NCBI GenBank assembly: GCA_965203465.1
Contig: CBDBCR010000003.1
Coordinates: forward strand, 320,001 to 384,000
Direction of reading: 5' to 3'
Length of the DNA: 64,000 nucleotides
Source of the DNA: Nitrosopumilaceae archaeon
GTDB lineage: Archaea; Thermoproteota; Nitrososphaeria; Nitrososphaerales; Nitrosopumilaceae
A program made the translations under genes and the position numbers. The notes beneath the pieces are model-generated. The model was not told where the DNA came from and ran no database searches. It was given only the letters and a program-made list of their open reading frames with translations. Each line of letters begins with the position of its first letter. Within the stretch, counting starts at the first letter, position 1. Shown in pieces: positions 1 to 64,000 of the stretch.

Positions 1-3000
1 CACCGCTCGTAAGAGACCGCGTGTATGACCGCCAGCGCGATTCCCGTCCCGCCCGGGCCCCTCGCGATGTCGGCGGGCCGGCCCGCCGCGCCCGGGCCGG
101 GCGGATCGGGGACGGGTTCGGCCGGCGCCGGCTCCCCGTGGACGGCGCCGTCCGACACCGAAGGCGCGTCGCCCGCGTTGGCCGACGCGCGCGAGCCGGT
201 CGCCGCGCCGTCGCCCAGGACCGGCGAATCTGAAAGCAGAATCGCAGACGCGCCGGCGCGCGCAGAGTCTGCCAGGACGGGCGAGTCCGACTCTGCTACG
301 GAAGAGACGCGCGCAAGCGCAGAGTCTGCGATCGTAGGCGAGCTCGAATCGGAGGCGTTGCGCGCGCTCCCCCAGCGCGCCGAATCGAACGGGGCCTGGA
401 GGCTGGACGCGGGAAACGACGACTTGTATGCCCGCGCAGAGTCGGAAGGCGCCTGCGAGTCGGACAGGGGGCGGGAGAGGGCCGCCAGCCCGGAGGCAGA
501 GTCGGAGAGGGCCGGCGAGCTGGACTGCGCGGAGCCGGACCTGTAGGCGCGCGCAGAGTCGGAAAACGTGGCGCCGTCGGACGGCCCCTGCACGAACAGG
601 CCCGCGTACGAGGCCGAGTCGGACGGCGACAGCGAATCCCGGGCCGACGCGGACGACTTGAACGAGGCCGCGGAGTCGGAAAAGACGCCCGTGTCCGCAG
701 AGACGGCCACCCGCATGCCCGCCCGCCCCGCAGAGTCCGAAAAGTCCGGCGAGCTCGACTGCGCAAAGCCGGACCTGTAGGCGCGCGCAGAGTCCGAGAC
801 GGTCGCGGCGTCGGACAGTCCGGCGAGCCGCATGCTCGCAACGGACGCGGTGTCCGAAAAGGCCGCCGTGTCGGACAGCGAGCTGAGCACCATGTTGGCG
901 CCCGAGGCCGAGTCCGAAAAGGCGGCGGTGTCGGAGGAAAGAAAGACCGACTTGTACGAGCGGGCGGAGTCGGAAAAGGCGGCGGTGTCGGACAGCGAGC
1001 TGAGCACCATGTTGGCGCCCGAGGCCGAGTCCGAAAAGGCGGCGGTGTCGGAGGAAAGAAAGACCGACTTGTACGAGCGGGCGGAGTCGGAAAAGGCGGC
1101 GGTGTCGGCGGAGACCGACACCTTCATGTCAGCCCGGGAGGCGGAGTCCGAAAAGGCCGCCGTGTCGGAGGAAAGGAAGACCGACTTGTACGAGCGGGCG
1201 GAGTCGGAAAAGGCGGCGGTGTCGGCGGAGACCGACACCTTCATGTCAGCCCGGGAGGCGGAGTCCGAAAAGGCCGCCGTGTCGGAGGAAAGGAAGACCG
1301 ACTTGTACGAGCGGGCGGAGTCTGAGAATGCGACAGTTTCCGAAGATGTGCGGATCGCCGCGTGCTTGCCCGCCACAGAGCTTGTAAGAACAGGCGAGCT
1401 TGACGGGACAAGGGACGACTTGTACGCCCGGACAGAGTCGGAAAAGACGGCGGTGTCGCCAGACGCGCGCACCAGCGCGTTGAGGTTCAGGGCGAGGTCT
1501 GAAAGCGCGGCGGTGTCCGAAGAAGCCCTGACCAGTGCGCTCGTGCTCACGGCGGAATCTGAAAAGGCGGCCAGATTCTGCTCGACAAAGCTGGACTTGT
1601 GAGATCTGACAGAGGCTGAAAGCGCGGCGGTGTCTGAGGAAACAGAAGCGGACTGGTACGAGCGGGCAGAGTCGGAAAAGACGGCGGTGTCGCCAGACGC
1701 GCGCACCAGCGCGTTGAGGTTCAGGGCGGGATCCGAGAACGCCGGCGTGTCCGCCGCGACAAAGCCGGACTTGTGCGCGCGCTCGGAGCTTGAAAGGCCC
1801 GGCGAGCTTGACGGCGCAAAGCCGGACTTGTGCGTCCTTGCAGAGTCCGAGAACGCCGGGGAGTCGCGGGCCAGCGCCAGTTCGACCTCCAGCTGCGCGC
1901 CAGTCGTGCCCGCAAAAGCGTTGCCCACCAAGTCCTCGAACGCGCTGCCCGATACGGTGATGCGCAACGGGCCGTCGCGCAGGTGAGCCAGCACCAAGCC
2001 GCGCGTCTGCTCTCCGGTCAGCCGAAGCGCCAGCGCGTCCGCATCCTGCGCGGGGGCCGCGGCCCCGCCAAGCTGCGTGCTGGAGGCGAGGCCCAACACG
2101 GCGACGCCGCCCGGATCGATCTCGGAGGCGTCGATCGGCTCGTCGAAATCCAGCTCCAGCGCCCCCAAGGCGAGATCAAGGCGCGGCGTCGCCTCCAGCG
2201 TCGGCCTGATCCCGTCTATCGACAGATCCTTTGAGAACGAGAGCGAATCGAGCGACCCGGGCCGGGGGAGGCCCAGCACCGCCGTGTCGCTAGACGCCTC
2301 GACGGAGCCGCCCCGCAGCGTCAGGGAAGAGCGCCCCACGTATTCCAAGTCCGGCGACCAGTCGCCTTGCTGTACCGTGTACCCGAAGGCCAGCGTGTCC
2401 GTCCCTGAGCCAGAGGCGTACGCCGCGGGCCTGTCCGTCGCGCCGGTCTCGAGCAGCAGCGCCGGCGAGCCGGTCACGCTGACCGGCTCAGAAAACTCCA
2501 CTTCTATTTCGATCCGGCTGCCCGGCCCGTACGGGCCGTCGGGCGTAGTAGAGCCGACGCCCTCCACAAAAGGCGGCCGGAACGCGGACATGACGTACGT
2601 TGCGCCCCGGTCGTCGTTGCCGCTGTCGTCGTGCGCGGGCCCGCCGACGGCGAATTCGGCCGATCCGTCGCCGTCCAGATCCCCGACGGCGGCAACCGAG
2701 GCCCCGAAGCGGTCGCCGACCGCGATCCCGGGCGCCGCGGCCGCGCCGGTATAGTGCGTCTCCTTTACGTATCCGTCGGGGCCGAGCAGCATCAGGTAGG
2801 CCGAGCCGTCCGCGCCCGCCAGCAAGTCCTCCGTCCCGTCCCTGTCGACGTCCCCGGCCCGTGCCACCGACGAGCCGAAGCGGTCGCCGTCGGCCAGCGG
2901 CGGCCCGTTCGAGGTCAGGCTGCTCAGTTCGACGGCGCCTGGCTTTAGCGTGCCGTCGGAGTTGAGGAACAGCAGGTGGACGGCGCCGCGGTTGGCGCCG

Positions 3001-6000
3001 CCCGCGTCGCGCCCGCTCGATCCCACCGCCAAGTCCTGAACGCCGTCGCGGTCCAGGTCTCCGATGCCGGCCACCGACGAGCCGAACAGGTCGCCAAAGG
3101 TCACCGACGGCATGTTGGCGGCCGCAGAATCGAGCTTTGCCGTGCTTTTGACTGTGCCGTCCGAGTTGAGGAAGATCAGGTGCGCCGAGCCCAGGCCGCC
3201 GTCGCGCGGGGCGCCCGCGGCCAGATCGGGCACCCCGTCGCGGTCCAGGTCGCCGATGCCGGCCACCGACGAGCCGAAGCGGTCGCCTATCCTCAGCGAT
3301 GGCCCGTTGGTCACCGAGCCGTCTATCTCGACCGTCCTCTTTACGGTGCCGTCCGAATTCATGTACAGCAGGTGGACGGCGCCGGTCTCGTTTAGGTCGC
3401 CCCATGCCCCCGCGGCCAGGTCGGCCACGCCGTCGCGGTCCAGATCCCCTATCTCTGCCACCGACGAGCCGAACATGTCGCCGCGCCCTAGCGCGGGCGC
3501 GTTGGGCGTGCCCGCTTTTATGGCGCGCGACTCCGAGGTTCCGTCCGCGCCGAGGAACAGCAGGTGGACGGCGCCCGCGTTTCTTGCGCCGGTGCGGTCG
3601 CCCGCGGCCCCCACGGCCAGATCTTCCACCCCGTCGCGGTTCAGGTCTCCGATGCCGGCCACCGACGAGCCGAACATGTCGCCGGCGGCCAGTGACACGT
3701 CCGGCCCGCTTTCGCTCATCCGGACGGCCCTGCTTACAGAAGAATCCACGCCCATGAAAAGCACGTACGCGTCGCCGCCGGTTCCCGCGGACTTTGCCCC
3801 CACGGCCAGGTCGGCCACGCCGTCGCCGTCCAGATCCCCCAGGCTCGCCACCGAAGAGCCGAATTCGTCGCCTGCGCCGGGCGCCGGAACCCCACCGGCC
3901 GCGCGGCCGATGTCCCTCGAGCTTTTCAGGGTGCCGTCCGAGTTGAGCATCAGCAGGTGTAAAATCCCAGAGTTGTTGCCCGGCCCGTCGTTGGACTCGG
4001 CGCCGGCGGCGATGTCGGGCACCCCGTCGCCGTCCAGATCGCCCACCGCTGCCACCGAAGATCCGAATTCGGCGCCGAGCGAGAGGGCGGGGCCGCCGGG
4101 CGTCTGCCTGTCGATCTTGGAATAGCCCTTTGCCGTGCCGTCCGAGTTCATCAAGAGCACGTGGACGGCGCCGTATGGATGTGACACCACGCGGCCCGGT
4201 TGGACGGTCTGGGCGCGCGCGTCGCGCACGGCCCCCACGGCCAGGTCGGCCACGCCGTCGCCGTCCAGATCCCCGGCGGCCGCCACCGAAGATCCGAAAT
4301 AGTCGAAGACGTCGGACAAAGCGGATGTCACCCTCGCCGTCTCCTTTATCGTCCTGTCCTGGTTCATGAAGAGCACGTGGACGGCGCCGTCGACGGGGGC
4401 CCCCACGGCCAGGTCGTCCACGCCGTCGCCGTCCAGATCCCCTATGCCCGCGGCCGAATATCCGAACCAGTCGTTGTCGGCAAGCGCGGGGCCGCGCGCC
4501 GTCCGGTCGTTTATCTTCGATGCGCTCTTTGCCGTCCCGTCGGAGTTGAGCAGCACGATGTACAGGGCGCCCCGGTCGGCGCCGGTAGCGCCCGCCGCCG
4601 GGGCCGCCACGGCAGTGTCTGTCCCGTGCGCCCCCACCGCCATGTCCGGTATCCCGTCGCCGTCCAGATCCCCCGTCGCTGCCACCGACGAGCCGAAATA
4701 GTCCATGTCGGACAGGGCCGGCCCGCCGCCTGTTCCGCTCGCGATCTTTGTAATCTCGTCGATGGAGCCGTCCGCGTGCATCAGGGCCACATAGACCGCG
4801 CCCCGATCGGTTCCCCCCGCGTCGTCCCTGTCGGCGCCCACCGCCAGGTCCGGCACGCCGTCGGAGTTGATGTCGCCCAGCACGGCGGCCGAGGCGCCAA
4901 ATCTGTCCATGTTGTCCAGCGTAGGCAGCACTCCGCTGTCGCCGCTCAGCCTCAGGACCGCGCGCATCGTGCCGTCCCCCGACGGGGCCGTGACGTCGAG
5001 GCGGACGATGTGCACGGTGCCCGCGTTGGCCCAGCGCGCATCGTCCCCCGTCGCCCCCACCGCCAGATCCTCGATCCCGTCGAGGTCCAGGTCGCCCATC
5101 AGGGCCACTGACCGGCCGAACTCGTCGCCGGCCGCGAGCTGCGGGCCGTTGGCCGTCGAGGCGTTGATCTCGGCGGTGCGCTTCACCGTGCCGTCCTGGT
5201 TGAGGAACAGCAGGTGGACGGCGCCGGTCTCGCTCAAGCGGCCCCACGCCCCCGCGGCCAGATCGGGTACGCCGTCTCTGTCCAGATCCCCCACGGCTGC
5301 CGCCGACGAGCCGAAAAAGTCGCTCGCTGCGAGCCGCGGGCCGTTGGCCGTCGAGGCGTTGATCTCGGCGGTCCTTTTCACGGTGCCGTCCGGGTTCATG
5401 TACAGCAGGTGGACGGCGCCCGCGTCCGTGCCACCCGCGTCGTCGCCCACCGCGCCGACTGCGATGTCGCCCGTCCCGTCGCGGTCTAGATCGCCCATCA
5501 GGGCCACTGACCGGCCGAACTCGTCGCCGGCCACGAGCTGCGGGCCGTTGGCCGTCGAGGCGTTTATCGGGGCTGTGCGCTTCACGGTGCCGTCCGAGTT
5601 AAGGAACATCACGTAGACGGTGCCCGCGTCGGTCGCCTTGGCGCCGTCTTCGCTGGCCCCCACTGCCAAATCCTGCGTCCCGTCTCTGTCCAGATCCCCG
5701 ACGGCTGCCGCCGACGAGCCGAAGAAGTCGCCTCGTTCAAGCTGCGGGCCGTTGGCCGTCGAGGCGTTGATCTCGACGGTGCGCTTCACCGTGCCGTCCT
5801 GGTTGAGGAACAGCAGGTGGACGGCGCCGGCGTTCTCTGCCCCCGCGTCGTCGCCCCACGCGCCTGCGGCCAGATCCGGCACCCCGTCTCGGTCAAGATC
5901 CCCCATTGCGGCAAGGGAGGAGCCGAACAGATCGCCGGCCGCGAGCTGCGGGCCGTTGGCCGTCGAGGCGTTGATCTCGACGGTGCGCTTCACCGTGCCG

Positions 6001-6700
6001 TCCTGGTTGAGGAACAGCAGGTGGACGGCGCCGGCCCGGTTCCCGCCCCCGTCGTCGCTCCATGCCCCCACGGCCAGATCCTGCACCCCGTCTCGGTCAA
6101 GATCCCCCATTGCGGCAAGGGAGGAGCCGAATTGGTCGCCGAAGGCAATCTGCGGCCCGTTGGCAGTCAGGCCGTTGATCTCGGTGGTCAGGTCAGGATA
6201 CGCGTAGTTGCGCGCCACCGCCTCGTCCCCCCCGAAGCCTAGCAGCAGCGCGTGGGGGCCTGCCGTATTTACCCTGACCGAGAGGGTGGCGATGCCGCCC
6301 CCTTCGAACCCTGCAAAGACCAAGCTACCGCCGTCCGATTCGGGCGCGACGGGCCGCCCCGCCGCGTCGCGCAGTTCCGCAAACGAGACATCCGCCCCGA
6401 GGGCGGTGCCGTCGGCGCCCGAGACGGTCAGGTCGTGCGTTCCCCGCGCTTCGAACCGCACCTGCCACAGCCCGCCCACCTCCGGGTGCGACTGCTGGTT
6501 CAGCACGGTTATGCGGTTGGCGAGATCGGTAGGCGGCGCCGCGTGCGCCCACAGCGCGGGCGCGCACGCGAGCGACGCGGACAACAACAGACACGCCCAA
6601 AGTCCTCTGGAACAGGGTGCAGGACATCGCGGCCGGCGGGGCGCGGGCTGACGGCCCCGAGGCGTACCCCCCCCCCCCCGGGCCAGCCGTACAGCATCAT
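1..6700 (-). CDS. Giant secreted/surface protein (>2,200 aa, 3' end outside window): signal peptide, ~18 FG-GAP repeats, an Ig-like module and Ser/Asp/Ala-rich repeats; likely start ATG 6700 is out of frame across a G13 tract
   Basis: Minus-strand frame absent from the ORF track because it has no stop in the window; sampled translation gives GLWACLLLSASLACAPALWAHA, repeated GDxFGSSVAxxGDLDxDGxxDLAxGA (6150-2700), IEVEFSEPVSVTGSPALLLETG, and LSDTAAFSDSA repeats (1900-200). Confidence 0.9.
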
Positions 6701-6874
6701 GGTCTAAGACCTCGGAATAATGCGGTTTAACTTTAGCTGCGAAAAATCCGGTGCGTGTTTACGTGTCACGCCCGTCCGTTCTGCCGGTCGTGGAAGATTT
6801 CGCCCTCGCCTGTCTGATGCGTGGAGGGGGAGGCGAAATTTTCAACGCCCGGCAGACCCTGTATCAAATCTTAT

Positions 6875-7045
6875 CTGGGAGGGGAGCATGGCTCTCCGAG
6901 ATGGGCCCGAGAGTTGAACTATTCTCACCCCGCATGAGGGTGACCGGCAGACTAACTCACAACAATAGGCGGACGGGGTACTACCCCACAGAGGGTGAAT
7001 GGGAGCTTTCCGCTCAATCGGGCAAATCCACAAATCCAATGGCTT
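6875..7045 (+). ncRNA. Candidate IS110 bridge/guide RNA in the upstream non-coding end (strand and ends uncertain)
   Basis: Stem GAGTT 6911-6915/AACTC 6954-6958 and stem TCACCC 6925-6930/GGGTGA 6938-6943 enclose an internal loop; 6944-6954 equals the reconstructed target. Confidence 0.65.
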
Positions 7046-7061
7046 CGAAGGAGGTGACACA

Positions 7062-8135
7062 TTGATCAACATTGGGATAGACGTGCACAAAAAGATGTGC
7101 GTGGCGACAATAAAAGGAAACGGCAAGGATATAATAGAACAGACCGAATTCAAGAACAGCAAAAAAGACATAGAGGCGTTCGCGGCACACGTAAAGAAGA
7201 CGCACGGCAAGAACGCCAGGGCGGTCTGCGAGGCGACCGGCAATTACTGGATGATACTGCACGACACGCTGGAGGACTGCGGCATCGACACGATCTTGGC
7301 TCACCCGGCCAAGACCAAGGCCATAGCCGAGGCAAAACTGAAAGACGACAGGGTGGACTCGGAGGTGCTCGCGGATCTGCTGCTCCTAGACATGGTTTAC
7401 GAGTCGTTCGTGCCTGACGAGCGCTACAGGAACCTGCGCAACCTGGCCAGAACCCGGCTCGACAGGGTCCGCACGGCGACGGAGCAAAAAAACAAGATAA
7501 CTGCGCTTCTGGCCAAATACGAGCACAAGCTTCCCACAAAGACGAAATTCTCAAAGACCAACTTGAAGTGGATGCGAACCGTAAGCGTCTCGCCAGTGGA
7601 CAGGCTGTCGCTGGACTCGTACCTCGACACGCTGCAGCTGATGCAGAAACAGACGGAAACGCTGGAGCGCGAGATAGCTTCCGAATGCATGGACGACGAT
7701 AGGGCAAAGCTCGTCATGACGGTCACCGGAATAGGATACGTTACCGCGCTGACCATAATCGCAGAGATAGTAGACGTAAAGAGATTCAGGACGGCCGAAA
7801 AACTCGTCTCGTACGCGGGCCTTTCTCCGTCCCACCGGAACAGCGGCGAGACCAAGCGCGGCGGCGGCATAACCAAAAAGGGGTCCGTCTGGTTAAGGAA
7901 CGCCATGGTGGAGGCGGCCAACGTCGCGGCGCGCTACGACGCTCGAATGTCTTCGACCTACGAGCGGCTGTCGAAAAGGATAGGCAAAAAGAAAGCGAAG
8001 GTGGCCATCGCGCGCCGCCTGACGGAGGTAGTCTGGCACATACTGACCGACATGGCCGAATACCGGACGCAGGACAAGGATCTAGTGCAGCGAAAGTATA
8101 AAGCGGCGGCGGCCAAAGCCCGCCCGCCTGACTGA
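7062..8135 (+). CDS. IS110-family (DEDD) transposase/recombinase
   Basis: IGIDVHKK, VCEATGNYW, KDDRVDS, GIGYVTA, YAGLSP..SG motifs; TTG start at 7062 follows GGAGGTGA SD. Confidence 0.95.
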   Translation: MINIGIDVHKKMCVATIKGNGKDIIEQTEFKNSKKDIEAFAAHVKKTHGKNARAVCEATGNYWMILHDTLEDCGIDTILAHPAKTKAIAEAKLKDDRVDSEVLADLLLLDMVYESFVPDERYRNLRNLARTRLDRVRTATEQKNKITALLAKYEHKLPTKTKFSKTNLKWMRTVSVSPVDRLSLDSYLDTLQLMQKQTETLEREIASECMDDDRAKLVMTVTGIGYVTALTIIAEIVDVKRFRTAEKLVSYAGLSPSHRNSGETKRGGGITKKGSVWLRNAMVEAANVAARYDARMSSTYERLSKRIGKKKAKVAIARRLTEVVWHILTDMAEYRTQDKDLVQRKYKAAAAKARPPD

Positions 8136-8318
8136 GCACACACTCGTTTGCAGTGGCCCGTCAATCCGGGAAGATTTGATATGGGAGACTAGGTGCTTGC
8201 CGCCCTAAGGCAAAATCCGTCCATGTTGCGCCGAAAACGGCATCGCCCCCCAGGTAGCGCGCGGCACACGCCTGCAAGCTCCGCGCCGTTGCCGGAATCC
8301 GCGCCAGCCGCGCCAGGC

Positions 8319-9107
8319 CTACGGGCCGCCGGCCCGCCTCTCGGCTATCAGCATGCCCGCAGCGTACAGCCCCATCATGGGCCCCGCGATGAGCCACATG
8401 GTGATGCCGGTGCCGTCCGGCGTGATGGCGGCCCCGAACACGACCATGACCACCACGGCTATCCTCAGGTTGCGCCTCCAGAACCGCCCGTCCAGCGCGC
8501 CCGAGGCGGTGGCCGCGTACATGATTATGGGCAGCTGGAACGACAGCCCGAAGGCCAGCACGAACTGGAGCACGAACGCCACAAAGTCGATGACGTTGAG
8601 GAACTGCAGTATCTCGGCGGACTGCCCGTACTGGTACAAAAACACCAGCGTGCTCGGAATGACCGCCAGGTACGCAAAGGCCGCGCCGCCGGCGAACAGG
8701 CCGACGGCCGGCGCCACCACCGACAGGCCCACCCGGATCTCGGCCTCGCGCAGCGCCGGCGCGACGAATCCTGCGAGCTCCCGCACGGCGACGGGCATGC
8801 AGACGAGCAGGCCGGCGAGGGCCGCGATGTACACCTGCGCGAAAAACGCCTCGCCCGGCGCCGTCTGTATCAGGTCGACCGACGGCGGCACCAGCGCGTC
8901 CTTCATGGCGACGGTTATCTGCGCGGCTATGTTGTCGAGCGGGTCCGGGACCGGATAGTACAGCCGCAGCCCCCACACCTCGGCAGGCTCGAGGTGCAAG
9001 GCCAGTATGGCGGCCGTGACGGCCCCGACGCACACGACTATCCTCAGCAGCCTCTTGCGCAGCTCTTCGAGGTGGGCGGCAAACGGCCCCTCCGAATCGA
9101 GCGCCAT
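8319..9107 (-). CDS. tatC: Twin-arginine translocase subunit TatC
   Basis: HLEELRKRLL, FGLSFQLP, AAITPDG motifs; multiple hydrophobic segments. Confidence 0.95.
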   Translation of the reverse strand: MALDSEGPFAAHLEELRKRLLRIVVCVGAVTAAILALHLEPAEVWGLRLYYPVPDPLDNIAAQITVAMKDALVPPSVDLIQTAPGEAFFAQVYIAALAGLLVCMPVAVRELAGFVAPALREAEIRVGLSVVAPAVGLFAGGAAFAYLAVIPSTLVFLYQYGQSAEILQFLNVIDFVAFVLQFVLAFGLSFQLPIIMYAATASGALDGRFWRRNLRIAVVVMVVFGAAITPDGTGITMWLIAGPMMGLYAAGMLIAERRAGGP

Positions 9108-9110
9108 GCC

Positions 9111-9575
9111 CTAGTTCGTCGGGATCGGAAGCAGCTTTGCCGGCGGCAGGCCGGCCGACGCCATCTCTTCCTCGTCAAAGTCAGAAAATTCCAGGGTGAT
9201 CACGGCCTTGGCCCCCAGCAACCCCTCCAGGTCCGAGGCCAGCGAGGCGACGTCGGGGCCCGAATAAATCTCGCGCGAGCCGGCCAGTATCACCCTCTCG
9301 CCCTTTGCCGTCTCGTCGCCGCCGAAGCGCGAGCGCAGGCTCTTGGTGAGATCCGCGCGCGCCCGCTTGGGCACGTTGTTGTGGTAGTAGCTTATGCCCC
9401 TGACCGCCTCGTAGTCGCGCGGGGTGCCGTGGCGGTACATGAACACGCCTGCAAACGAGGCGTCCTCCTCGGGCCCGATCGTCAGTTTTATGTCCCAGTT
9501 TAGGAGCTTTGAGACGTCGTAGGAGAGCTCAGAGACCTCCGACGGCTCCAGCTTCCAGTACCGCGCCCTGGCCAC
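9111..9575 (-). CDS. Hypothetical protein upstream of tatC
   Basis: 154-aa ORF of normal composition, 3 nt from tatC; TATA-like TTTATA at ~9599-9604 on the minus strand. Confidence 0.8.
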   Translation of the reverse strand: MARARYWKLEPSEVSELSYDVSKLLNWDIKLTIGPEEDASFAGVFMYRHGTPRDYEAVRGISYYHNNVPKRARADLTKSLRSRFGGDETAKGERVILAGSREIYSGPDVASLASDLEGLLGAKAVITLEFSDFDEEEMASAGLPPAKLLPIPTN

Positions 9576-9782
9576 GGACTTGGCCCGTCTAGGCTCGCTA
9601 TAAACCGTGCCGGGGGCGGGCGCCCGGCCTTTCCGCGATCGGCCGGGCGCGTGCCCCCCCCCCCCCCCGGGCGGGCCCGCGCCTTGCAGCCCCTTGTGCT
9701 ATCGGGGACCCCCGGCGGGCGCGAATTTGGCGCACCCGCATAGCAGGGTTTTTTAGGCCCAGTCGCGCACCCTCGCGCAAGG

Positions 9783-9847
9783 CCGTACTCGAATCCCTTG
9801 GGTGGATGTGTTAACATCCGCGAGTCCTTGGGCTCATGTGGGTACGG
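9783..9847. repeat. Dispersed ~65-bp palindromic repeat, copy A
   Basis: CCGTA...GAATCC...GGGCTCATGTGGGTACGG shared with 10070-10136 and 28115-28178. Confidence 0.8.
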
Positions 9848-10069
9848 AATTCTATTTTTGCAGTCCGGCGAGCCGGCCCGTCCCGACGACGCGCCCGGTA
9901 GCCCCACTGCCTTTCGCGCTGTTCGTTCTCCCGCCGGCGATCTTGGGTTGCCGCCATTTTCGGCGCATGTGCGTGCCCGCCTCCGTTCGTTCAGCTTTGG
10001 CCCCCCGTCGCGGCAGTTCTGTAGAGAAATCACACGGTATTTATCCTAGTACCCGGATACGCTGGGCAA

Positions 10070-10136
10070 CCGTAGCCCGAATCCTGTGGGCGGATACGGG
10101 ATGTATCTGCGATCCTCTGGGCTCATGTGGGTACGG
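10070..10136. repeat. Dispersed ~65-bp palindromic repeat, copy B
   Basis: CCGTAGCCCGAATCC...GATACGGGATGTATC...GGGCTCATGTGGGTACGG. Confidence 0.85.
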
Positions 10137-10279
10137 CCGTCATCGATTCTTGAGTTGGTCGCCTGATCTGAAACGCGCAATCCCCGCCTGCCAGACTGGC
10201 TACGCGGGATCTGCCCCAGACGGATTGCGCGCAAAACCACCCGTTGCGGACCGGCACCCTCAGAGCTGCCCGCCCCGAT

Positions 10280-11512
10280 CTATCCGGGTCTGTGCGCGCG
10301 GGCGCTGCCGTATGAGGCCGGCAGGCACGAGCGCGCCACCGCCTCTATCGACTTTTCGTAGATCCCGTCGTAGTCGGCGTCGTCGCGGTGGTTGGCGGAC
10401 AGGCCCACCGACGCGAAAAAGACGTGCAGCCCGAACCGCTCGGCGATCTCGTCGTGCTGCGCGCGCGGGCGCGCCTTTTGGAATTTTTCCAGAAACTCGC
10501 AGTTGCGGTTGACCAGCACCTCGGACTTGCTGGCCCGGGCCACGTTTGTCGCGCCCCACCCCATCTCGGCCCAGTTCTCCCGCGTCACCCACCTGAACGA
10601 CTGGAGCCGGACGCCGGACCTCTTTTTCCTCTCCTCCGGCTCTACGAATATGGCGTGTATGACGCACGAGAGCGGCCCGTCGCCGGGCCGGGCGAGGGTG
10701 ACGACGACGTCGCCGGCGTCCTCGGACGGCCGCCCCGTACCGCGCACCTTCACCTTGACGCGCCCGCCGAACGGCCCGTGGGGCGAGCCGTCCAGGGCCG
10801 GCGGAAACTTTGCTTCGAGCGAGCCTGCGTCGCGCTCCCGCGTCGTGTAGTCGTCGGGCGCGTCGGTCTCGAGCGTCACGTACGCGGCCGAGCCGTCCGC
10901 GGGGACGGGCCTGTGCGCCGAGACCGCGCCGTTTCTGAACCGCAGGTACGTCGGCACGTAGCTCGTAGGCCGAGTCTTTCTGCCCTTGCCGTCCGGATCG
11001 CCGCCGTCTCCCTCCCACGGCTTGCCGCTCTCTGCAGACGTGCTGCCCGGCGAGAGCATCTCCGAGATCGTCTTGTTCCTGCTGACCGCGTCCCGTATGG
11101 CCCGGTTCATGGACGAATCCTTTACGGATATCCGCTCGTCGAGCTTCCTGTACTCGGACTCTAGCGCCCGGACCTGCTCGTCCTCGCCCACGTCCTCCAG
11201 TATCCTCTCCTCGAGCCTCTTGGAGTCGGCCGACTGGCGCATGCGGTCGCGCGAGGCGAGGAACATCTTGGCCTTGCGCGGAGGCAGGTCGGTCAGGTCT
11301 ACGTGGACCATGGCGTACTCGGCCAGGGAGGAGAGGCCCGACTCGGAGTCGAGCCTCGACTGCCTGAACGAGGCGTGCGTCTGCCCGTTCTGCGTGAGCA
11401 GTATGGCCGCCGACTTTGGCCTCAGCTCCCTCGCGACGTTCTTTTTGTCGGGGTGGAGGCTGGCGTGCCTGAGCACGGCCACGTCTATCCGGTTGGTGCC
11501 GAAACCGCGCAG
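10280..11512 (-). pseudogene. 3' half of an interrupted GHKL/HSP90-like ATPase gene (5' half at 36631-37627)
   Basis: Frame continues upstream of the listed ORF as LRGFGTNRIDVAVLRH and joins in frame to ...SFSIRSKLR through the CGCGCAG repeat. Confidence 0.8.
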
Positions 11513-11527
11513 CGCAGACCCGCTTTA

Positions 11528-12835
11528 GTGCCTTATCAGGAACATAATCCAGACGGGACCGTGGAGATAGACGTGGACTCCATGGAGGGGACTGCCTACT
11601 CCGATCTGATGGAGTCGCTCGGCAGCGACGCCACAAAGTACGTGTACCGCGGCAACCTGGCGTCCTTCATGGCGGCCGTGCCCGACGGCGTCTTTGTAAA
11701 ATACGCCGGATCCCCTCCAAAGTCGCGCGGCATAGAGGACGTGTGCGAGGCGTTCGTGGGGCTGGCGCGGTCCAACCCCGACGCCGCAAAGGCGGCCGTT
11801 CGCAGCTACGTAAAGGGGCTGAAGGGGCTGGTCGAAAGGGGCAAGATGAGCCCCAACACGGTTCCCAACAAGATAAAGCCCGTAAAGGCGCTGCTGGCCG
11901 CGTCCGAGATAGACGTCTCGTGGAGGGTGATCAACAAGATGATGCCGCCGCCCGTCAAGAGCCGCGACCGCGCCTACACCCGCGAGGAGCTGCAGGCTAT
12001 GCTGGCCGGCTCGTCTAGTTTGACGGACAAGGTCATAGTCTTGCTGTTTTCGTCGGGCGGCTTCCGCATCGGCGCGTGGGACTACTTTTGCTGGGAGGAC
12101 ATGGTGCCGGTGGGCGATCCGCCCGAGGGGGCCGCGCTGCGGGTGTACCGCGGGTACCCCGAAGAATACTGGACGTTCGTGACGCCCGAGGCCCACGGGG
12201 CCATGGGCCTGTACCGCAAAGAGTGGAAGTACAGGTTCGGAGACGAGCCGCGCGGGGGCGATCCGCTGCTCGCGTCCGTGAGGTACGACAGGCCCGTGCG
12301 GATCAACGCGCGCGGCGTGAAGGCGAGGGTGACGAAGATAGTCGCGCGCGCCGGCCTCCGCCCGCCGGGGGAGGGGCGCAGGATGCACGCGGTGAAGCTG
12401 GATCACGGTTTCCGCAAGTACTTCAACACCATGCTGAGGCGCGCCAAGGTGGACTACCTGGACAAGGAGGACATGATGGGCCACAAGGTGGGCCTCGAAT
12501 CCCACTACGAGCGGTACAACGAGGAGGATTTCGAGCGGTTCCCCGAGTACAAAAAGGCCATACCGTTCCTGACGGTCTCGGACGAGGAGCGGCTCAGGGT
12601 CGAGGCGGCGGCAAAGCAGGCCAAGATAGACGAGCTGACGGCCCTGCGCAGAAAAGAGGCCGAAGGCAGGGAAAAGATACGCTCCCTCAAAAAGCAAGCC
12701 GTCGGCGAGCGCGAGCTGCGCGGCAGGGTGTTCGAGATGATCGAGGAGTTCATGAGCAGGACCCCGGGCGGCAGGCCGTGCGCGAGGTGCGGCGCGGCGC
12801 ACGAGGGCGAGTGCTCCGGCGGCGTCCCGGGCTGA
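11528..12835 (+). CDS. Tyrosine recombinase/integrase with C-terminal coiled coil and Cys/His knuckle
   Basis: GFRIGA (R), HGFRKYF (HxxR), MMGH and HY catalytic set; GTG 11528 is the first in-frame start inside the element. Confidence 0.93.
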   Translation: MPYQEHNPDGTVEIDVDSMEGTAYSDLMESLGSDATKYVYRGNLASFMAAVPDGVFVKYAGSPPKSRGIEDVCEAFVGLARSNPDAAKAAVRSYVKGLKGLVERGKMSPNTVPNKIKPVKALLAASEIDVSWRVINKMMPPPVKSRDRAYTREELQAMLAGSSSLTDKVIVLLFSSGGFRIGAWDYFCWEDMVPVGDPPEGAALRVYRGYPEEYWTFVTPEAHGAMGLYRKEWKYRFGDEPRGGDPLLASVRYDRPVRINARGVKARVTKIVARAGLRPPGEGRRMHAVKLDHGFRKYFNTMLRRAKVDYLDKEDMMGHKVGLESHYERYNEEDFERFPEYKKAIPFLTVSDEERLRVEAAAKQAKIDELTALRRKEAEGREKIRSLKKQAVGERELRGRVFEMIEEFMSRTPGGRPCARCGAAHEGECSGGVPG

Positions 12836-13071
12836 TGCGGGCGCGCTGAAATCGCGGCCTTTTACGCGCGCCGCGCATGCGCCGCATGGCAGACTGCCCT
12901 TCCTGCACGGAGCCGTTCGCAGACCATTCGAACAGGCGGCTCGTGGCGTGCGCGCGGCGCCTCCTGAAAGAGAACCCGATAGATGCCGCGGATTCGTAGG
13001 CCCGGCATGTCGGACTGGCTGCTTGGCCCGCCGAGAATCGCCGGAGACAATGTTAATATCGCACGTTCGGT

Positions 13072-13575
13072 TTGTCGCGCGCGTTGCTGGCCAGAATCAG
13101 ACTTGCCGTTAATACGCGCAGGCTCAAAAAAGGCCTCGAGCGGCTGGACAACATAGGCGATGCCGTTTGCTGGCGTTTGAAGTTTATACATTACCCCGAC
13201 GGAGCCGAATTCAAAATCGAAGCGTGGGAAGCAGAGTTGATCGTGTTGCAGGCGTACTGTAGGGAATTCGGAATGGGCTTGCCTGAAGTCCAAGTTATGC
13301 TCTATCATTTGCATACTGCGTTATTGGTAAAACCGGAACGCAAAAAGGACATGGTGGATCTGCTGGTAAAGCACGGGTATGCCGTCCGTTGCTTCAAACG
13401 CGCAACACAGATAGACATACGCGATCATGACACCGTCAATTACGAGTTTACGTACACTTCCGAAGGCGATCTGGTAGCTCCGCTCATAATACCTGACTTC
13501 ATATCTGCCGTAAAAGAGGCAGTAGAAGAAATAGAACATTATAGAAACATGCTGAAGATTGTTTCCAATTCGTAG
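13072..13575 (+). CDS. Hypothetical protein, AT-richer than flanks
   Basis: 167-aa ORF with natural composition; no family recognised. Confidence 0.65.
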   Translation: MSRALLARIRLAVNTRRLKKGLERLDNIGDAVCWRLKFIHYPDGAEFKIEAWEAELIVLQAYCREFGMGLPEVQVMLYHLHTALLVKPERKKDMVDLLVKHGYAVRCFKRATQIDIRDHDTVNYEFTYTSEGDLVAPLIIPDFISAVKEAVEEIEHYRNMLKIVSNS

Positions 13576-13890
13576 GCAACGGGCATTTGATCCAGAGGCG
13601 CACGGGAGCGCCCCGCATCGCAGGCCGGACTCCGTGCCAATCCGCGGTTCGGATCCACAAACCGGCCCAGGGTTGCATGTCTGTGCGAAGCGGACCGGCA
13701 GGCTGCAACGCGAGCCAGAGGCGCGACCCGGCGTTCTGAAAAACGGGCGTCAATCCCGGCCCCTAGCCCTGCGCCTGTATCGCGGGCTGTCCAGCATGGC
13801 CCGGGCCAGCTCCTCGCGGAACGGCTCTGGCCTGCGCAGCTCGTCCACGGGCCTTCAGATTCTGCGGCATAAAAGACGGTCCGGGGCGCG

Positions 13891-14340
13891 CCCCGCAGCC
13901 TGGATGCCGGCGTCCCGGGCAAAGGGCACGTCGCAAGCAAGCAGGCCCCTTGAATGCGCCCTGCCCATCTCCGGCCGCCGCGCACGGCCCCCCTTCGGGC
14001 GGCGCCGGACCCCCAGACGGACTGTAGGGGAGCATATACCCCGCAGCCGGGACGCTAGGATCCCGACTGTTGGGCACATCGCCCGCGGATCTAGGGCGCC
14101 TTTTACGCGCCCGGTCGCCCCCGCCGGTCTCGGCCGTGTTGTACGGCCCACTTCAGACGGTCCCAGACACCATCTACCGGCTGTAGGAGGACATGTACCC
14201 CATAGCCGGGACGTTTTTGTCCCCGTTATGTGGTACATCGCCCGCGGATCGGGGGCCCCTTTTAACCGGCCGGCCTCCCCGCCCGGCGCCGCCACCGGCC
14301 GCCCGGGCGGGCGGCATGCCCGGATCCCCTTTTATGCGCC
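13891..14340 (+). repeat. Imperfect ~100-bp direct repeats upstream of the actin-like gene
   Basis: CTGTAGG..AGCCGGGACG..ACATCGCCCGCGGATC..CCTTTTA at ~14022-14105 and ~14181-14265; degenerate copy ~13891-13960. Confidence 0.7.
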
Positions 14341-14355
14341 CTGCCCACCGCGCGC

Positions 14356-15186
14356 ATGCTCAAAATGGGCCTGGATCTGGGCACCGGCTTCGTAAAGTGC
14401 GTCTCGGATCGCGGCGCCGTCCGGTTCCCGTCGGTCTGCGTGAGGCGCGTGCACGGGGCGTGGTCCGAAAAGGACGCCGAGGCCGTCGGCGCCGGCGCGG
14501 CCGAGATGGCCGGCGCCTCGGGCTCCTCGGTCGTGCGGCCCATATCGAGGGGCCGGCCCGAGCCGCGGTACGCAAAGCAGGCCGAGGCCCTAGTGCGCGA
14601 GGCGGTGAGGCTGTCGTGCGCCAAGGACGCCAAGAGCCAAGAGCCGGAAAAGATCAGCATGGTGGTGGGCCTGCCCTACCACGCCTTCGCCGACCGAGAG
14701 GCTCTCGTGCGGCTGGTCAAGCGGACCGCCGACGTCGAAAAGTGCCGGGTGGTGGCCCAGGCGTGCGGCACGCTGGTCTGCCTCGGAAAGCCGAGCGGCA
14801 TATCCGTCTCGGTGGGGCAGGGCACCACCGAGATAGTGGTCGTCGAAGAGTACGAGGTCATAGACGGGGACAGCTCCCGGTGGGCCTCGGACTTTGTGAC
14901 CCGCAAGATAGGCAAGCTGGCCCACCTGGACCCGGGGCTGCTGGAGCGCAACAGGGAACTTTGCAAAAAGTACTCGAGGATACTGGCCGAGAACTTGGAA
15001 TCGGAAGTGCTCGACATGGCAGACGGGTGCGGCAAAAAGCACGACATCGCGCTCTCGGGCGGCGGGCTGCTGCTGCCCGGCATGCTCGACGACCTGTCCG
15101 GCCGCCTCAAAAAGAGGTTCGGCGTTCTGGTTCCCGACGACCCCGTAATGAGCAACGCCCAGGGGCTGTACAGGCTGGTCAGGTAA
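14356..15186 (+). CDS. Actin-like ATPase (ParM/StbA-like)
   Basis: GLDLGTGFVK (phosphate 1), VSVGQGTTE (phosphate 2), LSGGG (adenosine), PVMSNAQG. Confidence 0.85.
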   Translation: MLKMGLDLGTGFVKCVSDRGAVRFPSVCVRRVHGAWSEKDAEAVGAGAAEMAGASGSSVVRPISRGRPEPRYAKQAEALVREAVRLSCAKDAKSQEPEKISMVVGLPYHAFADREALVRLVKRTADVEKCRVVAQACGTLVCLGKPSGISVSVGQGTTEIVVVEEYEVIDGDSSRWASDFVTRKIGKLAHLDPGLLERNRELCKKYSRILAENLESEVLDMADGCGKKHDIALSGGGLLLPGMLDDLSGRLKKRFGVLVPDDPVMSNAQGLYRLVR

Positions 15187-15187
15187 G

Positions 15188-18100
15188 ATGGGTTCCAAGC
15201 GCTGGCAGCTGTCCAACAGGAAGAAACCGGCGGGGCAGCTAGGCTCCGCCGACCGGTTCCTGCCCCCCGCGGGCGAGTTTGCCGCCTGCTCGGTCTTGGT
15301 CCCCATACGGATGGATACGAAGGCGGCCATCCTCGCTGCGGGCGGCTTGGCGAGCCAGAGCGCGCGCAGTTTTGAGATCTGGTGGGACGGGCGCGAAAAG
15401 CGCCTCGACATAGTGCTGGCCGCCGAAAAGCGCGACCTGCCTGCCTACCGGCAGGCGTTCCTCAACATGTACCCCAACGCGGCCTTTTCGGACATGGCCG
15501 CCACCGTCCCGTCCTGGTTCCCGCCGGGCCCCGAGTGCAGGTTCTTCGACGTCGGCACCTACCACGGCCACTACGCCTCGGTGCTCGACAAGGGCAGGGC
15601 CCACCAGCTGATGTCGCAGGTGGCCGCCACCGTCCAGCTCTCCGGCAGGGCGTGGATCCAGTTCGTCTTCAAGCTCCACCCGTTCAACGGGTTCCTGCGC
15701 AGGCACGTGACGCGCCTCAACGCCAAGAACCGCGAGATATCGCGCGGCAAGTACCTGTCCAACACGGAAATATTGATGCACCCCGACAAAAAGCCGCACG
15801 ACCACCCGGAGCTGGGCTACGACTACACGAACAACTACGCCGGCCTCCAAAAGCACGCCACGCTCAAGATGCAGGGGGCCCACGTGCTCATGTCCGCGCG
15901 CGGCGCCGTCTGCGGCGGCGACGACCTGGATCTCCACTTTGACGAGATCGAGGCCATGCCCGTGGAGAACATACACTCGGGCCACGAGCACCTCACGAAG
16001 TTCGGGTACAAGCACTCGGACTTTGCCGACGAGAAAAAGGCGCGCGTGAAAATCGGCAAAGAAAGGGGAACGCGGATGGACCTGTTCGCTTCCCGGCTGC
16101 TGCCGGAGCCGGCCAGGTTCATGGACAAGGCCGTCGGAAGATACTTCGACAAGGGGATATTCGGGTACGGGGAGCGCAGGCCCCTGCCCTTTCTGCTGCT
16201 CAACTTGTCAGAGATCCCGCTGCTGGTTCACCTGCCGGCGCCGGCGACCCCCAACATCGAGACGACCCGCGGCGTCTCGATACCGTCCAAGCCGTCCGAA
16301 AAAGAGGGCGCCAACGTGGGCTTTTTCAGGCAGCCGGCCCCCTCCGGCTTCGACTGGTCCGAGGCGTGGGGGGTATCGGCCAGGTCCAAGGACGTGGGCG
16401 CGGCCGTCGTCTCCGAGGCCGACTTTGCCACCCACCTGTACGCCGTGGGGGCGTCGGGCTCGGGCAAGACCTCGCTGATACGGCTGCTGGCCAAGCATTT
16501 GGAGGCGTGGAACGGTTCGGGCTTCCCCAACGCCTTCGTGTACGTGGATCCGAAAGGGGACGACTCCCACAAGTTCGTAAAGCAGTGCTCGCCCGAGGCG
16601 CTGGCCTCGGGCAGGGTCCATTTCCTGGATCCGCAATCGACCCGGTTCTCGATAAACCCGCTGGAACTGCCCGCCTACGCGCCCGAAGAGAGGGAGGAGA
16701 CCGTCTCGCGGTACGTCGGGTACTTTATGAAAACGATAGAGGAATGGTACCAGCAGTCGGCCAGCTACGTGCAGATGGAGAGGATCTTCCGGGCCCTGCT
16801 GTTCTACCTGTACATGAGGCACGACGCCCCGACCTTTCTGGACATACACGACACGATACTCAAGCTCCAGGACCGCAAGGGAGACGCTTTGCCGGAGATA
16901 ATAGAGACGTTCGGCGAGCCGGACCCCGAGATGGAGCGGGCCTTGGAGAGCATCGCCACGCTAAAGGGTGAGGCGTTCACGCCCCTGCTCAACAGGGTGG
17001 AGCAGTTTGCCACCGACTCGGTGCTCAAGAGGATGTTCTCGGTCAGACGCGGCACCGTCGATTTTGCCGACCTGATAAAGCCGGGCTCGTACACGGTGGT
17101 CAGGATATCGCCCTTGAACATGCCCCAGCACGTACAGCCGCTGGCCATGCAGGCTTTCATACTGAAACTGTGGTTCACCATACAGGAGAGGGCCAACCGG
17201 GTGCCCGACGAAAAAGACCGCACGCAGGTCGTTCTGGCGCTGGACGAGTTCCAGATAGTAAAGGATCTGCAGGTTCTGCAGCTGATGCTCGAGCAGGCCC
17301 GCTCGCTGGGCCTCGGGCTGGTATTGTCACACCAGACCACCGAGCAGATAAGCGACAAGCAGCTGGGCATCATATCGGGCAACGCGGGCACCCAGCTGGT
17401 CGGCAAGGTCAACGGCAAGGACGCCTCGCGCATAGCCCAGATCTGGGATCCACAGTTCCAGACCGAGCTCCAGCAGCAGCTGGCAAGCCAGGAATACTTC
17501 CACTGGACCGTGCGCGAAAAGGCGCCGCCCGGAAAGGAGCAGCCGCCCCCCATACAGTTCTGGCTGGGCTCCCCGCCCGAGCAGATGGTGGGCGGGGCAG
17601 CGTACCAGGAGTTCGTCGCCGACCAGCTGGAGAGGTACGGGCGCGGCGTGGTCGGCAGCGCAGAGTCGGCGGCCAGGGAGGCAAAGACGCGGTGGATGGA
17701 GCAGGTGACCGTCAAACTACCCTCCGGCATGGAGTGGAAGATAATGCTGGCCCTCCGCCAGGGGCAGAGCCTACAGCAGGCGCAGATAGTCGATATTCTG
17801 CGCGTGGCCAACAGGACAGAGGTGCTGCCCGTCCTAAAGGATATGGTCGGGCGCGGCCTGCTGGAGCGGCCCGGCGGCGGCCGGACGGCCCCGTACAGGC
17901 TGACCTCCAAGGCGAAAAACACCTACTTTGATCTGGACTTTGTCGGGGTCGGCACGGCCGGCGACGTCGAATCGCTGTGCCGCAAGGCCGCCGAATCGTA
18001 CATGGCCTGGGACATGTTCGTGGCAGTCGCCAGCCAGAAGATATCCAAGGGCAGGGACAGGACGGATCTCGTGGCCTACAACTACGAGACGGGCGTGCCG

Positions 18101-18289
18101 GTCAGCGTGGAGATAGAGTCGGCCAGCGAGGTGTCCAGCCACCGCGAGCACGTCCGGTACAACATGGTAAAGTGGAGGAAGATGGGCTTCGGCACCTGCC
18201 ACGTGTGGTCCACCAGCCCCAAGGTGCGCGAGATCTACGACACCCTGGACGAGCGCGACAAAAAAGTGGTCGAGCTCGTGGTCACTTGA
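15188..18289 (+). CDS. VirD4/TraD/HerA-like ATPase with C-terminal wHTH and PD-(D/E)xK-like domain
   Basis: GASGSGKT, YVDPKGD, LALDEFQ, ARSLGLGLVLSHQ; C-terminal TDLVAY...VEIE; starts 1 nt after the actin-like gene. Confidence 0.85.
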   Translation: MGSKRWQLSNRKKPAGQLGSADRFLPPAGEFAACSVLVPIRMDTKAAILAAGGLASQSARSFEIWWDGREKRLDIVLAAEKRDLPAYRQAFLNMYPNAAFSDMAATVPSWFPPGPECRFFDVGTYHGHYASVLDKGRAHQLMSQVAATVQLSGRAWIQFVFKLHPFNGFLRRHVTRLNAKNREISRGKYLSNTEILMHPDKKPHDHPELGYDYTNNYAGLQKHATLKMQGAHVLMSARGAVCGGDDLDLHFDEIEAMPVENIHSGHEHLTKFGYKHSDFADEKKARVKIGKERGTRMDLFASRLLPEPARFMDKAVGRYFDKGIFGYGERRPLPFLLLNLSEIPLLVHLPAPATPNIETTRGVSIPSKPSEKEGANVGFFRQPAPSGFDWSEAWGVSARSKDVGAAVVSEADFATHLYAVGASGSGKTSLIRLLAKHLEAWNGSGFPNAFVYVDPKGDDSHKFVKQCSPEALASGRVHFLDPQSTRFSINPLELPAYAPEEREETVSRYVGYFMKTIEEWYQQSASYVQMERIFRALLFYLYMRHDAPTFLDIHDTILKLQDRKGDALPEIIETFGEPDPEMERALESIATLKGEAFTPLLNRVEQFATDSVLKRMFSVRRGTVDFADLIKPGSYTVVRISPLNMPQHVQPLAMQAFILKLWFTIQERANRVPDEKDRTQVVLALDEFQIVKDLQVLQLMLEQARSLGLGLVLSHQTTEQISDKQLGIISGNAGTQLVGKVNGKDASRIAQIWDPQFQTELQQQLASQEYFHWTVREKAPPGKEQPPPIQFWLGSPPEQMVGGAAYQEFVADQLERYGRGVVGSAESAAREAKTRWMEQVTVKLPSGMEWKIMLALRQGQSLQQAQIVDILRVANRTEVLPVLKDMVGRGLLERPGGGRTAPYRLTSKAKNTYFDLDFVGVGTAGDVESLCRKAAESYMAWDMFVAVASQKISKGRDRTDLVAYNYETGVPVSVEIESASEVSSHREHVRYNMVKWRKMGFGTCHVWSTSPKVREIYDTLDERDKKVVELVVT

Positions 18290-18331
18290 TCGGCCCGTCC
18301 GAGTCTGCCCGACTTTGCCCCCCGGCCGCGC

Positions 18332-18640
18332 TCACTTGATCTCCAGCCTGTCCAGCGGGTCGAAATCCAGCTTGTCGACGGGCTCTGTCCTGCGCTCTTC
18401 GGCCGCGCCCTTCATGGTCTTTTCGATGGCCTTGCGCGCCTGGGACACGTAGTCGTCTACCGCCTTGGCGTCCTTTTTGCTCAGGGTGTCCCGCCGCTTG
18501 ACCACCAGCATCCCAGATACGGCATCCATGGCTATCTCGTCTCCGGCCTCCCACCCCAGGTTCCTGACCATGTGGGTGGGCACGCTCAACATGTACGTCC
18601 TGTCTTTTTTGCGCAGCATCCGGCTCTGCCTCTTGTCCAC
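18332..18640 (-). CDS. AbrB/MazE/SpoVT-family DNA-binding protein
   Basis: YMLSVPTHMVRNLGWEAGDEI...LVVK signature; GTG 18640 preceded by TTAAAT. Confidence 0.8.
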   Translation of the reverse strand: MDKRQSRMLRKKDRTYMLSVPTHMVRNLGWEAGDEIAMDAVSGMLVVKRRDTLSKKDAKAVDDYVSQARKAIEKTMKGAAEERRTEPVDKLDFDPLDRLEIK

Positions 18641-18679
18641 GCCCTCCGTCGGGCGGCCGGATTTAAGGCAGAAAGGCGC

Positions 18680-18848
18680 CTGCACGCGCCTTTTGCTGTA
18701 CCTGCAGGCGCCTTTGCTACGACCTGCTGTACCTGCAGGCGCCTTTTTGCTGTGCTTGCGGGCGCCTTTTCAAATTCCTGCTGTACCTGCAGGTGCCTTT
18801 TTGCTGTGCTTGCGGGCGCCTTTTTGCTGTACCTGCAGGCGCCTTTGG
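18680..18848. repeat. Iteron-like array of ~22-bp repeats
   Basis: TGCTGTACCTGCAGG(C/T)GCCTTT x4 interleaved with TGCTGTGCTTGCGGGCGCCTTTT x2. Confidence 0.85.
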
Positions 18849-19176
18849 GCAGGCCCGCGCCGCCCTCGCATTTACCCACAAAACGACCAAACGAACAGAC
18901 ACGGGAGGAGCACGGCTCCCCCGAATCCTCCCGACCTTAGCGGGCCGCCCGTCGGCGGCCCATGTCCCTGACCGTCTCGGCCGGCTGAACACCGGCCGAA
19001 CCCAGAGATCGCGGTCACGGCCGGCCCGGCCCGTTCCGTATCCGTACGCCCGGGCCGGTCAGGCCCCGACCAGGATCGCCTCCAGATTGTATTCGCGCAC
19101 GACACGACGGCACGAAATCAAAGTACGCGGCACCCGGCTTGATCTGGCTCCGCTTCCGGCTCTGGATTCGCGTACG

Positions 19177-19476
19177 CCGTGGCTCCATGGCCCGTGGCTC
19201 CATGGCCCGTGGCTCCATGGCCCGTGGCTCCATGGCCCGTGGCTCCATGGCCCGTGGCTCCATGGCCCGTGGCTCCATGGCCCGTGGCTCCATGGCCCGT
19301 GGCTCCATGGCCCGTGGCTCCATGGCCCGTGGCTCCATGGCCCGTGGCTCCATGGCCCGTGGCTCCATGGCCCGTGGCTCCATGGCCCGTGGCTCCATGG
19401 CCCGTGGCTCCATGGCCCGTGGCTCCATGGCCCGTGGCTCCATGGCCCGTGGCTCCATGGCCCGTGGCTCCATGGC
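19177..19476. repeat. Perfect tandem repeat, 20 x 15 bp (CCGTGGCTCCATGGC)
   Basis: Directly visible; no spacers; no stop codon in any frame. Confidence 0.97.
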
Positions 19477-19543
19477 ACAAATGAATCCAAATCGCCAGCA
19501 GAGACACACGCTTCGTCGAACCCAATCCTGTTGAATCGCTAGA

Positions 19544-20188
19544 TCATATTGTCCACTTGGGAGAGCGGGAGCGGCGGCTCTTCGTGGAGCCGAAGAGCCC
19601 CGAGCCGGCCGACTTTTTGGAGCGGCCCTTGGAGGGGGAGCCGAAGAGCCCCGAGCCGGCCGACTTTTTGGAGCGGCCCTTGGAGGGGGAGCCGAAGAGC
19701 CCCGAGCCGGCCGACTTTTTGGAGCGGCCCTTGGAGGGGGAGCCGAAGAGCCCCGAGCCGGCCGACTTTTTGGAGCGGCCCTTGGAGGGGGAGCCGAAGA
19801 GCCCCGAGCCGGCCGACTTTTTGGAGCGGCCCTTGGAGGGGGAGCCGAAGAGCCCCGAGCCGGCCGACTTTTTGGAGCGGCCCTTGGAGGGGGAGCCGAA
19901 CGAGAACATCGGATCTCCCTTCTCTACCACGTACTTTTTGCCCAGGCTACGTTTTTTGCGCTTTTGCAGGGGAGACAGTTTTGCCCCGCCCGTCTTTACC
20001 TCCACGTACCTCGTCTCTTTTTTGCCCGTCAGCCAGTTGCTTCGCGTGGCCTTGAAGTCGTGGCCGCGGCCCGTACGCTTCATCTTGTATCCGGACATCT
20101 CGTACTTGTCCCGGACGCGCCTCTCGCCGGACCTGCCCTGGGCGGCGTTGTCCCTGATGACGCTCCTCTTCGATCTCCTGAAGAACAC
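19544..20188 (-). CDS. Small PD-(D/E)xK nuclease (DUF3883/Hjc-like) with six 17-aa basic repeats
   Basis: GRSGERRV...GHDF...YVEVK; (SPSKGRSKKSAGSGLFG)x6 from a 51-bp tandem repeat. Confidence 0.75.
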   Translation of the reverse strand: MFFRRSKRSVIRDNAAQGRSGERRVRDKYEMSGYKMKRTGRGHDFKATRSNWLTGKKETRYVEVKTGGAKLSPLQKRKKRSLGKKYVVEKGDPMFSFGSPSKGRSKKSAGSGLFGSPSKGRSKKSAGSGLFGSPSKGRSKKSAGSGLFGSPSKGRSKKSAGSGLFGSPSKGRSKKSAGSGLFGSPSKGRSKKSAGSGLFGSTKSRRSRSPKWTI

Positions 20189-20318
20189 GCGTACGGGACG
20201 AGCCGCGCCGTAATCAACCTTGTGGCCGGTTCCAGCAGCCGCCTGCTTGACCCGCCGTGGCCGGCGCCCGCGTACACTGTACAGGCGGCTTTAAATCGGC
20301 ACGCTTCCACGCGGAGGC

Positions 20319-21089
20319 ATGGGCGTGCCCAAAAGGAGCGACATAGCCGTCGGAGACAAGGTAGGCGTAGAGACAAAGGCAGACCAGGGAACGGGAAGGC
20401 TAACGGAGAGGGTCGTGGAGGCTGTACTTACGAGCAGCGAAGATCACCCGCACGGGATAAAGGTCAGGCTACAGGACGGCAATATCGGCAGGGTAAAGTC
20501 GCTGGTAGGCCCGCCTGCTCCCGCAGGGATGCAGTTTGTGGATCTTGCCTCCAGGCAGATACCGGCCACCGAGGATTCCGGCAACGGGTTCAAAGAGTCC
20601 TACCAGTACGACCGGGAGACCGAAAAACTGGGCGGGCTGGCAGGCAACGAACGGCACGCGGCCGTAGAGGCCAAAAAGACGGCGTCGCTGGAACTGGTGG
20701 CCGCGGCCATCTGCGCCATTGGCAACAAGGACGGGGGCTTCGTATACGTGGGCGTCCGAGACGACGGGACGCCGGCCGGGTTCCGAAAAGACCTGGATCT
20801 GCGGGGTTTCGCCGATTACAAGGACGCGATGGCAAACCACATGGCAGACTCGTTAAAGACGCTGATCAGGGACGACGCGTTCGTCCTGTCAAAGCTCCGC
20901 ATAGAGTTCCGGTATGTCGAAGGCGCCCCGGTCTGGACGATACAGGTCCTGCCGTCGGACAGGCCTCTCTTTCTTCACGGCTCCCGGGGCAAGGAGTTCT
21001 ACGTCCGGGGCGCAGCGCCCCGCTCCGAGAGGCTGGACGGCCATGAGATGGCTAGGTACATCTCCGAGCGGTTCCGGAGGCAGGCGTGA
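20319..21089 (+). CDS. YwbE-family domain fused to a Schlafen/AlbA_2 domain
   Basis: KADQGTGRLT...HPHGIKVRLQDGNIGRV then FKES...ICAIGNKDGGFVYVGVRDDG...FYVR; TTTAAA at ~20289-20295. Confidence 0.8.
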   Translation: MGVPKRSDIAVGDKVGVETKADQGTGRLTERVVEAVLTSSEDHPHGIKVRLQDGNIGRVKSLVGPPAPAGMQFVDLASRQIPATEDSGNGFKESYQYDRETEKLGGLAGNERHAAVEAKKTASLELVAAAICAIGNKDGGFVYVGVRDDGTPAGFRKDLDLRGFADYKDAMANHMADSLKTLIRDDAFVLSKLRIEFRYVEGAPVWTIQVLPSDRPLFLHGSRGKEFYVRGAAPRSERLDGHEMARYISERFRRQA

Positions 21090-22051
21090 AGGACATGGAC
21101 GGACTGATACACAGCCCGCTGTTCGGGCACATCTCCGACTATTTTGCGGCAGGCGACACCGGAACCGACACGACGTTCCTGTTCACCCCGTACGTCAGGG
21201 CGGGGGTGGCCGGCAAGCTCTTGGAAGGGGTACGCAACAGGGTGGTTATCGTGACCACCTGGAATCCGGCCGACCTGAGGTCGGGCTCGTCTGACATCGA
21301 GCTGTATCCGTTCTGTCGGGAGAAGGGGTACGCGCTGTACGTCAACGACGATCTGCACCTCAAAGCGTATTCCGTGGGACTGGGCGACGCCGTGCTCGCC
21401 ACGGGCAACGTCTCTTGCCGCGGCCTTTTGCCCGGGGGCAACTACGAGGCGGCCGTCCGCGTGGTGCTGACTCCGGCCGACCGGCTGTTCCTAGAGGGCA
21501 TACGGCGCGGCGCGCGGCTGGTGGACGACGCCGTGTACGAAGCCGCCAAGGGGTGGCTGGAAGCCAACCCGGCCGAGATGTCCGAGCCTCCGTCGCTCGG
21601 CGAGATCGCGCCCGAGCCGGGCGCCGACGATTTTTTGATCTCGGCTCTGCCCATGACGCGCAACATCGACGACTTGGCGGAAGGATACGCCCGCATGGCC
21701 GAGGGCGGGCAGCCGTCCGACGACCCCGAGACGGCGGCCTGCATCTTTCACGACCTGGCAAACTACGGCGTGCCGTCCGGGCTGGACGGAGGCGGGTTTC
21801 TGTCCGAGCTGTCGGTCCGGTTCTTTGCCCACCCGTTCATACGCCGGATAGACGAGTTCATAGACCCCGAGGCGTACTTTGGGCGGATCAAAGAGTGGGT
21901 GCAGGACAACTGCACCGACGTGCCCGTCCCGAGCAGGAGGGAGCTGACCGGCAACGTGCAGGTCCTGCTGGAGTGGTTTGTGGCACTGGGGGCCGGCCGG
22001 TACCAAGTGGACGTGCCCGGAAGGAGATCCCAGAGGATTAGGCGGCTCTGA
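21086..22051 (+). CDS. Phospholipase D-like nuclease domain protein
   Basis: TPYV, LHLKAY...ATGNVS..GL...NYE; GTGA overlap with the previous gene. Confidence 0.7.
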   Translation: MKDMDGLIHSPLFGHISDYFAAGDTGTDTTFLFTPYVRAGVAGKLLEGVRNRVVIVTTWNPADLRSGSSDIELYPFCREKGYALYVNDDLHLKAYSVGLGDAVLATGNVSCRGLLPGGNYEAAVRVVLTPADRLFLEGIRRGARLVDDAVYEAAKGWLEANPAEMSEPPSLGEIAPEPGADDFLISALPMTRNIDDLAEGYARMAEGGQPSDDPETAACIFHDLANYGVPSGLDGGGFLSELSVRFFAHPFIRRIDEFIDPEAYFGRIKEWVQDNCTDVPVPSRRELTGNVQVLLEWFVALGAGRYQVDVPGRRSQRIRRL

Positions 22052-22149
22052 TAGAGGGTCTCGGTCCCGCGAGTATTTGGCGCGAACCTCATACACGGCA
22101 GGAACAGCGCGACCGGCACTCTTATCTTGAGGGCCCGGGGCGGAACCGC

Positions 22150-23520
22150 ATGGACAGGATTCTCAGCCCGTATCAAAAAGCCCTGCTCCCGCACCTGTTA
22201 ATCGAAATTCTGAGAGGCAAGGGACGGACCGTAGTCGATCTCGGAAGCAAGGCATCCCGAGGAGATCCGATACAGAGAGAACATACAGGCCTGCCCGTAT
22301 GGCACGCCAAGAGTAGCATAGACGACCAAGTGGCCAAGACCCTGCGCTTGCCGCCGTCGCTCCACGGTCCTAGTAGAGAGACCAACAACCTTCCAATCCA
22401 AACGCGCAGAGCGATTGACAAGTTGTGCAAACAGGGGATCGTCGCAGTCTGGAACTCCAAGCGGGCTTCGCTTTTCAGACTAGCCGATTTCGGCCGTCAG
22501 CCGACACCCAAGCCGCGAACAGGCACGCCTGCGCGCCCCGACTTGGACGCAGGAGCCCTGTTCATGACGATTGTCTCCCAATCAAGCAAAGACAACACGT
22601 ACAAGTTCGTCCTAGGCAAAATACTGCTTGACTACTGTAGGGACAACGCCCCCGAATCCGGCAAACACAGTATATCCTACGATTACCTGGCCGGCGAATT
22701 CCTGAGGCACTACTGGCACCAAAAGTACAGGTTCAAGATGAAGCAGGACTTTCACGTGCACGGCAGGGGACCGGTGGCCGTCCAGATACTGGAAGATGTC
22801 TTTGGCGAAGATTCTCCCGGCAGGTTCGAGGAGCTAGACCAGGCAAAGGTGGAGAAGGCCAGACAGACGATGCTCAGGAGGGTGTTTGCCAGAGCCAGCA
22901 GCTACCAGGGGAACGTGCTGCACAGATTCCAGAGAATCGGCAGGGGCGACGGCATGTACGACGGGACAGACATTTACGACAACGATGAAGGGAAGAAGAC
23001 CATCACGCTAAAGCCCGACATCCACGCTTTTCTGAGGCAGAATTACGTCTGGCTCGAGCGCGCGCTAGTGTCAGAATGGGCGTCGTACTTGGAGCGCGCC
23101 AATCCCGGGCTCCCTCGGCTGATCTCAAAGCTGTCTAGGCTGGATGCGAACCCGGAGCCTGCCAAGTACAGGGCGGACTTTCTGCGGGCAGGGGAGTCAC
23201 TCCGCTGCTTCTATTGTGAGCGCGGGTTGGAGCCCAAATTCGCCCGCATGGATCATTTCATACCGTGGCCGTACATGTTTGACTACCATGCCTGGAACAT
23301 CGTCACCGCGTGCCGCGAATGCAACCGCGCAAAGGGCGATTTGCTGGCACCTGCAAAGTTGGTAGACCGGTTGATCGAGAGGAACGACCTATGCGCAAAG
23401 ACGATGCAGATCATGCGGACGTCCCTGTCCCGGCTCTCGCTAGGCGGAGACTGGGAAGGCACGATGCGCGGTCATTACGCCATGTGTGGAGGATTCGGGT
23501 TCGGAAAATGGGCGTCTTGA
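22150..23520 (+). CDS. HNH endonuclease
   Basis: NTYKF motif; CFYC...DHFIPW...NIVTACRECNRAKGD. Confidence 0.88.
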   Translation: MDRILSPYQKALLPHLLIEILRGKGRTVVDLGSKASRGDPIQREHTGLPVWHAKSSIDDQVAKTLRLPPSLHGPSRETNNLPIQTRRAIDKLCKQGIVAVWNSKRASLFRLADFGRQPTPKPRTGTPARPDLDAGALFMTIVSQSSKDNTYKFVLGKILLDYCRDNAPESGKHSISYDYLAGEFLRHYWHQKYRFKMKQDFHVHGRGPVAVQILEDVFGEDSPGRFEELDQAKVEKARQTMLRRVFARASSYQGNVLHRFQRIGRGDGMYDGTDIYDNDEGKKTITLKPDIHAFLRQNYVWLERALVSEWASYLERANPGLPRLISKLSRLDANPEPAKYRADFLRAGESLRCFYCERGLEPKFARMDHFIPWPYMFDYHAWNIVTACRECNRAKGDLLAPAKLVDRLIERNDLCAKTMQIMRTSLSRLSLGGDWEGTMRGHYAMCGGFGFGKWAS

Positions 23521-23606
23521 CTGTCTGCATTACAGGGTTGGAAAGTCGTGTGGGCAAGCCACCAGATTCAAAGCTTCGATCGCGATGTCTCTCGTAAACT
23601 CGGCGG

Positions 23607-25376
23607 TCATTTGTTCAGGAAAGACTCCATGATCTCTCCCCAGTGGAAACGGCTGTTGGCCAAAATTTTTCTGTTGTTGTCGTTGGGTTCTTCGTCTTCA
23701 AGACGTGCCCATGATGCGAGTAGAAGGAAGAGGCCAAGTTTGGCGTCTTTGAGGCGCTGCAGTGCATCAGCCTGCCCGATGTCGTCCGACACATCTTCTA
23801 CTAGCAGGAGGAGATTCTTGTAAGCTGGGTGGTTGGTGTTGAGCTTTACTATTGCGACACCGCCGTCCAGACTCACGTCAAAAAACTGCGAATTGTTCCA
23901 GTCGGCTTTTTCAAATTTGATCCGGATCTTTTTGCGCACTATGTCCATTGCTTCCTCTTCGATATGCTCCTTGGGCACTACGTCTGCAAGCGTCGGTTTG
24001 ATGTTTTCTATCCTCTGCGTATCGGTCTGTTCTTGTATCTGCCCATCGGTTACGCTGGGATGCCCCTGTTGTTCCCTTTGCCGAGCTTTCTCGCTAAAAG
24101 GATCGTGCCTTTGTTCTTTACGTGCTTTCTTCCCCCTTCCTTGTTTTTTGATCTGCGTACGCATGTTTCTGAGTCGCGTCTGGATTCTCTTGACGATGGT
24201 GGCCATGATCTTGTCCTCCTCGTTCAATTCTTCTACATCGGCCGGTTTGTCGTGTATCTCCACCCCGTATCTCTTGGTCATGATCGAAAAATTGGTCGCC
24301 TCCTGTTTGTTGTTGGTAATCCCGAAAAACTCATCGAGTGCAGGGGGAAATTCCACCTCTGCTCCCCACCAGCGCTCTAGTGGATCATACGTTTGGCACA
24401 GATTCTGATCCATGTTGATCTCACGCCCGCCTCTAACCACAGAAACTCCCAAGTTAAAGTTGGCGTGTTGCCCGTGCGGTTGGCTCCCTGCCTGGCTACC
24501 ATCAACCAACTCCCTAGCTTCGCCCTTGGCAAATGCAAAGCGCATAACAACCAAGTGTGAATTTCCATCCGCATCTTCTACTGGAATTTCTTCCTTGTGC
24601 CCTGCCTCGTCACCGTCTAGGGCGAACATTGGTTTTGAATCCCACGGCGGCGGCGTAGATGACTTTACCATCTGGTAAAGTGGATCGTTGGGGCGCACGT
24701 ATGTAGTGTCCCCAGTTTTGTCTTGGTTGTCGATTGGCACAAGGCGGATCTTTAGCTTGCCAGAGTCTATGAACTTGCGGTATATCCTGCCTACCAGATT
24801 TTCGGATCTCTTTAGCAGAGTAGACGACTTTTTCCATATGCATCTGTCAAGCTGGGACCATACAACCATGGTGCCCGATCCGTTCAAGAAGATCTTGGAA
24901 TTGGACTTGAATATCTCCGGAATCTCGGCAGGTTTAGGTTCGGGCACCTCGCGCATGTTGTGCTTTCTGATCTCGTCAAGATCTAGATACGTCGACATCA
25001 CCTTTCCCGGCTCCTGCCAAGTGTACACTTCCACTTTCCGGCACTGAGATATTGAAGAGTAGGGCAGCCCCATGCCGAATCTGCCTATTCCTTTCCTAGA
25101 TCTGCGCGTGCCGATCCCGAACCGGAGCGAGTCCCACAATACGTCCTTGGACATGCCGTCGCCGTTGTCTACGACCGCCACATGCTGTAGCCGCTCTACC
25201 CTGCGCGTCATGGTATCGTCTATGCTGTCCTTGCACACCACGTCGATCTTTGAAGCGTTTGCCTCGAAAGCATTGTCGATGAGTTCGGCCAAGGCGTGCG
25301 CCGGGCTGCGGTACCCGCCGTACCTCATGGAATCTATAAAGTCGTCCCCGCCGAGTATGTCGTGCCTGCCGCTCAT
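23607..25376 (-). CDS. MORC-like GHKL ATPase
   Basis: ALAELIDNAFEA, VDNGDGM, IGRFGMG, GTMVVW; ATGA overlap with helicase stop. Confidence 0.9.
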   Translation of the reverse strand: MSGRHDILGGDDFIDSMRYGGYRSPAHALAELIDNAFEANASKIDVVCKDSIDDTMTRRVERLQHVAVVDNGDGMSKDVLWDSLRFGIGTRRSRKGIGRFGMGLPYSSISQCRKVEVYTWQEPGKVMSTYLDLDEIRKHNMREVPEPKPAEIPEIFKSNSKIFLNGSGTMVVWSQLDRCIWKKSSTLLKRSENLVGRIYRKFIDSGKLKIRLVPIDNQDKTGDTTYVRPNDPLYQMVKSSTPPPWDSKPMFALDGDEAGHKEEIPVEDADGNSHLVVMRFAFAKGEARELVDGSQAGSQPHGQHANFNLGVSVVRGGREINMDQNLCQTYDPLERWWGAEVEFPPALDEFFGITNNKQEATNFSIMTKRYGVEIHDKPADVEELNEEDKIMATIVKRIQTRLRNMRTQIKKQGRGKKARKEQRHDPFSEKARQREQQGHPSVTDGQIQEQTDTQRIENIKPTLADVVPKEHIEEEAMDIVRKKIRIKFEKADWNNSQFFDVSLDGGVAIVKLNTNHPAYKNLLLLVEDVSDDIGQADALQRLKDAKLGLFLLLASWARLEDEEPNDNNRKILANSRFHWGEIMESFLNK

Positions 25377-26947
25377 TCCCAAACATCCTCCCAGTTGCTG
25401 AACGCATCCACCACGCTGCCGAATCCTGGCAGCGTTATATCTGTCACGGTCACTACAGAGCAGTATTTGGAGCCACCCACACGGGGGCCACGTATGGCCC
25501 TGCCTACCATCTGGCTGTACAGCACTAGCGACTTGGTGGGCCTGGCGATGACCACCGCGGTGGTGCGGGGGGCGTCGAACCCGGTGGTCAGAACCCCATA
25601 GTTGCATATGATCCGAGGCTCCCCGCCGTCCTCCTTGTACTGGTCGATTATCTGATCCCGCACGTCCCGGGGCGTGCCCGCATCTACGTAAAAAGCTCGG
25701 TGTCCGCGCGTGTGCAGTATGAGGGAGAGATCGCGCGCGTGGGAGATGCTTGCGGCAAAGACGATTATGCGCCGGTGCTTGCTTCTGATCAACTCTTCGA
25801 CTTGATCAACTATTTTCACGTTGCGAATCTCATCTCTTGCAAGTTTCACCAGTACGTCCTCAGGTATTTCCAGTGCCTTTTCTATACGCGTCTTGTCGGC
25901 TTCTGACAAGTGACCGTTGTGCGATATCTGTTTGATACGCGCTTTCGCTATAAAGCCATCTTTGATCAGGAACTTTACCGGATGCATGCCCACATCCAAG
26001 GTAACTTTTGTCTTGTTGAAAAACTCAGCAAGCGCCTCGTCGGCCCCCACGTCGCTCCACGTTCTTCCAGGGGTGGCGCTCAGACCCATCAATCCCGCGC
26101 CGTGTTTTTCTACAAGATAGCTTAGGATGAATTGGTACGTCTCGGCCACCGCTTGGTGCGCCTCGTCTATGATCACCAGCGACACCCTGTCTGCCAGCGT
26201 GGTCAAAAACAGATCTTTCTTCTGCGCTGTCTTGTACATTTTGCCCAGTCCCGCCACGATGAGGCCAGTTTTGCAGTTGGGAGACAAGAGATCCGGAGAA
26301 TGGGATCCAAAGAACCGATGTATTGGAACCGCCTTGTTGCCTGCGTGTAGCCAGGCAGCCTTAAATTCTTCTATGGCCTGTTCGCACAGCTCTTCGCTGT
26401 ATGCCATCCAGATCACCAAGGCGGTGCGATCCTTCAAGAACAGGTCTGCTACCACCCTCATTGCGGTCCTGGTCTTGCCGGCGCCGGTGGGCATGTGGAG
26501 CAGCACGCGCGCCTCCGGTTCTTGCAGTATGCGTTCGATCTTTTCGATGGCCACGATCTGGTGGTCGAAGAGTGGCCGGGCCACCGCCGCCGCGTCGGAG
26601 CTAGGCGGCTTTGATGGAACCGTGTACTCTGACCATTCTGCGTCAAAGAACCGAAAGAGCGCCTTTTCTTTATCAGAGTTTTTTCTGAATGATTGCCTAG
26701 TGACAGCGGCATATTCGTCTTGGTCTTCTATGTCCAGAATTTTGGCAAGCCTCGTCATGGAGTTGCGCCCAAGGCTCATCAACAGAGCGTGGCGCATTTT
26801 TCTGTCTCGCAACATCTCGGTTCGCGACACCTTGTCAATCACCAGCTTTAGGAGATTTTCCGGGTTGACAGATGCGGGATCGAGTGCCTTGAGCACGTCC
26901 ATGCAGGCGCGGCTCAAAAACACGTTCTGGAGCTTGTCGGTTCCCAT
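25373..26947 (-). CDS. SF2 (DEAH) helicase, ResIII-like
   Basis: MPTGAGKT, IIDEAHQA, LSATPGR, LTTGFDAP, QMVGRAIRG; start 26947 or TTG 26974. Confidence 0.92.
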   Translation of the reverse strand: MGTDKLQNVFLSRACMDVLKALDPASVNPENLLKLVIDKVSRTEMLRDRKMRHALLMSLGRNSMTRLAKILDIEDQDEYAAVTRQSFRKNSDKEKALFRFFDAEWSEYTVPSKPPSSDAAAVARPLFDHQIVAIEKIERILQEPEARVLLHMPTGAGKTRTAMRVVADLFLKDRTALVIWMAYSEELCEQAIEEFKAAWLHAGNKAVPIHRFFGSHSPDLLSPNCKTGLIVAGLGKMYKTAQKKDLFLTTLADRVSLVIIDEAHQAVAETYQFILSYLVEKHGAGLMGLSATPGRTWSDVGADEALAEFFNKTKVTLDVGMHPVKFLIKDGFIAKARIKQISHNGHLSEADKTRIEKALEIPEDVLVKLARDEIRNVKIVDQVEELIRSKHRRIIVFAASISHARDLSLILHTRGHRAFYVDAGTPRDVRDQIIDQYKEDGGEPRIICNYGVLTTGFDAPRTTAVVIARPTKSLVLYSQMVGRAIRGPRVGGSKYCSVVTVTDITLPGFGSVVDAFSNWEDVWE

Positions 26948-26985
26948 GTTGCGTAGAGCCCGTTCAACCTCCAAACTGCCCGCCC

Positions 26986-27813
26986 CTACAAATGACACAT
27001 CGTGCACGGAGTCGACTCCTCGTCCTCGTCCAAAGCTTCGTCCAGCACTTGGACCAGCGGCAGGTTGGCGCGCTTGGCCTTTGCGCGTTTTTTGCCCTCT
27101 TCGTGTCTTTCCATTATCTCGTCGCGCCTTGCCAGCAGCTGCGGCAGCGTCTCGCCGGGCGACCACGTGTACTGCCTTCCCCGCATGGCGTTGGACTCGA
27201 ACGAGACGCCCGCGTCCTTTAGCATCTTGTTCTCGATGGCGACGGCCTTTTCGAACAGATCCGGGTGCTTGTCGGCAAGCCCCACCCACTCGGCCTTGCG
27301 CTGAAAGAAGCAGAAATAGCACCCAGAGCGCGTCCTCCACGAATAGTATTCGGGCAGATCCAAGCCGGCCTCGCGCAGTATCCCCATCACGCCGTCGTGG
27401 TCTATTCCGTCGTCGACGAACGGAAACTCGGCCCGGATGTTGGGCTTTGTAGATACGTACCCCTTGCGATTGCTCTCGTCCGCGCGTATGGCCACGTACG
27501 AGACCACGTCGTCCTCTCCGACCCAGTCCTCCAGCGGCTTTATCTTTAGGTGGGTGGTGCACCAGCGCATCTGCGGCGACGGTAGGGCGCCCCTGAACAC
27601 CTCGAAATAGTGGTCGAACCCGCGCGTCGAGTTGAGCCGGTTTATCGGCTTGCCCAAGACGACTTCGAGTTTTTGTAGGTACGCGTACGTCTCTGGAAGC
27701 TCGGCCCCCGTGTCGCAGAAAAAATACTCCATGTCCGGAACCCGATCGCGCATATATACAGCCAAGGCGCTAGAATCCTTGCCGCCGGAGATCCCGCAGA
27801 TGTGCCTCGGCAT
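26986..27813 (-). CDS. sspD: PAPS reductase-family protein, SspD-like
   Basis: SGGKDSS, RWCTTHLK, RSGCYFC, C-terminal CxxC; context with desulfurase and DUF4007. Confidence 0.8.
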   Translation of the reverse strand: MPRHICGISGGKDSSALAVYMRDRVPDMEYFFCDTGAELPETYAYLQKLEVVLGKPINRLNSTRGFDHYFEVFRGALPSPQMRWCTTHLKIKPLEDWVGEDDVVSYVAIRADESNRKGYVSTKPNIRAEFPFVDDGIDHDGVMGILREAGLDLPEYYSWRTRSGCYFCFFQRKAEWVGLADKHPDLFEKAVAIENKMLKDAGVSFESNAMRGRQYTWSPGETLPQLLARRDEIMERHEEGKKRAKAKRANLPLVQVLDEALDEDEESTPCTMCHL

Positions 27814-27872
27814 GGCGCAAAAGTACGGTACCCGGTTTATAAGTATGGCGAGGATCTCTAGCCGTCGGAATT

Positions 27873-28079
27873 CTACTTTAACTTGGCGGCCAAGCTTTCG
27901 AACTCTTTCTTGGTGACGGTCAGGGAGAACAGCAGTCGATCGGGATCTTTGGCGCCTTCTTTCATCGGGTAGAACTTGATGGTATAGGCGTTGCCGACCT
28001 TGGCGATCTCGTACGGCCTAGCGCCCACTTTTTCACGCACGCCTGCTTGTCTCGGTAGTTCTTTATAAAGATGAATCAT
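27873..28079 (-). CDS. Small hypothetical protein (start possibly GTG 28040)
   Basis: Natural composition; TTTATAA at ~28062-28068. Confidence 0.55.
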   Translation of the reverse strand: MIHLYKELPRQAGVREKVGARPYEIAKVGNAYTIKFYPMKEGAKDPDRLLFSLTVTKKEFESLAAKLK

Positions 28080-28114
28080 AGAGTATTTATTTTAGTAGCC
28101 TGACACTCTAGTCA

Positions 28115-28178
28115 CCGTAGCCCGAATCCTGGGGCTGATACGGGATGTATCGGCGATCCTGGGCTCATGTGGGTACGG
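28115..28178. repeat. Dispersed ~65-bp palindromic repeat, copy C (inside the element)
   Basis: Close match to 10070-10136 in the same orientation. Confidence 0.85.
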
Positions 28179-28180
28179 CT

Positions 28181-28759
28181 TCATTTTCTCTTGAGTCGTC
28201 TTGCTATTTCGTCCACGCGATCGACTGAAATCACGCCATCCGGCTCTATGCCACGGTGGTTCGCCCAAGCTACCGCGTCTGCTAGGGTGTGCGCGTAGCT
28301 AGGCGTGGTAGAGCGCAGTCCAATATCCGCCACGAACCCCCGGCTGTCCGTGTCGGACTCTACAACCATAGACGTCAAGGCGTATCCGTTGCCGCTCAGG
28401 AACGCTTCCAGCGGATCGCGCACGGATGCGAAATGGAGATTGTGGTACCTGCGTATGATTTTGTTTAGGGCCGGGTTGGACCCCCTGCCCAGTACTAACC
28501 GCGGTGTCAGTTTTTCGAGCGTGGCGCCTCTTTCCAGCCTTATACAAAACCCAGCGTATTGCCGCATGTCAAAGTTTATCTCGTTCAATACCACGTTGCG
28601 CACATCCTGCTTTCTTGATGTCAGATCCAGGCCGTGCCGCTCGAGCATCTTGGCCATCCTGTCTGCGCCTTCTTGCGTGCATGCTGCTACGCCCATGTGC
28701 CCGTGGTTGCCCGACCCCGGAGTTCCTGAAACATCCACACCCATAAACAACATGCTCAC
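28181..28759 (-). CDS. Hypothetical protein, possible RNase H-fold (DUF3800-like)
   Basis: N-terminal GVDVSG and C-terminal LADAVAW; overlaps stop of the large ATPase. Confidence 0.6.
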   Translation of the reverse strand: MSMLFMGVDVSGTPGSGNHGHMGVAACTQEGADRMAKMLERHGLDLTSRKQDVRNVVLNEINFDMRQYAGFCIRLERGATLEKLTPRLVLGRGSNPALNKIIRRYHNLHFASVRDPLEAFLSGNGYALTSMVVESDTDSRGFVADIGLRSTTPSYAHTLADAVAWANHRGIEPDGVISVDRVDEIARRLKRK

Positions 28760-31700
28760 TCTTCCGACTTGTGTATAAGCAACGCCGCTAGTGCCCGCAG
28801 ATCTTTGGGCGAGAACCCGCCACCTTTCATGTCCCGAGCGACTTTGTCGGCTACTCTTTCCATGGTTTTTTTCTGTTGTGCGGGCATGCTTACCACGTCG
28901 CGCTCCGTCCGCCCGTCCCGGTGCACCACGGTGACTTGGAACGAAGGCCTAGCGTACATTCCGGACACGTCTGCAAAGTGCAGTGCGCCCAGTTGCGTGA
29001 ACCTGTCGCGCATGTCGGCCAAATTTTCCTTGAACGCGCGCCGATCCCCGTCCGTCCAGTCCGCGGGCGGAACTTCGGTCAGGCACATGGCCACGTACTT
29101 TATCCACTCGTCGTCTTTGAGCGTGTCGGCGGCCAGCGCGGTCAGAAACGCCCTAGTCCGGCGGTCGGCGGCGTGTTCCAGCAGGGCGGCCGCAGATTTT
29201 GACAGCTTGTCCCTGTCGCCTGCCTCCATCTCGTCTAGCAGCGCGGTCCGCAGATCCTGCAGCATGCGGGTGAACGCCGACTCTAGTACATTGACGGCGC
29301 TGCCCAGCCTGAGCGCGAATTCGTCCAGCCTGGCCTCCGCCCTGGCGCCGCGCACATGGCCAAGCCCTAGCGCCGCCGGCAGCGACTCGAACAGGAGCGT
29401 GTCGGGCTCTGTCGCCCTGCTTATGGCTTCGCGTACCGCGGACGCGTCTTTTCCTACGGTGTCAGTTTCCTTGACGCACTTGGGCAACGAATTGACCGTC
29501 CTGACCAGCCTGGACACGACGTCTAGTATATCGAGCCTGCCGGATCCGGCCTTGCCCGTCTGTAGCTCGCGCGCGATGCGCTCTAGCGCGGGCCTGTTGG
29601 CCTTGGCGCTTCCCACGTGCTTTACCTCAAAGAGGTCTGGGTTTTTGACCATGCGCTCTAGCGACTCTGCGGTGACCGTCGGGCAGTACGTGCCGTGCTC
29701 GTAGAGGGCGATGGAGTCGCGGTTGGCCAGGATCAGCGCAGTGAGCAGCACCGGCATGATGCCGGCCCTTGCGCCGAACGGCGGCGAGGCGGCCTCCGAG
29801 TAGATCTCGGAGACACGCACCCGTCCCCCGCGTTCCTTGATCATCAAATGCATGCGGTTCCACATTTTCGCTACGAGGCCGCGCGGGGGGTAAAGTCCGA
29901 CCTTTGCGTTCTTGCCGCGGTGTATGCCGGTTCTGCCAAGCAGGGCCTCGTATATGGCACGCTCTGGCCCCCATCCCTCTATTCCCAACCTGGGCGCCCC
30001 GCTGTTTTTGACCATGGCCCCCAAGAGCTTGTTCACGGCCGATGTTCCCTGCGGCGAGACGACGTTGCGGTTTACTATAACGTTGAACACGAGCGGCGCG
30101 TCGGGGTACGCGTCGTCGCACGCTTTGGAGGCAGCCTCGCCAGCGCTGTTCTGCTTGGCAGGCTTGCCGGGTTTTCCCGCGCGGTGCCACTTGGCGCCCT
30201 TGCCGAACGCCGCATCAAACCCGCGCACCATGGCCGACTCTGCGGCCTCTAGCCTCTCGTTGAGCTCCTTGCGCGCCACCCAGTCGACGGTGATCTCCGG
30301 CTTGCTCTCCAACACATCTCGTATGGACGCTGCCTCGATCGCGGCCGCGCGCAATGGCCCCAGGTCGGCTGCCTCTACCGCAAGCACCGGGCGCCTAGGC
30401 GGCGATTCGCTGCGCTCCGGCTTGCCCGTGACGTACGTAATGGCTCCGTCACGCCCTTCAGGCTCTGCCCACTCGCCTTGGCCCCGATCCGCAAAGCGCC
30501 TCTCGAACACCCGGACAGTCCCCGTCTTGCGTGAATGCCGGGCAGCTACGACCGGATCCAGCGGCATGAACTTGTTGAGCATGTCTGCCAGCGGCGCGTC
30601 AGACCAGCGCGTACGCGCAGTCTCCAGGGCCGCCCTTATGTCGGTGTCCGATCCGTGCCAGATCCTGTACTCGTCGGCGTGCCGGCGGTACGTCACGATC
30701 GACTTTTTCTCAAGCACCTGCAAAGCCGCGTCGGACGAGCCGCCCGTCGCGTACCGGACCATGCTGCGAGACGCGCGGAGCCTGCCAGACTTGCCCAGCA
30801 GGTTCAACACCCCGATCGCCTTTAGCGCGCGCGATTCCTCTTCGGACAGACCGCGCGCGTCGCGTATTATGGTGGACACCTCCATCAGCCTAGAGACGTT
30901 GGACGAGGAGGCGTGTGCGAGCGCGGAGCCTGCCACAAAGTAGTCGTACAGTACGTCTAGGCCCACCGCTGGCAGCTCGCCCAGTCCGTCCCAGTCTTTT
31001 TCGTCTATGAACCTGGCAACCGTGTGGGACCCGCCGCCAGCGACAAAGGACAGCAGCGTCCGCTCGTTCTGCCCGTACCGGGAGCACATTTCGGGCAGCA
31101 CCTCTAGGACGAGCGGGTGGAGCGGGTAGCACGATGACAGCAGGCCCTCGCTTATGTCTTGGCCCAATCCTGCATTTCGTGCTTTCTCTGCTTGATCCTT
31201 GGCCCATGCGTCGATCGCTTCCCGGTACTCTTTTTTGACGTGATCTGTTTCGGCGGGCTTTAGCGCGCCGGCCACTAGAAGGCGCGCCTGTTCCGGGGAG
31301 TTTGAGAACGGCAGATCGTCAAAGCGGCCCTGTACTTTGGACCATTCTCGCCGTTGCGCCGTCGACACACCGGTGGCGTACTCTTCGAATGCCATGTGTT
31401 GGAGCGTCACGATAAAGAGCGGGATCCTCTCCGATCCTCCAGCCAGCTCCGCCATGGCCTGCAGTAGGAACAGATCGCCTTCCCCGCGCTGCTCGTCGGT
31501 AAAGTATTCTATGTTCTTGCCAAACTCGTCTACGATTACTAGTATAGGCGCCTTGGCACACATGCCTCGTATCACGTTCAGGATGGATGCGGTGTTGGGC
31601 ATCTTGCCCCCGTCCAGCCCGTTCTTCATACTCTTGAGTGCGTCGGCGCCGTCAAAGGCCCACCTGCGCCGGCCGAAATACCGGCGCGCGCCGTCTTCTA

Positions 31701-32178
31701 GCGCACGCACAATTGTGGCCGCGACCGGCTCGCGACTTGCCGTGACGGTGCAACGTAACAGTCCATTTTTGTGCGCGTTCAAATCTTTACGAGTGTTGTG
31801 CACAGAAGACGCCAGTTCGGGCACCGCGTCGCGCAGGATGCCGTGGGCCTTTTTCCATTCAGCGCTGTTGCCGGGCGCGTACAGCGCGTCCAAGAACACG
31901 GCCATAGTTGACTTGCCGGAGCCGTACGGCCCGGTCACCGATATGGCGCGGCCGTGCTTGCCGCCCCGCATCCCCAGATCCAGCCTTGCGATCGCGTCGA
32001 ACGTGCCTGGCCCCGGTATGTATCCACGCAGGGCTTCCGAACCCCGATCGTGTTCAGCGTTGACAGCGGCGTATTTTTTGAGCGACAGAGTCGCCATCCA
32101 AGAGAGATGAACCCTCTCCACCCGGATGTTCTTGGAATCTGCCGTTCTCGATCTAGCGGCCTTTGCCCGTCTAGTCAT
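28756..32178 (-). CDS. sspC: Large P-loop ATPase, SspC-like
   Basis: TGPYGSGKS, IVDEFGK, EWSKVQGRF, CYPLHP, YGQNERTL; ATGA overlap with the DUF4007 gene. Confidence 0.8.
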   Translation of the reverse strand: MTRRAKAARSRTADSKNIRVERVHLSWMATLSLKKYAAVNAEHDRGSEALRGYIPGPGTFDAIARLDLGMRGGKHGRAISVTGPYGSGKSTMAVFLDALYAPGNSAEWKKAHGILRDAVPELASSVHNTRKDLNAHKNGLLRCTVTASREPVAATIVRALEDGARRYFGRRRWAFDGADALKSMKNGLDGGKMPNTASILNVIRGMCAKAPILVIVDEFGKNIEYFTDEQRGEGDLFLLQAMAELAGGSERIPLFIVTLQHMAFEEYATGVSTAQRREWSKVQGRFDDLPFSNSPEQARLLVAGALKPAETDHVKKEYREAIDAWAKDQAEKARNAGLGQDISEGLLSSCYPLHPLVLEVLPEMCSRYGQNERTLLSFVAGGGSHTVARFIDEKDWDGLGELPAVGLDVLYDYFVAGSALAHASSSNVSRLMEVSTIIRDARGLSEEESRALKAIGVLNLLGKSGRLRASRSMVRYATGGSSDAALQVLEKKSIVTYRRHADEYRIWHGSDTDIRAALETARTRWSDAPLADMLNKFMPLDPVVAARHSRKTGTVRVFERRFADRGQGEWAEPEGRDGAITYVTGKPERSESPPRRPVLAVEAADLGPLRAAAIEAASIRDVLESKPEITVDWVARKELNERLEAAESAMVRGFDAAFGKGAKWHRAGKPGKPAKQNSAGEAASKACDDAYPDAPLVFNVIVNRNVVSPQGTSAVNKLLGAMVKNSGAPRLGIEGWGPERAIYEALLGRTGIHRGKNAKVGLYPPRGLVAKMWNRMHLMIKERGGRVRVSEIYSEAASPPFGARAGIMPVLLTALILANRDSIALYEHGTYCPTVTAESLERMVKNPDLFEVKHVGSAKANRPALERIARELQTGKAGSGRLDILDVVSRLVRTVNSLPKCVKETDTVGKDASAVREAISRATEPDTLLFESLPAALGLGHVRGARAEARLDEFALRLGSAVNVLESAFTRMLQDLRTALLDEMEAGDRDKLSKSAAALLEHAADRRTRAFLTALAADTLKDDEWIKYVAMCLTEVPPADWTDGDRRAFKENLADMRDRFTQLGALHFADVSGMYARPSFQVTVVHRDGRTERDVVSMPAQQKKTMERVADKVARDMKGGGFSPKDLRALAALLIHKSEE

Positions 32179-33119
32179 GCAAGAGCCTCCTCGGTTCGGC
32201 GCGTGCCCGGCGCTCTGCGGCCGTACGCTGCGTACAGCACTTGGAACGCGGCGTCTCGCGCGCTGCCTTTGAACGTCATGTTGGGCATGCCGTTGGCGTG
32301 GCTTACCGAGACGGCGCCGCACGCACCGGCCGCCTCGGACAACATTTCTGCCATGTCCGTCTCGCTCAGCTTGAACGCTGTTCCGGGCCCGCCGTTTTCG
32401 AGGGCAAGTCTGTTGATCGATATGGTGCGCCCCGGGATCTCCGCCCTGTCCACAAAGTCCAGGCACGCGTACGCCACGACTAGGGGCGAGAGGCCGGGTT
32501 TCCTGCCCGAGACGAACCGCACGTCCCCGTCCTTCCGCCTCAGCAATCCGAGCGTCCTGAGCGGGCAGTCTAGATAATCCTCCGTCTGTTCTTTGTCTTT
32601 TTTGGACAGGTACGTATGCAGGAACACGTCGGTGTCGCGTTTTACAGAATGCTTGCTTGGCTTCCACCCGTCGACGGCATACACCGTCGACTCTGCCTCT
32701 TCCAAAAGATCCGCCGCAGAATAGACCCCGGTGCCGGCTCCGTTCATTATGGCCCACCACGTGGGAAGGTAGCACGGCGGCGCCAGCAGCGACCAGTGCA
32801 TCAACCATACAGTCTCTGGCCTGTCAAGATCTGGATCGAGGCCGCCGTGGTCATGGAATATGGCTTTCCCCAGAACCGTGGGCGCTGCCCGGGCCTTTCT
32901 GGCACCGGTTCCGTTCTCCAAAACTTTGGCCGCCAAGGCCCAGAACCTCATGGACCGCACCATGTTCTTGCCCACGCCTAGTACTACAGGCGCGTCGTCG
33001 CGCGAGAACACGTCCCGATCGTCTGAGGCATGATCGTATGCCTGCTTTAGCCAGCCGTACCTTGGGTGGAACGTCTCGTGGCGCCCAAACATCTGACGAG
33101 CAGAGTCTTCTAGGCGCAT
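32175..33119 (-). CDS. sspB: DUF4007 protein, SspB-like
   Basis: FGRHETFHPRYGWLK, LGVGKNMVRSMRFW, WLMHW, PLRTLGLL. Confidence 0.85.
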   Translation of the reverse strand: MRLEDSARQMFGRHETFHPRYGWLKQAYDHASDDRDVFSRDDAPVVLGVGKNMVRSMRFWALAAKVLENGTGARKARAAPTVLGKAIFHDHGGLDPDLDRPETVWLMHWSLLAPPCYLPTWWAIMNGAGTGVYSAADLLEEAESTVYAVDGWKPSKHSVKRDTDVFLHTYLSKKDKEQTEDYLDCPLRTLGLLRRKDGDVRFVSGRKPGLSPLVVAYACLDFVDRAEIPGRTISINRLALENGGPGTAFKLSETDMAEMLSEAAGACGAVSVSHANGMPNMTFKGSARDAAFQVLYAAYGRRAPGTRRTEEALA

Positions 33120-33215
33120 GTATTGGATCCTCCCGCAACTCGATTCGAACACGCGGAGTCTTGTGGCAAAACGGACAGCTTGGCCAGGCTTCCATTTGCC
33201 GCACTTGAGAGCATG

Positions 33216-35147
33216 TTAAGCACCCCGATACCCGTGTTTGCGTAGATGTTGATCGTGGTGGCTGAGCGACCGAGTTTTCAATGCCAAGTCGCAGAGTCTG
33301 TTCTCCCGTTCTTCCAGCACATCTGCGGTCCATTCGCCATATTGGTTTAGATATTGCTCGTTGAGCTTGATGTCGGAGCTGCCGTATCCTCGCGGATCTT
33401 GCAGTTTTTCTGCGAAACGCTTTGCTCCCATGCCGCGGTTCCATTTTCTTGGCAAGAGCGTGAGGTTGCCCAGGCGATTCTTGTACTTGTTTATGTCCTC
33501 GTCCTCGGGGTTTTCGCCAAGGAATGCCGAATCGTCCCACTTTTGGTGGTTTTTGGGCAGTATGTGTTCCAACTCGAACGCGTGTTTTGGATACGGGTGG
33601 GGCTTTTCACGGTTCAGGTATATTTCCATTGACAAGAGGATGTATTTGGCGGCCTTGGGGGTAAGCTTGAACATTTTACCCTTAAAATTTTCTGCGAACT
33701 TGGCTTCGGCAATACGCGGAAGCGGGGTACCGGCTACATCCTCGTTTACCAATATCAGGTATATCATTTCTGACAAGCTGGCGTCGCCCTCTAGTTTTTT
33801 TGTGACCCTATTGGCGATAGATCTGACATCTTCTGCGGTTCCATCGTTGATGAATTTGAACTTGAAGAAAAACGTCAAGAGGCAGTCCGCCAAAGTCTGA
33901 AATTCGTAGCTGCCCAAGCTCCATTTCCGGCCAGCTGCGAGCATGGGAACCCGTATGTATCTGGCGCCGAGAAGCTGCATCAGGTAAAAAATACTCTGGG
34001 TTTTTTCGTACTTTTCGTCCTCTGGCAGATCCTCCGGGTAATCCATCTGCTTGACAATTTTGGCGTCTTCGTTGAGGTGCTCTATGTATCTCTCTGCTTC
34101 TTTCGCATTCCTTACCGCAGACTCGACTATCTCGTACAAGTTTTCTGTAGTTATGGGTTTGTCGTTGTAGCGACCCGACGGATGCCGAGAAGATGTGGAT
34201 TCGTATAGGAACCGGTCGTGATCTTCCAAGCGTTCGTCGAATATCTCGCGCCACCGACGTTCCATTCTCTCATGGGCGCCTTGAGACTTTGTGGTGCTGA
34301 GCAGGTGGGATTTTATCAGGTCTGCATCCATTAGCTTTTGTCCTTGAGAGTTAAAGGTGGCGAATATCTTGTAGGCGCTGTACCTGTTGTAAACTACGAT
34401 GAACGCAAAGTGGTTACGCTTTACCAAGTTTTGGGATATGTGTCTAGACAATTCGTTAGCCGCCTCTGAAAACTCATCGGGTTTCTTGTTGTCGAAAGAT
34501 TTATCCAACTTTGCGAGCATTTTTTCCGCCCGTTCGGACAACACGCGGTAGTTGTTTATGAGTAGCGCGTTAGAATCAAGTATTCTTTTTTTGCTGTTCT
34601 TGTACTTGACTAGCAGATCTCTGCACCGGCCTACGTAATCGTGCGTATCTGTGGACATAATATCCCGAAACAGAACAGAATCGTCGTTTCCCAGTTCGAT
34701 TCGTGGCTCTCCTGGCTTTATGTTCAGTATGTTGTCGATGGTGGCCACCGCGTTATCTAGCGCAGGGCGCGTGCCGGGCAGCTCGTTGCCCTTGAATTTG
34801 TATAGACACGAGCGAATAGCGCACAGTATCAGCGCGATGGTGGCTAGTCGCTGCTGTCCGTCGACCACTTCGAACTTTGGCGAGCCGCTTTCTTGTGGAA
34901 CGACGACCATAGCTCCGAGCAGGTTGGTTGAACTAGGCGAGCCGCTAGGCGCTTCTGCCGTCTTTGCTATATCCTCGAACAGCCGTACGGCGTTATCGAC
35001 GTCCCACGAGTAACTTCTCTGATAAGACGGGATTTTGTATGCGTGGATTTCGTCCAACAGGCTACCGATCGACCTGCGGTGTACCTCATAATCCTCGTAA
35101 GACACGTCAAAAGCACCCGGATAGTTCTTTAAATGTTTTAAGTCCAA
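33216..35147 (-). CDS. DUF262 + DUF1524/HNH protein (SspE/GmrSD-like)
   Basis: IPSYQRSYSW, VVDGQQRLAT, FATFNSQG, LEHILP, RLGNLTLL...N; noticeably lower GC. Confidence 0.88.
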   Translation of the reverse strand: MDLKHLKNYPGAFDVSYEDYEVHRRSIGSLLDEIHAYKIPSYQRSYSWDVDNAVRLFEDIAKTAEAPSGSPSSTNLLGAMVVVPQESGSPKFEVVDGQQRLATIALILCAIRSCLYKFKGNELPGTRPALDNAVATIDNILNIKPGEPRIELGNDDSVLFRDIMSTDTHDYVGRCRDLLVKYKNSKKRILDSNALLINNYRVLSERAEKMLAKLDKSFDNKKPDEFSEAANELSRHISQNLVKRNHFAFIVVYNRYSAYKIFATFNSQGQKLMDADLIKSHLLSTTKSQGAHERMERRWREIFDERLEDHDRFLYESTSSRHPSGRYNDKPITTENLYEIVESAVRNAKEAERYIEHLNEDAKIVKQMDYPEDLPEDEKYEKTQSIFYLMQLLGARYIRVPMLAAGRKWSLGSYEFQTLADCLLTFFFKFKFINDGTAEDVRSIANRVTKKLEGDASLSEMIYLILVNEDVAGTPLPRIAEAKFAENFKGKMFKLTPKAAKYILLSMEIYLNREKPHPYPKHAFELEHILPKNHQKWDDSAFLGENPEDEDINKYKNRLGNLTLLPRKWNRGMGAKRFAEKLQDPRGYGSSDIKLNEQYLNQYGEWTADVLEERENRLCDLALKTRSLSHHDQHLRKHGYRGA

Positions 35148-35258
35148 TGCGGTGTGTCAGTGGGCCTGAATCCAATAGTTCGCCTGTACGAGCGCGGTAT
35201 GCGAAGTTGCGCGAGCGCTGATTTGCTGCAACGCGGCCGGCGCGATCGCCGTCTGAGG

Positions 35259-36416
35259 TCATTGCCCTGCCACCTCCACCGTCTTGCCCCGCACAAATCT
35301 GGCCGCGTTCGTCAATTCGGCTACGGCCAGATCTACGTCGCTTTGTTCTGTAGGAACGCCCAGCGACACGCGCACCGACTCGTCGGCCGCGTCCCTGCCG
35401 AGACCCATGGCGGTCAGCACGTGGGACGGCTCCATCGCAGACGACGAGCATGCGCTGACCGACGAGATCTCTATCCTGCGCGCGTTGACAATGACCGCAT
35501 CGGCTATGGCGCCTTCTATCCGGACGTTGGACGTGTTTGGCAGCCTCGGCGCCCCGCCCCCGTTGACAGAGACGCCGCCAAGCTCCGAGACAAGGCGCCT
35601 CTCCATCCCGTCTCGCATGGCCGCGTGCTCGCCGGCCTTGTTCGCCATGACCGGCACCACGTGCTCGCACGCGGCGGCCATGCCGAGTATTCCTGGCACG
35701 TTGAGCGTGCCGCTGCGCATGCCCCTCTCCTGGCCCCCGCCGTGGATCTGGGCCCTTAGCATCTTGCGCGCCTCTTTGTTGGCCACCAGGGCACCGCATC
35801 CCTTGGGGCCGTATATCTTGTGGGCGCTGAACGTGGCTATGTCCACTCCCGCCCTGCCTGCATCGAACGGCACCTTGCCTACAGCCTGGGTGGCGTCGCT
35901 GTGGAGCAGGGCCCCGTGCCTGTGAACCAGCTCGGCTATATCCTCTATGGGCTGCACGACCCCCGTCTCGCTGTTGGCCGCCCCGACCGAAACCAAGTCC
36001 GTCCGGTCGTCCATACGGGCTTCCAGATCGGCCAGGTCCACCAGCCCGTCGGCGCCGACCGGCAGCACGTCAGCCTTGAGCCCGAAATTCCCCATGGCCG
36101 CGCACGGGTTGATCACGGACTTGTGCTCCGTAGAGCAGTAGAGAGCCCGGCGCTCGCGCCCTGGATCGAGCCCGAGCGAGGCAAAGACTACGTTGTTGGC
36201 CTCGGTCGCGCCGGACATGAACACGACGTCGGACTGCCTCATGCCGACCGCGGCGGCCACTCTCTGGCGCGCCCCTTCGACCGCATCCATAGCGTCCTGG
36301 CCGGACTCGTGGACACTGGCAGGGTTGCCGAAGTTTTCGGCCAACGCGGGCATCATCGCCTCTACGACTACACCTGCCGCAGGGGTCGTGGCGTTGTAGT
36401 CTAGGTACACCGGCAT
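35259..36416 (-). CDS. Cysteine desulfurase (IscS/DndA/SspA-like)
   Basis: YLDYNATTP, FGNPAS, GATEANN, FSAHKIYGPKG, RSGT, SACSS. Confidence 0.95.
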   Translation of the reverse strand: MPVYLDYNATTPAAGVVVEAMMPALAENFGNPASVHESGQDAMDAVEGARQRVAAAVGMRQSDVVFMSGATEANNVVFASLGLDPGRERRALYCSTEHKSVINPCAAMGNFGLKADVLPVGADGLVDLADLEARMDDRTDLVSVGAANSETGVVQPIEDIAELVHRHGALLHSDATQAVGKVPFDAGRAGVDIATFSAHKIYGPKGCGALVANKEARKMLRAQIHGGGQERGMRSGTLNVPGILGMAAACEHVVPVMANKAGEHAAMRDGMERRLVSELGGVSVNGGGAPRLPNTSNVRIEGAIADAVIVNARRIEISSVSACSSSAMEPSHVLTAMGLGRDAADESVRVSLGVPTEQSDVDLAVAELTNAARFVRGKTVEVAGQ

Positions 36417-36613
36417 GGTGTGGCCCCCAACCCGCTCTGATTTAAACTTGGCCGGCCGATCGGCCGGAGGCGCGCGATCGCGTCCACGGCGCTGGAAAAC
36501 CCCCGTCCGGGCGCCGCGTTTTGATAAAAAAATTTTTGTCTGTCACTGTATGGCAAGGCCGCCAAAAAGCGCCCCGGCGCGACTTTTGCGCGCGGTTTCA
36601 CGCGCGATCCCGG

Positions 36614-36630
36614 GCAAAAGCTATATAATA
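36614..36630 (+). promoter_or_regulatory. Outward-facing BRE/TATA-like motif at the element right end
   Basis: GCAAAAGC-TATATAA-TA directly before the CGCGCAG core; no plus-strand gene follows in the integrated state. Confidence 0.6.
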
Positions 36631-37627
36631 CGCGCAGTTTGGACCTTATGGAAAAGCTCCGGTACACGTGCGGCCGGAACTCGCGCTCGAGCAGGTTGCG
36701 GCTCCCGTACATGACGTGCGGGTTCTGCGCCGAGCCCGGGTGCCTCGCGTCCTCCACCGTGATCGGCAGGGGCGGCGAATAGAGCACGCTGTTCATGTCC
36801 GACCACAGCTTTTTGGCGATGTGGTTTTTCGGTATGTCGTAGTCGAACATCTTGACCATGCACCCGTCCTCCAGCCGCCCGCCGCCGGGCAGGATCTCCA
36901 GCGGGCCGCCCGGGACGGTGCAGATGCGCCCGTCCGGCCCCACAAAGTACTCGTACCACGTCGTCTTGTCGTCGTCCGAGGCGTTGGGCGTCTCGCGCAC
37001 CAGCGTAAACCCCCACTCGGAGCCGGGCGCCAGTTCCGCGCTGCGCCGCGCCGCGATCAGCTGGTAGCCCCGCTCGCCGCAGAACGGCAGCACGCCGGTT
37101 CCGCCCATGTTGTACTTGCCCTGCACGAACTTTATCCTCTTTTTGTTGCCCTTTTGGAGCGAGAGCAGCGTGGTCTCGAACTTTTCCGGCTCCTGCCCCT
37201 CGCCCCTGTCGGCCACGACTATGTTGGGGCTCGAGGTTTTCGCGCCGTCCGCCATCACGCGCACGTTCTGCGCCAGTTTCAGCATCTTTGGCCCGTCCAG
37301 TTTCGAAATGTCGCCGCCGGGCACGCCCATGTACCTCTCGAGCGCCTCGGCCATGCTAGACGGGGCGCCGCGGCCCGCCGGCCTGTCCCCCGCCATCAGG
37401 CAGTGCTTTATGAGCACGTGGTCGATGGAGTTGACCGGCTTTTCGCACAGGGAATTGACCGGCGAGGACTGCTGGTTTGAGACTATGGCGTAGTTGTTCT
37501 CGGTGCCGCCAAGCGGCTTCCACCCGGCGTCCCTGAAAAAGGGGCCGCCCAGTATCCGGTCCACGTCCCTTTCGCCCTGCGCCCGGGCCAGCGAGAGCAG
37601 CGCGTCGCGCCCGCTCACCTGCGCCAT
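36631..37627 (-). pseudogene. 5' half of the interrupted GHKL/HSP90-like ATPase gene
   Basis: EKPVNSID, ADRGEGQ, QGKYNMGGTG motifs; protein-like sequence ends at SKLR, then runs into element DNA. Confidence 0.8.
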
Positions 37628-37740
37628 CCCGCGTCCACGGGCGCGCCCCACTTGCCGCGCCTAAAAACGTCAGGGTCGCGGGCCGCCGCCGGCCGCCGCC
37701 CTTCGGTAAATCTTTAACCGTGCCCATTTCCACGCGGGGC

Positions 37741-38157
37741 ATGGCATCGGGAGCCCGCATAGCCGAGGCGCGCCGGAAGGTATCGGATCTGATGGAGGCC
37801 GTCGGCGGGCTCGGCGCGGCGCCCGGCGGCGTGACCACGATGATCGACTCGGCCAACCTGCGCAGGCAGGCAGACCACCTCGAAAAGTCGGATCGCGTAA
37901 AGTCGGAGGCCATATCCGCGTACGCCGAATATACGGGGATGCTAGAGCGCGCCCTGCGCGAGGTGGCAGAGGCGCAGCGCCAGATATCCTCCATGGCCAG
38001 GCCGAAAAAGGCCGGCAGGGCAAAGCCGGCCAAGAAAGCGCGGGCAAAGCCGGCCGGAACCAAAAGGCCGGCAGGGCCGAAAAAGGCCGGAAAGGCCAAG
38101 GCCGGCAGGGCAAAGCCGGCCCGCGTCAGGAAATCCGCTCCACGTCGCCGGCGCTGA
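37741..38157 (+). CDS. Coiled-coil protein with Lys/Ala/Pro-rich (histone H1-like) tail
   Basis: Helical N-terminus then KKAGRAKPAKK repeats; TTTAA ~30 nt upstream of ATG 37741. Confidence 0.75.
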   Translation: MASGARIAEARRKVSDLMEAVGGLGAAPGGVTTMIDSANLRRQADHLEKSDRVKSEAISAYAEYTGMLERALREVAEAQRQISSMARPKKAGRAKPAKKARAKPAGTKRPAGPKKAGKAKAGRAKPARVRKSAPRRRR

Positions 38158-39061
38158 CCGAGACCTCGCCGCCGGCGTCTATCACCAGCGAGCCGTCCTC
38201 GTCCATCCGCACGGCCGTCCCCTCGACGGATCCCGCGCGCACGCGCGAGCCTATCGTCGACGAGGCGGCAGTCCAGTCCGAGACCGTGCGGCCCCCGCCC
38301 GCAAGCTCGGAGAGGCGCGCCTCGAGCCGGTCGCATACCAGGCGCGCCGCGCCGACCATCGTGGCCGACGGCGCGCTGTCCGCGAGCGAGGCGGCCCCCC
38401 TGAACCCCGGCGTGCCGGACAGGCGCGCCTCGAGAGCCGCCGCGTCCACGTCGAAGTTGAGCCCTATCCCTATGACCGCGCTCGGCTCGGCGCCGAGCGA
38501 CGCCTCGACGGCGACGCCGGCGAGTTTCTTGCCGCCCAGCTCCACGTCGTTGGGCCAGCGCAGGCGTGGCTCGGCGCCCAGCGTCTTCACCGCGTCGTGC
38601 ACGGCCAGCGAGGCCGCGGCCGGTACGAGCGACGGGCGGCGGGCGCGCGAGACGTGCGAGCGCACAAACGCCGACATCCACAGGCCACCCTCAGGGGACT
38701 CCCACGCGCGCCCCGACCTGCCGCGCCCGCGCGTCTGCCTCGAGGCGAACACGGCAGCGCCGTCGGCCCCCATCCGCGCGGCCTCGTCCTGCGTGGACGC
38801 GCACACGTCGATGTACGCGGCCAAGCTGCCCACCGAGCCCGAGCGCCTGCCCTCCGAGACGAGCCACGGCAGCGGCAGGTCCGGCGACGAAAGAACGCGC
38901 CCGCCCTCTATTACGTACCCCAGGCTCTTGAGCCTGCCCAGTTCCATTAGCGCGGCGCGCCTGCCCCCGCAGATCCCCTCGATCTCGGGCCGCCCGACCG
39001 GGCCGCCCCGCAGCGCGGCGGCGAGCCTCGCGGGCACCTCGTCGGAGGGGCCGAGTATCAT
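38126..39061 (-). CDS. birA: Biotin-protein ligase
   Basis: STQD, QTRGRGRSGRAWESP, RWPNDV, KKLAG. Confidence 0.93.
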   Translation of the reverse strand: MILGPSDEVPARLAAALRGGPVGRPEIEGICGGRRAALMELGRLKSLGYVIEGGRVLSSPDLPLPWLVSEGRRSGSVGSLAAYIDVCASTQDEAARMGADGAAVFASRQTRGRGRSGRAWESPEGGLWMSAFVRSHVSRARRPSLVPAAASLAVHDAVKTLGAEPRLRWPNDVELGGKKLAGVAVEASLGAEPSAVIGIGLNFDVDAAALEARLSGTPGFRGAASLADSAPSATMVGAARLVCDRLEARLSELAGGGRTVSDWTAASSTIGSRVRAGSVEGTAVRMDEDGSLVIDAGGEVSVSAGDVERIS

Positions 39062-39610
39062 CTAAAAGCCGAGGTCGAAGCCGCCGTCGAGGCCCGGATC
39101 GCTGTAGTCCTGCCCGCCGGCGTCCCCCGCGTCCCCGTCGCCGCCCGACCCGTCGGCGGGCATGTCCTCGGCCGGCACGTAGCTGCCCATCGAGGCGCCC
39201 ATCATGGAGAACATCATGGAGAACATCATCATGTCCATGACCCCGAAGAACATCATCATGGGCAGGAACGAGCGGTTGTCGTCCATGAACCCCTTTAGGC
39301 CGGCCTTGTCCTTGCGCTCGTAGAGCATCTTCATCTCGCCCCACTTTGACTCGGCCTCGCGCAGGCCCTCCTGGAGCTCGCGCTGGCCCGCCGGCGTGTT
39401 GCGTATCTGGACTTTTTTGCCGAACAGCCCCTTTTTCTCGACCACCTCTATCATGCCGTCCCTCTCCAGCTCTTCGAGTATGGAGTTGAGCTCTTCCGGC
39501 TCTAGGTTGGAGAGGCGGCGTATCTTGTCGAACTTTTTGGCCTCGCCCTGTATGGCGCCCAGCACTATCACCTTGCGCGGCCCGTACCTCACGGCCCCGG
39601 CTCCGGGCAC
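39062..39610 (-). CDS. Winged-helix protein with Met-rich hydrophobic segment and acidic tail
   Basis: LNSILEELERDGMIEV...TPAG wHTH pattern. Confidence 0.75.
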   Translation of the reverse strand: MPGAGAVRYGPRKVIVLGAIQGEAKKFDKIRRLSNLEPEELNSILEELERDGMIEVVEKKGLFGKKVQIRNTPAGQRELQEGLREAESKWGEMKMLYERKDKAGLKGFMDDNRSFLPMMMFFGVMDMMMFSMMFSMMGASMGSYVPAEDMPADGSGGDGDAGDAGGQDYSDPGLDGGFDLGF

Positions 39611-39646
39611 CCGGTATTAAAATTTTGCATCGGCCCCGGATCGGGC

Positions 39647-40582
39647 CTAGCCTATCGATATCATGCGCTCTATGGCCAGGCGCGCGCGGTCTGCCACCTC
39701 GCGCGGCACGCGCACCTCGTACCTGTCCTCGGCCAGGGCGTCGCGCACGTTGCGCATGTTTATCGTCTTCATGTACTGGCACTCGGCCTTTTCCGAGGCG
39801 GGCACGAACTTTTTGCCCGGGTTCTGCTTGCGCATGCGGTGCAGTATGCCCGTCTCGGTGGCCACCACGAACGGGCCCGGCCCAGAGGCCGCGCGCCCCA
39901 TCATGCCCTCGGTGGACAGTATCGAGACTGTCCGCGAGCCGTACCCCCCCGAGGCCGCGTCGTAGAGCAGCGGCGTGGTGCATCCGCACTCGGGGTGCAC
40001 GAGCAGCTCGGCGCCGCGCATCGCGTCCATCTTGGCGGCCACCTCCTCGGGCCTTATCCCCGCGTGCACGTGGCACTCGCCGGCCCACACCCGGACGTTG
40101 GAGCGGCCCGTCTGGCGCGCCACGTACGCGCCGAGGAACATGTCCGGCAGGAACAGTATCTCCTTTTCGCGCGGTATCGCGTTCACGACGGCGACCGCGT
40201 TGGACGACGTGCAGCAGTAGTCCAGCTCGGCCTTTACGCTCGCGGCGGTGTTTACGTACCCGACGGCCACGGCGCCGGGGTGCTCTTTTTTCCACTCGGC
40301 GACCTCTTCTGCCGTGATCGAATCGGACAGCGAGCAGCCCGCCTCGAGCGTCGGGATGAAGACGCGCTTTTGCGGGCTGATGATGGCCGCCGTCTCTGCC
40401 ATAAAGTGCACGCCGCAGAACAGTATCCGCGAGCGCCCGTCTTTGCCGGCCATGCGCGAAAGCCCCAGCGAATCGCCCACATAGTCCGCTATATCCTGGA
40501 CCTCGGGCACCTGGTAGTTGTGCGCCAGTATCAGCGCGTCCTTTTGCTCCTTCAGCCGGAGTATCTCGTCTCGGTACGACAC
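39647..40582 (-). CDS. nadA: Quinolinate synthase
   Basis: ILAHNYQ, FCGVHFMAE, CTSSNA, HPEC, CQYMK. Confidence 0.97.
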   Translation of the reverse strand: MSYRDEILRLKEQKDALILAHNYQVPEVQDIADYVGDSLGLSRMAGKDGRSRILFCGVHFMAETAAIISPQKRVFIPTLEAGCSLSDSITAEEVAEWKKEHPGAVAVGYVNTAASVKAELDYCCTSSNAVAVVNAIPREKEILFLPDMFLGAYVARQTGRSNVRVWAGECHVHAGIRPEEVAAKMDAMRGAELLVHPECGCTTPLLYDAASGGYGSRTVSILSTEGMMGRAASGPGPFVVATETGILHRMRKQNPGKKFVPASEKAECQYMKTINMRNVRDALAEDRYEVRVPREVADRARLAIERMISIG

Positions 40583-40672
40583 GGGCCTGCTTGCCGGGGG
40601 GGCGATTTAAGGCCAGGGATGCATGCACCCAGCGCGCCGGGCGGGCGCGCCGGCGGCAATTATTGCCCCCGC

Positions 40673-41479
40673 TCAGGCGCCCACGCGCAGGCCCGGCGAG
40701 CATATGCGCCGCAGCGCCTCCACGCACGAAAGCGCCGCGAGCCGGCTGGTGCGCGGGTTCTCCGAGGGCACGTTTTCCACCTCCACGCGGAGCCTGCCGA
40801 ACCTGCCTTCGGCCTCGACCACGTGCGTGTTGCGCGAGGCGCCCGGATCGGCGACCAGCCTCACCCGCGTGCGCTCCCCGCCTGCCGAGGCCAGCGCGAC
40901 AGAGGCTGCCACGTTGACGTTGGCCGGGAACAGTTTCACGGCCTCGGCGGCGGTCCCCTCAAAGACCGTCGCCGGCCCGTCCAGCTCCGGCTCTTTTCCC
41001 CCGAAGAACGGGGCGCCGCGCAGCGCGGCCGGCGGCTTTGTGGTGGTCAGCGTCACCGAGTCGGCCTCGGCGCGCACGGCCCCCAGGGCGTCGAGGCCGG
41101 CCACGGCGCCGGACGGCACGTAGACGCTGCGCGAAAAGTCCGAGCAGGCCCCGCAGAGCACCTCGCGCACCGCCTCGTCGAGCAGCGCCCCGACGCTCAT
41201 CACCACCAGATCCGAGCGGTTCTGCAGCACGCTCAGGCCCGCGTTCCTGACGGCCTCCTGCGAGGCCGCCTCGACCACCAAGTCGACGGGCCTCGAGGAG
41301 AGCAGGTGGGCGTTGCCGGCCACCTTCACGCCGGGCAGCTTTTCTGCCAGCAGCTTTGAGCGCGAGGCGTCCGCGTCGTACACGCTGTCCAGCTCGGCCC
41401 CGGGGACGCGGCCGGCCGAGACGGCCTCGGCTATGGCCGTGCCCATCGCGCCGCACCCGAGCAGCCCTATCCTGCGCAA
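40673..41479 (-). CDS. nadX: L-aspartate dehydrogenase
   Basis: GCGAMG, VEAAS, SGAVAGLD, FPANVNVA, NPRTS; next to nadA. Confidence 0.93.
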   Translation of the reverse strand: MRRIGLLGCGAMGTAIAEAVSAGRVPGAELDSVYDADASRSKLLAEKLPGVKVAGNAHLLSSRPVDLVVEAASQEAVRNAGLSVLQNRSDLVVMSVGALLDEAVREVLCGACSDFSRSVYVPSGAVAGLDALGAVRAEADSVTLTTTKPPAALRGAPFFGGKEPELDGPATVFEGTAAEAVKLFPANVNVAASVALASAGGERTRVRLVADPGASRNTHVVEAEGRFGRLRVEVENVPSENPRTSRLAALSCVEALRRICSPGLRVGA

Positions 41480-41818
41480 CGCCGGGGGGCCCGGGCGGGC
41501 CGTAATTAACTGCGGGTTTGCAGGCAGGTACGGCCGCCGGGGGCGCGTGCAGCGGAAAAAAACGCATGGTCTGCGCCGCGGTCCGGACGGGCGTCCGGGG
41601 CGGAGCGCGCGGTGCGGGCGGTATCGGCCGGTGGATCGACGTCCGGATCCGGCAGAAAGTCAGGGGCGGCGCGGACGGGCGCTCGGCATATGCGTCGCGG
41701 TTCCATCCAATCCGCGCCGACACCGCGGCTTGCACGAGCGCCGCGCAGCCGGACGTGCCGGGGTTCGCGTCCAAAATCAGATGCCCGCATACGTCATCTC
41801 CAGCCTTCTCGTGTGCGA

Positions 41819-42091
41819 TCACGGACGGTTGTCGCGCATGTACAGTTCTTCGTGATCGCCGATTTTCAAGATGTGTATGGTGCTGTTGTCGTACGATACT
41901 TTGTAGATGACGCGGGTTGACTTCGTTAGGCGGTGTCCAAAACAGTTTTTGTATCTGCCAGTCTTTTGTTCACCCATATGTGTTGGATTGTTGGTGTTTC
42001 TTATCTCGTCAATAAACGCACGATACTTCTTTATTACTTGACTAGATTTGTGTTTTTTGATATTTTTCTTTGCGTCGCTTGAAAGTTCCAT
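41819..42091 (-). CDS. RelE/YoeB-family toxin
   Basis: 90 aa, basic, HRLTKSTRVIYKV...IGDHEELY; AT-rich. Confidence 0.8.
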   Translation of the reverse strand: MELSSDAKKNIKKHKSSQVIKKYRAFIDEIRNTNNPTHMGEQKTGRYKNCFGHRLTKSTRVIYKVSYDNSTIHILKIGDHEELYMRDNRP

Positions 42092-42100
42092 ATTCCAGAG

Positions 42101-42697
42101 TCATTCCTTCATCAAGCGATCAATGTATTGTATATGTTCTTCTATAGAGTGCCCCTCCCAGTTTGCGTTTTCTGATTCGATCTCTTGTATCATGCGTTCA
42201 ATTTCAGGACTGAAACGTACATCCTCTGGACCTTCATCAGTCACTCTGTCCTTTATCCGGCTGTTCTTGGCATATTGCGGATAGTCTGCACATATTTCTC
42301 CGATTAGCTTGTCCAGTGATTTTTTGTTCAGGTTGGTAAACGTCTCGTAAATTCGACCGACGAGATCTCCGTGGTCGTGCAGCAACGACGACAGCCTCTT
42401 GGCGCCCTTTGGCGCAAGGCTGTAAAAGTCCATCGCGCGGCCGCCAAACTCTCTGGATTCGATCTTGAGCAACCCCGTCTTTTCAGCTTCCTGTAGATCG
42501 CATGTAAGATCCATGCTGTACGGACCGTAGTGGTACGCCTCCCAATCCGAATAGAACCCCAGAGGCTTGAGATCGGCCCGGTATAGCTGGTATGCAAGAA
42601 AGCCGTATTTCTGCAGCCGTGTTCTGCCCCTTATGGGGCCTGGTTGATGAGAAAGACTATCCTGTCCGTTCCTTCCAACGGTTGCCTTTCCCGGCAC
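42101..42697 (-). CDS. DUF4065/SocA-like wHTH protein, putative antitoxin (5' end possibly frameshifted)
   Basis: IRGRTRLQKY...YHYGPYS motif; acidic C-terminus; 9 nt upstream of toxin. Confidence 0.7.
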   Translation of the reverse strand: MPGKATVGRNGQDSLSHQPGPIRGRTRLQKYGFLAYQLYRADLKPLGFYSDWEAYHYGPYSMDLTCDLQEAEKTGLLKIESREFGGRAMDFYSLAPKGAKRLSSLLHDHGDLVGRIYETFTNLNKKSLDKLIGEICADYPQYAKNSRIKDRVTDEGPEDVRFSPEIERMIQEIESENANWEGHSIEEHIQYIDRLMKE

Positions 42698-43214
42698 CCA
42701 TATTTGAACCGCGGACTCGGGTCGATTGAGGCCGCGCCTAGTCCGCTTCGGCTAGGCGCGCGCGGCGCCGTTGGGGCGCCGGCCCAGCTCTGCCGCGCGT
42801 CTTTGCCCCAGCCGCCCGCGCGGCGGGGGCGAGCCGGCGTTCTGCGCTGCCGCCTCGAGATTTAGCTCCGAGATCTCGCGCTCGTATCCCAGGAACCGTG
42901 CTTCCGAGCTGCTCGTTCTCGGGCGAGACCCCGACGAGATCCCTGCGCACTGGCGGTCTCCGGCACGGGCCTGCGCCGGATCCGGAGATCAACAAACACA
43001 GCCGGTCAAAAAAACTACAGCCAAGTGCCGAAAATCGACCCGGCCGGTCCCCGGCAGCCCGAACCGAGACGGGCGCACCCGACCGCCGGGCTCTTGCCGC
43101 TACCCGCCGCGCCCGTTCCCGGGGCGGGGCATCGCCGTGCGGCCCCCGGGCCGGAAACGGCGCCGCGCCCCGCCCTGTCCAGAATTTATATGGCAACGCG
43201 CGCGTGCCGGCCGC

Positions 43215-44018
43215 ATGGCGTCCAGGATGGATTCGGACTTTGCGTACGTAGACGGCAGGGGCAACGTCATGCGCTCGCGCGCGGAGCTGGCCGTGGCGCG
43301 GATGCTGTCCTTTCTGGGGATAGAGTACGAGTACGACGCGCCGGTCGGCGGCTCGGGGCTGCGCGCCGACTTTTCGACAGGCAGGGGCCTCATCGAGGTC
43401 GTCGACTCCGAAGAGGACGCCGAAAAGTACCGGCGCATAAAGGCCGAGCTGCCCGGGGGGCGCGTGGCCGCGGTCGGGCGCCCGCGGCACGGCGCCAAGG
43501 CCGGGGATCTGCGCGAGATATCGTTCTACGAGGACGAGCCGGAGTCCGGCTCCATATTCATCGAGGACCCCTCGTTCGCGTTCGACTACGCCCACATACT
43601 CCCCCTGGTCGAAAAGTGCTCCATACTGCACGGCCACACGTCCTCGATAATGGTGGAGCTTGCGGGCCGCATGACCGACAACCTCGTGATGGACTTCGGC
43701 GAGGCCAAAAAGATGATACGCTCGGCCGTCGCCCGGTTCGACCACAAGTTCTTCATCAACGAAAAGTACCTAAAGTCCAGCGAGGGTGGCCACTACCGCG
43801 TGGCCTTTGACGGCCCGCGCGGCGCGTTCGACCTGACCGTCCCGGCCGACACCGCCTACCTCCTGCGGGGCGAGGCCACCGTCGAGAACCTCTCCTCGGA
43901 GCTGGTGCGGATACTGACCCCGATGCTGCCCGGCAACATAGAGGCCGTCGGCGTGTACATTTACGAGGGGCACAACAAGGGCTCGCACATCATATCGAGC
44001 GTGGCAAGGGGCGGATAG
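43215..44018 (+). CDS. QueD/PTPS-family protein with extra N-terminal domain
   Basis: AHILP...CSILHGH, MDFGEAK, DHKF, TVENLS; TTTATA at 43185-43190. Confidence 0.88.
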   Translation: MASRMDSDFAYVDGRGNVMRSRAELAVARMLSFLGIEYEYDAPVGGSGLRADFSTGRGLIEVVDSEEDAEKYRRIKAELPGGRVAAVGRPRHGAKAGDLREISFYEDEPESGSIFIEDPSFAFDYAHILPLVEKCSILHGHTSSIMVELAGRMTDNLVMDFGEAKKMIRSAVARFDHKFFINEKYLKSSEGGHYRVAFDGPRGAFDLTVPADTAYLLRGEATVENLSSELVRILTPMLPGNIEAVGVYIYEGHNKGSHIISSVARGG

Positions 44019-44024
44019 GCAACG

Positions 44025-46322
44025 ATACGGGAAAAGGCGTGGAACCCGGGCCTCGAAAAGGCCGTGCTCGAAAAGTGGCGCAAAGAGGGCACGTACAGGT
44101 TCGAGCCGGGGGCGAAAAACTACACCATAGACACCCCGCCGCCGTACCCGTCGGGCAGGCCCTGGCACATCGGGGCCGCGGCGCACTACGCCCAGATAGA
44201 CATGATAGCGAGGACCGCCCGCATGTCCGGCAAGAACGTGTACTTTCCGGTGGGCATCGACCGCAACGGCCTGCCCGTAGAGCTGTACACCGAAAAGAAG
44301 CACGGCATACGCATGCAGGAGACCGAGAGGGGCAGGTTCTTGGAGCTGTGCAGGGAGGCGCTAGACGACCTGGAGGAAGAGATGATACTGACGATGAGGA
44401 ACCTCGGCCTGAGCGGGGATCTGGACGGGCACTACCGCACCGACTCCAGAGAGTACCGGGCCCTCACGCAGGCCACGTTCATAAGACTGTGGAAGGACAA
44501 GAGGGTGTACTCTGCCACGCGGCCCACCAACTACGACTGGGTCTCGGGCACCACGATAGCCGACGCCGAGATATCCTACCTCGAGCTGCCCTCCAAGCTT
44601 GTCCACATGAGGTTCGAGCACGAGGGGGGCAGCGTCACGGTGGCCAGCACCAGGCCGGAGCTGCTCTGCGCGTGCAGGGCCGTCATCGTCAACCCCGAGG
44701 ACGAGAGGTACTCTGGCGCGGTGGGGCGCGCCGTCAGGGTCCCGCTCACGGGAGCCGAGGTCCCCGTGCGCGCGCACAGCTCGGCAAAACGGGACTTTGG
44801 ATCCGGCGCCGTGATGATATGCAGCTACGGCGACCAGCACGACGTGGCCCTGTTCCGCGAGATGGGCCTGGAGGAGGTGCGCGCCGTCGGCACCGACGGC
44901 AGGATGACGGACGCGGCCGGCAAGTACTCGGGGATGCGCCCCAAAAAGGCCAGGGAGGCCGTCATCGCCGACCTGGAGGAGGCCGGCCTCGTGGAAAAGA
45001 CGGAGCAGATAACCCACCGCACGCCCGTCTCGGAGAGGACAAAGACGCCCGTCGAGATAGTGCCCCTCGAAGAGTACTATGTCAGGCAGACCGACCGCGT
45101 AGAGCAGATGCGCTCCGTCTCCGATCTGGTATCGTTCTTCCCCGAGAGGCACAGGCAGATACTGCACAACTGGCTGGACTCGATAGCCATAGACTGGCCC
45201 GTCTCGAGGCGCAGGTACTACGGCACCGAGATACCCGTCTGGTACTGCACGGGGTGCGGCGAGCCGCACGTGCCCGAGCCTGGGAGGTACTACCAGCCCT
45301 GGAGGGAAGAGTGCCCGGCGGAAAGGTGCCCCGAATGCGGCGGCTCGGAGTTCCGCGGCGAGGAGCGCACGTTCGACACGTGGATGGATTCGAGCGTCTC
45401 GCCCCTCTTCGTTTCCAGGTACGGCGTGGACGAGGAGTTTTTCAGGGCCACGTACCCCGCCTCGCTGCGCCCCCAGGCCAAGGACATCGTGCGCACGTGG
45501 CTTTACTACACGCTGCTGCGCTGCACCGAGCTTACCGGCCGCGTCCCGTGGTCGGAGGCGTGGATAATGGGGTACGGCCTCGACGAGCGCGGGCTCAAGA
45601 TGAGCAAGAGCCGCGGCAACGCCATCGACCCCCTGCCGCTGATAGAGAAGATGGGCGCCGACACGTTCCGCTTCTGGAGCGCAGGCGAGATAGGCCACGG
45701 CTCGGACTTTAGGTGCAACGAGCAAAAGATAGAGTCCACCAAAAAGTTCCTCAGCAAGCTGTGGAACGTGGCGCGCCTGGTCTCGGGCTTCGAGCGGCGC
45801 GGCCCCGGCGAGTTGCAGGACGCGGACAGGTGGATACTGGCCGAGCTGGACCGCCTGGTGGCCGAGTGCAGGAAGGGGTATTCAGAGTACAACTTTTTCG
45901 TGCCGGCCGTGGCCGTGCGCGAGTTCGTCTGGAACGTGTTCGCGGCCCACTACCTAGAGATGGTCAAAAAGCGCGCGTACGGCGAGGGCTCCGAAGGGGG
46001 GCGCGACGCGGCCGTCGAGACTATGCACCGCGTGCTCTCCGCGGTGCTAAAGCTGCTCGCCCCCATCGCCCCGTTCATAACCGAGCACCTCTGGCAAGAG
46101 CTGTACTCTGACGGCGAAAGCGTGCACCTGCAAGAGCTGCCCTCGCCGTCGGGCAACCCCGGCCCCCCGGTCTCGGGAGAGCGCATCTACGCGTTCAACT
46201 CGTCTGTGTGGAACGCCAAAAAGGAGCGCGGCCTGTCCCTCAAGGACCGGATAGACGTGGAGGTGCCCCACGAGCTCCGGGGCGTGGCGGCGGACCTGCG
46301 CGCCATGCACAACCTGCCATGA
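44025..46322 (+). CDS. valS: Valyl-tRNA synthetase (start codon unclear)
   Basis: IDTPPPYPSG, HIGA, DWPVSRRRYYG, KMSKS. Confidence 0.95.
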   Translation: MREKAWNPGLEKAVLEKWRKEGTYRFEPGAKNYTIDTPPPYPSGRPWHIGAAAHYAQIDMIARTARMSGKNVYFPVGIDRNGLPVELYTEKKHGIRMQETERGRFLELCREALDDLEEEMILTMRNLGLSGDLDGHYRTDSREYRALTQATFIRLWKDKRVYSATRPTNYDWVSGTTIADAEISYLELPSKLVHMRFEHEGGSVTVASTRPELLCACRAVIVNPEDERYSGAVGRAVRVPLTGAEVPVRAHSSAKRDFGSGAVMICSYGDQHDVALFREMGLEEVRAVGTDGRMTDAAGKYSGMRPKKAREAVIADLEEAGLVEKTEQITHRTPVSERTKTPVEIVPLEEYYVRQTDRVEQMRSVSDLVSFFPERHRQILHNWLDSIAIDWPVSRRRYYGTEIPVWYCTGCGEPHVPEPGRYYQPWREECPAERCPECGGSEFRGEERTFDTWMDSSVSPLFVSRYGVDEEFFRATYPASLRPQAKDIVRTWLYYTLLRCTELTGRVPWSEAWIMGYGLDERGLKMSKSRGNAIDPLPLIEKMGADTFRFWSAGEIGHGSDFRCNEQKIESTKKFLSKLWNVARLVSGFERRGPGELQDADRWILAELDRLVAECRKGYSEYNFFVPAVAVREFVWNVFAAHYLEMVKKRAYGEGSEGGRDAAVETMHRVLSAVLKLLAPIAPFITEHLWQELYSDGESVHLQELPSPSGNPGPPVSGERIYAFNSSVWNAKKERGLSLKDRIDVEVPHELRGVAADLRAMHNLP

Positions 46323-47095
46323 CCGACGCGCGCTCCATAAAGGCGAGGTTCGCGGCCGCCTACGGGGGCAGCGCCCACCTGCGCGAGGCCGTGCCCCACG
46401 AGTATCCGGGCGCGCCGGCCGGCCGCCTGGAGATGCTCCACGAGTTCGCGCGCGCCTCGCCCATCTACCACAACTCGTTCGCGATGGATCTTGGCGTGCC
46501 CTGCACCGCCTACGAGGGCGACATCAGCGGGCACTGGATAGACAGCACAAAGCACGACGCGAGCGCCCAGCCGTTCTACCCCACCTGGATCCTCTCGGCG
46601 TACCTCGCGGCCGCCGAGGCCGCGCGCCTCGGCGCGCGCCAGTCCGTCGACGTGGGATCGGGCGACGGCAGGGTGGCCTACGCGTGCGCGCTGGCCGGCA
46701 TGGAGTCGCACGGCGTGGAGCTGGACCCAGGGCTGTGCGCCCTGCAAAAGTCCGTCTCGGAGGGCACCGGCGTGGGGTTCGGCGTGCACTGCGCCGACGC
46801 GGCCTCGTTCGACTATTCGGCGCTGGGCCTGCGCCGGCCGGCCGTGTTCATAGGCGGGCTGCCGCAGATGGGGGAGGGCCTGGCCGAGGCCGTCGTGGAG
46901 TCGGTCCTCGGCCTCGGGCTGGACCGCCCCGTGTTCGTGCTGATGGGCAGCCGCGAGCGCAGGGCCCTGGGCCCGGGCGGCTCGTGGGACGGCCTCTTGG
47001 AAAAGGCCGGGCTGGCGGCAAAGTCAGTCCTGGAGCTTCCCACGTCGTGGACCATGGACAGGGCGCGCGACACCCCGTACATCTACGCCTACTAG
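46319..47095 (+). CDS. SAM-dependent methyltransferase-like protein
   Basis: VDVGSGDGRVA, GVELDP; ATGA overlap with valS. Confidence 0.78.
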   Translation: MTDARSIKARFAAAYGGSAHLREAVPHEYPGAPAGRLEMLHEFARASPIYHNSFAMDLGVPCTAYEGDISGHWIDSTKHDASAQPFYPTWILSAYLAAAEAARLGARQSVDVGSGDGRVAYACALAGMESHGVELDPGLCALQKSVSEGTGVGFGVHCADAASFDYSALGLRRPAVFIGGLPQMGEGLAEAVVESVLGLGLDRPVFVLMGSRERRALGPGGSWDGLLEKAGLAAKSVLELPTSWTMDRARDTPYIYAY

Positions 47096-47700
47096 GTGCC
47101 GTGTATCGAATCGCCGTACGTGCCCTCTATGGACGAGCTCGACACGTCCGGCATGGGCGACTGGAGGCGCGCGACGGTCACGCCCAGCTTTAGCTTTTTG
47201 CACCCGTCTATGATTGCGCGCTCCTGGTGGACCTGGTCGTACCCGAGCGCGATTATCTGCGGCCGTATGCGCGCGACGGTCCTGAATATGTCCTCGTCGT
47301 CGCCGACCACGGCCGCGTCGGCCAGCCGGAGGGCCCCCACCAGATCGCGCCGCTGCTCCTGGCTGTGCAGCGGCCTGCGGCGCTTCATCTTGACGGCCGT
47401 CTTGTCGGTGGCGATGACGACCACCAGCACGTCGCCTAGGCCGGCCGCCTCGCGGAGCGTGTGTATGTGGCCGGGGTGTATGATGTCGAACACGCCGCCT
47501 GCCAGGACAACCTTGATCTTTGAGGAGCCCTTTTCGGTCGGCCGCCTGTCGGGGCCAACGAGGCCGTCGCGCGCCATGTACACGAGCCTCTCGCGCACGC
47601 CGTCGGCGTCGGGCATCGCGCGCAGCGCCGGCTCGGGATCGCGCCCCTCAAGTGCCGCCACGTACAGGCGCGCCAGTATCCGCCTGTCCGTAGAGTCCAC
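47092..47700 (-). CDS. ribL: FAD synthetase / cytidylyltransferase family
   Basis: GGVFDIIHPGH, PQIIALGYDQ, SSSSI. Confidence 0.8.
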   Translation of the reverse strand: MDSTDRRILARLYVAALEGRDPEPALRAMPDADGVRERLVYMARDGLVGPDRRPTEKGSSKIKVVLAGGVFDIIHPGHIHTLREAAGLGDVLVVVIATDKTAVKMKRRRPLHSQEQRRDLVGALRLADAAVVGDDEDIFRTVARIRPQIIALGYDQVHQERAIIDGCKKLKLGVTVARLQSPMPDVSSSSIEGTYGDSIHGT

Positions 47701-47788
47701 GCGCAGCGCCAGCCGGCCCCGTTTGATTAACCCATCGGGCCGCGCGCAGGGCCCCCGCCGAAGCGCGCAAAAATAAGTGGTTTGGGGA

Positions 47789-48124
47789 CTAGCCCCTTCC
47801 CATCGCGGCGTACTTGCCGGAGCGCGACCTTATGAAGAACGCTGCCGCTATGCCCCCGAAGATAGCCCCGGATATGATGGACGCGCCCACGACGCCGTTG
47901 GCGTCAAGGTACGGCGTGCCCGAACCGGTCTCTGGGTTTTCCATCGCGAGCGTGACGCGCCTGCTCTGAAGCTCTAGGGCCTCTTCGAGCGTGTTTTGCC
48001 CCGTCTCTCCCTGCGAGCCGACGTTGCCGAGGTACTGCGCGTGCGCGACCCCCGCAAAGCCCATGCTCGCCGCCAGCGTGGCGGCCACCAAGCCGCCAAG
48101 CAGTACAGATCTGGTCATAGCCAT
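47789..48124 (-). CDS. Small membrane protein (signal peptide plus C-terminal TM helix)
   Basis: Two hydrophobic segments; TTAAAT upstream. Confidence 0.75.
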   Translation of the reverse strand: MAMTRSVLLGGLVAATLAASMGFAGVAHAQYLGNVGSQGETGQNTLEEALELQSRRVTLAMENPETGSGTPYLDANGVVGASIISGAIFGGIAAAFFIRSRSGKYAAMGRG

Positions 48125-48234
48125 CGGGCCGGATCCCGGCCGGCTCCTATTTAACCCTTGGGCAGATCAGGCCCGATCGCGCGGGGCCGCGCCCCGATCC
48201 CAAGGTTTAATTCGGCAGATCGGGGCGCGCGCGC

Positions 48235-48753
48235 GTGGGAAGGCTACACAGCCACAGGCACGGCAAGTCGCACTCGATAAGGCCTGTGAATCCAGACGCG
48301 CTGTCGATCGGTCAGTCCCCCGAAGAGAGAAAAGCGGTGCGGGACGGGATCCCCCTGCTCGGTTTGAAGCTGTCGTGGGTGAAGCAGTCCCCCGAAGAGA
48401 TAGAAGCCCTGATAGTAAAGTACGCAAAGGACGGCATGACGCCCAGCCAGATAGGCGTAAAGCTGCGCGACCAGCACGCCGTCCCCCTCGTAAAGCCGGT
48501 CCACGGCAAGACCATGTCGGAGATACTGCGCAAGCACAAGATGGAATCCGAGATGCCCGAGGACCTGGACAACATCGTAAGAAAGGCCGTCGGGCTCCAG
48601 CGCCACCTAAAGGCCAACAGGGGCGATCACCGCAACGTAAGATCGCTGGAGCTCATAGAGGCCAAGGTGCACAGGCTCGCAGTCTACTACAAGCGCATAG
48701 GCCGCATACCGCAAAACTGGAAATACAAGTCGGTCGTGGCCCAGCTGGAGTGA
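48235..48753 (+). CDS. rps15: 30S ribosomal protein uS15 (S15P/S13e) with N-terminal insertion
   Basis: MGRLHSHRHGKSHS, PSQIGVKLRD, PEDL, IEAKVHRLAVYYK. Confidence 0.96.
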   Translation: MGRLHSHRHGKSHSIRPVNPDALSIGQSPEERKAVRDGIPLLGLKLSWVKQSPEEIEALIVKYAKDGMTPSQIGVKLRDQHAVPLVKPVHGKTMSEILRKHKMESEMPEDLDNIVRKAVGLQRHLKANRGDHRNVRSLELIEAKVHRLAVYYKRIGRIPQNWKYKSVVAQLE

Positions 48754-48754
48754 C

Positions 48755-50095
48755 ATGCTCGAAGAGCCGGTCGCGGCGCTGCGCGACCTAGTCCTCGATT
48801 CTGCCAGATCCTCCAAGCACGTGTGCGTGCTGGCCCACGCCGACTGCGACGGGCTCGCCGCCGGCGCGGTGCTCGGCGCGGCGGCCTCCCGCGCGGGCGC
48901 CGGCGTGACGGTGCGCGCCGTGCGCCGCCTGGAGCCGGGAGACATCTGCGGCCCCGTAGCCGTCCTGGCCGACCTGGGGGCCGGCATGTCCGCCGAGCTC
49001 GATTCGAAACTGGGCGACTCGTGGGCAGTCGTGGACCACCACGAGATCCCCGAATCCGAGATGGACTGCCCGCGCGTGGCCAACCCGCGCAGGGAGGGGG
49101 CGGACGGATCCAGCGCGTGCTCGGGCAGCATAGCCTGCATGGCCGCGGGGGCGCTGGACTTCGGCGGCGCCGAGTGGGCCGCCGTCGTGGCGGCGCTCGG
49201 CGACGGGCACGATTCGGGCGAGGGCCGCGAGCTTGGCGGCGCCGACGGGGAGATCGCCGCAAAGGCGGAAGAGTCGGGCGCGGTGCGCAAAGAGCGCGGC
49301 ATGCTGCTCTCGGGCCGCGGCACCAGGCCCATAGCCGAGGCCCTCGCGTGCACCACCAGGCCGTTCATGGAGGGCGTGACGTGGAACGAGCAAGAGTGCG
49401 CCAAGATAGTGCGGCACGCGGGCGTCGAAAAGTCCGAGGGGGGCCGCATGCGCGTGCCCGCCGACATGTCCGGGCAGGAGCAGTCGGCCCTGTACGACGA
49501 GGTGCGAAAGCGCGCCGGCGTCGGCCCGGATTCGGGCGCCGCGTACGTGCTGCCGTCCGAGGATCCGCGCGGCCCGCTGAGGGACGCGCGCGAGTTCGCG
49601 GCCCTGCTGTCGGCGTGCGGCACGCGCGCGCCGGGCGCGGCCGTCTCGCTGTGCATGGGACAGAGAAGCGGCGCGCTCGAAGAGGCGTCCGGCGCGCTGG
49701 AGCGCCACCGCGCCCAGGTGAGGGATCACATCGCCGCGCTGCGCGGCGAGAGGTGGAGGATAGACGGCAGCGGCCCCCTCGTCATGGTCAACGGCGACGG
49801 CGTGGTGCCCGAAGAGATGACCGGCGCGGTCTCTGCGGTGATAGCCGGCTCGGCGCGCAGCTCCGGCAAGGTGGTGCTGCTGCGCACGCAGGACGGCGAA
49901 GAAGTCAAGTTCTCGTCCAGGAAGGCGCCCGGCTGCGGGCCCGAGCCGGATCTGCACGAGCTGATGCGCGAGGGCGCCAGGCGGTGCGACGGGTCCGGCG
50001 GCGGCAGGCGCGCCTCGGCCGCGGCGCGCATATCCAAAGACAGATTAGACGACTTTCTGAGGTACGTCGAGGGCAATGTCAAGGTGCAGGGTTGA
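48755..50095 (+). CDS. DHH/DHHA1 phosphoesterase (RecJ-like)
   Basis: HADCDG, ADLG, VDHH, KFSSR, GGG; usual position after rps15. Confidence 0.9.
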   Translation: MLEEPVAALRDLVLDSARSSKHVCVLAHADCDGLAAGAVLGAAASRAGAGVTVRAVRRLEPGDICGPVAVLADLGAGMSAELDSKLGDSWAVVDHHEIPESEMDCPRVANPRREGADGSSACSGSIACMAAGALDFGGAEWAAVVAALGDGHDSGEGRELGGADGEIAAKAEESGAVRKERGMLLSGRGTRPIAEALACTTRPFMEGVTWNEQECAKIVRHAGVEKSEGGRMRVPADMSGQEQSALYDEVRKRAGVGPDSGAAYVLPSEDPRGPLRDAREFAALLSACGTRAPGAAVSLCMGQRSGALEEASGALERHRAQVRDHIAALRGERWRIDGSGPLVMVNGDGVVPEEMTGAVSAVIAGSARSSGKVVLLRTQDGEEVKFSSRKAPGCGPEPDLHELMREGARRCDGSGGGRRASAAARISKDRLDDFLRYVEGNVKVQG

Positions 50096-50318
50096 GGTCA
50101 GGCTGCCGGGCCTGCCCGACGGCGCCGCGCGCGCCGCCTCGGAGGCGCTCGAGGCGGACAACGTGGGCTTTCCGCCCGGCCAGTCCATGGAGGTGCGCGC
50201 AGGACAAGACTCGCTCGAGATCGACTTCAGCGCGGACGGCAGCATCGCCTCGCTCGCTTCCACCATAGACGAGGTGCTCTCGCACGTGCAGGCCTCGCTG
50301 GGGGCGACAAGATGCTAG
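50076..50318 (+). CDS. pcc1: KEOPS complex subunit Pcc1
   Basis: ALEADN motif, 80 aa, between DHH gene and serS. Confidence 0.75.
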   Translation: MSRCRVEVRLPGLPDGAARAASEALEADNVGFPPGQSMEVRAGQDSLEIDFSADGSIASLASTIDEVLSHVQASLGATRC

Positions 50319-51556
50319 ACCCCAGAGTCCTGCGCGAGAGGCCCGGCGACGTGAGGGAGATGCTGCGCGCGCGCGGCGTAGAGTTCGACCTCGGCGCGCT
50401 GCTCGAGGCGGACAGCGCGAGGCGCGCGCTCATACAGGAGAGCGACGCGCTCCGCACCGAGCGCAACCGCGCCTCGTCGGAGGTCTCGGCCGCCAAAAAA
50501 AAGGGGGGCGACGCTGCGGATCTGATAGCGCGCATAAAGGAGGCGTCCGAGCGCCTGGAATCGCTGGAGCAGAAGAGGGCCGGCGCCGAGAGGCGGTACG
50601 CAGAGCTCGCCTCGTCGGCGCCCAACATGCTCGACCCGTCGGTGCCGGTCGGCGGCGAGGAGGCCAACAGGGTCGAGCGCGCGTGGGGGAGCCCGCCGGC
50701 CTCCGGCCTCAGCCACGTGGACTTTATGGAAAGGACGGGGCTGGGCGACACGGCCCGCGCTGCCAAGGTCTCGGGCGCGCGGTTCTACTACCTGCGCGGG
50801 GGGCTCGTCAGGCTCAACCAGGCGCTGGCGATGTACGCCCTCGACTTTCTGGCCGCCAGGGGGTACACCGAGGTGCAGCCCCCCTACATGATAGGGCGCG
50901 CCGCGATGGAGGGGGCCGTCATCGCCGAGGACTTTGAGGACGTCATCTACAAGATAGACGGGCACGACCTTTTCCTGATCGGCACCTCCGAGCACGCCAT
51001 GGCCGCGATGCATTCGGGCGAGATACTCGAGGGCGGAAAGCTCCCGCTGCGGTACGCCGGCGTGAGCCCGTGCTTCAGGAAGGAGGCCGGCGCGCACGGC
51101 AGGGACCAAAAGGGGATATTCAGGGTGCACCAGTTCGACAAGGTCGAGCAGTTCGTCTTTGCGCGCCCCGAGGACTCCGAGGCGGAGCACCGCAGGATGC
51201 TGGCCATCTCCGAAGAGTTCTACAAGAGCCTCGAGATACCGCACAGGGTGGTGCTTCTCTCCAGCGGCGACATGGGCAAGGTCTCGGCAAAGACGTGGGA
51301 CATCGAGGCGTGGATGGCCGGGCAGCGGTCGTACAGGGAGGTGGTCTCGTGCTCCAACTGCCTCGACTACCAGGCCAGGAGGCTGGGCGTGCGGTTCCGC
51401 GACCGCACGTCGGATCCGACCTCCCACGTGCACACGCTCAACGGCACGATGGTGGCCACCACGCGCGTCATGGCGTGCATGATGGAGATGTCCGGCGGCA
51501 GCATCAGCGTGCCGCCCGTCCTGCAAAAGTACGTCGGCTCAGAGCGGATAGGCTGA
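50312..51556 (+). CDS. serS: Seryl-tRNA synthetase
   Basis: GTSEH, FRKEAGAHG, FRVHQFDKVEQF, EVVSCSNC. Confidence 0.97.
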   Translation: MLDPRVLRERPGDVREMLRARGVEFDLGALLEADSARRALIQESDALRTERNRASSEVSAAKKKGGDAADLIARIKEASERLESLEQKRAGAERRYAELASSAPNMLDPSVPVGGEEANRVERAWGSPPASGLSHVDFMERTGLGDTARAAKVSGARFYYLRGGLVRLNQALAMYALDFLAARGYTEVQPPYMIGRAAMEGAVIAEDFEDVIYKIDGHDLFLIGTSEHAMAAMHSGEILEGGKLPLRYAGVSPCFRKEAGAHGRDQKGIFRVHQFDKVEQFVFARPEDSEAEHRRMLAISEEFYKSLEIPHRVVLLSSGDMGKVSAKTWDIEAWMAGQRSYREVVSCSNCLDYQARRLGVRFRDRTSDPTSHVHTLNGTMVATTRVMACMMEMSGGSISVPPVLQKYVGSERIG

Positions 51557-52367
51557 CAGAGGCCGCGCGCGCGGCGCGCGCCGGATCGTGCGTGCGCAGC
51601 GCGTCCGCCCCTCCCAGCACGCACGCGGCCTCGAGGGCCGCCGAGGCCTCGCCGCGCTCGGCCGGATCGCGTATGCCGAACATCCTTCCGACCACCGACT
51701 TGCGCGAGACCGAGGCCATGACGGGGAACCCCACCCCGCCGATGCGCCTGATCACCTCCAGGTCGCGCTCGAACCAGCCGCCGCCCGTCCTGGTGTGGAG
51801 GCGGCCGCGCCCCGACCTCCGAAAGAACCCTATCGACGGGTCGAGCACCACGCGGTCCCGGCGCGCCCCCGCGTCGACCGCGATCGAGACGCTCTGTTCG
51901 AGCAGTCTTCTGGCGGCGAGCACCGGATCGCCGGGCGGCGCGCGGTGGCCGTGGGCGCAGAGCACCAGCGACGGCGAGTACGACGAGACGACCTCGCGCA
52001 TGAGGGGGTCGTGCTTCAGCCCCGAGACGTCGTTGATTATGGTGGCGCCCGCCTCGAGGGCCGCGCGGGCCACCGAGGCGCGCGCGGTGTCCGCCGAGAC
52101 CGGCAGGCCGGCGCCTAGCGAGGCGCGCACCGCTCGCACCACCCGCCTCCGCTCGGTTTCGGCCGAAACGCGCGTGCCAAGGTACGGCGCGCTGGACATG
52201 CCCCCCACGTCGATCACGTCGGCGCCCTGTTCGGCGAGCCTGCGCGCCGCGGGGCCGATGCCGCGCGACCTGACCGAGCCGGCGTAGAACGATTCTGGGC
52301 TGGCGTTAAGTATCCCCATGATCAGGGTGCGCCCGCCGCCCACGCGCGCGGAGCCGAGCCGGTTCAC
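51504..52367 (-). CDS. folP: Dihydropteroate synthase
   Basis: MGILNASPESF, IDVGGMSSAP, INDVSG, LDPSIGF, SRKS, LRTHD. Confidence 0.92.
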   Translation of the reverse strand: MNRLGSARVGGGRTLIMGILNASPESFYAGSVRSRGIGPAARRLAEQGADVIDVGGMSSAPYLGTRVSAETERRRVVRAVRASLGAGLPVSADTARASVARAALEAGATIINDVSGLKHDPLMREVVSSYSPSLVLCAHGHRAPPGDPVLAARRLLEQSVSIAVDAGARRDRVVLDPSIGFFRRSGRGRLHTRTGGGWFERDLEVIRRIGGVGFPVMASVSRKSVVGRMFGIRDPAERGEASAALEAACVLGGADALRTHDPARAARAASVSLSALSRRTFAGRAAR

Positions 52368-52400
52368 GACGTTTATGAGAGGCGCGCAAATTTTAGTCGT

Positions 52401-53138
52401 GTGGCGCCTCGCGGATGGTACCCCAGGTACCGCCGGATACTTGCAAGGACCGGATACAGCGGAGCGGCCGATCTGCGGTCGGCGCGCCTGCTTGCCCGCA
52501 TAGTAGGGGGCGGGGCGCGCCTCGCAGAGCTGGAGCGGACGGTGCGCGGCAGGCCCGTCTTCGTGGTGGGCGCCGGGCCCTCGCTGCCGGCCGACGCCGA
52601 GGTGCTGGCGCGGCACAGGCGCGTGGCCAGGATCGCGGCGGACAGCGCGGCGCACTACATGGCAGACGTTGGCGCGCGCCCGCACGCGGTGGTCACGGAC
52701 CTGGACGGGCCGCGGCTGGACGAGGCGGCGCGCCGATCGTTCATGGTGGTGCACGCGCACGGCGACAACGCGGATCTGCTCGGCCGGGCCGCCGGGTTCC
52801 CGAGGCTCGTGGGCACGTGCCAGTGCAGGCCCCCGCCCGGGCTGTACAACTTTGGCGGCTTTACCGACGGGGACAGGGCCGCGTTCATGGCCGACGCGCT
52901 CGGCGCTTCGGACATAGTGATGCTCGGCATGGACTTTGGATCCCGGATAGGGGGGTGCTCGCGCACGCCGGCGCGCGAGAGGCCCGCCAAGATTGCAAAA
53001 CTGCGCGAGGCGGAGCGCCTGATCGAGTGGCTCGGCTCGCGCAGGACGCTGTACTCTACGGCCGGCACGGCCGGAACCGTCAGGATACGCCGCGAGGAGA
53101 TAGGCGCAGTGCTGCGGGGCGCGGGCCTGCGCGGCTAG
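52401..53138 (+). CDS. mptE: 6-hydroxymethyl-7,8-dihydropterin pyrophosphokinase (DUF115)
   Basis: VGAGPSL, VTDLDG, HAHGDN, NFGGFTDGDRA, GMDFG. Confidence 0.9.
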   Translation: MAPRGWYPRYRRILARTGYSGAADLRSARLLARIVGGGARLAELERTVRGRPVFVVGAGPSLPADAEVLARHRRVARIAADSAAHYMADVGARPHAVVTDLDGPRLDEAARRSFMVVHAHGDNADLLGRAAGFPRLVGTCQCRPPPGLYNFGGFTDGDRAAFMADALGASDIVMLGMDFGSRIGGCSRTPARERPAKIAKLREAERLIEWLGSRRTLYSTAGTAGTVRIRREEIGAVLRGAGLRG

Positions 53139-56100
53139 CCCGCCGCGCTTATGGCGTCGGCGGCCCGGTCGTACGTTGCGGACAGCTTCCACTTGCCGTC
53201 CTCTACTCCCCAGAACGCGATGTTGCCCCCCGCCAGATCGCCCGCGTCGTTGAGCGCCGTGCCGCCGATGGCGCCCGAATAGTTTTCGGCCACCGACGGC
53301 AGCGCCGCCTTTACGGCGCCGGGATCGTCGCCGCCGGCCTCCAGTATCGAGAGGCCCAGCAGCCAGACGACGTCGTAGGCCGTATATGCATAGACTATCG
53401 GATCTATGCCCAGTTCGTCAGACAGGCGCGCCTTTAGGCTGTCGCTCTTTTCGTTGTCCGGTATGGCCGGCAGCGATGAGACGAACCCGACCTCGTTCAC
53501 GAACGCGCCGGCGATCTCGTCGCCGACGATTGCCTCGGAGAGTGCGCTGCCGTCGGTGCCGTACCAGCGCACCGAGGACGTGTTTTCGTGCTGGCTTGCG
53601 GCCTGTATCAGCTGCAGGCCGTCGGATTCAAAGCTTGCCAGCAGGACCGCCACTTTTTCCGGCCCGCGTTCCGCCGACAGTTCTGCTATCCTGTCGGAGA
53701 GCAGCGAGGCGGACACCGAAAACTCGGCGGACTCTGGGTTGTACCGTATCCCGTCGTCGACTGTGCCGCCCAGGGACGTAAAGTGTTCGCGGATGGCCGC
53801 CTCGAGCCCGTCGCCCCACGCGTCGCCGCGCCAGACCGGAATCAGGGCCTCGATGCCGTCCGAGACGGCCAGGCGGGCGGCCACGCCCATCTGCGTGCGC
53901 TCGTTGGGGACGAGCCTGAAGACGTTGTCGCCGGGAACCGCCAGGGACGGCGCCGTCGAGCAGCACCCGAAGATCAGCATGTCGTTTGCCTCGGCGTAAC
54001 CCTTGATGTTGCGTATGTTGGAGCTGGTGAGCGGCCCGCTGACTATTCCGACGTCCCGGGAATAGAGGGCCTGCAGTTTCTCCAGGGCCTGCACCGGGTT
54101 GGTGGCCGTGTCCTCGGTGAGCATGTTCAGGGTCCACTGCTCGCCGCGCTCCTCGAGGTACCGGTTAAAGTCCTCGACTGCGAGCTCGGATGCCGCGTCG
54201 GTCTGCGTGCCCATGTATGATATGTCCCCTGTCAGCGGGGTGAGCTGCCCTATGGTTATCTGGCCGGTGATGCCCGACGGACTGCCCGATCTGATAATGG
54301 TGTCGGTTGCCTGATCGTAAGTGGCCGCCGTCACCCACTTGCCGTCCTCCACTCCCCAGAACGCGATGTCGCCGCCGGCCAGATCGCCCGCGTTGTTGAG
54401 TGCCGTGCTGCCTATGGCGCCCGAATAGTTTTCGGCCACCGACGGCAGCGCCGCCTTTACGGCGTTTGGATCGTCGCCGCCCGCCTCGAGTATCGAAAGG
54501 CCCAGCAGCCAGACCACATCGTATGCGGTGTACGCGTACACTATCGGGTCTATGCCCAGCGATTCGGAGAGGCGCGACTTTAGGCTGTCGCTCTTTTCGT
54601 TGTCCGGTATGGACGGCAGCGAGGAGAGGAAGCCGACCTTGTTTACGAACGCGCCTGCGATCTCGTCGCCTACGATGGCCTCCGAGAGGGCGCTGCCGTC
54701 GGTGCCGTACCAGCGCACCGAGGACGTGTTTTCGTGCTGGTCCGCGGCCTGTATCAGCTGCAGGCCGTCGGATTCAAAGCTTGCCAGCAGGACCGCCACT
54801 TTTTCCGGCCCGCGTTCCGCCGACAGTTCTGCTATCCTGTCGGAGAGCAGCGAGGCGGACACCGAAAACTCGGCGGATTCGGGGTTGTACCGTATCCCGT
54901 CGTCGACTGTGCCGCCCAGGGACGTAAAGTGTTCGCGGATGGCCGCCTCCAGCCCGTCGCCCCACGCGTCGCCGCGCCAGACCGGAATCAGGGCCTCGAT
55001 GCCGTCCGAGACGGCCAGGCGGGCGGCCACGCCCATCTGCGTGCGCTCGTTGGGGACGAGCCTGAAGACGTTGTCGCCGGGAACCGCCAGGGACGGCGCC
55101 GTCGAGCAGCACCCGAAGATTATCATGTCGTTTGCCTCGGCGTAACCCTTGATGTTGCGTATGTTGGAGCTGGTGAGCGGGCCGCTGACTATTCCGACGT
55201 CGCGCGAATAGAGGGCCTGCAGTTTCTCCAGGGCCTGCACCGGGTTGGTGGCCGTGTCCTCGGTGAGCATGTTCAGGGTCCACTGCTCGCCGCGCTCCTC
55301 GAGGTACCTGTTAAAGTCCTCTACTGCGAGCTCGGAGGCCGCGTCGGTCTGCGTGCCCATGTACGATATGTCGCCGGTCAGCGGGGTGAGCTGCCCTATG
55401 GTTATCTCGCCGGATATATCCGAGACGCCGCCCGGATCCCTGCTCGCCACGCTGGTGATCTTGTCGGTGGCCTGGTCGTAGACGACCGACAGCCTCCACT
55501 TGCCGTCGACTACGTTCCAGAACGCGATGTTGCCTCCCGCCAGATCCCCGGCCGCGTTGAGGGCCGTGCTGCCGATGGCGCCGGAGTGGCCTTCCGCCAC
55601 GGACGGCAGCACCGCCCTTACTGCCTGGGCGTCCCCGCTGCCGGCCTCCAGTATGGAAAGGCCCAGCAGCCAGACGACGTCGTAGGCAGAATACGCATAG
55701 ACTATCGGATCCGAGCCTATCCTTTCTGAGAGGCGCGCCTTTAGGTCGGCGCTCTGTTCGTTGTCCGGTATGGCCGGCAGCGAGGAGAGGAACCCGACCT
55801 TGTTTACGAACGCGCCGGCGATCTCGTCGCCGACGATTGCCTCGGAGAGGGCGCTGCCGTCGGTGCCGTACCAGCGCACCGAGGACGTGTTTTCGTGCTG
55901 GCTTGCGGCCTGTATCAGCTGCAGGCCGTCGGATTCAAAGCTTGCGAGCAGCACGGCCACCCTGTCGGCCCCGTGCTCTGCGGACAGCGCCTCCACCTTG
56001 TCCGCGAGCAGCGACGCGGACGCGGACATTTCGGCGGATTCCGGGTTGTACCTTATGCCCTCGTCGACCTCGCCTCCCAGCTCCGCAAAGTGGTACCGGA

Positions 56101-56734
56101 TGGCGGCCTCGAGCCCGTCGCCCCACGCGTCGCCGCGCCATACGGGAATCAGGGCCTCGATGCCGTCCGAGACTGCCACCCGCGCGGCGATTCCCATCTG
56201 CGTGCGCTCGTTGGGGACGAGCCTGAATATGCTGTCTCCGGGAACGGCGAGGGACGGCGCCGTCGAGCAGCACCCGAAGATCAGCATGTCGTTGGCCTCC
56301 GTGTACCCCTTGATGTTGCGTATGTTGGAGCTGGTGAGCGGGCCGTTGACTATGCTCACGTCCCTCGAATGGAGCGCTTGGACCTTTTCGAGCGCCTGCA
56401 CCGGGTTGGTGGCCGTGTCCTCGGTGAGCATGTTGAGGCGCCACCGCTCGCCGCGCTCCTCCAGGTACCGGTTAAAGTCCTCTACTGCGAGCTCGGAGGC
56501 CGCGTCGGTCTGCGTGCCCATGTACGATATGTCGCCGGTCAGCGGGGTAAGCTGCCCTATGGTTATCTGGCCGGTCAGCGCGGTCGCGACGCCGGGGTTC
56601 GGATCCGCGCTGGGCCTCGCGTCCACCGCGGGCTCGGCCGGCGCCCCCGTGTCCACTACCGCCAATGTGGCCATGACCGAGATCGCGGCCGTGGCGGCCA
56701 CTACAAGCACCGTGCCGGCAAGCGTCAGGCCCAT
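53135..56734 (-). CDS. Membrane-anchored ABC substrate-binding protein (LivJ-like) with three tandem domains
   Basis: N-terminal TM helix; three ~380-aa repeats starting ITIGQLTPLTGD. Confidence 0.92.
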   Translation of the reverse strand: MGLTLAGTVLVVAATAAISVMATLAVVDTGAPAEPAVDARPSADPNPGVATALTGQITIGQLTPLTGDISYMGTQTDAASELAVEDFNRYLEERGERWRLNMLTEDTATNPVQALEKVQALHSRDVSIVNGPLTSSNIRNIKGYTEANDMLIFGCCSTAPSLAVPGDSIFRLVPNERTQMGIAARVAVSDGIEALIPVWRGDAWGDGLEAAIRYHFAELGGEVDEGIRYNPESAEMSASASLLADKVEALSAEHGADRVAVLLASFESDGLQLIQAASQHENTSSVRWYGTDGSALSEAIVGDEIAGAFVNKVGFLSSLPAIPDNEQSADLKARLSERIGSDPIVYAYSAYDVVWLLGLSILEAGSGDAQAVRAVLPSVAEGHSGAIGSTALNAAGDLAGGNIAFWNVVDGKWRLSVVYDQATDKITSVASRDPGGVSDISGEITIGQLTPLTGDISYMGTQTDAASELAVEDFNRYLEERGEQWTLNMLTEDTATNPVQALEKLQALYSRDVGIVSGPLTSSNIRNIKGYAEANDMIIFGCCSTAPSLAVPGDNVFRLVPNERTQMGVAARLAVSDGIEALIPVWRGDAWGDGLEAAIREHFTSLGGTVDDGIRYNPESAEFSVSASLLSDRIAELSAERGPEKVAVLLASFESDGLQLIQAADQHENTSSVRWYGTDGSALSEAIVGDEIAGAFVNKVGFLSSLPSIPDNEKSDSLKSRLSESLGIDPIVYAYTAYDVVWLLGLSILEAGGDDPNAVKAALPSVAENYSGAIGSTALNNAGDLAGGDIAFWGVEDGKWVTAATYDQATDTIIRSGSPSGITGQITIGQLTPLTGDISYMGTQTDAASELAVEDFNRYLEERGEQWTLNMLTEDTATNPVQALEKLQALYSRDVGIVSGPLTSSNIRNIKGYAEANDMLIFGCCSTAPSLAVPGDNVFRLVPNERTQMGVAARLAVSDGIEALIPVWRGDAWGDGLEAAIREHFTSLGGTVDDGIRYNPESAEFSVSASLLSDRIAELSAERGPEKVAVLLASFESDGLQLIQAASQHENTSSVRWYGTDGSALSEAIVGDEIAGAFVNEVGFVSSLPAIPDNEKSDSLKARLSDELGIDPIVYAYTAYDVVWLLGLSILEAGGDDPGAVKAALPSVAENYSGAIGGTALNDAGDLAGGNIAFWGVEDGKWKLSATYDRAADAISAAG

Positions 56735-56837
56735 GCCGCTGACCGAAACTACGAGTAATTAAGGATTGGGTGGGGCCCCGCGTTCGCGGCGCGCGCTTTC
56801 ACAGGCGTTTATATCCGGCGCGCAAAGATTCCCGCCC

Positions 56838-59800
56838 GTGGCAGACCTCGTCCTGTCGGAGAGCCAAAAGCGCGCCATAAGCCACGACAGGGGGCACCTG
56901 CGCATAGTCGCCTGCCCCGGATCCGGCAAGACCGAGACGGTCAGCAGGCGCGTCGCCGAGCTGGTCAGAAAGGGCGCCGCGCCCTCCGGCATCGTGGCCT
57001 TTACGTTCACAAGAAAGGCCGCAGACGGCCTCAAGTCCAGGATACGCGGCATGCTGGAGGGGCGCCCGGATCTGGGCGACATGTACGTGGGGACGATAGA
57101 CGCGTTCTGCCTGTACATGCTCAAAAAGATCAGGCCCGAGTACAGATCCTTCGAGATACTCGACGGCGCCAAGCGCGCAGCCTTCCTGAACAGGTGGTAC
57201 AGGACCCTGCGGCTGGACAAGCTCGACGGTGGCCGGGGCAGGTGGAGCGTCATAGACGAGTTCGCCAGGAGCGCGGACTTGGCCGTCACCGAGCAGATAG
57301 ACGTCTCCCGCGCGGGCGCCGAGTTTGCCGAATGCTTTGAAAAATACGCCGAAAAGCTGCGCGAGGAGAGGTTCTTCGACTTTGTGTCCGTCACGGACAC
57401 GCTGCTCGAATCCCTGCGCGATCCGGGCGCCCTGAAAAAGCTGGGCTCGGAGGTAAAGCACGTCGTGTTCGACGAGTACCAGGACGTGAACGGGCTGCAG
57501 GAGAGGCTGCTCGAGGCGCTCTCGGCAGGCGCCCTCTCCGTGTGCGTGGTCGGGGACGACGACCAGAACATATTCCAGTGGAGGGGCAGCAACATAGCGC
57601 ACATACTCCAGTTCCCCTCAAAGTACGGCGCGTCCACCGAGACGCTCGGCACCAACTACCGGGCCACCGGCGCCCTGGTGAGCGCGGCCGCGAGGCTCAT
57701 CTCCGGCAACAGGGGCCGCGTCCCAAAGGACATGGAGGCGCACCCGGACCGGGCCGGCGCTTTCGAGCGCGGCGACATGGTCCACCAGCACTTCGAGACC
57801 GACGCCGAAGAGTTCGGCTTCGTCTGCGACGCGATGGAGGGCCTGCGCGGCGCCGAGTTCGCCGGCAGCGGGGGCGCGCGCGCCCTCTCGTACCGCGACA
57901 TGGCCGTGATAGTAAGGACCAACGAGGACGCTGCAAGGACGGTCAAGTTTCTGTCCGGCAGGGGCATAGAGTGCGCCGCGGAGAGCGGCACCAGCGTCTT
58001 CGAGCGCCCGGCAGTCTCGCTCGCCACCGACTGCATAATGTACGCGTTCGACGAGTACGGGTACGGGACCGACGACAAGCCGGATCTGGGCGGCCTGGCG
58101 CGCAGGTACGCAGAGGCCGTGCCCGGCGGGGACGAGGGGGCGTTCGCCCTGGGCATGCGGCAGGTCAGGGAGATGGGCGACGCGGTCAGGGCCAAGGAGG
58201 GCGGCTGGCTACCCGATCTGGGCCTGCAGGAGTTTTACCAGCGGGTGCTCTCGGCGATGGGGGCCGAAAAGGGCGCGCTGTCCGATGCGGACATGTACGG
58301 CCTGGCCGTGCTGAGCAGGGCCGTGTCGGACTACGAGTACGTGTACAGGTTCCTGCGGGCAGGCCACGTGGCGGGCCTGCGCTGGTTCATATCCCAAGTG
58401 GCGGCCCGCGAGTACCCGGATCCGGCGCACGCGGATCCGGGCGGGGCCGACGCGGTCCACGTGCTGACCATCTGGAAGGCCAAGGGCCTGGAGTTTCCGG
58501 CCGTCTTCGTGCCCTCGTTCGACGACAGGCGCCCCCCTCCCCCGCAGCCCGTGTTCATAGGCGATCACCTGTACGAGAGCGGCAGGTACGCCGGCGGCGA
58601 GGAGGACGAGCGGCGCGCCTACTACGTGGCCGTGACGCGCTCGCAAAAGTACCTGTTCCTGACCAGCGCGGCGCGCAGGGAGATAGGGGTCAACAGGGAG
58701 CCCCCCAAGAACGCGAGGCGGCCGCACCGGTTCGCCTCCGAGCTTGCCGGGCCGGAGTTTTCGCCGGCCGCCCCGATCGACGCGCCCAAGGCGACGTCCG
58801 GCGCGCCCGCCGCGCCAGGCGGCCTCATGCAGTCCTCGTACGGCAAGCTGGCCTCGTACGGCAGGTGCCCGCACGAGTACAGGCTCAGGCACGTCATGGG
58901 GTTCAACCCCGGCGTCCCCAGCGTGTTCAACTACGGCACGTGCATACACAACATACTCAACTACCTGCACGCCGAGTTCCTCGGCGGGGGAGGCGTGCCC
59001 GGCGAGGCCGACATAAGGCGCGCGTTCGACGGCATGTTCCACCTCAGGTTCGCCCCGAAGGCGCAGAACGAGGCCATGAAGAAAAAGGGGATCGGAATGG
59101 TGGCAGGCTACGTGCTCAGATGCGGCAGGGATTTTGAAAAGATGCTGGACGCAGAAAAGAGGTTCGAGTTCCGGCTGGGCGGCGCGCTGGTCTCGGGCAG
59201 CATAGACCAGGTGGTGCGCGACGAGCGCGGCCCCCGGATAGTGGACTTTAAGGTGGGCGAAAGCGGCCGTGCGCGCGACGAGCGCGCCGAGCAGGTGCGG
59301 CTGTACGCGTGCGCCGCGCGCGCCTCGCTCGGGTACAGGCCCGGGTCGGCCGCCATACACGTCCTCGACGATCAAGGTGTAGAAGAGGTGGGCGTGGGCG
59401 ACGCGGAGCTGGAGGAGGCCGCCGCCGAGGCCCGCCGCAGGATCGGGCTCGTCGCCGCCAGAAAGTTCGAGCCCTCGCCCGAGAGGGAAAAGTGCGGCGC
59501 GTGCGACTTTAGGGCCCTCTGCCCGCACAAGGGTTTCGAGGTGGGCCCCCGGTTCGGGCCCGCCAAGGACGCCAGGCGCGACCCGCACGGGGAGGACGCG
59601 GGGGACGAAGAGCAGCCCGCCGGCGAGGGCGCGCCGGTAGTGAGCCGCGCGATGGCCGAAAAGGCCGAAAAGCTCGCCTCCCTCGCGAGCCGCAACGCGG
59701 ACGGCTCTTTCAGCGTCCCGTCCCTCACAGATCCGTCCAAAAAGTACACGGTCTCGGCGGGCATGAAGTGCGGGTGCAGGGGGTTTGCAGAGTATCCGCA

Positions 59801-59879
59801 GCGCCATCCGGGGACCGCCCCCACGTGCTCGCACGCCGAGGCCGCCAAGATTTTCCGCGCCCGCCGGGCCGGCCAATGA
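56838..59879 (+). CDS. UvrD/Rep helicase fused to a PD-(D/E)xK nuclease and SWIM zinc finger
   Basis: ACPGSGKT, FDEYQD, GDDDQNIF, TNYR, KAKGLEF, YVAVTRS; GSID..VDFK; CGC...CSH; TTTATA at 56808-56813. Confidence 0.92.
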   Translation: MADLVLSESQKRAISHDRGHLRIVACPGSGKTETVSRRVAELVRKGAAPSGIVAFTFTRKAADGLKSRIRGMLEGRPDLGDMYVGTIDAFCLYMLKKIRPEYRSFEILDGAKRAAFLNRWYRTLRLDKLDGGRGRWSVIDEFARSADLAVTEQIDVSRAGAEFAECFEKYAEKLREERFFDFVSVTDTLLESLRDPGALKKLGSEVKHVVFDEYQDVNGLQERLLEALSAGALSVCVVGDDDQNIFQWRGSNIAHILQFPSKYGASTETLGTNYRATGALVSAAARLISGNRGRVPKDMEAHPDRAGAFERGDMVHQHFETDAEEFGFVCDAMEGLRGAEFAGSGGARALSYRDMAVIVRTNEDAARTVKFLSGRGIECAAESGTSVFERPAVSLATDCIMYAFDEYGYGTDDKPDLGGLARRYAEAVPGGDEGAFALGMRQVREMGDAVRAKEGGWLPDLGLQEFYQRVLSAMGAEKGALSDADMYGLAVLSRAVSDYEYVYRFLRAGHVAGLRWFISQVAAREYPDPAHADPGGADAVHVLTIWKAKGLEFPAVFVPSFDDRRPPPPQPVFIGDHLYESGRYAGGEEDERRAYYVAVTRSQKYLFLTSAARREIGVNREPPKNARRPHRFASELAGPEFSPAAPIDAPKATSGAPAAPGGLMQSSYGKLASYGRCPHEYRLRHVMGFNPGVPSVFNYGTCIHNILNYLHAEFLGGGGVPGEADIRRAFDGMFHLRFAPKAQNEAMKKKGIGMVAGYVLRCGRDFEKMLDAEKRFEFRLGGALVSGSIDQVVRDERGPRIVDFKVGESGRARDERAEQVRLYACAARASLGYRPGSAAIHVLDDQGVEEVGVGDAELEEAAAEARRRIGLVAARKFEPSPEREKCGACDFRALCPHKGFEVGPRFGPAKDARRDPHGEDAGDEEQPAGEGAPVVSRAMAEKAEKLASLASRNADGSFSVPSLTDPSKKYTVSAGMKCGCRGFAEYPQRHPGTAPTCSHAEAAKIFRARRAGQ

Positions 59880-60199
59880 CTTTAATGCGGCCAGGCTCCG
59901 GCGCGGGCGTGGACTACGGCGAGGCATCGGAGTGCCTCTTTGGGGAGCCGGGCGCCTCTGTCATGGCGCAGCTGGAGGACGGGCCAAGGCAGATAGCAGA
60001 GATCGCATCTGCGGCCGGCGCCGAACCGCAGGCTCTGCTCGAAAAGATCGCGCCCCTGATAGAGTCGGGCGTGCTGCGCTCGGAGGGCGGGGCCCTGCGC
60101 GTGGACAGGGCGAGGCTCGACGAGGTGCTGGAGTCCGACGCTGCCAGATTCGACGGCGTGACCGACGGGCTGACAAAGATGGACGGGTACCTCAACTGA
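59876..60199 (+). CDS. Small wHTH-like hypothetical protein
   Basis: HTH-like pattern QIAEIASAAGAEPQALLEKIAPLIESGVL. Confidence 0.65.
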   Translation: MTLMRPGSGAGVDYGEASECLFGEPGASVMAQLEDGPRQIAEIASAAGAEPQALLEKIAPLIESGVLRSEGGALRVDRARLDEVLESDAARFDGVTDGLTKMDGYLN

Positions 60200-60674
60200 C
60201 GCGGCGCCTGAACGCGTACACGGCGCCGCCGGCGAGCATCCCGATTCCGGCCACCAGCACGTATATCGAGACGAACGCTATCGTCCTCTTGGCGGCGTCC
60301 GGCTCCGGCCCGACGTAGCCGGCCACAAAGCCCTCCTTGCCGTCCTCGTTGTACACCTGCAGCACGTACCGCCCGGACGCGTCCGCCACGAAGAGGCCCT
60401 CCGAGGCGCCGCTGCCGTGGTATTCGTCGGCGATGACGCCGCCCGGTCCGGACAGCACCGCCCGCACTGATGCCAGCTCGGGCACCTCCACGGCGTACAC
60501 GCCGCGCTCGCCTGCCTCCATGTGCCTGGAGGCGGACACGTCCTGGCCCGGCCCCACGCGCCCCTGCGCCACCTCGAACTCCTCAAAGACGATCTGGCTT
60601 CCCCACGTCGAGGCGCCCAGCCCCGCAGAGATCAGCACGCCGCCGGCCACGCAGAGCACGAAGATCTTCGACAC
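60192..60674 (-). CDS. Hypothetical membrane protein
   Basis: N- and C-terminal hydrophobic helices flanking a beta-rich segment. Confidence 0.7.
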   Translation of the reverse strand: MSKIFVLCVAGGVLISAGLGASTWGSQIVFEEFEVAQGRVGPGQDVSASRHMEAGERGVYAVEVPELASVRAVLSGPGGVIADEYHGSGASEGLFVADASGRYVLQVYNEDGKEGFVAGYVGPEPDAAKRTIAFVSIYVLVAGIGMLAGGAVYAFRRRVS

Positions 60675-60719
60675 CGGGGCCGGGCGCCCGGGGGCACGTA
60701 AAAATCCTGCCCGGGCAGG

Positions 60720-61220
60720 TCAGTTCGGGAGCCTGGCTTTTATCTGGGACACTTCTTTTTCGAGTTTCATGAGCCTGGAATCGATCATCTCTGCGAGCGA
60801 CGACGGGAGGCCCCTTATCTCGGCGATGGTCTGATCCTGCTTGCCGAGCATCTGATCCTGCTTGCCGAGCATCTGATCCTGCTTTTCCATCAGCATGGCC
60901 ATATACGCGGCGCCCGTTCCAAACCCCTCGGCCATTTCTTGGAGTTGGTCGCCGAGAATTATCTCGAATTTTTTAAACCCCTTCGCCTCAGAGTACTCTA
61001 CGCTCACGTCTTCAGCCACGACCGGCGGCTTCATGGAGCGTATGCCGTCAAGCAGCGCGTCTATGTCGGCCTGGGCTCCCTCGCACGCAATCTCCACCGT
61101 GCCGTCGTCCAAGTTTTTGACGTGCCCCGCCAAGTGCAACCTGACGGCAAGCGCCCTGACGTGGTAGCGGAACCCCACGCCCTGCACCAAGCCGGTTACC
61201 GCGATCTCGGCGTGCTTCAT
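60720..61220 (-). CDS. Acylphosphatase with C-terminal coiled-coil extension
   Basis: VTGLVQGVGFR, GHVKNLDDGTVEI; KQDQMLG heptad repeats. Confidence 0.88.
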   Translation of the reverse strand: MKHAEIAVTGLVQGVGFRYHVRALAVRLHLAGHVKNLDDGTVEIACEGAQADIDALLDGIRSMKPPVVAEDVSVEYSEAKGFKKFEIILGDQLQEMAEGFGTGAAYMAMLMEKQDQMLGKQDQMLGKQDQTIAEIRGLPSSLAEMIDSRLMKLEKEVSQIKARLPN

Positions 61221-61321
61221 GGCGGAGGGCGCGCCCCTGCTCACTTATATTTTCTAGCTCCGGTCTTGAGGCCGTCCGCCTCTGCACACTCGACACGACG
61301 ATGCGCCTTGCGTGGATCCGC

Positions 61322-62230
61322 CTAGTCCGGGCCGAGCCTGCCGGGCAGGTCCAGCACCGATCCGAGCACCATCTCGGCGCCGGCCACTTCGAACATGGCC
61401 CGCCTCCCCTGCGGATCCGGCGTCGAATCTACCACGCCGCAAAACGAGATCCTGCGCCCCGAAGACGATGCGGCCCTCGACATCATGAGGTCCTCCATGG
61501 AGTCGCCCACGTACAGGCAGTTGCGCGATCCCATGGATTCGGCGGCCCGGATCAGCGGGGCCGGGTTCGGCTTTGCGAGCTCGCGCGGCTCGTCCTCCAG
61601 AAACGCAGAGCTGTCGAGGTCGAACGAGGCGAGCATCGGCCCCAGCGAGTGCCGTATCGATTCGAGCCCCCTGCCGGTAACTATGGCCATGCGCCGCCCG
61701 AACGCGCCGCGCAGCCAGTCGAGCAGCTCGCCGGACAGTATCAGCCTGTCGTTTTCTATCATGCCGGGCCCCTCGAAGGCGGACTCTTTTCCGAACATCC
61801 GGCGGTACAGGTCCGGGCCGTAAAAGATCTGGTCGAACACCGAGTACACCGGGTTGGCGCGCCTGTCGCCCAGCTCGCCCAGCCTCGAGACCAGATCGCC
61901 CATCCCGGCCACGCCGCGCAGGCGCTCCAGCACGGATTCTATGCCGGTCCGGTCGGCCGCGTCCGCCGTCTCGAGCAGCACGGCGCGCGCGTCCCTGCCC
62001 TCGGCGTGCGCCGCGTAGCAGCACAGCACGCACGCGTACGTCAGGTCCACCTCGTCGTTGAACCCCCCGCACGCCTTGAACCGGTCTATCACCTGCTTGT
62101 CTATGCGGGCCGATTCGACCCCCGCGTGCTCGCGCAGCACGTGCCTGCACGCAAGGTCCACCACCGCGTCGTACGATTCGGAAATGTCCACCAGGACCCC
62201 GTCGCAGTCGAAGACGGCCGCGTCGTACAT
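61322..62230 (-). CDS. HAD-family hydrolase in the his cluster (possible histidinol-phosphatase)
   Basis: FDCDGVL, VTGR, KPNP, VGDSMED. Confidence 0.85.
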   Translation of the reverse strand: MYDAAVFDCDGVLVDISESYDAVVDLACRHVLREHAGVESARIDKQVIDRFKACGGFNDEVDLTYACVLCCYAAHAEGRDARAVLLETADAADRTGIESVLERLRGVAGMGDLVSRLGELGDRRANPVYSVFDQIFYGPDLYRRMFGKESAFEGPGMIENDRLILSGELLDWLRGAFGRRMAIVTGRGLESIRHSLGPMLASFDLDSSAFLEDEPRELAKPNPAPLIRAAESMGSRNCLYVGDSMEDLMMSRAASSSGRRISFCGVVDSTPDPQGRRAMFEVAGAEMVLGSVLDLPGRLGPD

Positions 62231-62231
62231 G

Positions 62232-63293
62232 TCAGACCAGCAGATCCCGCACGGCCAGCAGAAACCGCGAGTTCATCTCGCGCGTGCCCACGCTCACGCG
62301 CATGCACCCCCGGCGCGAGCCGATCCTGCCCATCCGGCGCACCGATATGCCCTGCTCCAGCAGCGCCGCATATATGCGCGCGGCCGCGCCGCCCGCGTCG
62401 AAGAGCACGAAATTCCCCTGCGAGTCAAAGACCTCGAACGCGGGGTGGCGGCGCAGCTCGCGCACCATGCGGGCCCGCTCGGAGCGCACCTGCCTGGCCG
62501 CCTCCTCGGCCGGCCCCGGGTTCTCGACGGCGGCCAGCGCCGAGGCCAGCGAGAGCGACGATACGGGGTACGGGTACTGGATGACCCTCCGGAACACGCC
62601 TGCCAGCGCCGGCGGCGCGACCATGTACCCCACGCGCAGGCCCGCGAGGCCGTGCGACTTTGAGAGCGTGCCGGTGACCACCACGTTGTCCGACTTTGCG
62701 GCCAGCCGTACCGCCGACGGGCGGCCGAACATCGCGTAGGCCTCGTCTATGACGGCGAGCCCCCCGTACCCGTCCAGGAGCGACTCGATGCGGGCCGGCG
62801 GGAACTGGAACCCGGTCGGGTTGTTGGGCGAATCGAGGTACAGCATCTTGGAGCCGGCCATCTTCGAGCGGAGCAGATCCCCGTCGAGCGTCATGTCGTC
62901 CGAGAAGCGCACGCGCGCGAGCGGCACCCGGTGGAGCCTGCACCGCGCCTCGAAGAACGAAAACGCCGGATCGGGCATGACCAGGCGCGTCCTGGGGCCG
63001 GCAAAAAAGCCCAACATCATGTCGAGCAGTTGGTCCGAGCCGCTGCCCACGCAGACGCACCGCTCCGGCACGCGCAGTTTTTTGGCCAGCGCGCGCGCTA
63101 GCCTGTCCGTCCCCCCCGCCGGGTACGATCTTACGTCGACGGGCGTGGCAGCGCCGAGCGCCTCGTCCTGGTAGCCGCGCGGCACCGCGAAGTTCTCGTT
63201 CGAATCCATGCGCTGCCCGCCGGTGTCCTCCGGCTGCACGTACCCGTCCAGGGCCGCGTACCTTGCGAGGAGCGGCTCGAACCAGCGGCTCAC
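62232..63293 (-). CDS. hisC: Histidinol-phosphate aminotransferase
   Basis: DSNEN, SPNNPTG, IDEAY, TLSKSHGLAGLRVGY. Confidence 0.95.
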   Translation of the reverse strand: MSRWFEPLLARYAALDGYVQPEDTGGQRMDSNENFAVPRGYQDEALGAATPVDVRSYPAGGTDRLARALAKKLRVPERCVCVGSGSDQLLDMMLGFFAGPRTRLVMPDPAFSFFEARCRLHRVPLARVRFSDDMTLDGDLLRSKMAGSKMLYLDSPNNPTGFQFPPARIESLLDGYGGLAVIDEAYAMFGRPSAVRLAAKSDNVVVTGTLSKSHGLAGLRVGYMVAPPALAGVFRRVIQYPYPVSSLSLASALAAVENPGPAEEAARQVRSERARMVRELRRHPAFEVFDSQGNFVLFDAGGAAARIYAALLEQGISVRRMGRIGSRRGCMRVSVGTREMNSRFLLAVRDLLV

Positions 63294-64000
63294 CGCGGCC
63301 TCGCCCTCACGGCCGCCGCGTGTCCAGGCAGCCCCTCGGCGCCCGCGAGCGTGTCCAGATCCTTGCGTATGCGGCGCAGCGCCTCGCTGCCGGCCCGCAC
63401 GCGCGTGACCTGCTTTACAAAGTCGCGCGGCGAGAGCGGCCCCCTCGCGCGGGCCGTCCCCGAAGTGGGCAGTATGTGGTTGGAGCCGAGCAGGTAGTCG
63501 CTGGCGGCCGACGGGGTGCCGTCCAGCAGTATCAGGCCCGGGCCCGTCACGTCGTCCCAGTCGCCCTCGCCGAATATCTGCAGGTGCTCGGGGGCTATCT
63601 CGTTGGCCGCCCGGATCATCTGGCCCTTGTCGCGGCAGACGGCCACAAAGCTCGAAGAGAGGCCCTGCTCCACCTCCCGGCGGCGCTCTGCCGCGCCGGC
63701 GAGGTGCTCCACGCGCTCGCGCAAAAGCTTGGCCACGCTCTCCGAGGTGGTCAGCGCGAAGCAGAGCGTGCCGGGGCCGTGCTCCGCCTGCGATACGATG
63801 TCGAGCGCGGCGAATTCGGCGTCGTCCCTGGAGGTCAGTATCACCCCCAGCTCGGTCGGGCCGGCGGTCATGTCCGTCTCCACGTCGCCCGAGACCAGCC
63901 GCTTGGCCGCGGCCACGTACGGGCCCCCCGGCCCGACCACCTTTGCCACGCGGCGTATCGTCTCGGTCCCGTACGCCAGGGCCGCCACTGCCTGCGCGCC
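63290..64000 (-). CDS. hisD: Histidinol dehydrogenase (5' part outside window)
   Basis: ALAYGTETI, GPGGPYV, AGPTE, SQAEH, APEHL, GSNHILPT. Confidence 0.95.
   Translation of the reverse strand, partial: GAQAVAALAYGTETIRRVAKVVGPGGPYVAAAKRLVSGDVETDMTAGPTELGVILTSRDDAEFAALDIVSQAEHGPGTLCFALTTSESVAKLLRERVEHLAGAAERRREVEQGLSSSFVAVCRDKGQMIRAANEIAPEHLQIFGEGDWDDVTGPGLILLDGTPSAASDYLLGSNHILPTSGTARARGPLSPRDFVKQVTRVRAGSEALRRIRKDLDTLAGAEGLPGHAAAVRARPR

Follow-up and report, generated by a model that had tools for sequence, protein, structure and literature searches.

A 25.1-kb integrative element splits an accessory GHKL-type ATPase gene in a sponge-associated ammonia-oxidising archaeon

The 64-kb stretch of DNA analysed here, which we call the window, raises one question: is the segment that parts the two halves of an ATPase gene a mobile element that could leave again and give the gene back? 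Because the genome encodes an archaeal AmoA, we class the host with the ammonia-oxidising archaea. The stretch occurs in metagenome runs from sponges and from marine settings, and the host is a sponge-associated symbiont. We favour the explanation that the segment is an integrative element of 25.1 kb, belonging to a family common in the lineage and inserted at CGCGCAG by site-specific recombination of the tyrosine-recombinase type; we give this explanation a probability of roughly 0.85.

The split gene and its junctions

The two halves of the gene and the ends of the insert are as follows.

37627..36632, minus strand: N-terminal half of the target gene, 332 codons, translation ending in SIRSKLR
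11512..10280, minus strand: C-terminal half, from LRGFGTNRIDVAVLRH to the stop, 410 codons with the Leu-Arg of the core counted in
11499-11505, plus strand: host arm of attL, read as CCGAAAC
11506-11512, plus strand: attL core CGCGCAG, encoding the Leu-Arg common to both gene halves
11513-11560, plus strand: left end of the element, containing AGACCCGC and then TTTAGTGCCTTATCAGGAAC at 11524-11543, a block common to paralogous elements
36622-36630, plus strand: right end of the element, TATATAATA, adjoining the attR core CGCGCAG at 36631-36637

The preliminary description placed CGCGCAG at 11506-11512 and again at 36631-36637, where we find it; the insert so delimited spans 25,125 bp (11513-36637). 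The direct repeat ends at 7 bp and extends neither way. Since the 7-mer is frequent in the window, with 68 occurrences, counting both strands, where 38.9 +/- 6.3 would be expected, it is weak evidence by itself, and the main evidence is the split gene. As it stands, the N-terminal reading frame continues into the element to a stop at 36401, and the C-terminal half is an ORF of 400 aa with a GTG start at 11482, present in public collections. Removal of the 25,125 bp in silico rejoins the halves in frame, as had been claimed, into a single ORF of 740 codons whose only stop is the terminal one; set against the intact public protein P0133 (740 aa), its product has 2 differing residues in 740. A search for full-length collinear homologues, proposed in the preliminary description, finds them in P0133 and P0005 (737 aa), and the two halves match the same proteins. 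Against P0005, 325 of 329 positions of the N-terminal half (residues 1-329) and 392 of 410 of the C-terminal half (residues 328-737) are identical; there is no gap, and the overlap is Leu-Arg alone, the codons of the repeat. Against P0133 the C-terminal half shows 0 differences in 399 positions and the N-terminal half 2 in 329. H269 and H304 are private substitutions of the N-terminal half in the window, and they might represent early decay. The exact join and the collinear intact homologues bear out the proposal of an att site inside a protein-coding gene, and the rebuilt empty site reads, as then written, CCGAAAC-CGCGCA-GTTTGG, an imperfect inverted repeat that may be fortuitous. At the protein level the empty site is known from the sequences of intact alleles.

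What does the insertion break? The Bergerat boxes of the target are invariant in 39 homologues (E62, N66 and D69; D140, G142 and G144; G175, G176 and G178), residues that we take to be the N box, DxGxG and GxxGxG of the customary box definitions. The structural model (pLDDT 85.2) has its best PDB matches in Hsp90, GRP94, MutL-N and GyrB-N (E about 1e-8 to 1e-7) and aligns with Hsp90, MutL-N and GyrB-N over some 400-490 alignment columns. On the strength of this model the target is a GHKL ATPase with a GHKL and transducer fold. Its HATPase_c_3 match reaches 16.8 bits, below the Pfam cut-off of 25, and neither the PADLOC models nor a profile search of the PDB gave a match to it. The break lies between strands 321-328 and 338-344 of the model. 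Because the insertion thus cuts the gene at about codon 330 of 740, within the modelled GHKL-transducer fold, the ATPase gene most likely stays off for as long as the element remains inserted. The target counts as accessory: of the 61 related genomes searched, 1 carries it and the other 60 lack it. A metagenome scan with P0139 returned 57% as its best match, and the 18.8-kb contig of P0139 itself was missing from the results. As a side observation, in five relatives the genes for TatC and a biotin/lipoate ligase (36-71% identity) are distant or on separate contigs, an arrangement that does not bear on whether the target gene is itself an insert.

In the favoured explanation, the crossover would have fallen within the 7-bp overlap CGCGCAG, at codons 331-332 of the 740-codon gene, between an attP on the element and an attB in the gene whose identical cores would leave one core at each junction. 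Given one identical core per junction, the reverse reaction would rebuild the gene exactly. Present-day excision, a circular replicating form, loss of target function and activity of the cargo are what we infer beyond this.

The integrase, the element family and the cargo

Directly inside attL lies the gene expected of such an element.

11561-12835, plus strand: tyrosine recombinase (integrase), 424 aa, reading inward from attL

The start is that of the public gene calls, with an alternative ATG at 11582. The preliminary description invoked a tyrosine recombinase, and Pfam, PHROG, conserved residues and the fold model agree in placing one at this end of the element. Sequence scores are low: E=5e-4 against Pfam Phage_integrase (PF00589; 20.3 bits, cut-off 27.1), E=4e-4 against NCBIfam XerA (NF040815; 19.9 bits, cut-off 220) and E=1e-4 against the PHROG integrase. 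A search of the PDB with the integrase sequence alone gave no match. Its profile aligns with XerA 4a8e at E=0.0096, matching the box-I Arg, HxxR and GH motifs (GGFR/GAGLR, HGFRKY/HQLRHS and MGH/LGH in the integrase and XerA, respectively). Across 11 homologues there is no variation at R169, R285, H308 and Y316, and hardly any at H282; judging from the spacing, Tyr316 is probably the catalytic tyrosine. Likewise, the best PDB folds for the model are XerA, Cre, XerH and lambda Int, with XerA 5hxy on top (E=2.4e-7); there are 45 matches at E<=0.001, all tyrosine recombinases among the matches listed, with TM up to 0.60 by target length. Model confidence is moderate (pLDDT 69.5) and low at residues 268-345, a part that takes in the catalytic HxxR, His and Tyr; residues 341-400 form a long C-terminal helical tail. 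The protein is a divergent, distant member of the tyrosine-recombinase family with intact catalytic residues. It resembles archaeal XerA and pNOB8-type recombinases in its fold, its catalytic residues and a gene that is whole when integrated, and departs from them in its very divergent sequence, its scores under the curated cut-offs and its long tail. Viral contigs yielded no relative of the integrase, and no excisionase was recognised with Pfam and PHROG profiles. In SSV-type elements attP lies inside the integrase gene, which integration splits; here the integrase ORF is uninterrupted in the integrated state, and an SSV-type element is rejected.

Four related elements lie at other places in the same genome. 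Similarity to these paralogues begins at position 11519 or 11524 of the window, which fixes the left boundary independently of the repeat; the 20-mer TTTAGTGCCTTATCAGGAAC occurs once in the window. Copy D adjoins a tRNA-Lys(CTT) gene, and AGACCCGC is the 3' acceptor strand of that gene; at copy B a direct repeat of 12 bp lies 66 codons short of the end of a giant ORF. Copies B and D occupy usual integrase targets, unlike the mid-gene copy. Elsewhere in the genome there is no second copy of the element's right end. The sister copies combine a mobile backbone with variable cargo, and the backbone, comprising the integrase, a ParM-like ATPase, a VirD4-like ATPase and iteron-like repeats, is conserved.

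14356-15186, plus strand: actin-like (ParM/ALP) partition ATPase (Pfam MreB_Mbl 1.9e-9, ALP_N 1.3e-7; PHROG partition protein 1.7e-12)
15188-18289, plus strand: P-loop ATPase of 1033 aa with a VirD4/TraG-like region (Pfam TrwB_AAD_bind 1.2e-5, above cut-off)
18332-18685, minus strand: small AbrB/MazE-like ORF (Pfam MazE_antitoxin 0.0019, below cut-off)
18679-18846: iteron-like repeats of 22-23 nt, from the tandem-repeat search
19177-19476: perfect tandem array, 15 nt x 20, from the same search
19586-19900: perfect tandem array, 51 nt x 6.2, within the ORF 19557-20213

The region 18332-18846 is possibly a replication or partition site. The P-loop ATPase also matches the NCBIfam VirD4-like family at 4.6e-6, far under its cut-off. 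With this one weak VirD4-like region and VirB4 missing among 19 ORFs scanned, a thaumarchaeal integrative and conjugative element is rejected.

The remainder of the element, of lower GC, carries cargo that includes defence-type genes.

20319-21089, plus strand: protein with YwbE (DUF2196) and AlbA_2 domain matches
21086-22051, plus strand: ORF without a match in family searches
22150-23520, plus strand: HNH-domain protein, by domain match
23607-25607, minus strand: second GHKL ATPase, HATPase_c_3, MzaB-like (Pfam 3.5e-22; PADLOC MzaB 1.5e-13)
25373 to about 26985, minus strand: PbeA-like SF2 helicase (PADLOC PbeA 6.9e-23)
26986-27813, minus strand: SspD, PAPS-reductase type (PADLOC 5.1e-110; Pfam PAPS_reduct)
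28756-32067, minus strand: SspC (PADLOC 6.6e-298; ORF open to 32808, match from residue 248)
32175-33152, minus strand: SspB, DUF4007 (PADLOC 1.6e-83; Pfam DUF4007 3.3e-74)
33216-35147, minus strand: GmrSD-type (DUF262+DUF1524) nuclease (Pfam GmrSD_N 1.1e-31, GmrSD_C 7e-20)
35259-36416, minus strand: cysteine desulfurase of the SspA/DndA type (PADLOC SspA 2.9e-123; Pfam Aminotran_5 4e-70)

The SspABCD module is complete, and its gene content predicts DNA-phosphorothioation activity. The rest of the genome offers no match to SspB or SspC, and to SspA and SspD distant ones only (24-40% identity). The GmrSD-type nuclease is a candidate restriction partner of SspABCD; its best PADLOC model is HEC-06 (1.9e-70), and the SspE models match residues 33-122 only. 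The strong SspA, SspB, SspC and SspD matches and the adjoining DUF262-type nuclease recall the SspABCD-SspE system, as presented in the accessible part of PMC8092258; the present module differs in that its nuclease fits HEC-06/GmrSD better than SspE, that it rides on an archaeal integrative element and that it is known as genes only. The GHKL ATPase of the element was considered as a paralogue of the target and rejected, as the two share no significant similarity.

In the parts of the survey by Krupovic et al. (2019, PMC6563490) available to us, cryptic integrated elements share with the present one an ammonia-oxidising archaeal host, an integrase at one end, very short direct repeats, variable cargo including defence genes and a protein-coding target. 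For direct repeats of thaumarchaeal elements the median there is 17 bp and the shortest measures 8 bp; with 7 bp, the core found here falls below every repeat reported in those parts, which counts against the explanation that we favour.

Mobility, relic or switch

A question remains, is the element mobile today? Three target alleles are both occupied and empty in public assemblies with zero amino-acid differences, which argues that mobility is recent. The split C-terminal halves P0129 and P0135 each equal an intact allele (0 of 399 and 0 of 398 differences), and the split N-terminal half P0134 equals P0128 (0 of 329). Together with the C-terminal half in the window, itself without difference from an intact allele, these cases uphold the earlier suggestion of a recent insertion. 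Several assemblies are occupied: the longest contigs recorded for C-terminal halves and for integrases agree in length (9481 and 7059), and so do those recorded for an N-terminal half and an integrase (1,078,775).

An unlikely explanation is that of a fixed, immobile relic, in which one old insertion persists, homologous recombination between strains has spread the two states and no excision occurs today. Between the five known occupied sites the integrases share 98-100% identity, consistent with a single origin, and independent insertions are left unproven. No allele difference comes within 80 nt of the junction, and identical alleles in two states could have arisen by homologous recombination between strains. 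Decay in the family is real, two sister copies having an integrase with an in-frame TGA and two more being fragments. Contigs were mapped to positions 9000-19100 of the window, which cover attL, in four runs, with all 30 bins covered in each; neither an empty-site nor a circle junction appears among the joints and loose ends listed (contigs only, at attL only, with 172 loose ends outside the list). Against a relic, the integrase of the element in the target is full length with its catalytic residues present, and the split halves stand only 0 and 2 amino-acid differences from the intact allele. Moreover, at least four different element right ends adjoin the same core; some 20 nt just inside attR are common to four variant occupied sites, and the read-through tails all start with VLYSFC. 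It is plausible that the element is still excisable.

Could excision be a programme of the host? In Bacillus, skin interrupts sigK and SPbeta interrupts spsM, and in Listeria phi10403S interrupts comK; their excision is regulated and tied to a host programme. The present element likewise is a recombinase element within a coding sequence whose precise excision would rebuild the gene; it differs in its archaeal host, and it is known from the integrated state, excision being predicted. A programmed, reversible switch, by which the ATPase gene would be activated at need through regulated excision, would suit the exactly restored ORF, the identical alleles known in both states and a break that is mid-gene and not 3'-distal. 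We hold it quite improbable: neither regulation nor excision is in evidence, the mobile backbone and variable cargo, as in the sister copies, do not look domesticated, and the target is an accessory gene of such narrow distribution.

Very improbable is an origin of the 7-bp repeat as a target-site duplication, through a transposase or casposase. In its favour are the shortness of the repeat and the frequency of the 7-mer in the window, but the element ends, compared with each other, have no terminal inverted repeats, no transposase or Cas1 occurs among the 19 element ORFs compared with Pfam, grounds on which a transposon or casposon is rejected, and a tyrosine recombinase stands at the element end. 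Sister elements lie beside a tRNA gene or near the 3' end of a gene, like integrase-borne elements, and several host alleles carry an insertion at this same position. A chimeric assembly of element and gene, conceivable for a genome of metagenomic setting, with the stretch in sponge and marine runs and with many strain variants, has next to no probability, as a contig of run X8, from an independent Logan assembly and possibly of the source sample, bridges attL with 0 differences, other public contigs carry split ORFs with the same ends and both junctions are base-exact. In run X4 the junction contig has 30 letters on the host side, one below the bridging rule; its contig depths are 52 at the host flank and 13.5 at the junction, and such depths are not copy numbers.

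The target family and the meaning of the insertion

Unexpectedly, homologues of the target adjoin sspBCD at many of the loci examined: 26 of 80 in genomes and 13 of 80 in metagenomes. One search gave 822 relatives at E<=0.001, and no curated family matches above its cut-off. In the part of the SspFGH paper accessible to us (PMC8092258), 83.9% of sspBCD clusters are without a known restriction partner; that part gives no sequence features of SspG for comparison, and the target family is uncharacterised. Among the matches listed in a literature search, none links sspBCD with an HATPase, a histidine kinase-like ATPase or MORC. The family may be a partner of phosphorothioation systems, and a resident effector of this kind could clash with the SspABCD module and nuclease of the element. 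On such grounds one may imagine an exchange of immunity, the element knocking out a resident phosphorothioate-linked effector, installing its own and returning the gene on excision; we regard this idea as speculative and improbable.

The element, integrative and inserted by its tyrosine recombinase as we favour, is of a known kind, and its gene-breaking target is unusual. Protein-coding genes are the targets of 14 of 68 thaumarchaeal integrated elements, all at 3'-distal positions with the frame kept or rebuilt, in the accessible part of PMC6563490; the insertions so described spare the gene, in contrast to the mid-fold break found here. The locus is a natural case for asking whether archaea use reversible, element-borne switches like those of Bacillus and Listeria, and the question is testable, since the sequences expected at attB and attP follow exactly from the known junctions. 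It also shows that, in a sponge symbiont, a phosphorothioation defence system travels with an archaeal mobile element. Finally, the target family is a concrete candidate for the missing restriction partner of sspBCD, and this may outweigh the insertion itself.

The split target gene and its rejoined reading frame

The 7-mer CGCGCAG lies at both ends of the insert, and the preliminary description had claimed that removing the DNA between the two copies joins the halves of the target, a GHKL-type ATPase gene, in frame. The repeat alone is no proof because CGCGCAG is common in the window (68 occurrences versus 38.9 expected); the surrounding gene is the evidence.

Sites and gene halves, in window coordinates
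11506-11512, attL, left copy of CGCGCAG
36631-36637, attR, right copy of CGCGCAG
11513-36637, the element, 25,125 bp
37627..36632, minus strand, N half of the target, translated as 332 residues with the C-terminal end SIRSKLR
11512..10280, minus strand, C half of the target, its translation beginning LRGFGTNRIDVAVLRH and open to a stop

In-silico removal of the 25,125 bp by coordinates yields, as claimed, a single 740-codon ORF whose one stop is terminal and which differs from P0133, an intact public allele on a 199-kb contig, at 2 of 740 residues. The description had also called for collinear full-length homologues of the joined protein, and these exist. Among 5735 candidates, 822 proteins longer than the N half are related to it at E<=0.001, and the top match, the intact allele P0005 (737 aa, 99% identity), covers both halves: its residues 1-329 align to the N half (325/329 identical) and its residues 328-737 to the C half (392/410 identical), with no overlap other than Leu-Arg, which the repeat encodes. 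P0005 belongs to a 90%-identity cluster of 23 members; among the 15 listed, six are full-length proteins of 736-740 aa, the shorter P0131 (649 aa) lacks the first ~90 residues yet spans the junction, and others are split C halves with the same GTG start as the window's or N halves whose frame continues past this same junction.

What would the cut do to the protein? A model of the intact target (39-sequence alignment, pLDDT 85.2) matches Hsp90, GRP94, MutL-N and GyrB-N across about 400-490 alignment columns, and the 39 sequences show no variation at the GHKL boxes. The junction residues 330-332 fall between strands 321-328 and 338-344 of the matched module; going by the model, neither half should fold to a working enzyme.

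The host genome (2.26 Mb, 4 contigs) carries archaeal AmoA, and the stretch is present in metagenome runs of sponge and marine origin (X1-X13), which belong to 5 studies. Housekeeping genes (TatC, biotin/lipoate ligase, NadA, aspartate dehydrogenase) flank the locus. A search of 61 related genomes found the target gene itself in one, which is the window's own, and the gene is therefore accessory. An IS110-family transposase gene (DEDD_Tnp_IS110 and Transposase_20) lies in a lower-GC stretch of the left flank, at 6999-8135.

Integrase, cargo and sister elements

Element features, in window coordinates
11561-12835, tyrosine recombinase (integrase), 424 aa, at the left end of the element
Downstream of the integrase, a ParM-like ATPase
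Downstream of the integrase, a 1033-aa ATPase, part of it VirD4-like
18679-18846, iteron-like 22-23-nt repeats, core CCTGCAGGCGCCTTTT, adjoining an AbrB/MazE-like ORF
19177-19476, perfect tandem array, 15 nt x 20, unit CCGTGGCTCCATGGC with an internal palindrome
19586-19900, perfect tandem array, 51 nt x 6.2, inside the ORF 19557-20213

The integrase scores poorly against family models (Pfam E=5e-4, NCBIfam XerA E=4e-4, PHROG integrase E=1e-4), with Pfam and NCBIfam below the curated cut-offs. Three further lines are stronger. A profile built from 11 integrase homologues matches archaeal XerA (4a8e) at E=0.0096 with the box-I Arg, HxxR and GH aligned, R169, R285, H308 and Y316 are invariant in the 11 homologues, and the folds that best match the AlphaFold model, itself of moderate quality (pLDDT 69.5, poor over residues 268-345), are XerA, Cre, XerH and lambda Int, with E down to 2.4e-7. 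The tyrosine-recombinase reading suggested earlier is borne out. A family-wide search gives an integrase match at E<=0.001 in 106 of 201 genomes, a count that takes in two unpublished genomes and many distant recombinases. Terminal inverted repeats are absent from the element ends, no transposase or Cas1 was detected among the 19 element ORFs scanned, and the 64-kb window holds no tRNA genes.

The sequence TATATAATA (36622-36630) directly adjoins the attR core, and in the excised circle it would precede the integrase, by ~38 nt if the start is at 11561 and by 59 nt if it is the alternative ATG at 11582, so that integration may part the integrase from a TATA-like box. With the element integrated, the reading frame of the integrase is open upstream through attL to 11303.

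The cargo occupies the right two-fifths of the element, with GC down to 0.50-0.56 in places. It encodes the DNA-phosphorothioation proteins SspA, SspB, SspC and SspD, with PADLOC E values of 5e-110 to 7e-298. A GmrSD-type nuclease, for which HEC-06 is the best model, is encoded too, as are a PbeA-like helicase, an HNH protein and a second GHKL ATPase unrelated to the target; SspB and SspC have no further match elsewhere in the own genome. The iteron-like repeats, to which stretches in the sister elements are related, may be where the excised form begins replication or is partitioned. The perfect copies of the two tandem arrays point to a very recent expansion, or else to an effect of the assembly.

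The same genome holds three further full-length integrase copies (81-82% identity, two with an in-frame TGA), two N-terminal integrase fragments and one distant relative.

Related elements and remnants with the integrase-ParM-ATPase backbone (four), on contigs C1 and C3 of the window's own genome
C1:670704-703168
C3, about 921-931 kb
C3, about 976-988 kb
C3:402946-403430
C3:102401-102783

The backbone common to the copies spans about 9 kb from the left end of the element; the cargo is not common. Similarity to the sister copies begins at 11519 or 11524, 6-11 bases from the proposed element end, and this comparison fixes the left boundary. One sister copy abuts the 3' end of tRNA-Lys(CTT), and AGACCCGC, retained at the left end of the studied element, is the acceptor strand of that tRNA. 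Another, of 32.46 kb with the 12-bp repeat AAACGGGCAGAA, is inserted 66 codons short of the end of a >7,400-codon ORF, which it truncates and provides with a new stop; a paralogue of this giant ORF (C3:403431-406499) has the same kind of end, adjoining an integrase fragment. Both sites are usual targets for such elements: Krupovic et al. 2019 (PMC6563490) assign 68 thaumarchaeal elements to 39 tRNA, 15 intergenic and 14 3'-distal protein-gene sites, with repeats down to 8 bp. Unlike those 3'-distal sites, the cut of the studied copy lies mid-gene. This is a known kind of element, carrying defence cargo and unusual in its gene-breaking target and its very short core.

In X5, a sponge metagenome run, one contig joins 14485-like sequence back to 11522 via 33 other letters, which include the kind of left-end junction seen in the C1:670720 sister element; the joint could stem from a variant of the element, tandem or rearranged, in the population sampled.

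Probable recent mobility and possible present-day excision

Is the element still moving? The preliminary description had called the insertion recent, and the alleles agree: against the intact P0133 the window's C half has 0/399 differences and its N half 2/329. Likewise, two other split C halves have 0/399 and 0/398 differences from intact alleles and one split N half has 0/329, so three distinguishable alleles are seen both occupied and empty. Strain-to-strain recombination could yield the same pattern, as the allele differences all lie away from the junction. Four occupied sites have the first ~20 nt inside attR in common (tails begin VLYSFC) and then diverge, which we count in favour of activity. 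Against it we count that the integrases of the five known occupied sites share 98-100% identity. A contig of metagenome run X8, perhaps the source sample, crosses attL without differences. Recent mobility of the element is very likely, and for present-day excision we put the odds at about even. The insertion is real, precise, recent and the work of a tyrosine-recombinase element; excision is putative.

The target family and phosphorothioation genes

In the neighbourhoods of 80 genome loci encoding target relatives, two families, SspC and SspD, each recur in 25; SspB recurs too, and a DndB-like gene recurs in 9. Searching by tblastn with the window proteins places SspC and SspD in 26 of the 80 and SspB in 25, and finds SspD in 13 of 80 metagenome loci, 31 of which are at least 10 kb long. 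At these ssp-linked loci the genes sspB-sspC-sspD lie within a few kb of the target relatives (e.g. L045:10001-18115, L055:2827-16972 and L059:3437-11431, in the L001-L181 set of loci), in several phyla and in varied gene order and orientation. Some loci also have a GmrSD-HNH gene or additional GHKL ATPases, and at some, two or three GHKL ATPases that differ from one another stand in a row. Homologues with adjoining sspBCD come from cultured Flavobacteriia strains among others (L051, L078). The ssp-linked members stand further from the target (about 27-35% identity), and tblastn finds no ssp genes in the 39 closest genome loci. The closest relative in the genome collection (53% identity), in a Cenarchaeum MAG (L001:3587-18846), neighbours an AAA_13 ATPase and two helicases, one bearing an MrfA Zn-binding domain and the other large; this locus, without ssp genes, looks like a defence island.

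In the protein atlas, clusters of the target family are labelled hypothetical, some with HATPase_c_3 on 14-26% of members, and no PADLOC model matches the family, which is therefore a candidate new partner of phosphorothioation systems. It may be SspG; the SspFGH paper (PMC8092258) puts at 83.9% the sspBCD clusters without SspE or SspFGH. An SspABCD-bearing element has thus entered a gene whose family is frequently found together with sspBCD. The simple clustering of defence genes may account for this, or a conflict between systems may.

Follow-up and report, generated by a model that had tools for sequence, protein, structure and literature searches.

The window, i.e., the whole stretch of 64,000 nucleotides that we analysed (G000:C3:320001-384000), belongs to an archaeal genome of 2.26 Mb in four contigs with 63-67% G+C, whose relatives place it in a family with genomes of 1.1-2.7 Mb. 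Sequencing runs that contain this stretch include sponge and marine metagenomes. A gene on its minus strand is in two parts: the N-terminal half stops with ...SKLR at 36638, and the C-terminal half restarts with (LR)GFGTN... at 11512. An intact copy of this host gene is represented by P0004, a metagenome protein of 737 amino acids and 99% identity, which runs uninterrupted across the join (...SKLRGFGTN...; the spanning segment is FSIRSKLRGFGTNRIDV). The heptamer CGCGCAG is present at both breaks and codes for Leu-Arg in frame in either half. The features of the locus are as follows.

10280-11512, minus strand: C-terminal half of the host gene (737-aa protein), collinear with P0004 from ...LRGFGTNRIDV on
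11506-11512, plus strand: attL core CGCGCAG, 7 bp, repeated at 36631-36637; the empty-site contigs join here
11513-36637, no strand: integrated element, 25.1 kb, defined by the cores, the intact homologue P0004 and empty-site contigs
11513-11527, plus strand: left-end spacer, CGC followed by AGACCCGC and TTTA, where homology to paralogues begins
11528-11543, plus strand: 16-nt block GTGCCTTATCAGGAAC, identical in all seven integrase copies of the genome
11528-12835, plus strand: integrase reading frame, 435 aa from GTG 11528, with an alternative start at GTG 11561 (residue 12)
15188-18289: TraG/VirD4-like ATPase of the element
36443-36449, minus strand: TTTAAAT box of the sspA-like gene, 33 nt before its ATG (36416), scoring 12.4 bits with the position weight matrix (PWM) described below
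36582-36621, plus strand: conserved right-arm block ending in the A-tract CAAAAGC (BRE-like), from the alignment of three right ends
36622-36630, plus strand: outward-facing TATA box TATATAA-TA, from the sequence, a motif search and promoter scores
36631-36637, plus strand: attR core CGCGCAG, from the sequence and the empty-site contigs
36638-37618, minus strand: N-terminal half of the host gene, aligned with P0004 from its first residue to ...FSIRSKLR

Contigs with an empty site were found in sequencing runs X3 (720 nt, depth 261) and X9 (3905 nt, depth 19.5). They cover 36631-37300 and then continue leftwards into the 23-30 letters of the window that precede 11506, with one copy of the core. 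Together with P0004, these contigs therefore define the element as 11513-36637, inserted precisely with a 7-bp core. Occupied and empty sites coexist, because X3 also contains an occupied-site contig (35900-36660, depth 88.6). No contig spanning the attP junction of a circle was seen among the assembled contigs of X1, X3, X8 and X9, and those of X8 break at 36636/36641 at about threefold depth without an attP join; since contigs drop rare forms, this is not evidence against a circle. The core, at 7 bp, was too short for a direct-repeat search of 10500-38000 with a 10-nt seed, which did not recover the att pair. The window contains no tRNA gene. The N-terminal half of the host gene had no homologue among 40 related genomes, and the intact form was found in a protein database; this half also gave a weak match to HATPase_c_3. 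In addition to the ATPase, the element carries a defence cargo comprising SspA, SspB, SspC, SspD, a GmrSD-type nuclease, a PbeA-like helicase, an MzaB-like ATPase and an HNH protein.

An earlier note on this DNA had placed the GTG of the integrase at 11528, only 15 nt inside the left end and with no TATA at the expected distance upstream, and had read the right end as CAAAAGC-TATATAA-TA. All of these statements check out: the first in-frame GTG occupies 11528-11530, and the right end consists of CAAAAGC (36615-36621), TATATAA (36622-36628) and TA (36629-36630) in front of the core (36631-36637). As long as the element is integrated, GTG 11528 is not preceded by any A/T run of six or more, and in this chromosomal context it scores -15.0 bits with the PWM. 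The predicted integrase was only weakly matched by PF00589 (Phage_integrase), which covered residues 244-335 at E = 4e-4 and scored 20.6 bits where the cut-off is 27.1, and by NCBIfam XerA_Arch, with E = 4.6e-4 and 19.8 bits where the cut-off is 220; PHROG gave no match, and phmmer found nothing in the PDB. A profile of 19 family members matched the XerA-like recombinase structure 4a8e (E = 0.0034). R180, H293, R296, H319, Y327 and Y330 are invariant in all 19 aligned members, both tyrosines being candidate nucleophiles, and R180, H293-x-x-R296 and G318-H319 align with the motifs of XerA, giving the series Arg...His-x-x-Arg...His...Tyr.

Archaeal integrases have been classed as either classical or suicidal, the latter with attP inside the reading frame (PMC8371274). 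The integrase in the window has the classical (type II, pNOB8-like) arrangement, its 435-codon frame being intact in the integrated state and the core ending 15 nt before its start; an intact frame is not what is seen in the SSV-type (type I, suicidal) arrangement. N-terminal integrase fragments elsewhere in the genome (L005, L006 and L008) differ in length (161, 125 and 35 aa), and a search of the genome found no orphan C-terminal parts. Apart from the weak match to PF00589 no Pfam family matched at E ≤ 0.01, and thus neither did PF16795, the family of the suicidal integrases.

At the right end, the combined BRE and TATA elements scored 13.4 on the plus strand, i.e., pointing outward, and 9.3 on the minus strand. 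While the element is integrated, the box faces the antisense strand of the dead host-gene half, where it may, as the earlier note had proposed, fire antisense transcription. The sspA-like gene has a TATA box of its own, so that it does not need the TATATAA 206 nt away. An inward reading frame of 66 codons (GC3 0.67) was considered as a target of the TATA and rejected, being present in the window only and lacking a counterpart at the two other right ends described below; an inward small RNA was also rejected, with no Rfam match and folding no better than that of shuffled sequence (z = 0.47). On the inward side, no gene is conserved across the three right ends.

The distance from TATA box to start codon could be calibrated within this genome. 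Using 2223 reading frames with coding-type GC3, we took every candidate start from the 5' part of each (20,956 in all) and recorded A/T runs of at least six upstream. The starts of these runs formed a single sharp peak, with 92, 156, 195 and 127 counts at 28, 29, 30 and 31 nt, where other distances had about 20-50 each. The 547 genes that make up this peak start with GTG (281), ATG (148) or TTG (118) and share a consensus with an A-rich tract at -35 to -33, TATA at -30 to -24, a G+C-rich spacer and C at -1. A peak at 28-31 nt indicates that the genome is largely leaderless, and the TATA-to-start distance can therefore be used as a ruler. The two native genes to which the earlier note had likened the integrase fit this rule, TTTATA 43185 and ATG 43215, and TTTATA 56808 and GTG 56838, each being 30 nt apart and scoring 10.2 and 9.7 bits, respectively.

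When the two ends of the element are joined, TATATAA occupies -31 to -25 of GTG 11528, just as the earlier note had proposed (7 + 2 + 7 + 15 = 31), with the A/T run beginning at -31 and AAAA at -37 to -34. With a PWM spanning -38 to -21, the joined site scored 11.2 bits, the native median being 8.8, and thereby exceeded 86% of the 547 native sites; as the training sites were chosen for their A/T run, this score tells how closely a site resembles them and should not be taken as an independent probability. Only 1.5e-4 of 400,000 random genome positions reached the joined score at the exact registration, and the optimum lay within 1 nt. With a full model covering -38 to -1, the joined site scored 7.0, just under the native 25th percentile of 8.0. 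A box at 28-31 nt and an A-rich tract 3-5 nt upstream of it, the marks of a leaderless-type archaeal core promoter, are found together in the joined form only.

Seven copies or fragments of the integrase are present in the genome (L001-L006 and L008), with about 80% identity. Their homology begins at 11513-11519 of the window, ending within about 20 nt upstream of GTGCCTTATCAGGAAC. There are 113 copies of TATATAW in the 2.26 Mb when both strands are counted; the extended pattern CAAA-N2-3-TATATAW matched only three times genome-wide, again counting both strands, and all three matches are right ends of integrase elements. Comparing the geometry in related integrase loci had been suggested as a check, and the TATA indeed falls at -31 in 3/3 elements with a defined right end. 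In each, a homologous terminal block of about 50 nt ends with an A-tract and TATATAWA directly before the core, and the three right ends align over these last ~50 nt only. Blastn of 36200-36700 against the genome had found no paralogue because the shared block is too short; the motif search found it. As the three right ends are homologous, they represent conservation, not three independent origins.

The two other elements lie at a tRNA-Lys gene and at a gene for a large surface protein. At the former, L004 begins 6 nt after tRNA-Lys(ctt), with the family-typical distance of about 40 nt from the tRNA to codon 12. The sequence AGACCCGC in the window matches the 3' acceptor end of tRNA-Lys, and in L004 it is the genuine 3' end of tRNA-Lys(ctt). 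The right end of the tRNA-Lys element or elements (C3:911635) is a 14-nt repeat of the tRNA 3' end, 76.5 kb downstream and preceded by CAAAGGG-TATATATA-CC. L002, L005 and L008 each lie 10 nt past the stop codon of a large-surface-protein paralogue. Uninterrupted paralogues of this gene end with ...CGSGCAG-GAC-stop, so that the core there is CGSGCAG, as in the window. The right end of L002, at C1:810687, reads CAAAGAC-TATATATA-CGGGCAG followed by GAC-TAG; this pairing is less certain because the right end is 140 kb away.

The joined sites scored 11.2 bits for the window, 10.0 for the surface-protein-gene element and 8.5 for the tRNA-Lys element. The position at -31 is kept despite 18-19 nt between that differ, with CGSGCAG-type cores in two and a tRNA-Lys-type core in the third, and an AGMCCSGC box is displaced by 5 nt among the three. 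Outward scores for BRE and TATA exceeded inward scores in all three (13.4 against 9.3, 12.2 against 7.7 and 11.5 against 10.4). The TATA is nearly palindromic, and the inward scores of 7.7-10.4 also lie in the native range.

In L002 and L008, a change of a host codon from ATC to ATA yields ATAAA at -28 (5.4 and 6.4 bits). The tandem junction of L004 and L003, without a right-end module, has TTGATAG (+1.4 bits); its sequence resembles the CRISPR repeat of contig C4. Two further short repeats were not accepted as attR. One, the 11-nt TAGACCCGCCC, is located 15.7 kb inside the L004 element; about 1.4 chance matches are expected for it by our own estimate, and it has no right-end module. The other, of 12 nt and 32 kb from L002, fails on the same grounds. 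L007, a control integrase of another lineage beside tRNA-Ala, has TTTTATC 29 nt before its ATG (6.2 bits). The invariant 16-mer of the seven copies contains a TTATC box similar to it, and because of this likeness an internal integrase promoter is possible. In a collection of genome contigs, the 16-nt left-end block had at least 118 chance matches in unrelated bacteria and was uninformative; a 20-nt version had no match in the same collection, which may omit near-identical genomes, and this left-end type was thus not found there outside this genome.

The 16-mer includes both the first in-frame GTG and a degenerate version (CCTTATCA, 11531-11538) of a TATA box found in relatives. We examined 109 loci of the wider integrase family, 29 from 301 family genomes and 80 from metagenome contigs, with 42-58% identity and in genomes of 30-50% G+C; L012, L016 and L032 come from genomes flagged as unpublished, and our claims are independent of these three. 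Where enough upstream sequence was available, a same-strand tRNA gene (Val, Lys, Arg, Pro or Met) ended 35-55 nt upstream of the residue-12 codon in 73 of 85 loci. For 99 loci the contig includes an in-frame stop; in 45 of these the first start codon corresponds to residue 12, and in 13 to residue 10. The stretch from tRNA to start contains a conserved box, CTTAAAATAG, followed by GRCSCAC, and 41 A/T runs start at 29-31 nt. One subgroup has TTTAGTG-ACTAAAATAG-N20-ATG where the window has TTTAGTG-CCTTATCAGG-N20-GTG(11561), with an identical spacing of 30 nt. The attR of relatives could be located from the repeated tRNA end in three cases, no repeat being found in a fourth. In the three, all AT-rich, the core-proximal right arm is not TATA-like and the TATA is kept beside the integrase. 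An inverted counterpart of their integrase-side box is found in the right arm (GCGTCC-ATTTT ... AAAATA-GGACGC), so that this box may also be a recombinase-binding site. A scan of IMG/VR with the integrase found no relative.

Codon usage also bears on the start of the integrase. The GC3 of codons 2-11 is 0.4-0.5, compared with 0.89-0.93 downstream, in 4/4 full-length copies, and at most 0.5% of ten-codon stretches elsewhere in the gene have a GC3 that low; codons 2-11 look non-coding. We set aside an attempt to judge the coding status of codons 6-11 from changes per codon position, as the count by eye was too small (about 8 at position 3, 6.5 at position 1 and 3 at position 2 among five distinct copies). 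A C precedes GTG 11561, as at 63% of native starts, and A and T precede GTG 11528; the base immediately before the latter is A, which has a frequency of 0.05 at -1 of native sites. GTG 11528 may simply lie within an old promoter spacer, and the family's old TATA beside the gene appears to have decayed to CCTTATCA in the window. As a box for a start at 11561, CCTTATCA scored 2.3 bits, where the native 5th percentile is 4.2; the full -38 to -1 model gave -0.9. Given the later start of the relatives with a TATA of their own, and the low GC3 of codons 2-11, a weak internal promoter and a downstream start are possible. A downstream start with its own TATA was one of the findings that the earlier note had named as contrary to its reading; it is seen in the relatives, with a start near residue 12 and a TATA about 30 nt upstream, but in the window itself the box is degenerate.

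From these data, we consider it fairly probable that the integrase is under a circle-gated promoter comparable to Pcirc of the Pseudomonas element ICEclc. The right end would constitute an outward-facing archaeal core promoter, with an A-rich BRE-like tract, a 2-nt spacer and TATATAA, abutting the 7-bp core. In the chromosome, the TATA and the integrase are 25 kb apart, with nothing promoter-like before the integrase; in an excised or incoming circle, the TATA would lie 31 nt before the first GTG. As this is the start spacing of a leaderless-type genome, the circle should transcribe the integrase strongly, which may serve to favor integration of the free circle. Transcription would be predicted to start at 11526-11530 and to yield either an mRNA that is leaderless from GTG 11528, adding 11 residues, or one with a 33-nt leader translated from the family-typical GTG 11561; the promoter argument is independent of which start codon is used. 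Expression mainly from the circle was also what the earlier note had proposed, and this reading is supported in part: the geometry recurs in 3/3 elements, while the relatives' downstream start with a TATA of its own weighs on the other side. The degenerate ancestral TATA inside the left end may give weak expression, circular or integrated. The ancestral layout was probably classical, with the core in the 3' end of a tRNA gene followed by a TATA and a leaderless integrase. In the high-G+C lineage, the gene-side TATA would have degenerated, with a consensus BRE and TATA on the opposite arm against the core, where they can serve the integrase in the joined form only. That the three AT-rich relatives lack a TATA-like sequence in the core-proximal right arm and keep one beside the integrase fits such a relocation of the promoter across the core.

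An alternative that we regard as unlikely is that this is an ordinary classical type II integrase, expressed in both states from its own weak left-end promoter (CCTTATCA) and starting at GTG 11561, the right-end TATATAA being outward or bidirectional with another role, or with none. The relatives agree with it, with starts at residue 12 or 10 in 58/99 and an A/T run 29-31 nt upstream, as does the spacing from TTTAGTG through the box and N20 to the start, which is the same in the window. The break in GC3 at codon 12, the C before GTG 11561, the invariance of the 16-mer in all seven copies and the use of a similar TTTTATC box by L007 in this genome are also what it would predict. However, the internal box scores below the native 5th percentile with the PWM and negatively with the full model, and an ordinary type II arrangement leaves unexplained why a consensus BRE and TATA, lacking at this position in the right arms of the relatives, should be kept right at the core in 3/3 right ends of a genome with 65% G+C, with a constant distance of 31 nt to the first GTG.

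It is less probable still that the A-tract and TATATAWA form a recombination element of attP, with a spacing that reflects the geometry of the synapse and not transcription, whether as an arm- or core-type binding site or as a bendable A/T segment by the crossover. The block does abut the core, inside the ~50-nt stretch that is the sole conserved part of the right ends, and the relatives' A/T-rich box on the integrase side, with its inverted right-arm partner, looks like recombinase sites. Against this, the homologous right-arm position in relatives is not A/T-only even at 32-38% G+C, no inverted partner of the TATATAA block was found by eye in the left end of the window, and the motif fits the BRE and TATA consensus of the host in sequence, orientation and distance. 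The right-end block could nevertheless serve recombination; one role does not exclude the other. That an A/T heptamer merely happens to lie near the end of the element is hardly credible: TATA-like words outside promoters do exist, as the 113 copies of TATATAW attest, but with the random frequency at this registration given above and the extended motif confined to three right ends in 2.26 Mb, chance is effectively refuted.

Similar arrangements are known in bacteria; in the literature searched, we found no report in archaea. In ICEclc, excision fuses an outward-facing promoter, Pcirc, upstream of intB13 and its weak promoter Pint (PMC5812530, a review that cites Sentchilo et al., 2003). As described there, a constitutive promoter at the opposite end faces outward in the integrated state and is put before the integrase by circularization, adding to the weaker gene-side promoter, an arrangement thought to favor reintegration. 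In the window, an outward promoter would likewise be joined upstream of int, judged by sequence geometry. ICEclc differs: it is a bacterial element that uses a sigma-70 promoter and a P4-type integrase, and its activity has been proven with reporters. Here the putative promoter is an archaeal BRE and TATA only 9 nt from the core, with the predicted transcription start across it. A second parallel is Pjunc of IS2 and IS3-family minicircles, assembled from two abutted ends (PMC3219604). According to that account it is a strong promoter only when the ends abut, and it drives the recombinase needed for insertion, with one element in the right end, the rest in the left, and the junction setting the mandatory spacing. 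However, Pjunc serves a DDE transposase, with -35 and -10 hexamers and a 1-bp junction spacer, whereas the window has a tyrosine recombinase, a TATA on one side, the start site and codon on the other, and an att core of 7-14 bp between.

In archaea, integration of SSV-type elements also parts the integrase from a needed piece, so that the complete expression unit exists in the circle only (PMC8371274), but it does so by cutting the gene in two, with attP in the reading frame; in the window the frame stays whole, and what integration would split off is the promoter alone. Krupovic et al. (2019; PMC6563490) described thaumarchaeal elements inserted into tRNA genes or the 3' parts of protein genes, with att sites down to 8 bp. 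Like the present element, these have tyrosine integrases, tandem arrays, conjugation-like ATPases and defence cargo; unlike their 3'-distal protein-gene insertions, the copy in the window lies mid-gene and antisense. The word "promoter" is absent from the main text of that paper, supplements aside, and so is any treatment of promoter geometry at att sites. The SNJ2 integrase operon has promoters upstream of orf3, inside the virus (PMC5861418). Full-text literature searches, supplements aside, found no case of a circularization-dependent integrase promoter in archaea.

More tentatively, and with some doubt, we suggest that these elements represent a third archaeal arrangement, in which the core promoter, which stays at attR, would lie on one side of the crossover and the transcription start and start codon, which stay at attL, on the other. 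It may stand between the classical and suicidal types, since integration would silence the integrase by decapitating its promoter, leaving the gene uncut. It would have arisen from a classical, tRNA-targeting form that gained a right-arm TATA while the gene-side TATA decayed. The usual targets, i.e., tRNA-Lys and the 3' end of the surface-protein gene, read toward the integrase and could supply a trickle of read-through for excision; under the same third arrangement, the mid-gene antisense copy in the window would be locked in. TBP sitting 9 nt from the core could, besides, bend attP in a manner comparable to IHF in lambda.

Should transcription obey the geometry, the element would provide the first case found in archaea in which control of an integrase by its recombination state is achieved through placement of its promoter. 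If so, it would also provide a mark for the right ends of elements that can be read from sequence: thaumarchaeal right ends are hard to delimit because att sites are so short, and here one 14-nt pattern found all three. It would form a conceptual link between the classical and suicidal integrases of archaea. Finally, it would explain the presence of defence islands, in this case the SspABCD phosphorothioation system, on elements that express their integrase only in transit.

The cargo of the 25.1-kb integrated element includes, on the minus strand at window 26986-36416, a complete SspABCD phosphorothioation module, accompanied by further putative defence genes. Some of the frames listed here overlap one another.

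Cargo genes of the element (window coordinates)
22150-23520, HNH protein
23607-25607, MzaB-like HATPase
25373-27562, PbeA-like helicase
26986-27813, minus strand, SspD
28756-32808, minus strand, SspC
32175-33152, minus strand, SspB
33216-35147, GmrSD-type nuclease (best PADLOC names HEC-06/Orf5, with SspE weaker)
35259-36416, minus strand, SspA

The element also carries densely packed tandem repeats at window 18694-19924, and the ORFs of this region had no match in Pfam.

Tandem repeats in the element (window coordinates)
18694-18847, 23-nt unit, 6 copies
19087-19551, 15-nt unit, 22 registers
19517-19924, 51-nt unit, 6 copies

The host gene split by the element, represented by its intact homologue P0004, encodes a member of a large, uncharacterised protein family (about 730-830 aa), with 1316 matches at E ≤ 1e-3 across archaea and bacteria. 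The sole signal in the protein was a weak HATPase_c_3 domain, and PADLOC returned no match for it. The gene turned up in none of the 40 related genomes searched and may therefore be an accessory gene itself.

Just upstream of the outward TATA box at the right end of the element, the assembled contigs of four sequencing runs differ from the window. Those of X1 and X8 have one additional G after window 36611, while X9 and X3 have an additional A, after 36612 and 36613, respectively. The stretch comprising the G-run and A-tract is either variable in length or mis-assembled in the window. The spacing from TATA to core in X3 is the same as in the window, all of the listed X3 differences lying elsewhere.

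Elsewhere in the same genome, a degraded remnant of the left end of this element (CATTTAGTGGCTTACC...) comes after a second tRNA-Lys (ttt; contig C3:820750-820836) and suggests an old integration at that tRNA. The genome also contains at least 10 paralogous genes for large surface proteins, with the 3' end ...ATC-AAC-GSG-CAG-GAC-stop, and in three of these paralogues an integrase lies 10 nt past the replaced stop codon.

Surface-protein/integrase loci
C1:670690-670730
C3:509276-509320
C3:403420-403460

At the integrase copies L002 and L008 the Ile codon ATC has become ATA, creating an ATAAA 28 nt ahead of the integrase GTG that scores 5.4 and 6.4 bits, respectively; at L005 the ATC is retained and the score is -6.4.

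At another integrase copy, L003, the left junction is directly adjoined (C3:930908-930935) by a degenerate copy of the 3' half of a repeat from contig C4 (GCTTCAATGGGGCCGCAACTTGATAGTTGCGGAAG), matching that half at 20 of 24 positions by eye and occupying the place where the right-end promoter module would be expected. On C4 itself this repeat forms a CRISPR-like array at 45125-48944, with a period of about 72 nt; a 14-nt word of the repeat occurs 55 times on the contig, nearly always within the array, with one occurrence at 34483.

Outside this genome, 59 of the 80 metagenome contigs carrying integrase relatives (L039-L118; counted from the table, with 3000 nt requested) stop 300 nt or less upstream of the integrase match. 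Assembly seems to be interrupted at the tRNA/att site beside this integrase family. In AT-rich relatives (loci L237-L243; genomes G216, G137 and G014), the attP arms resemble inverted repeats flanking the tRNA core (right, GCGTCC-ATTTT...; left, ...AAAATA-GGACGC). Because of this resemblance, the TATA-like box beside the integrase in these relatives may have a second role, as a recombinase-binding site.
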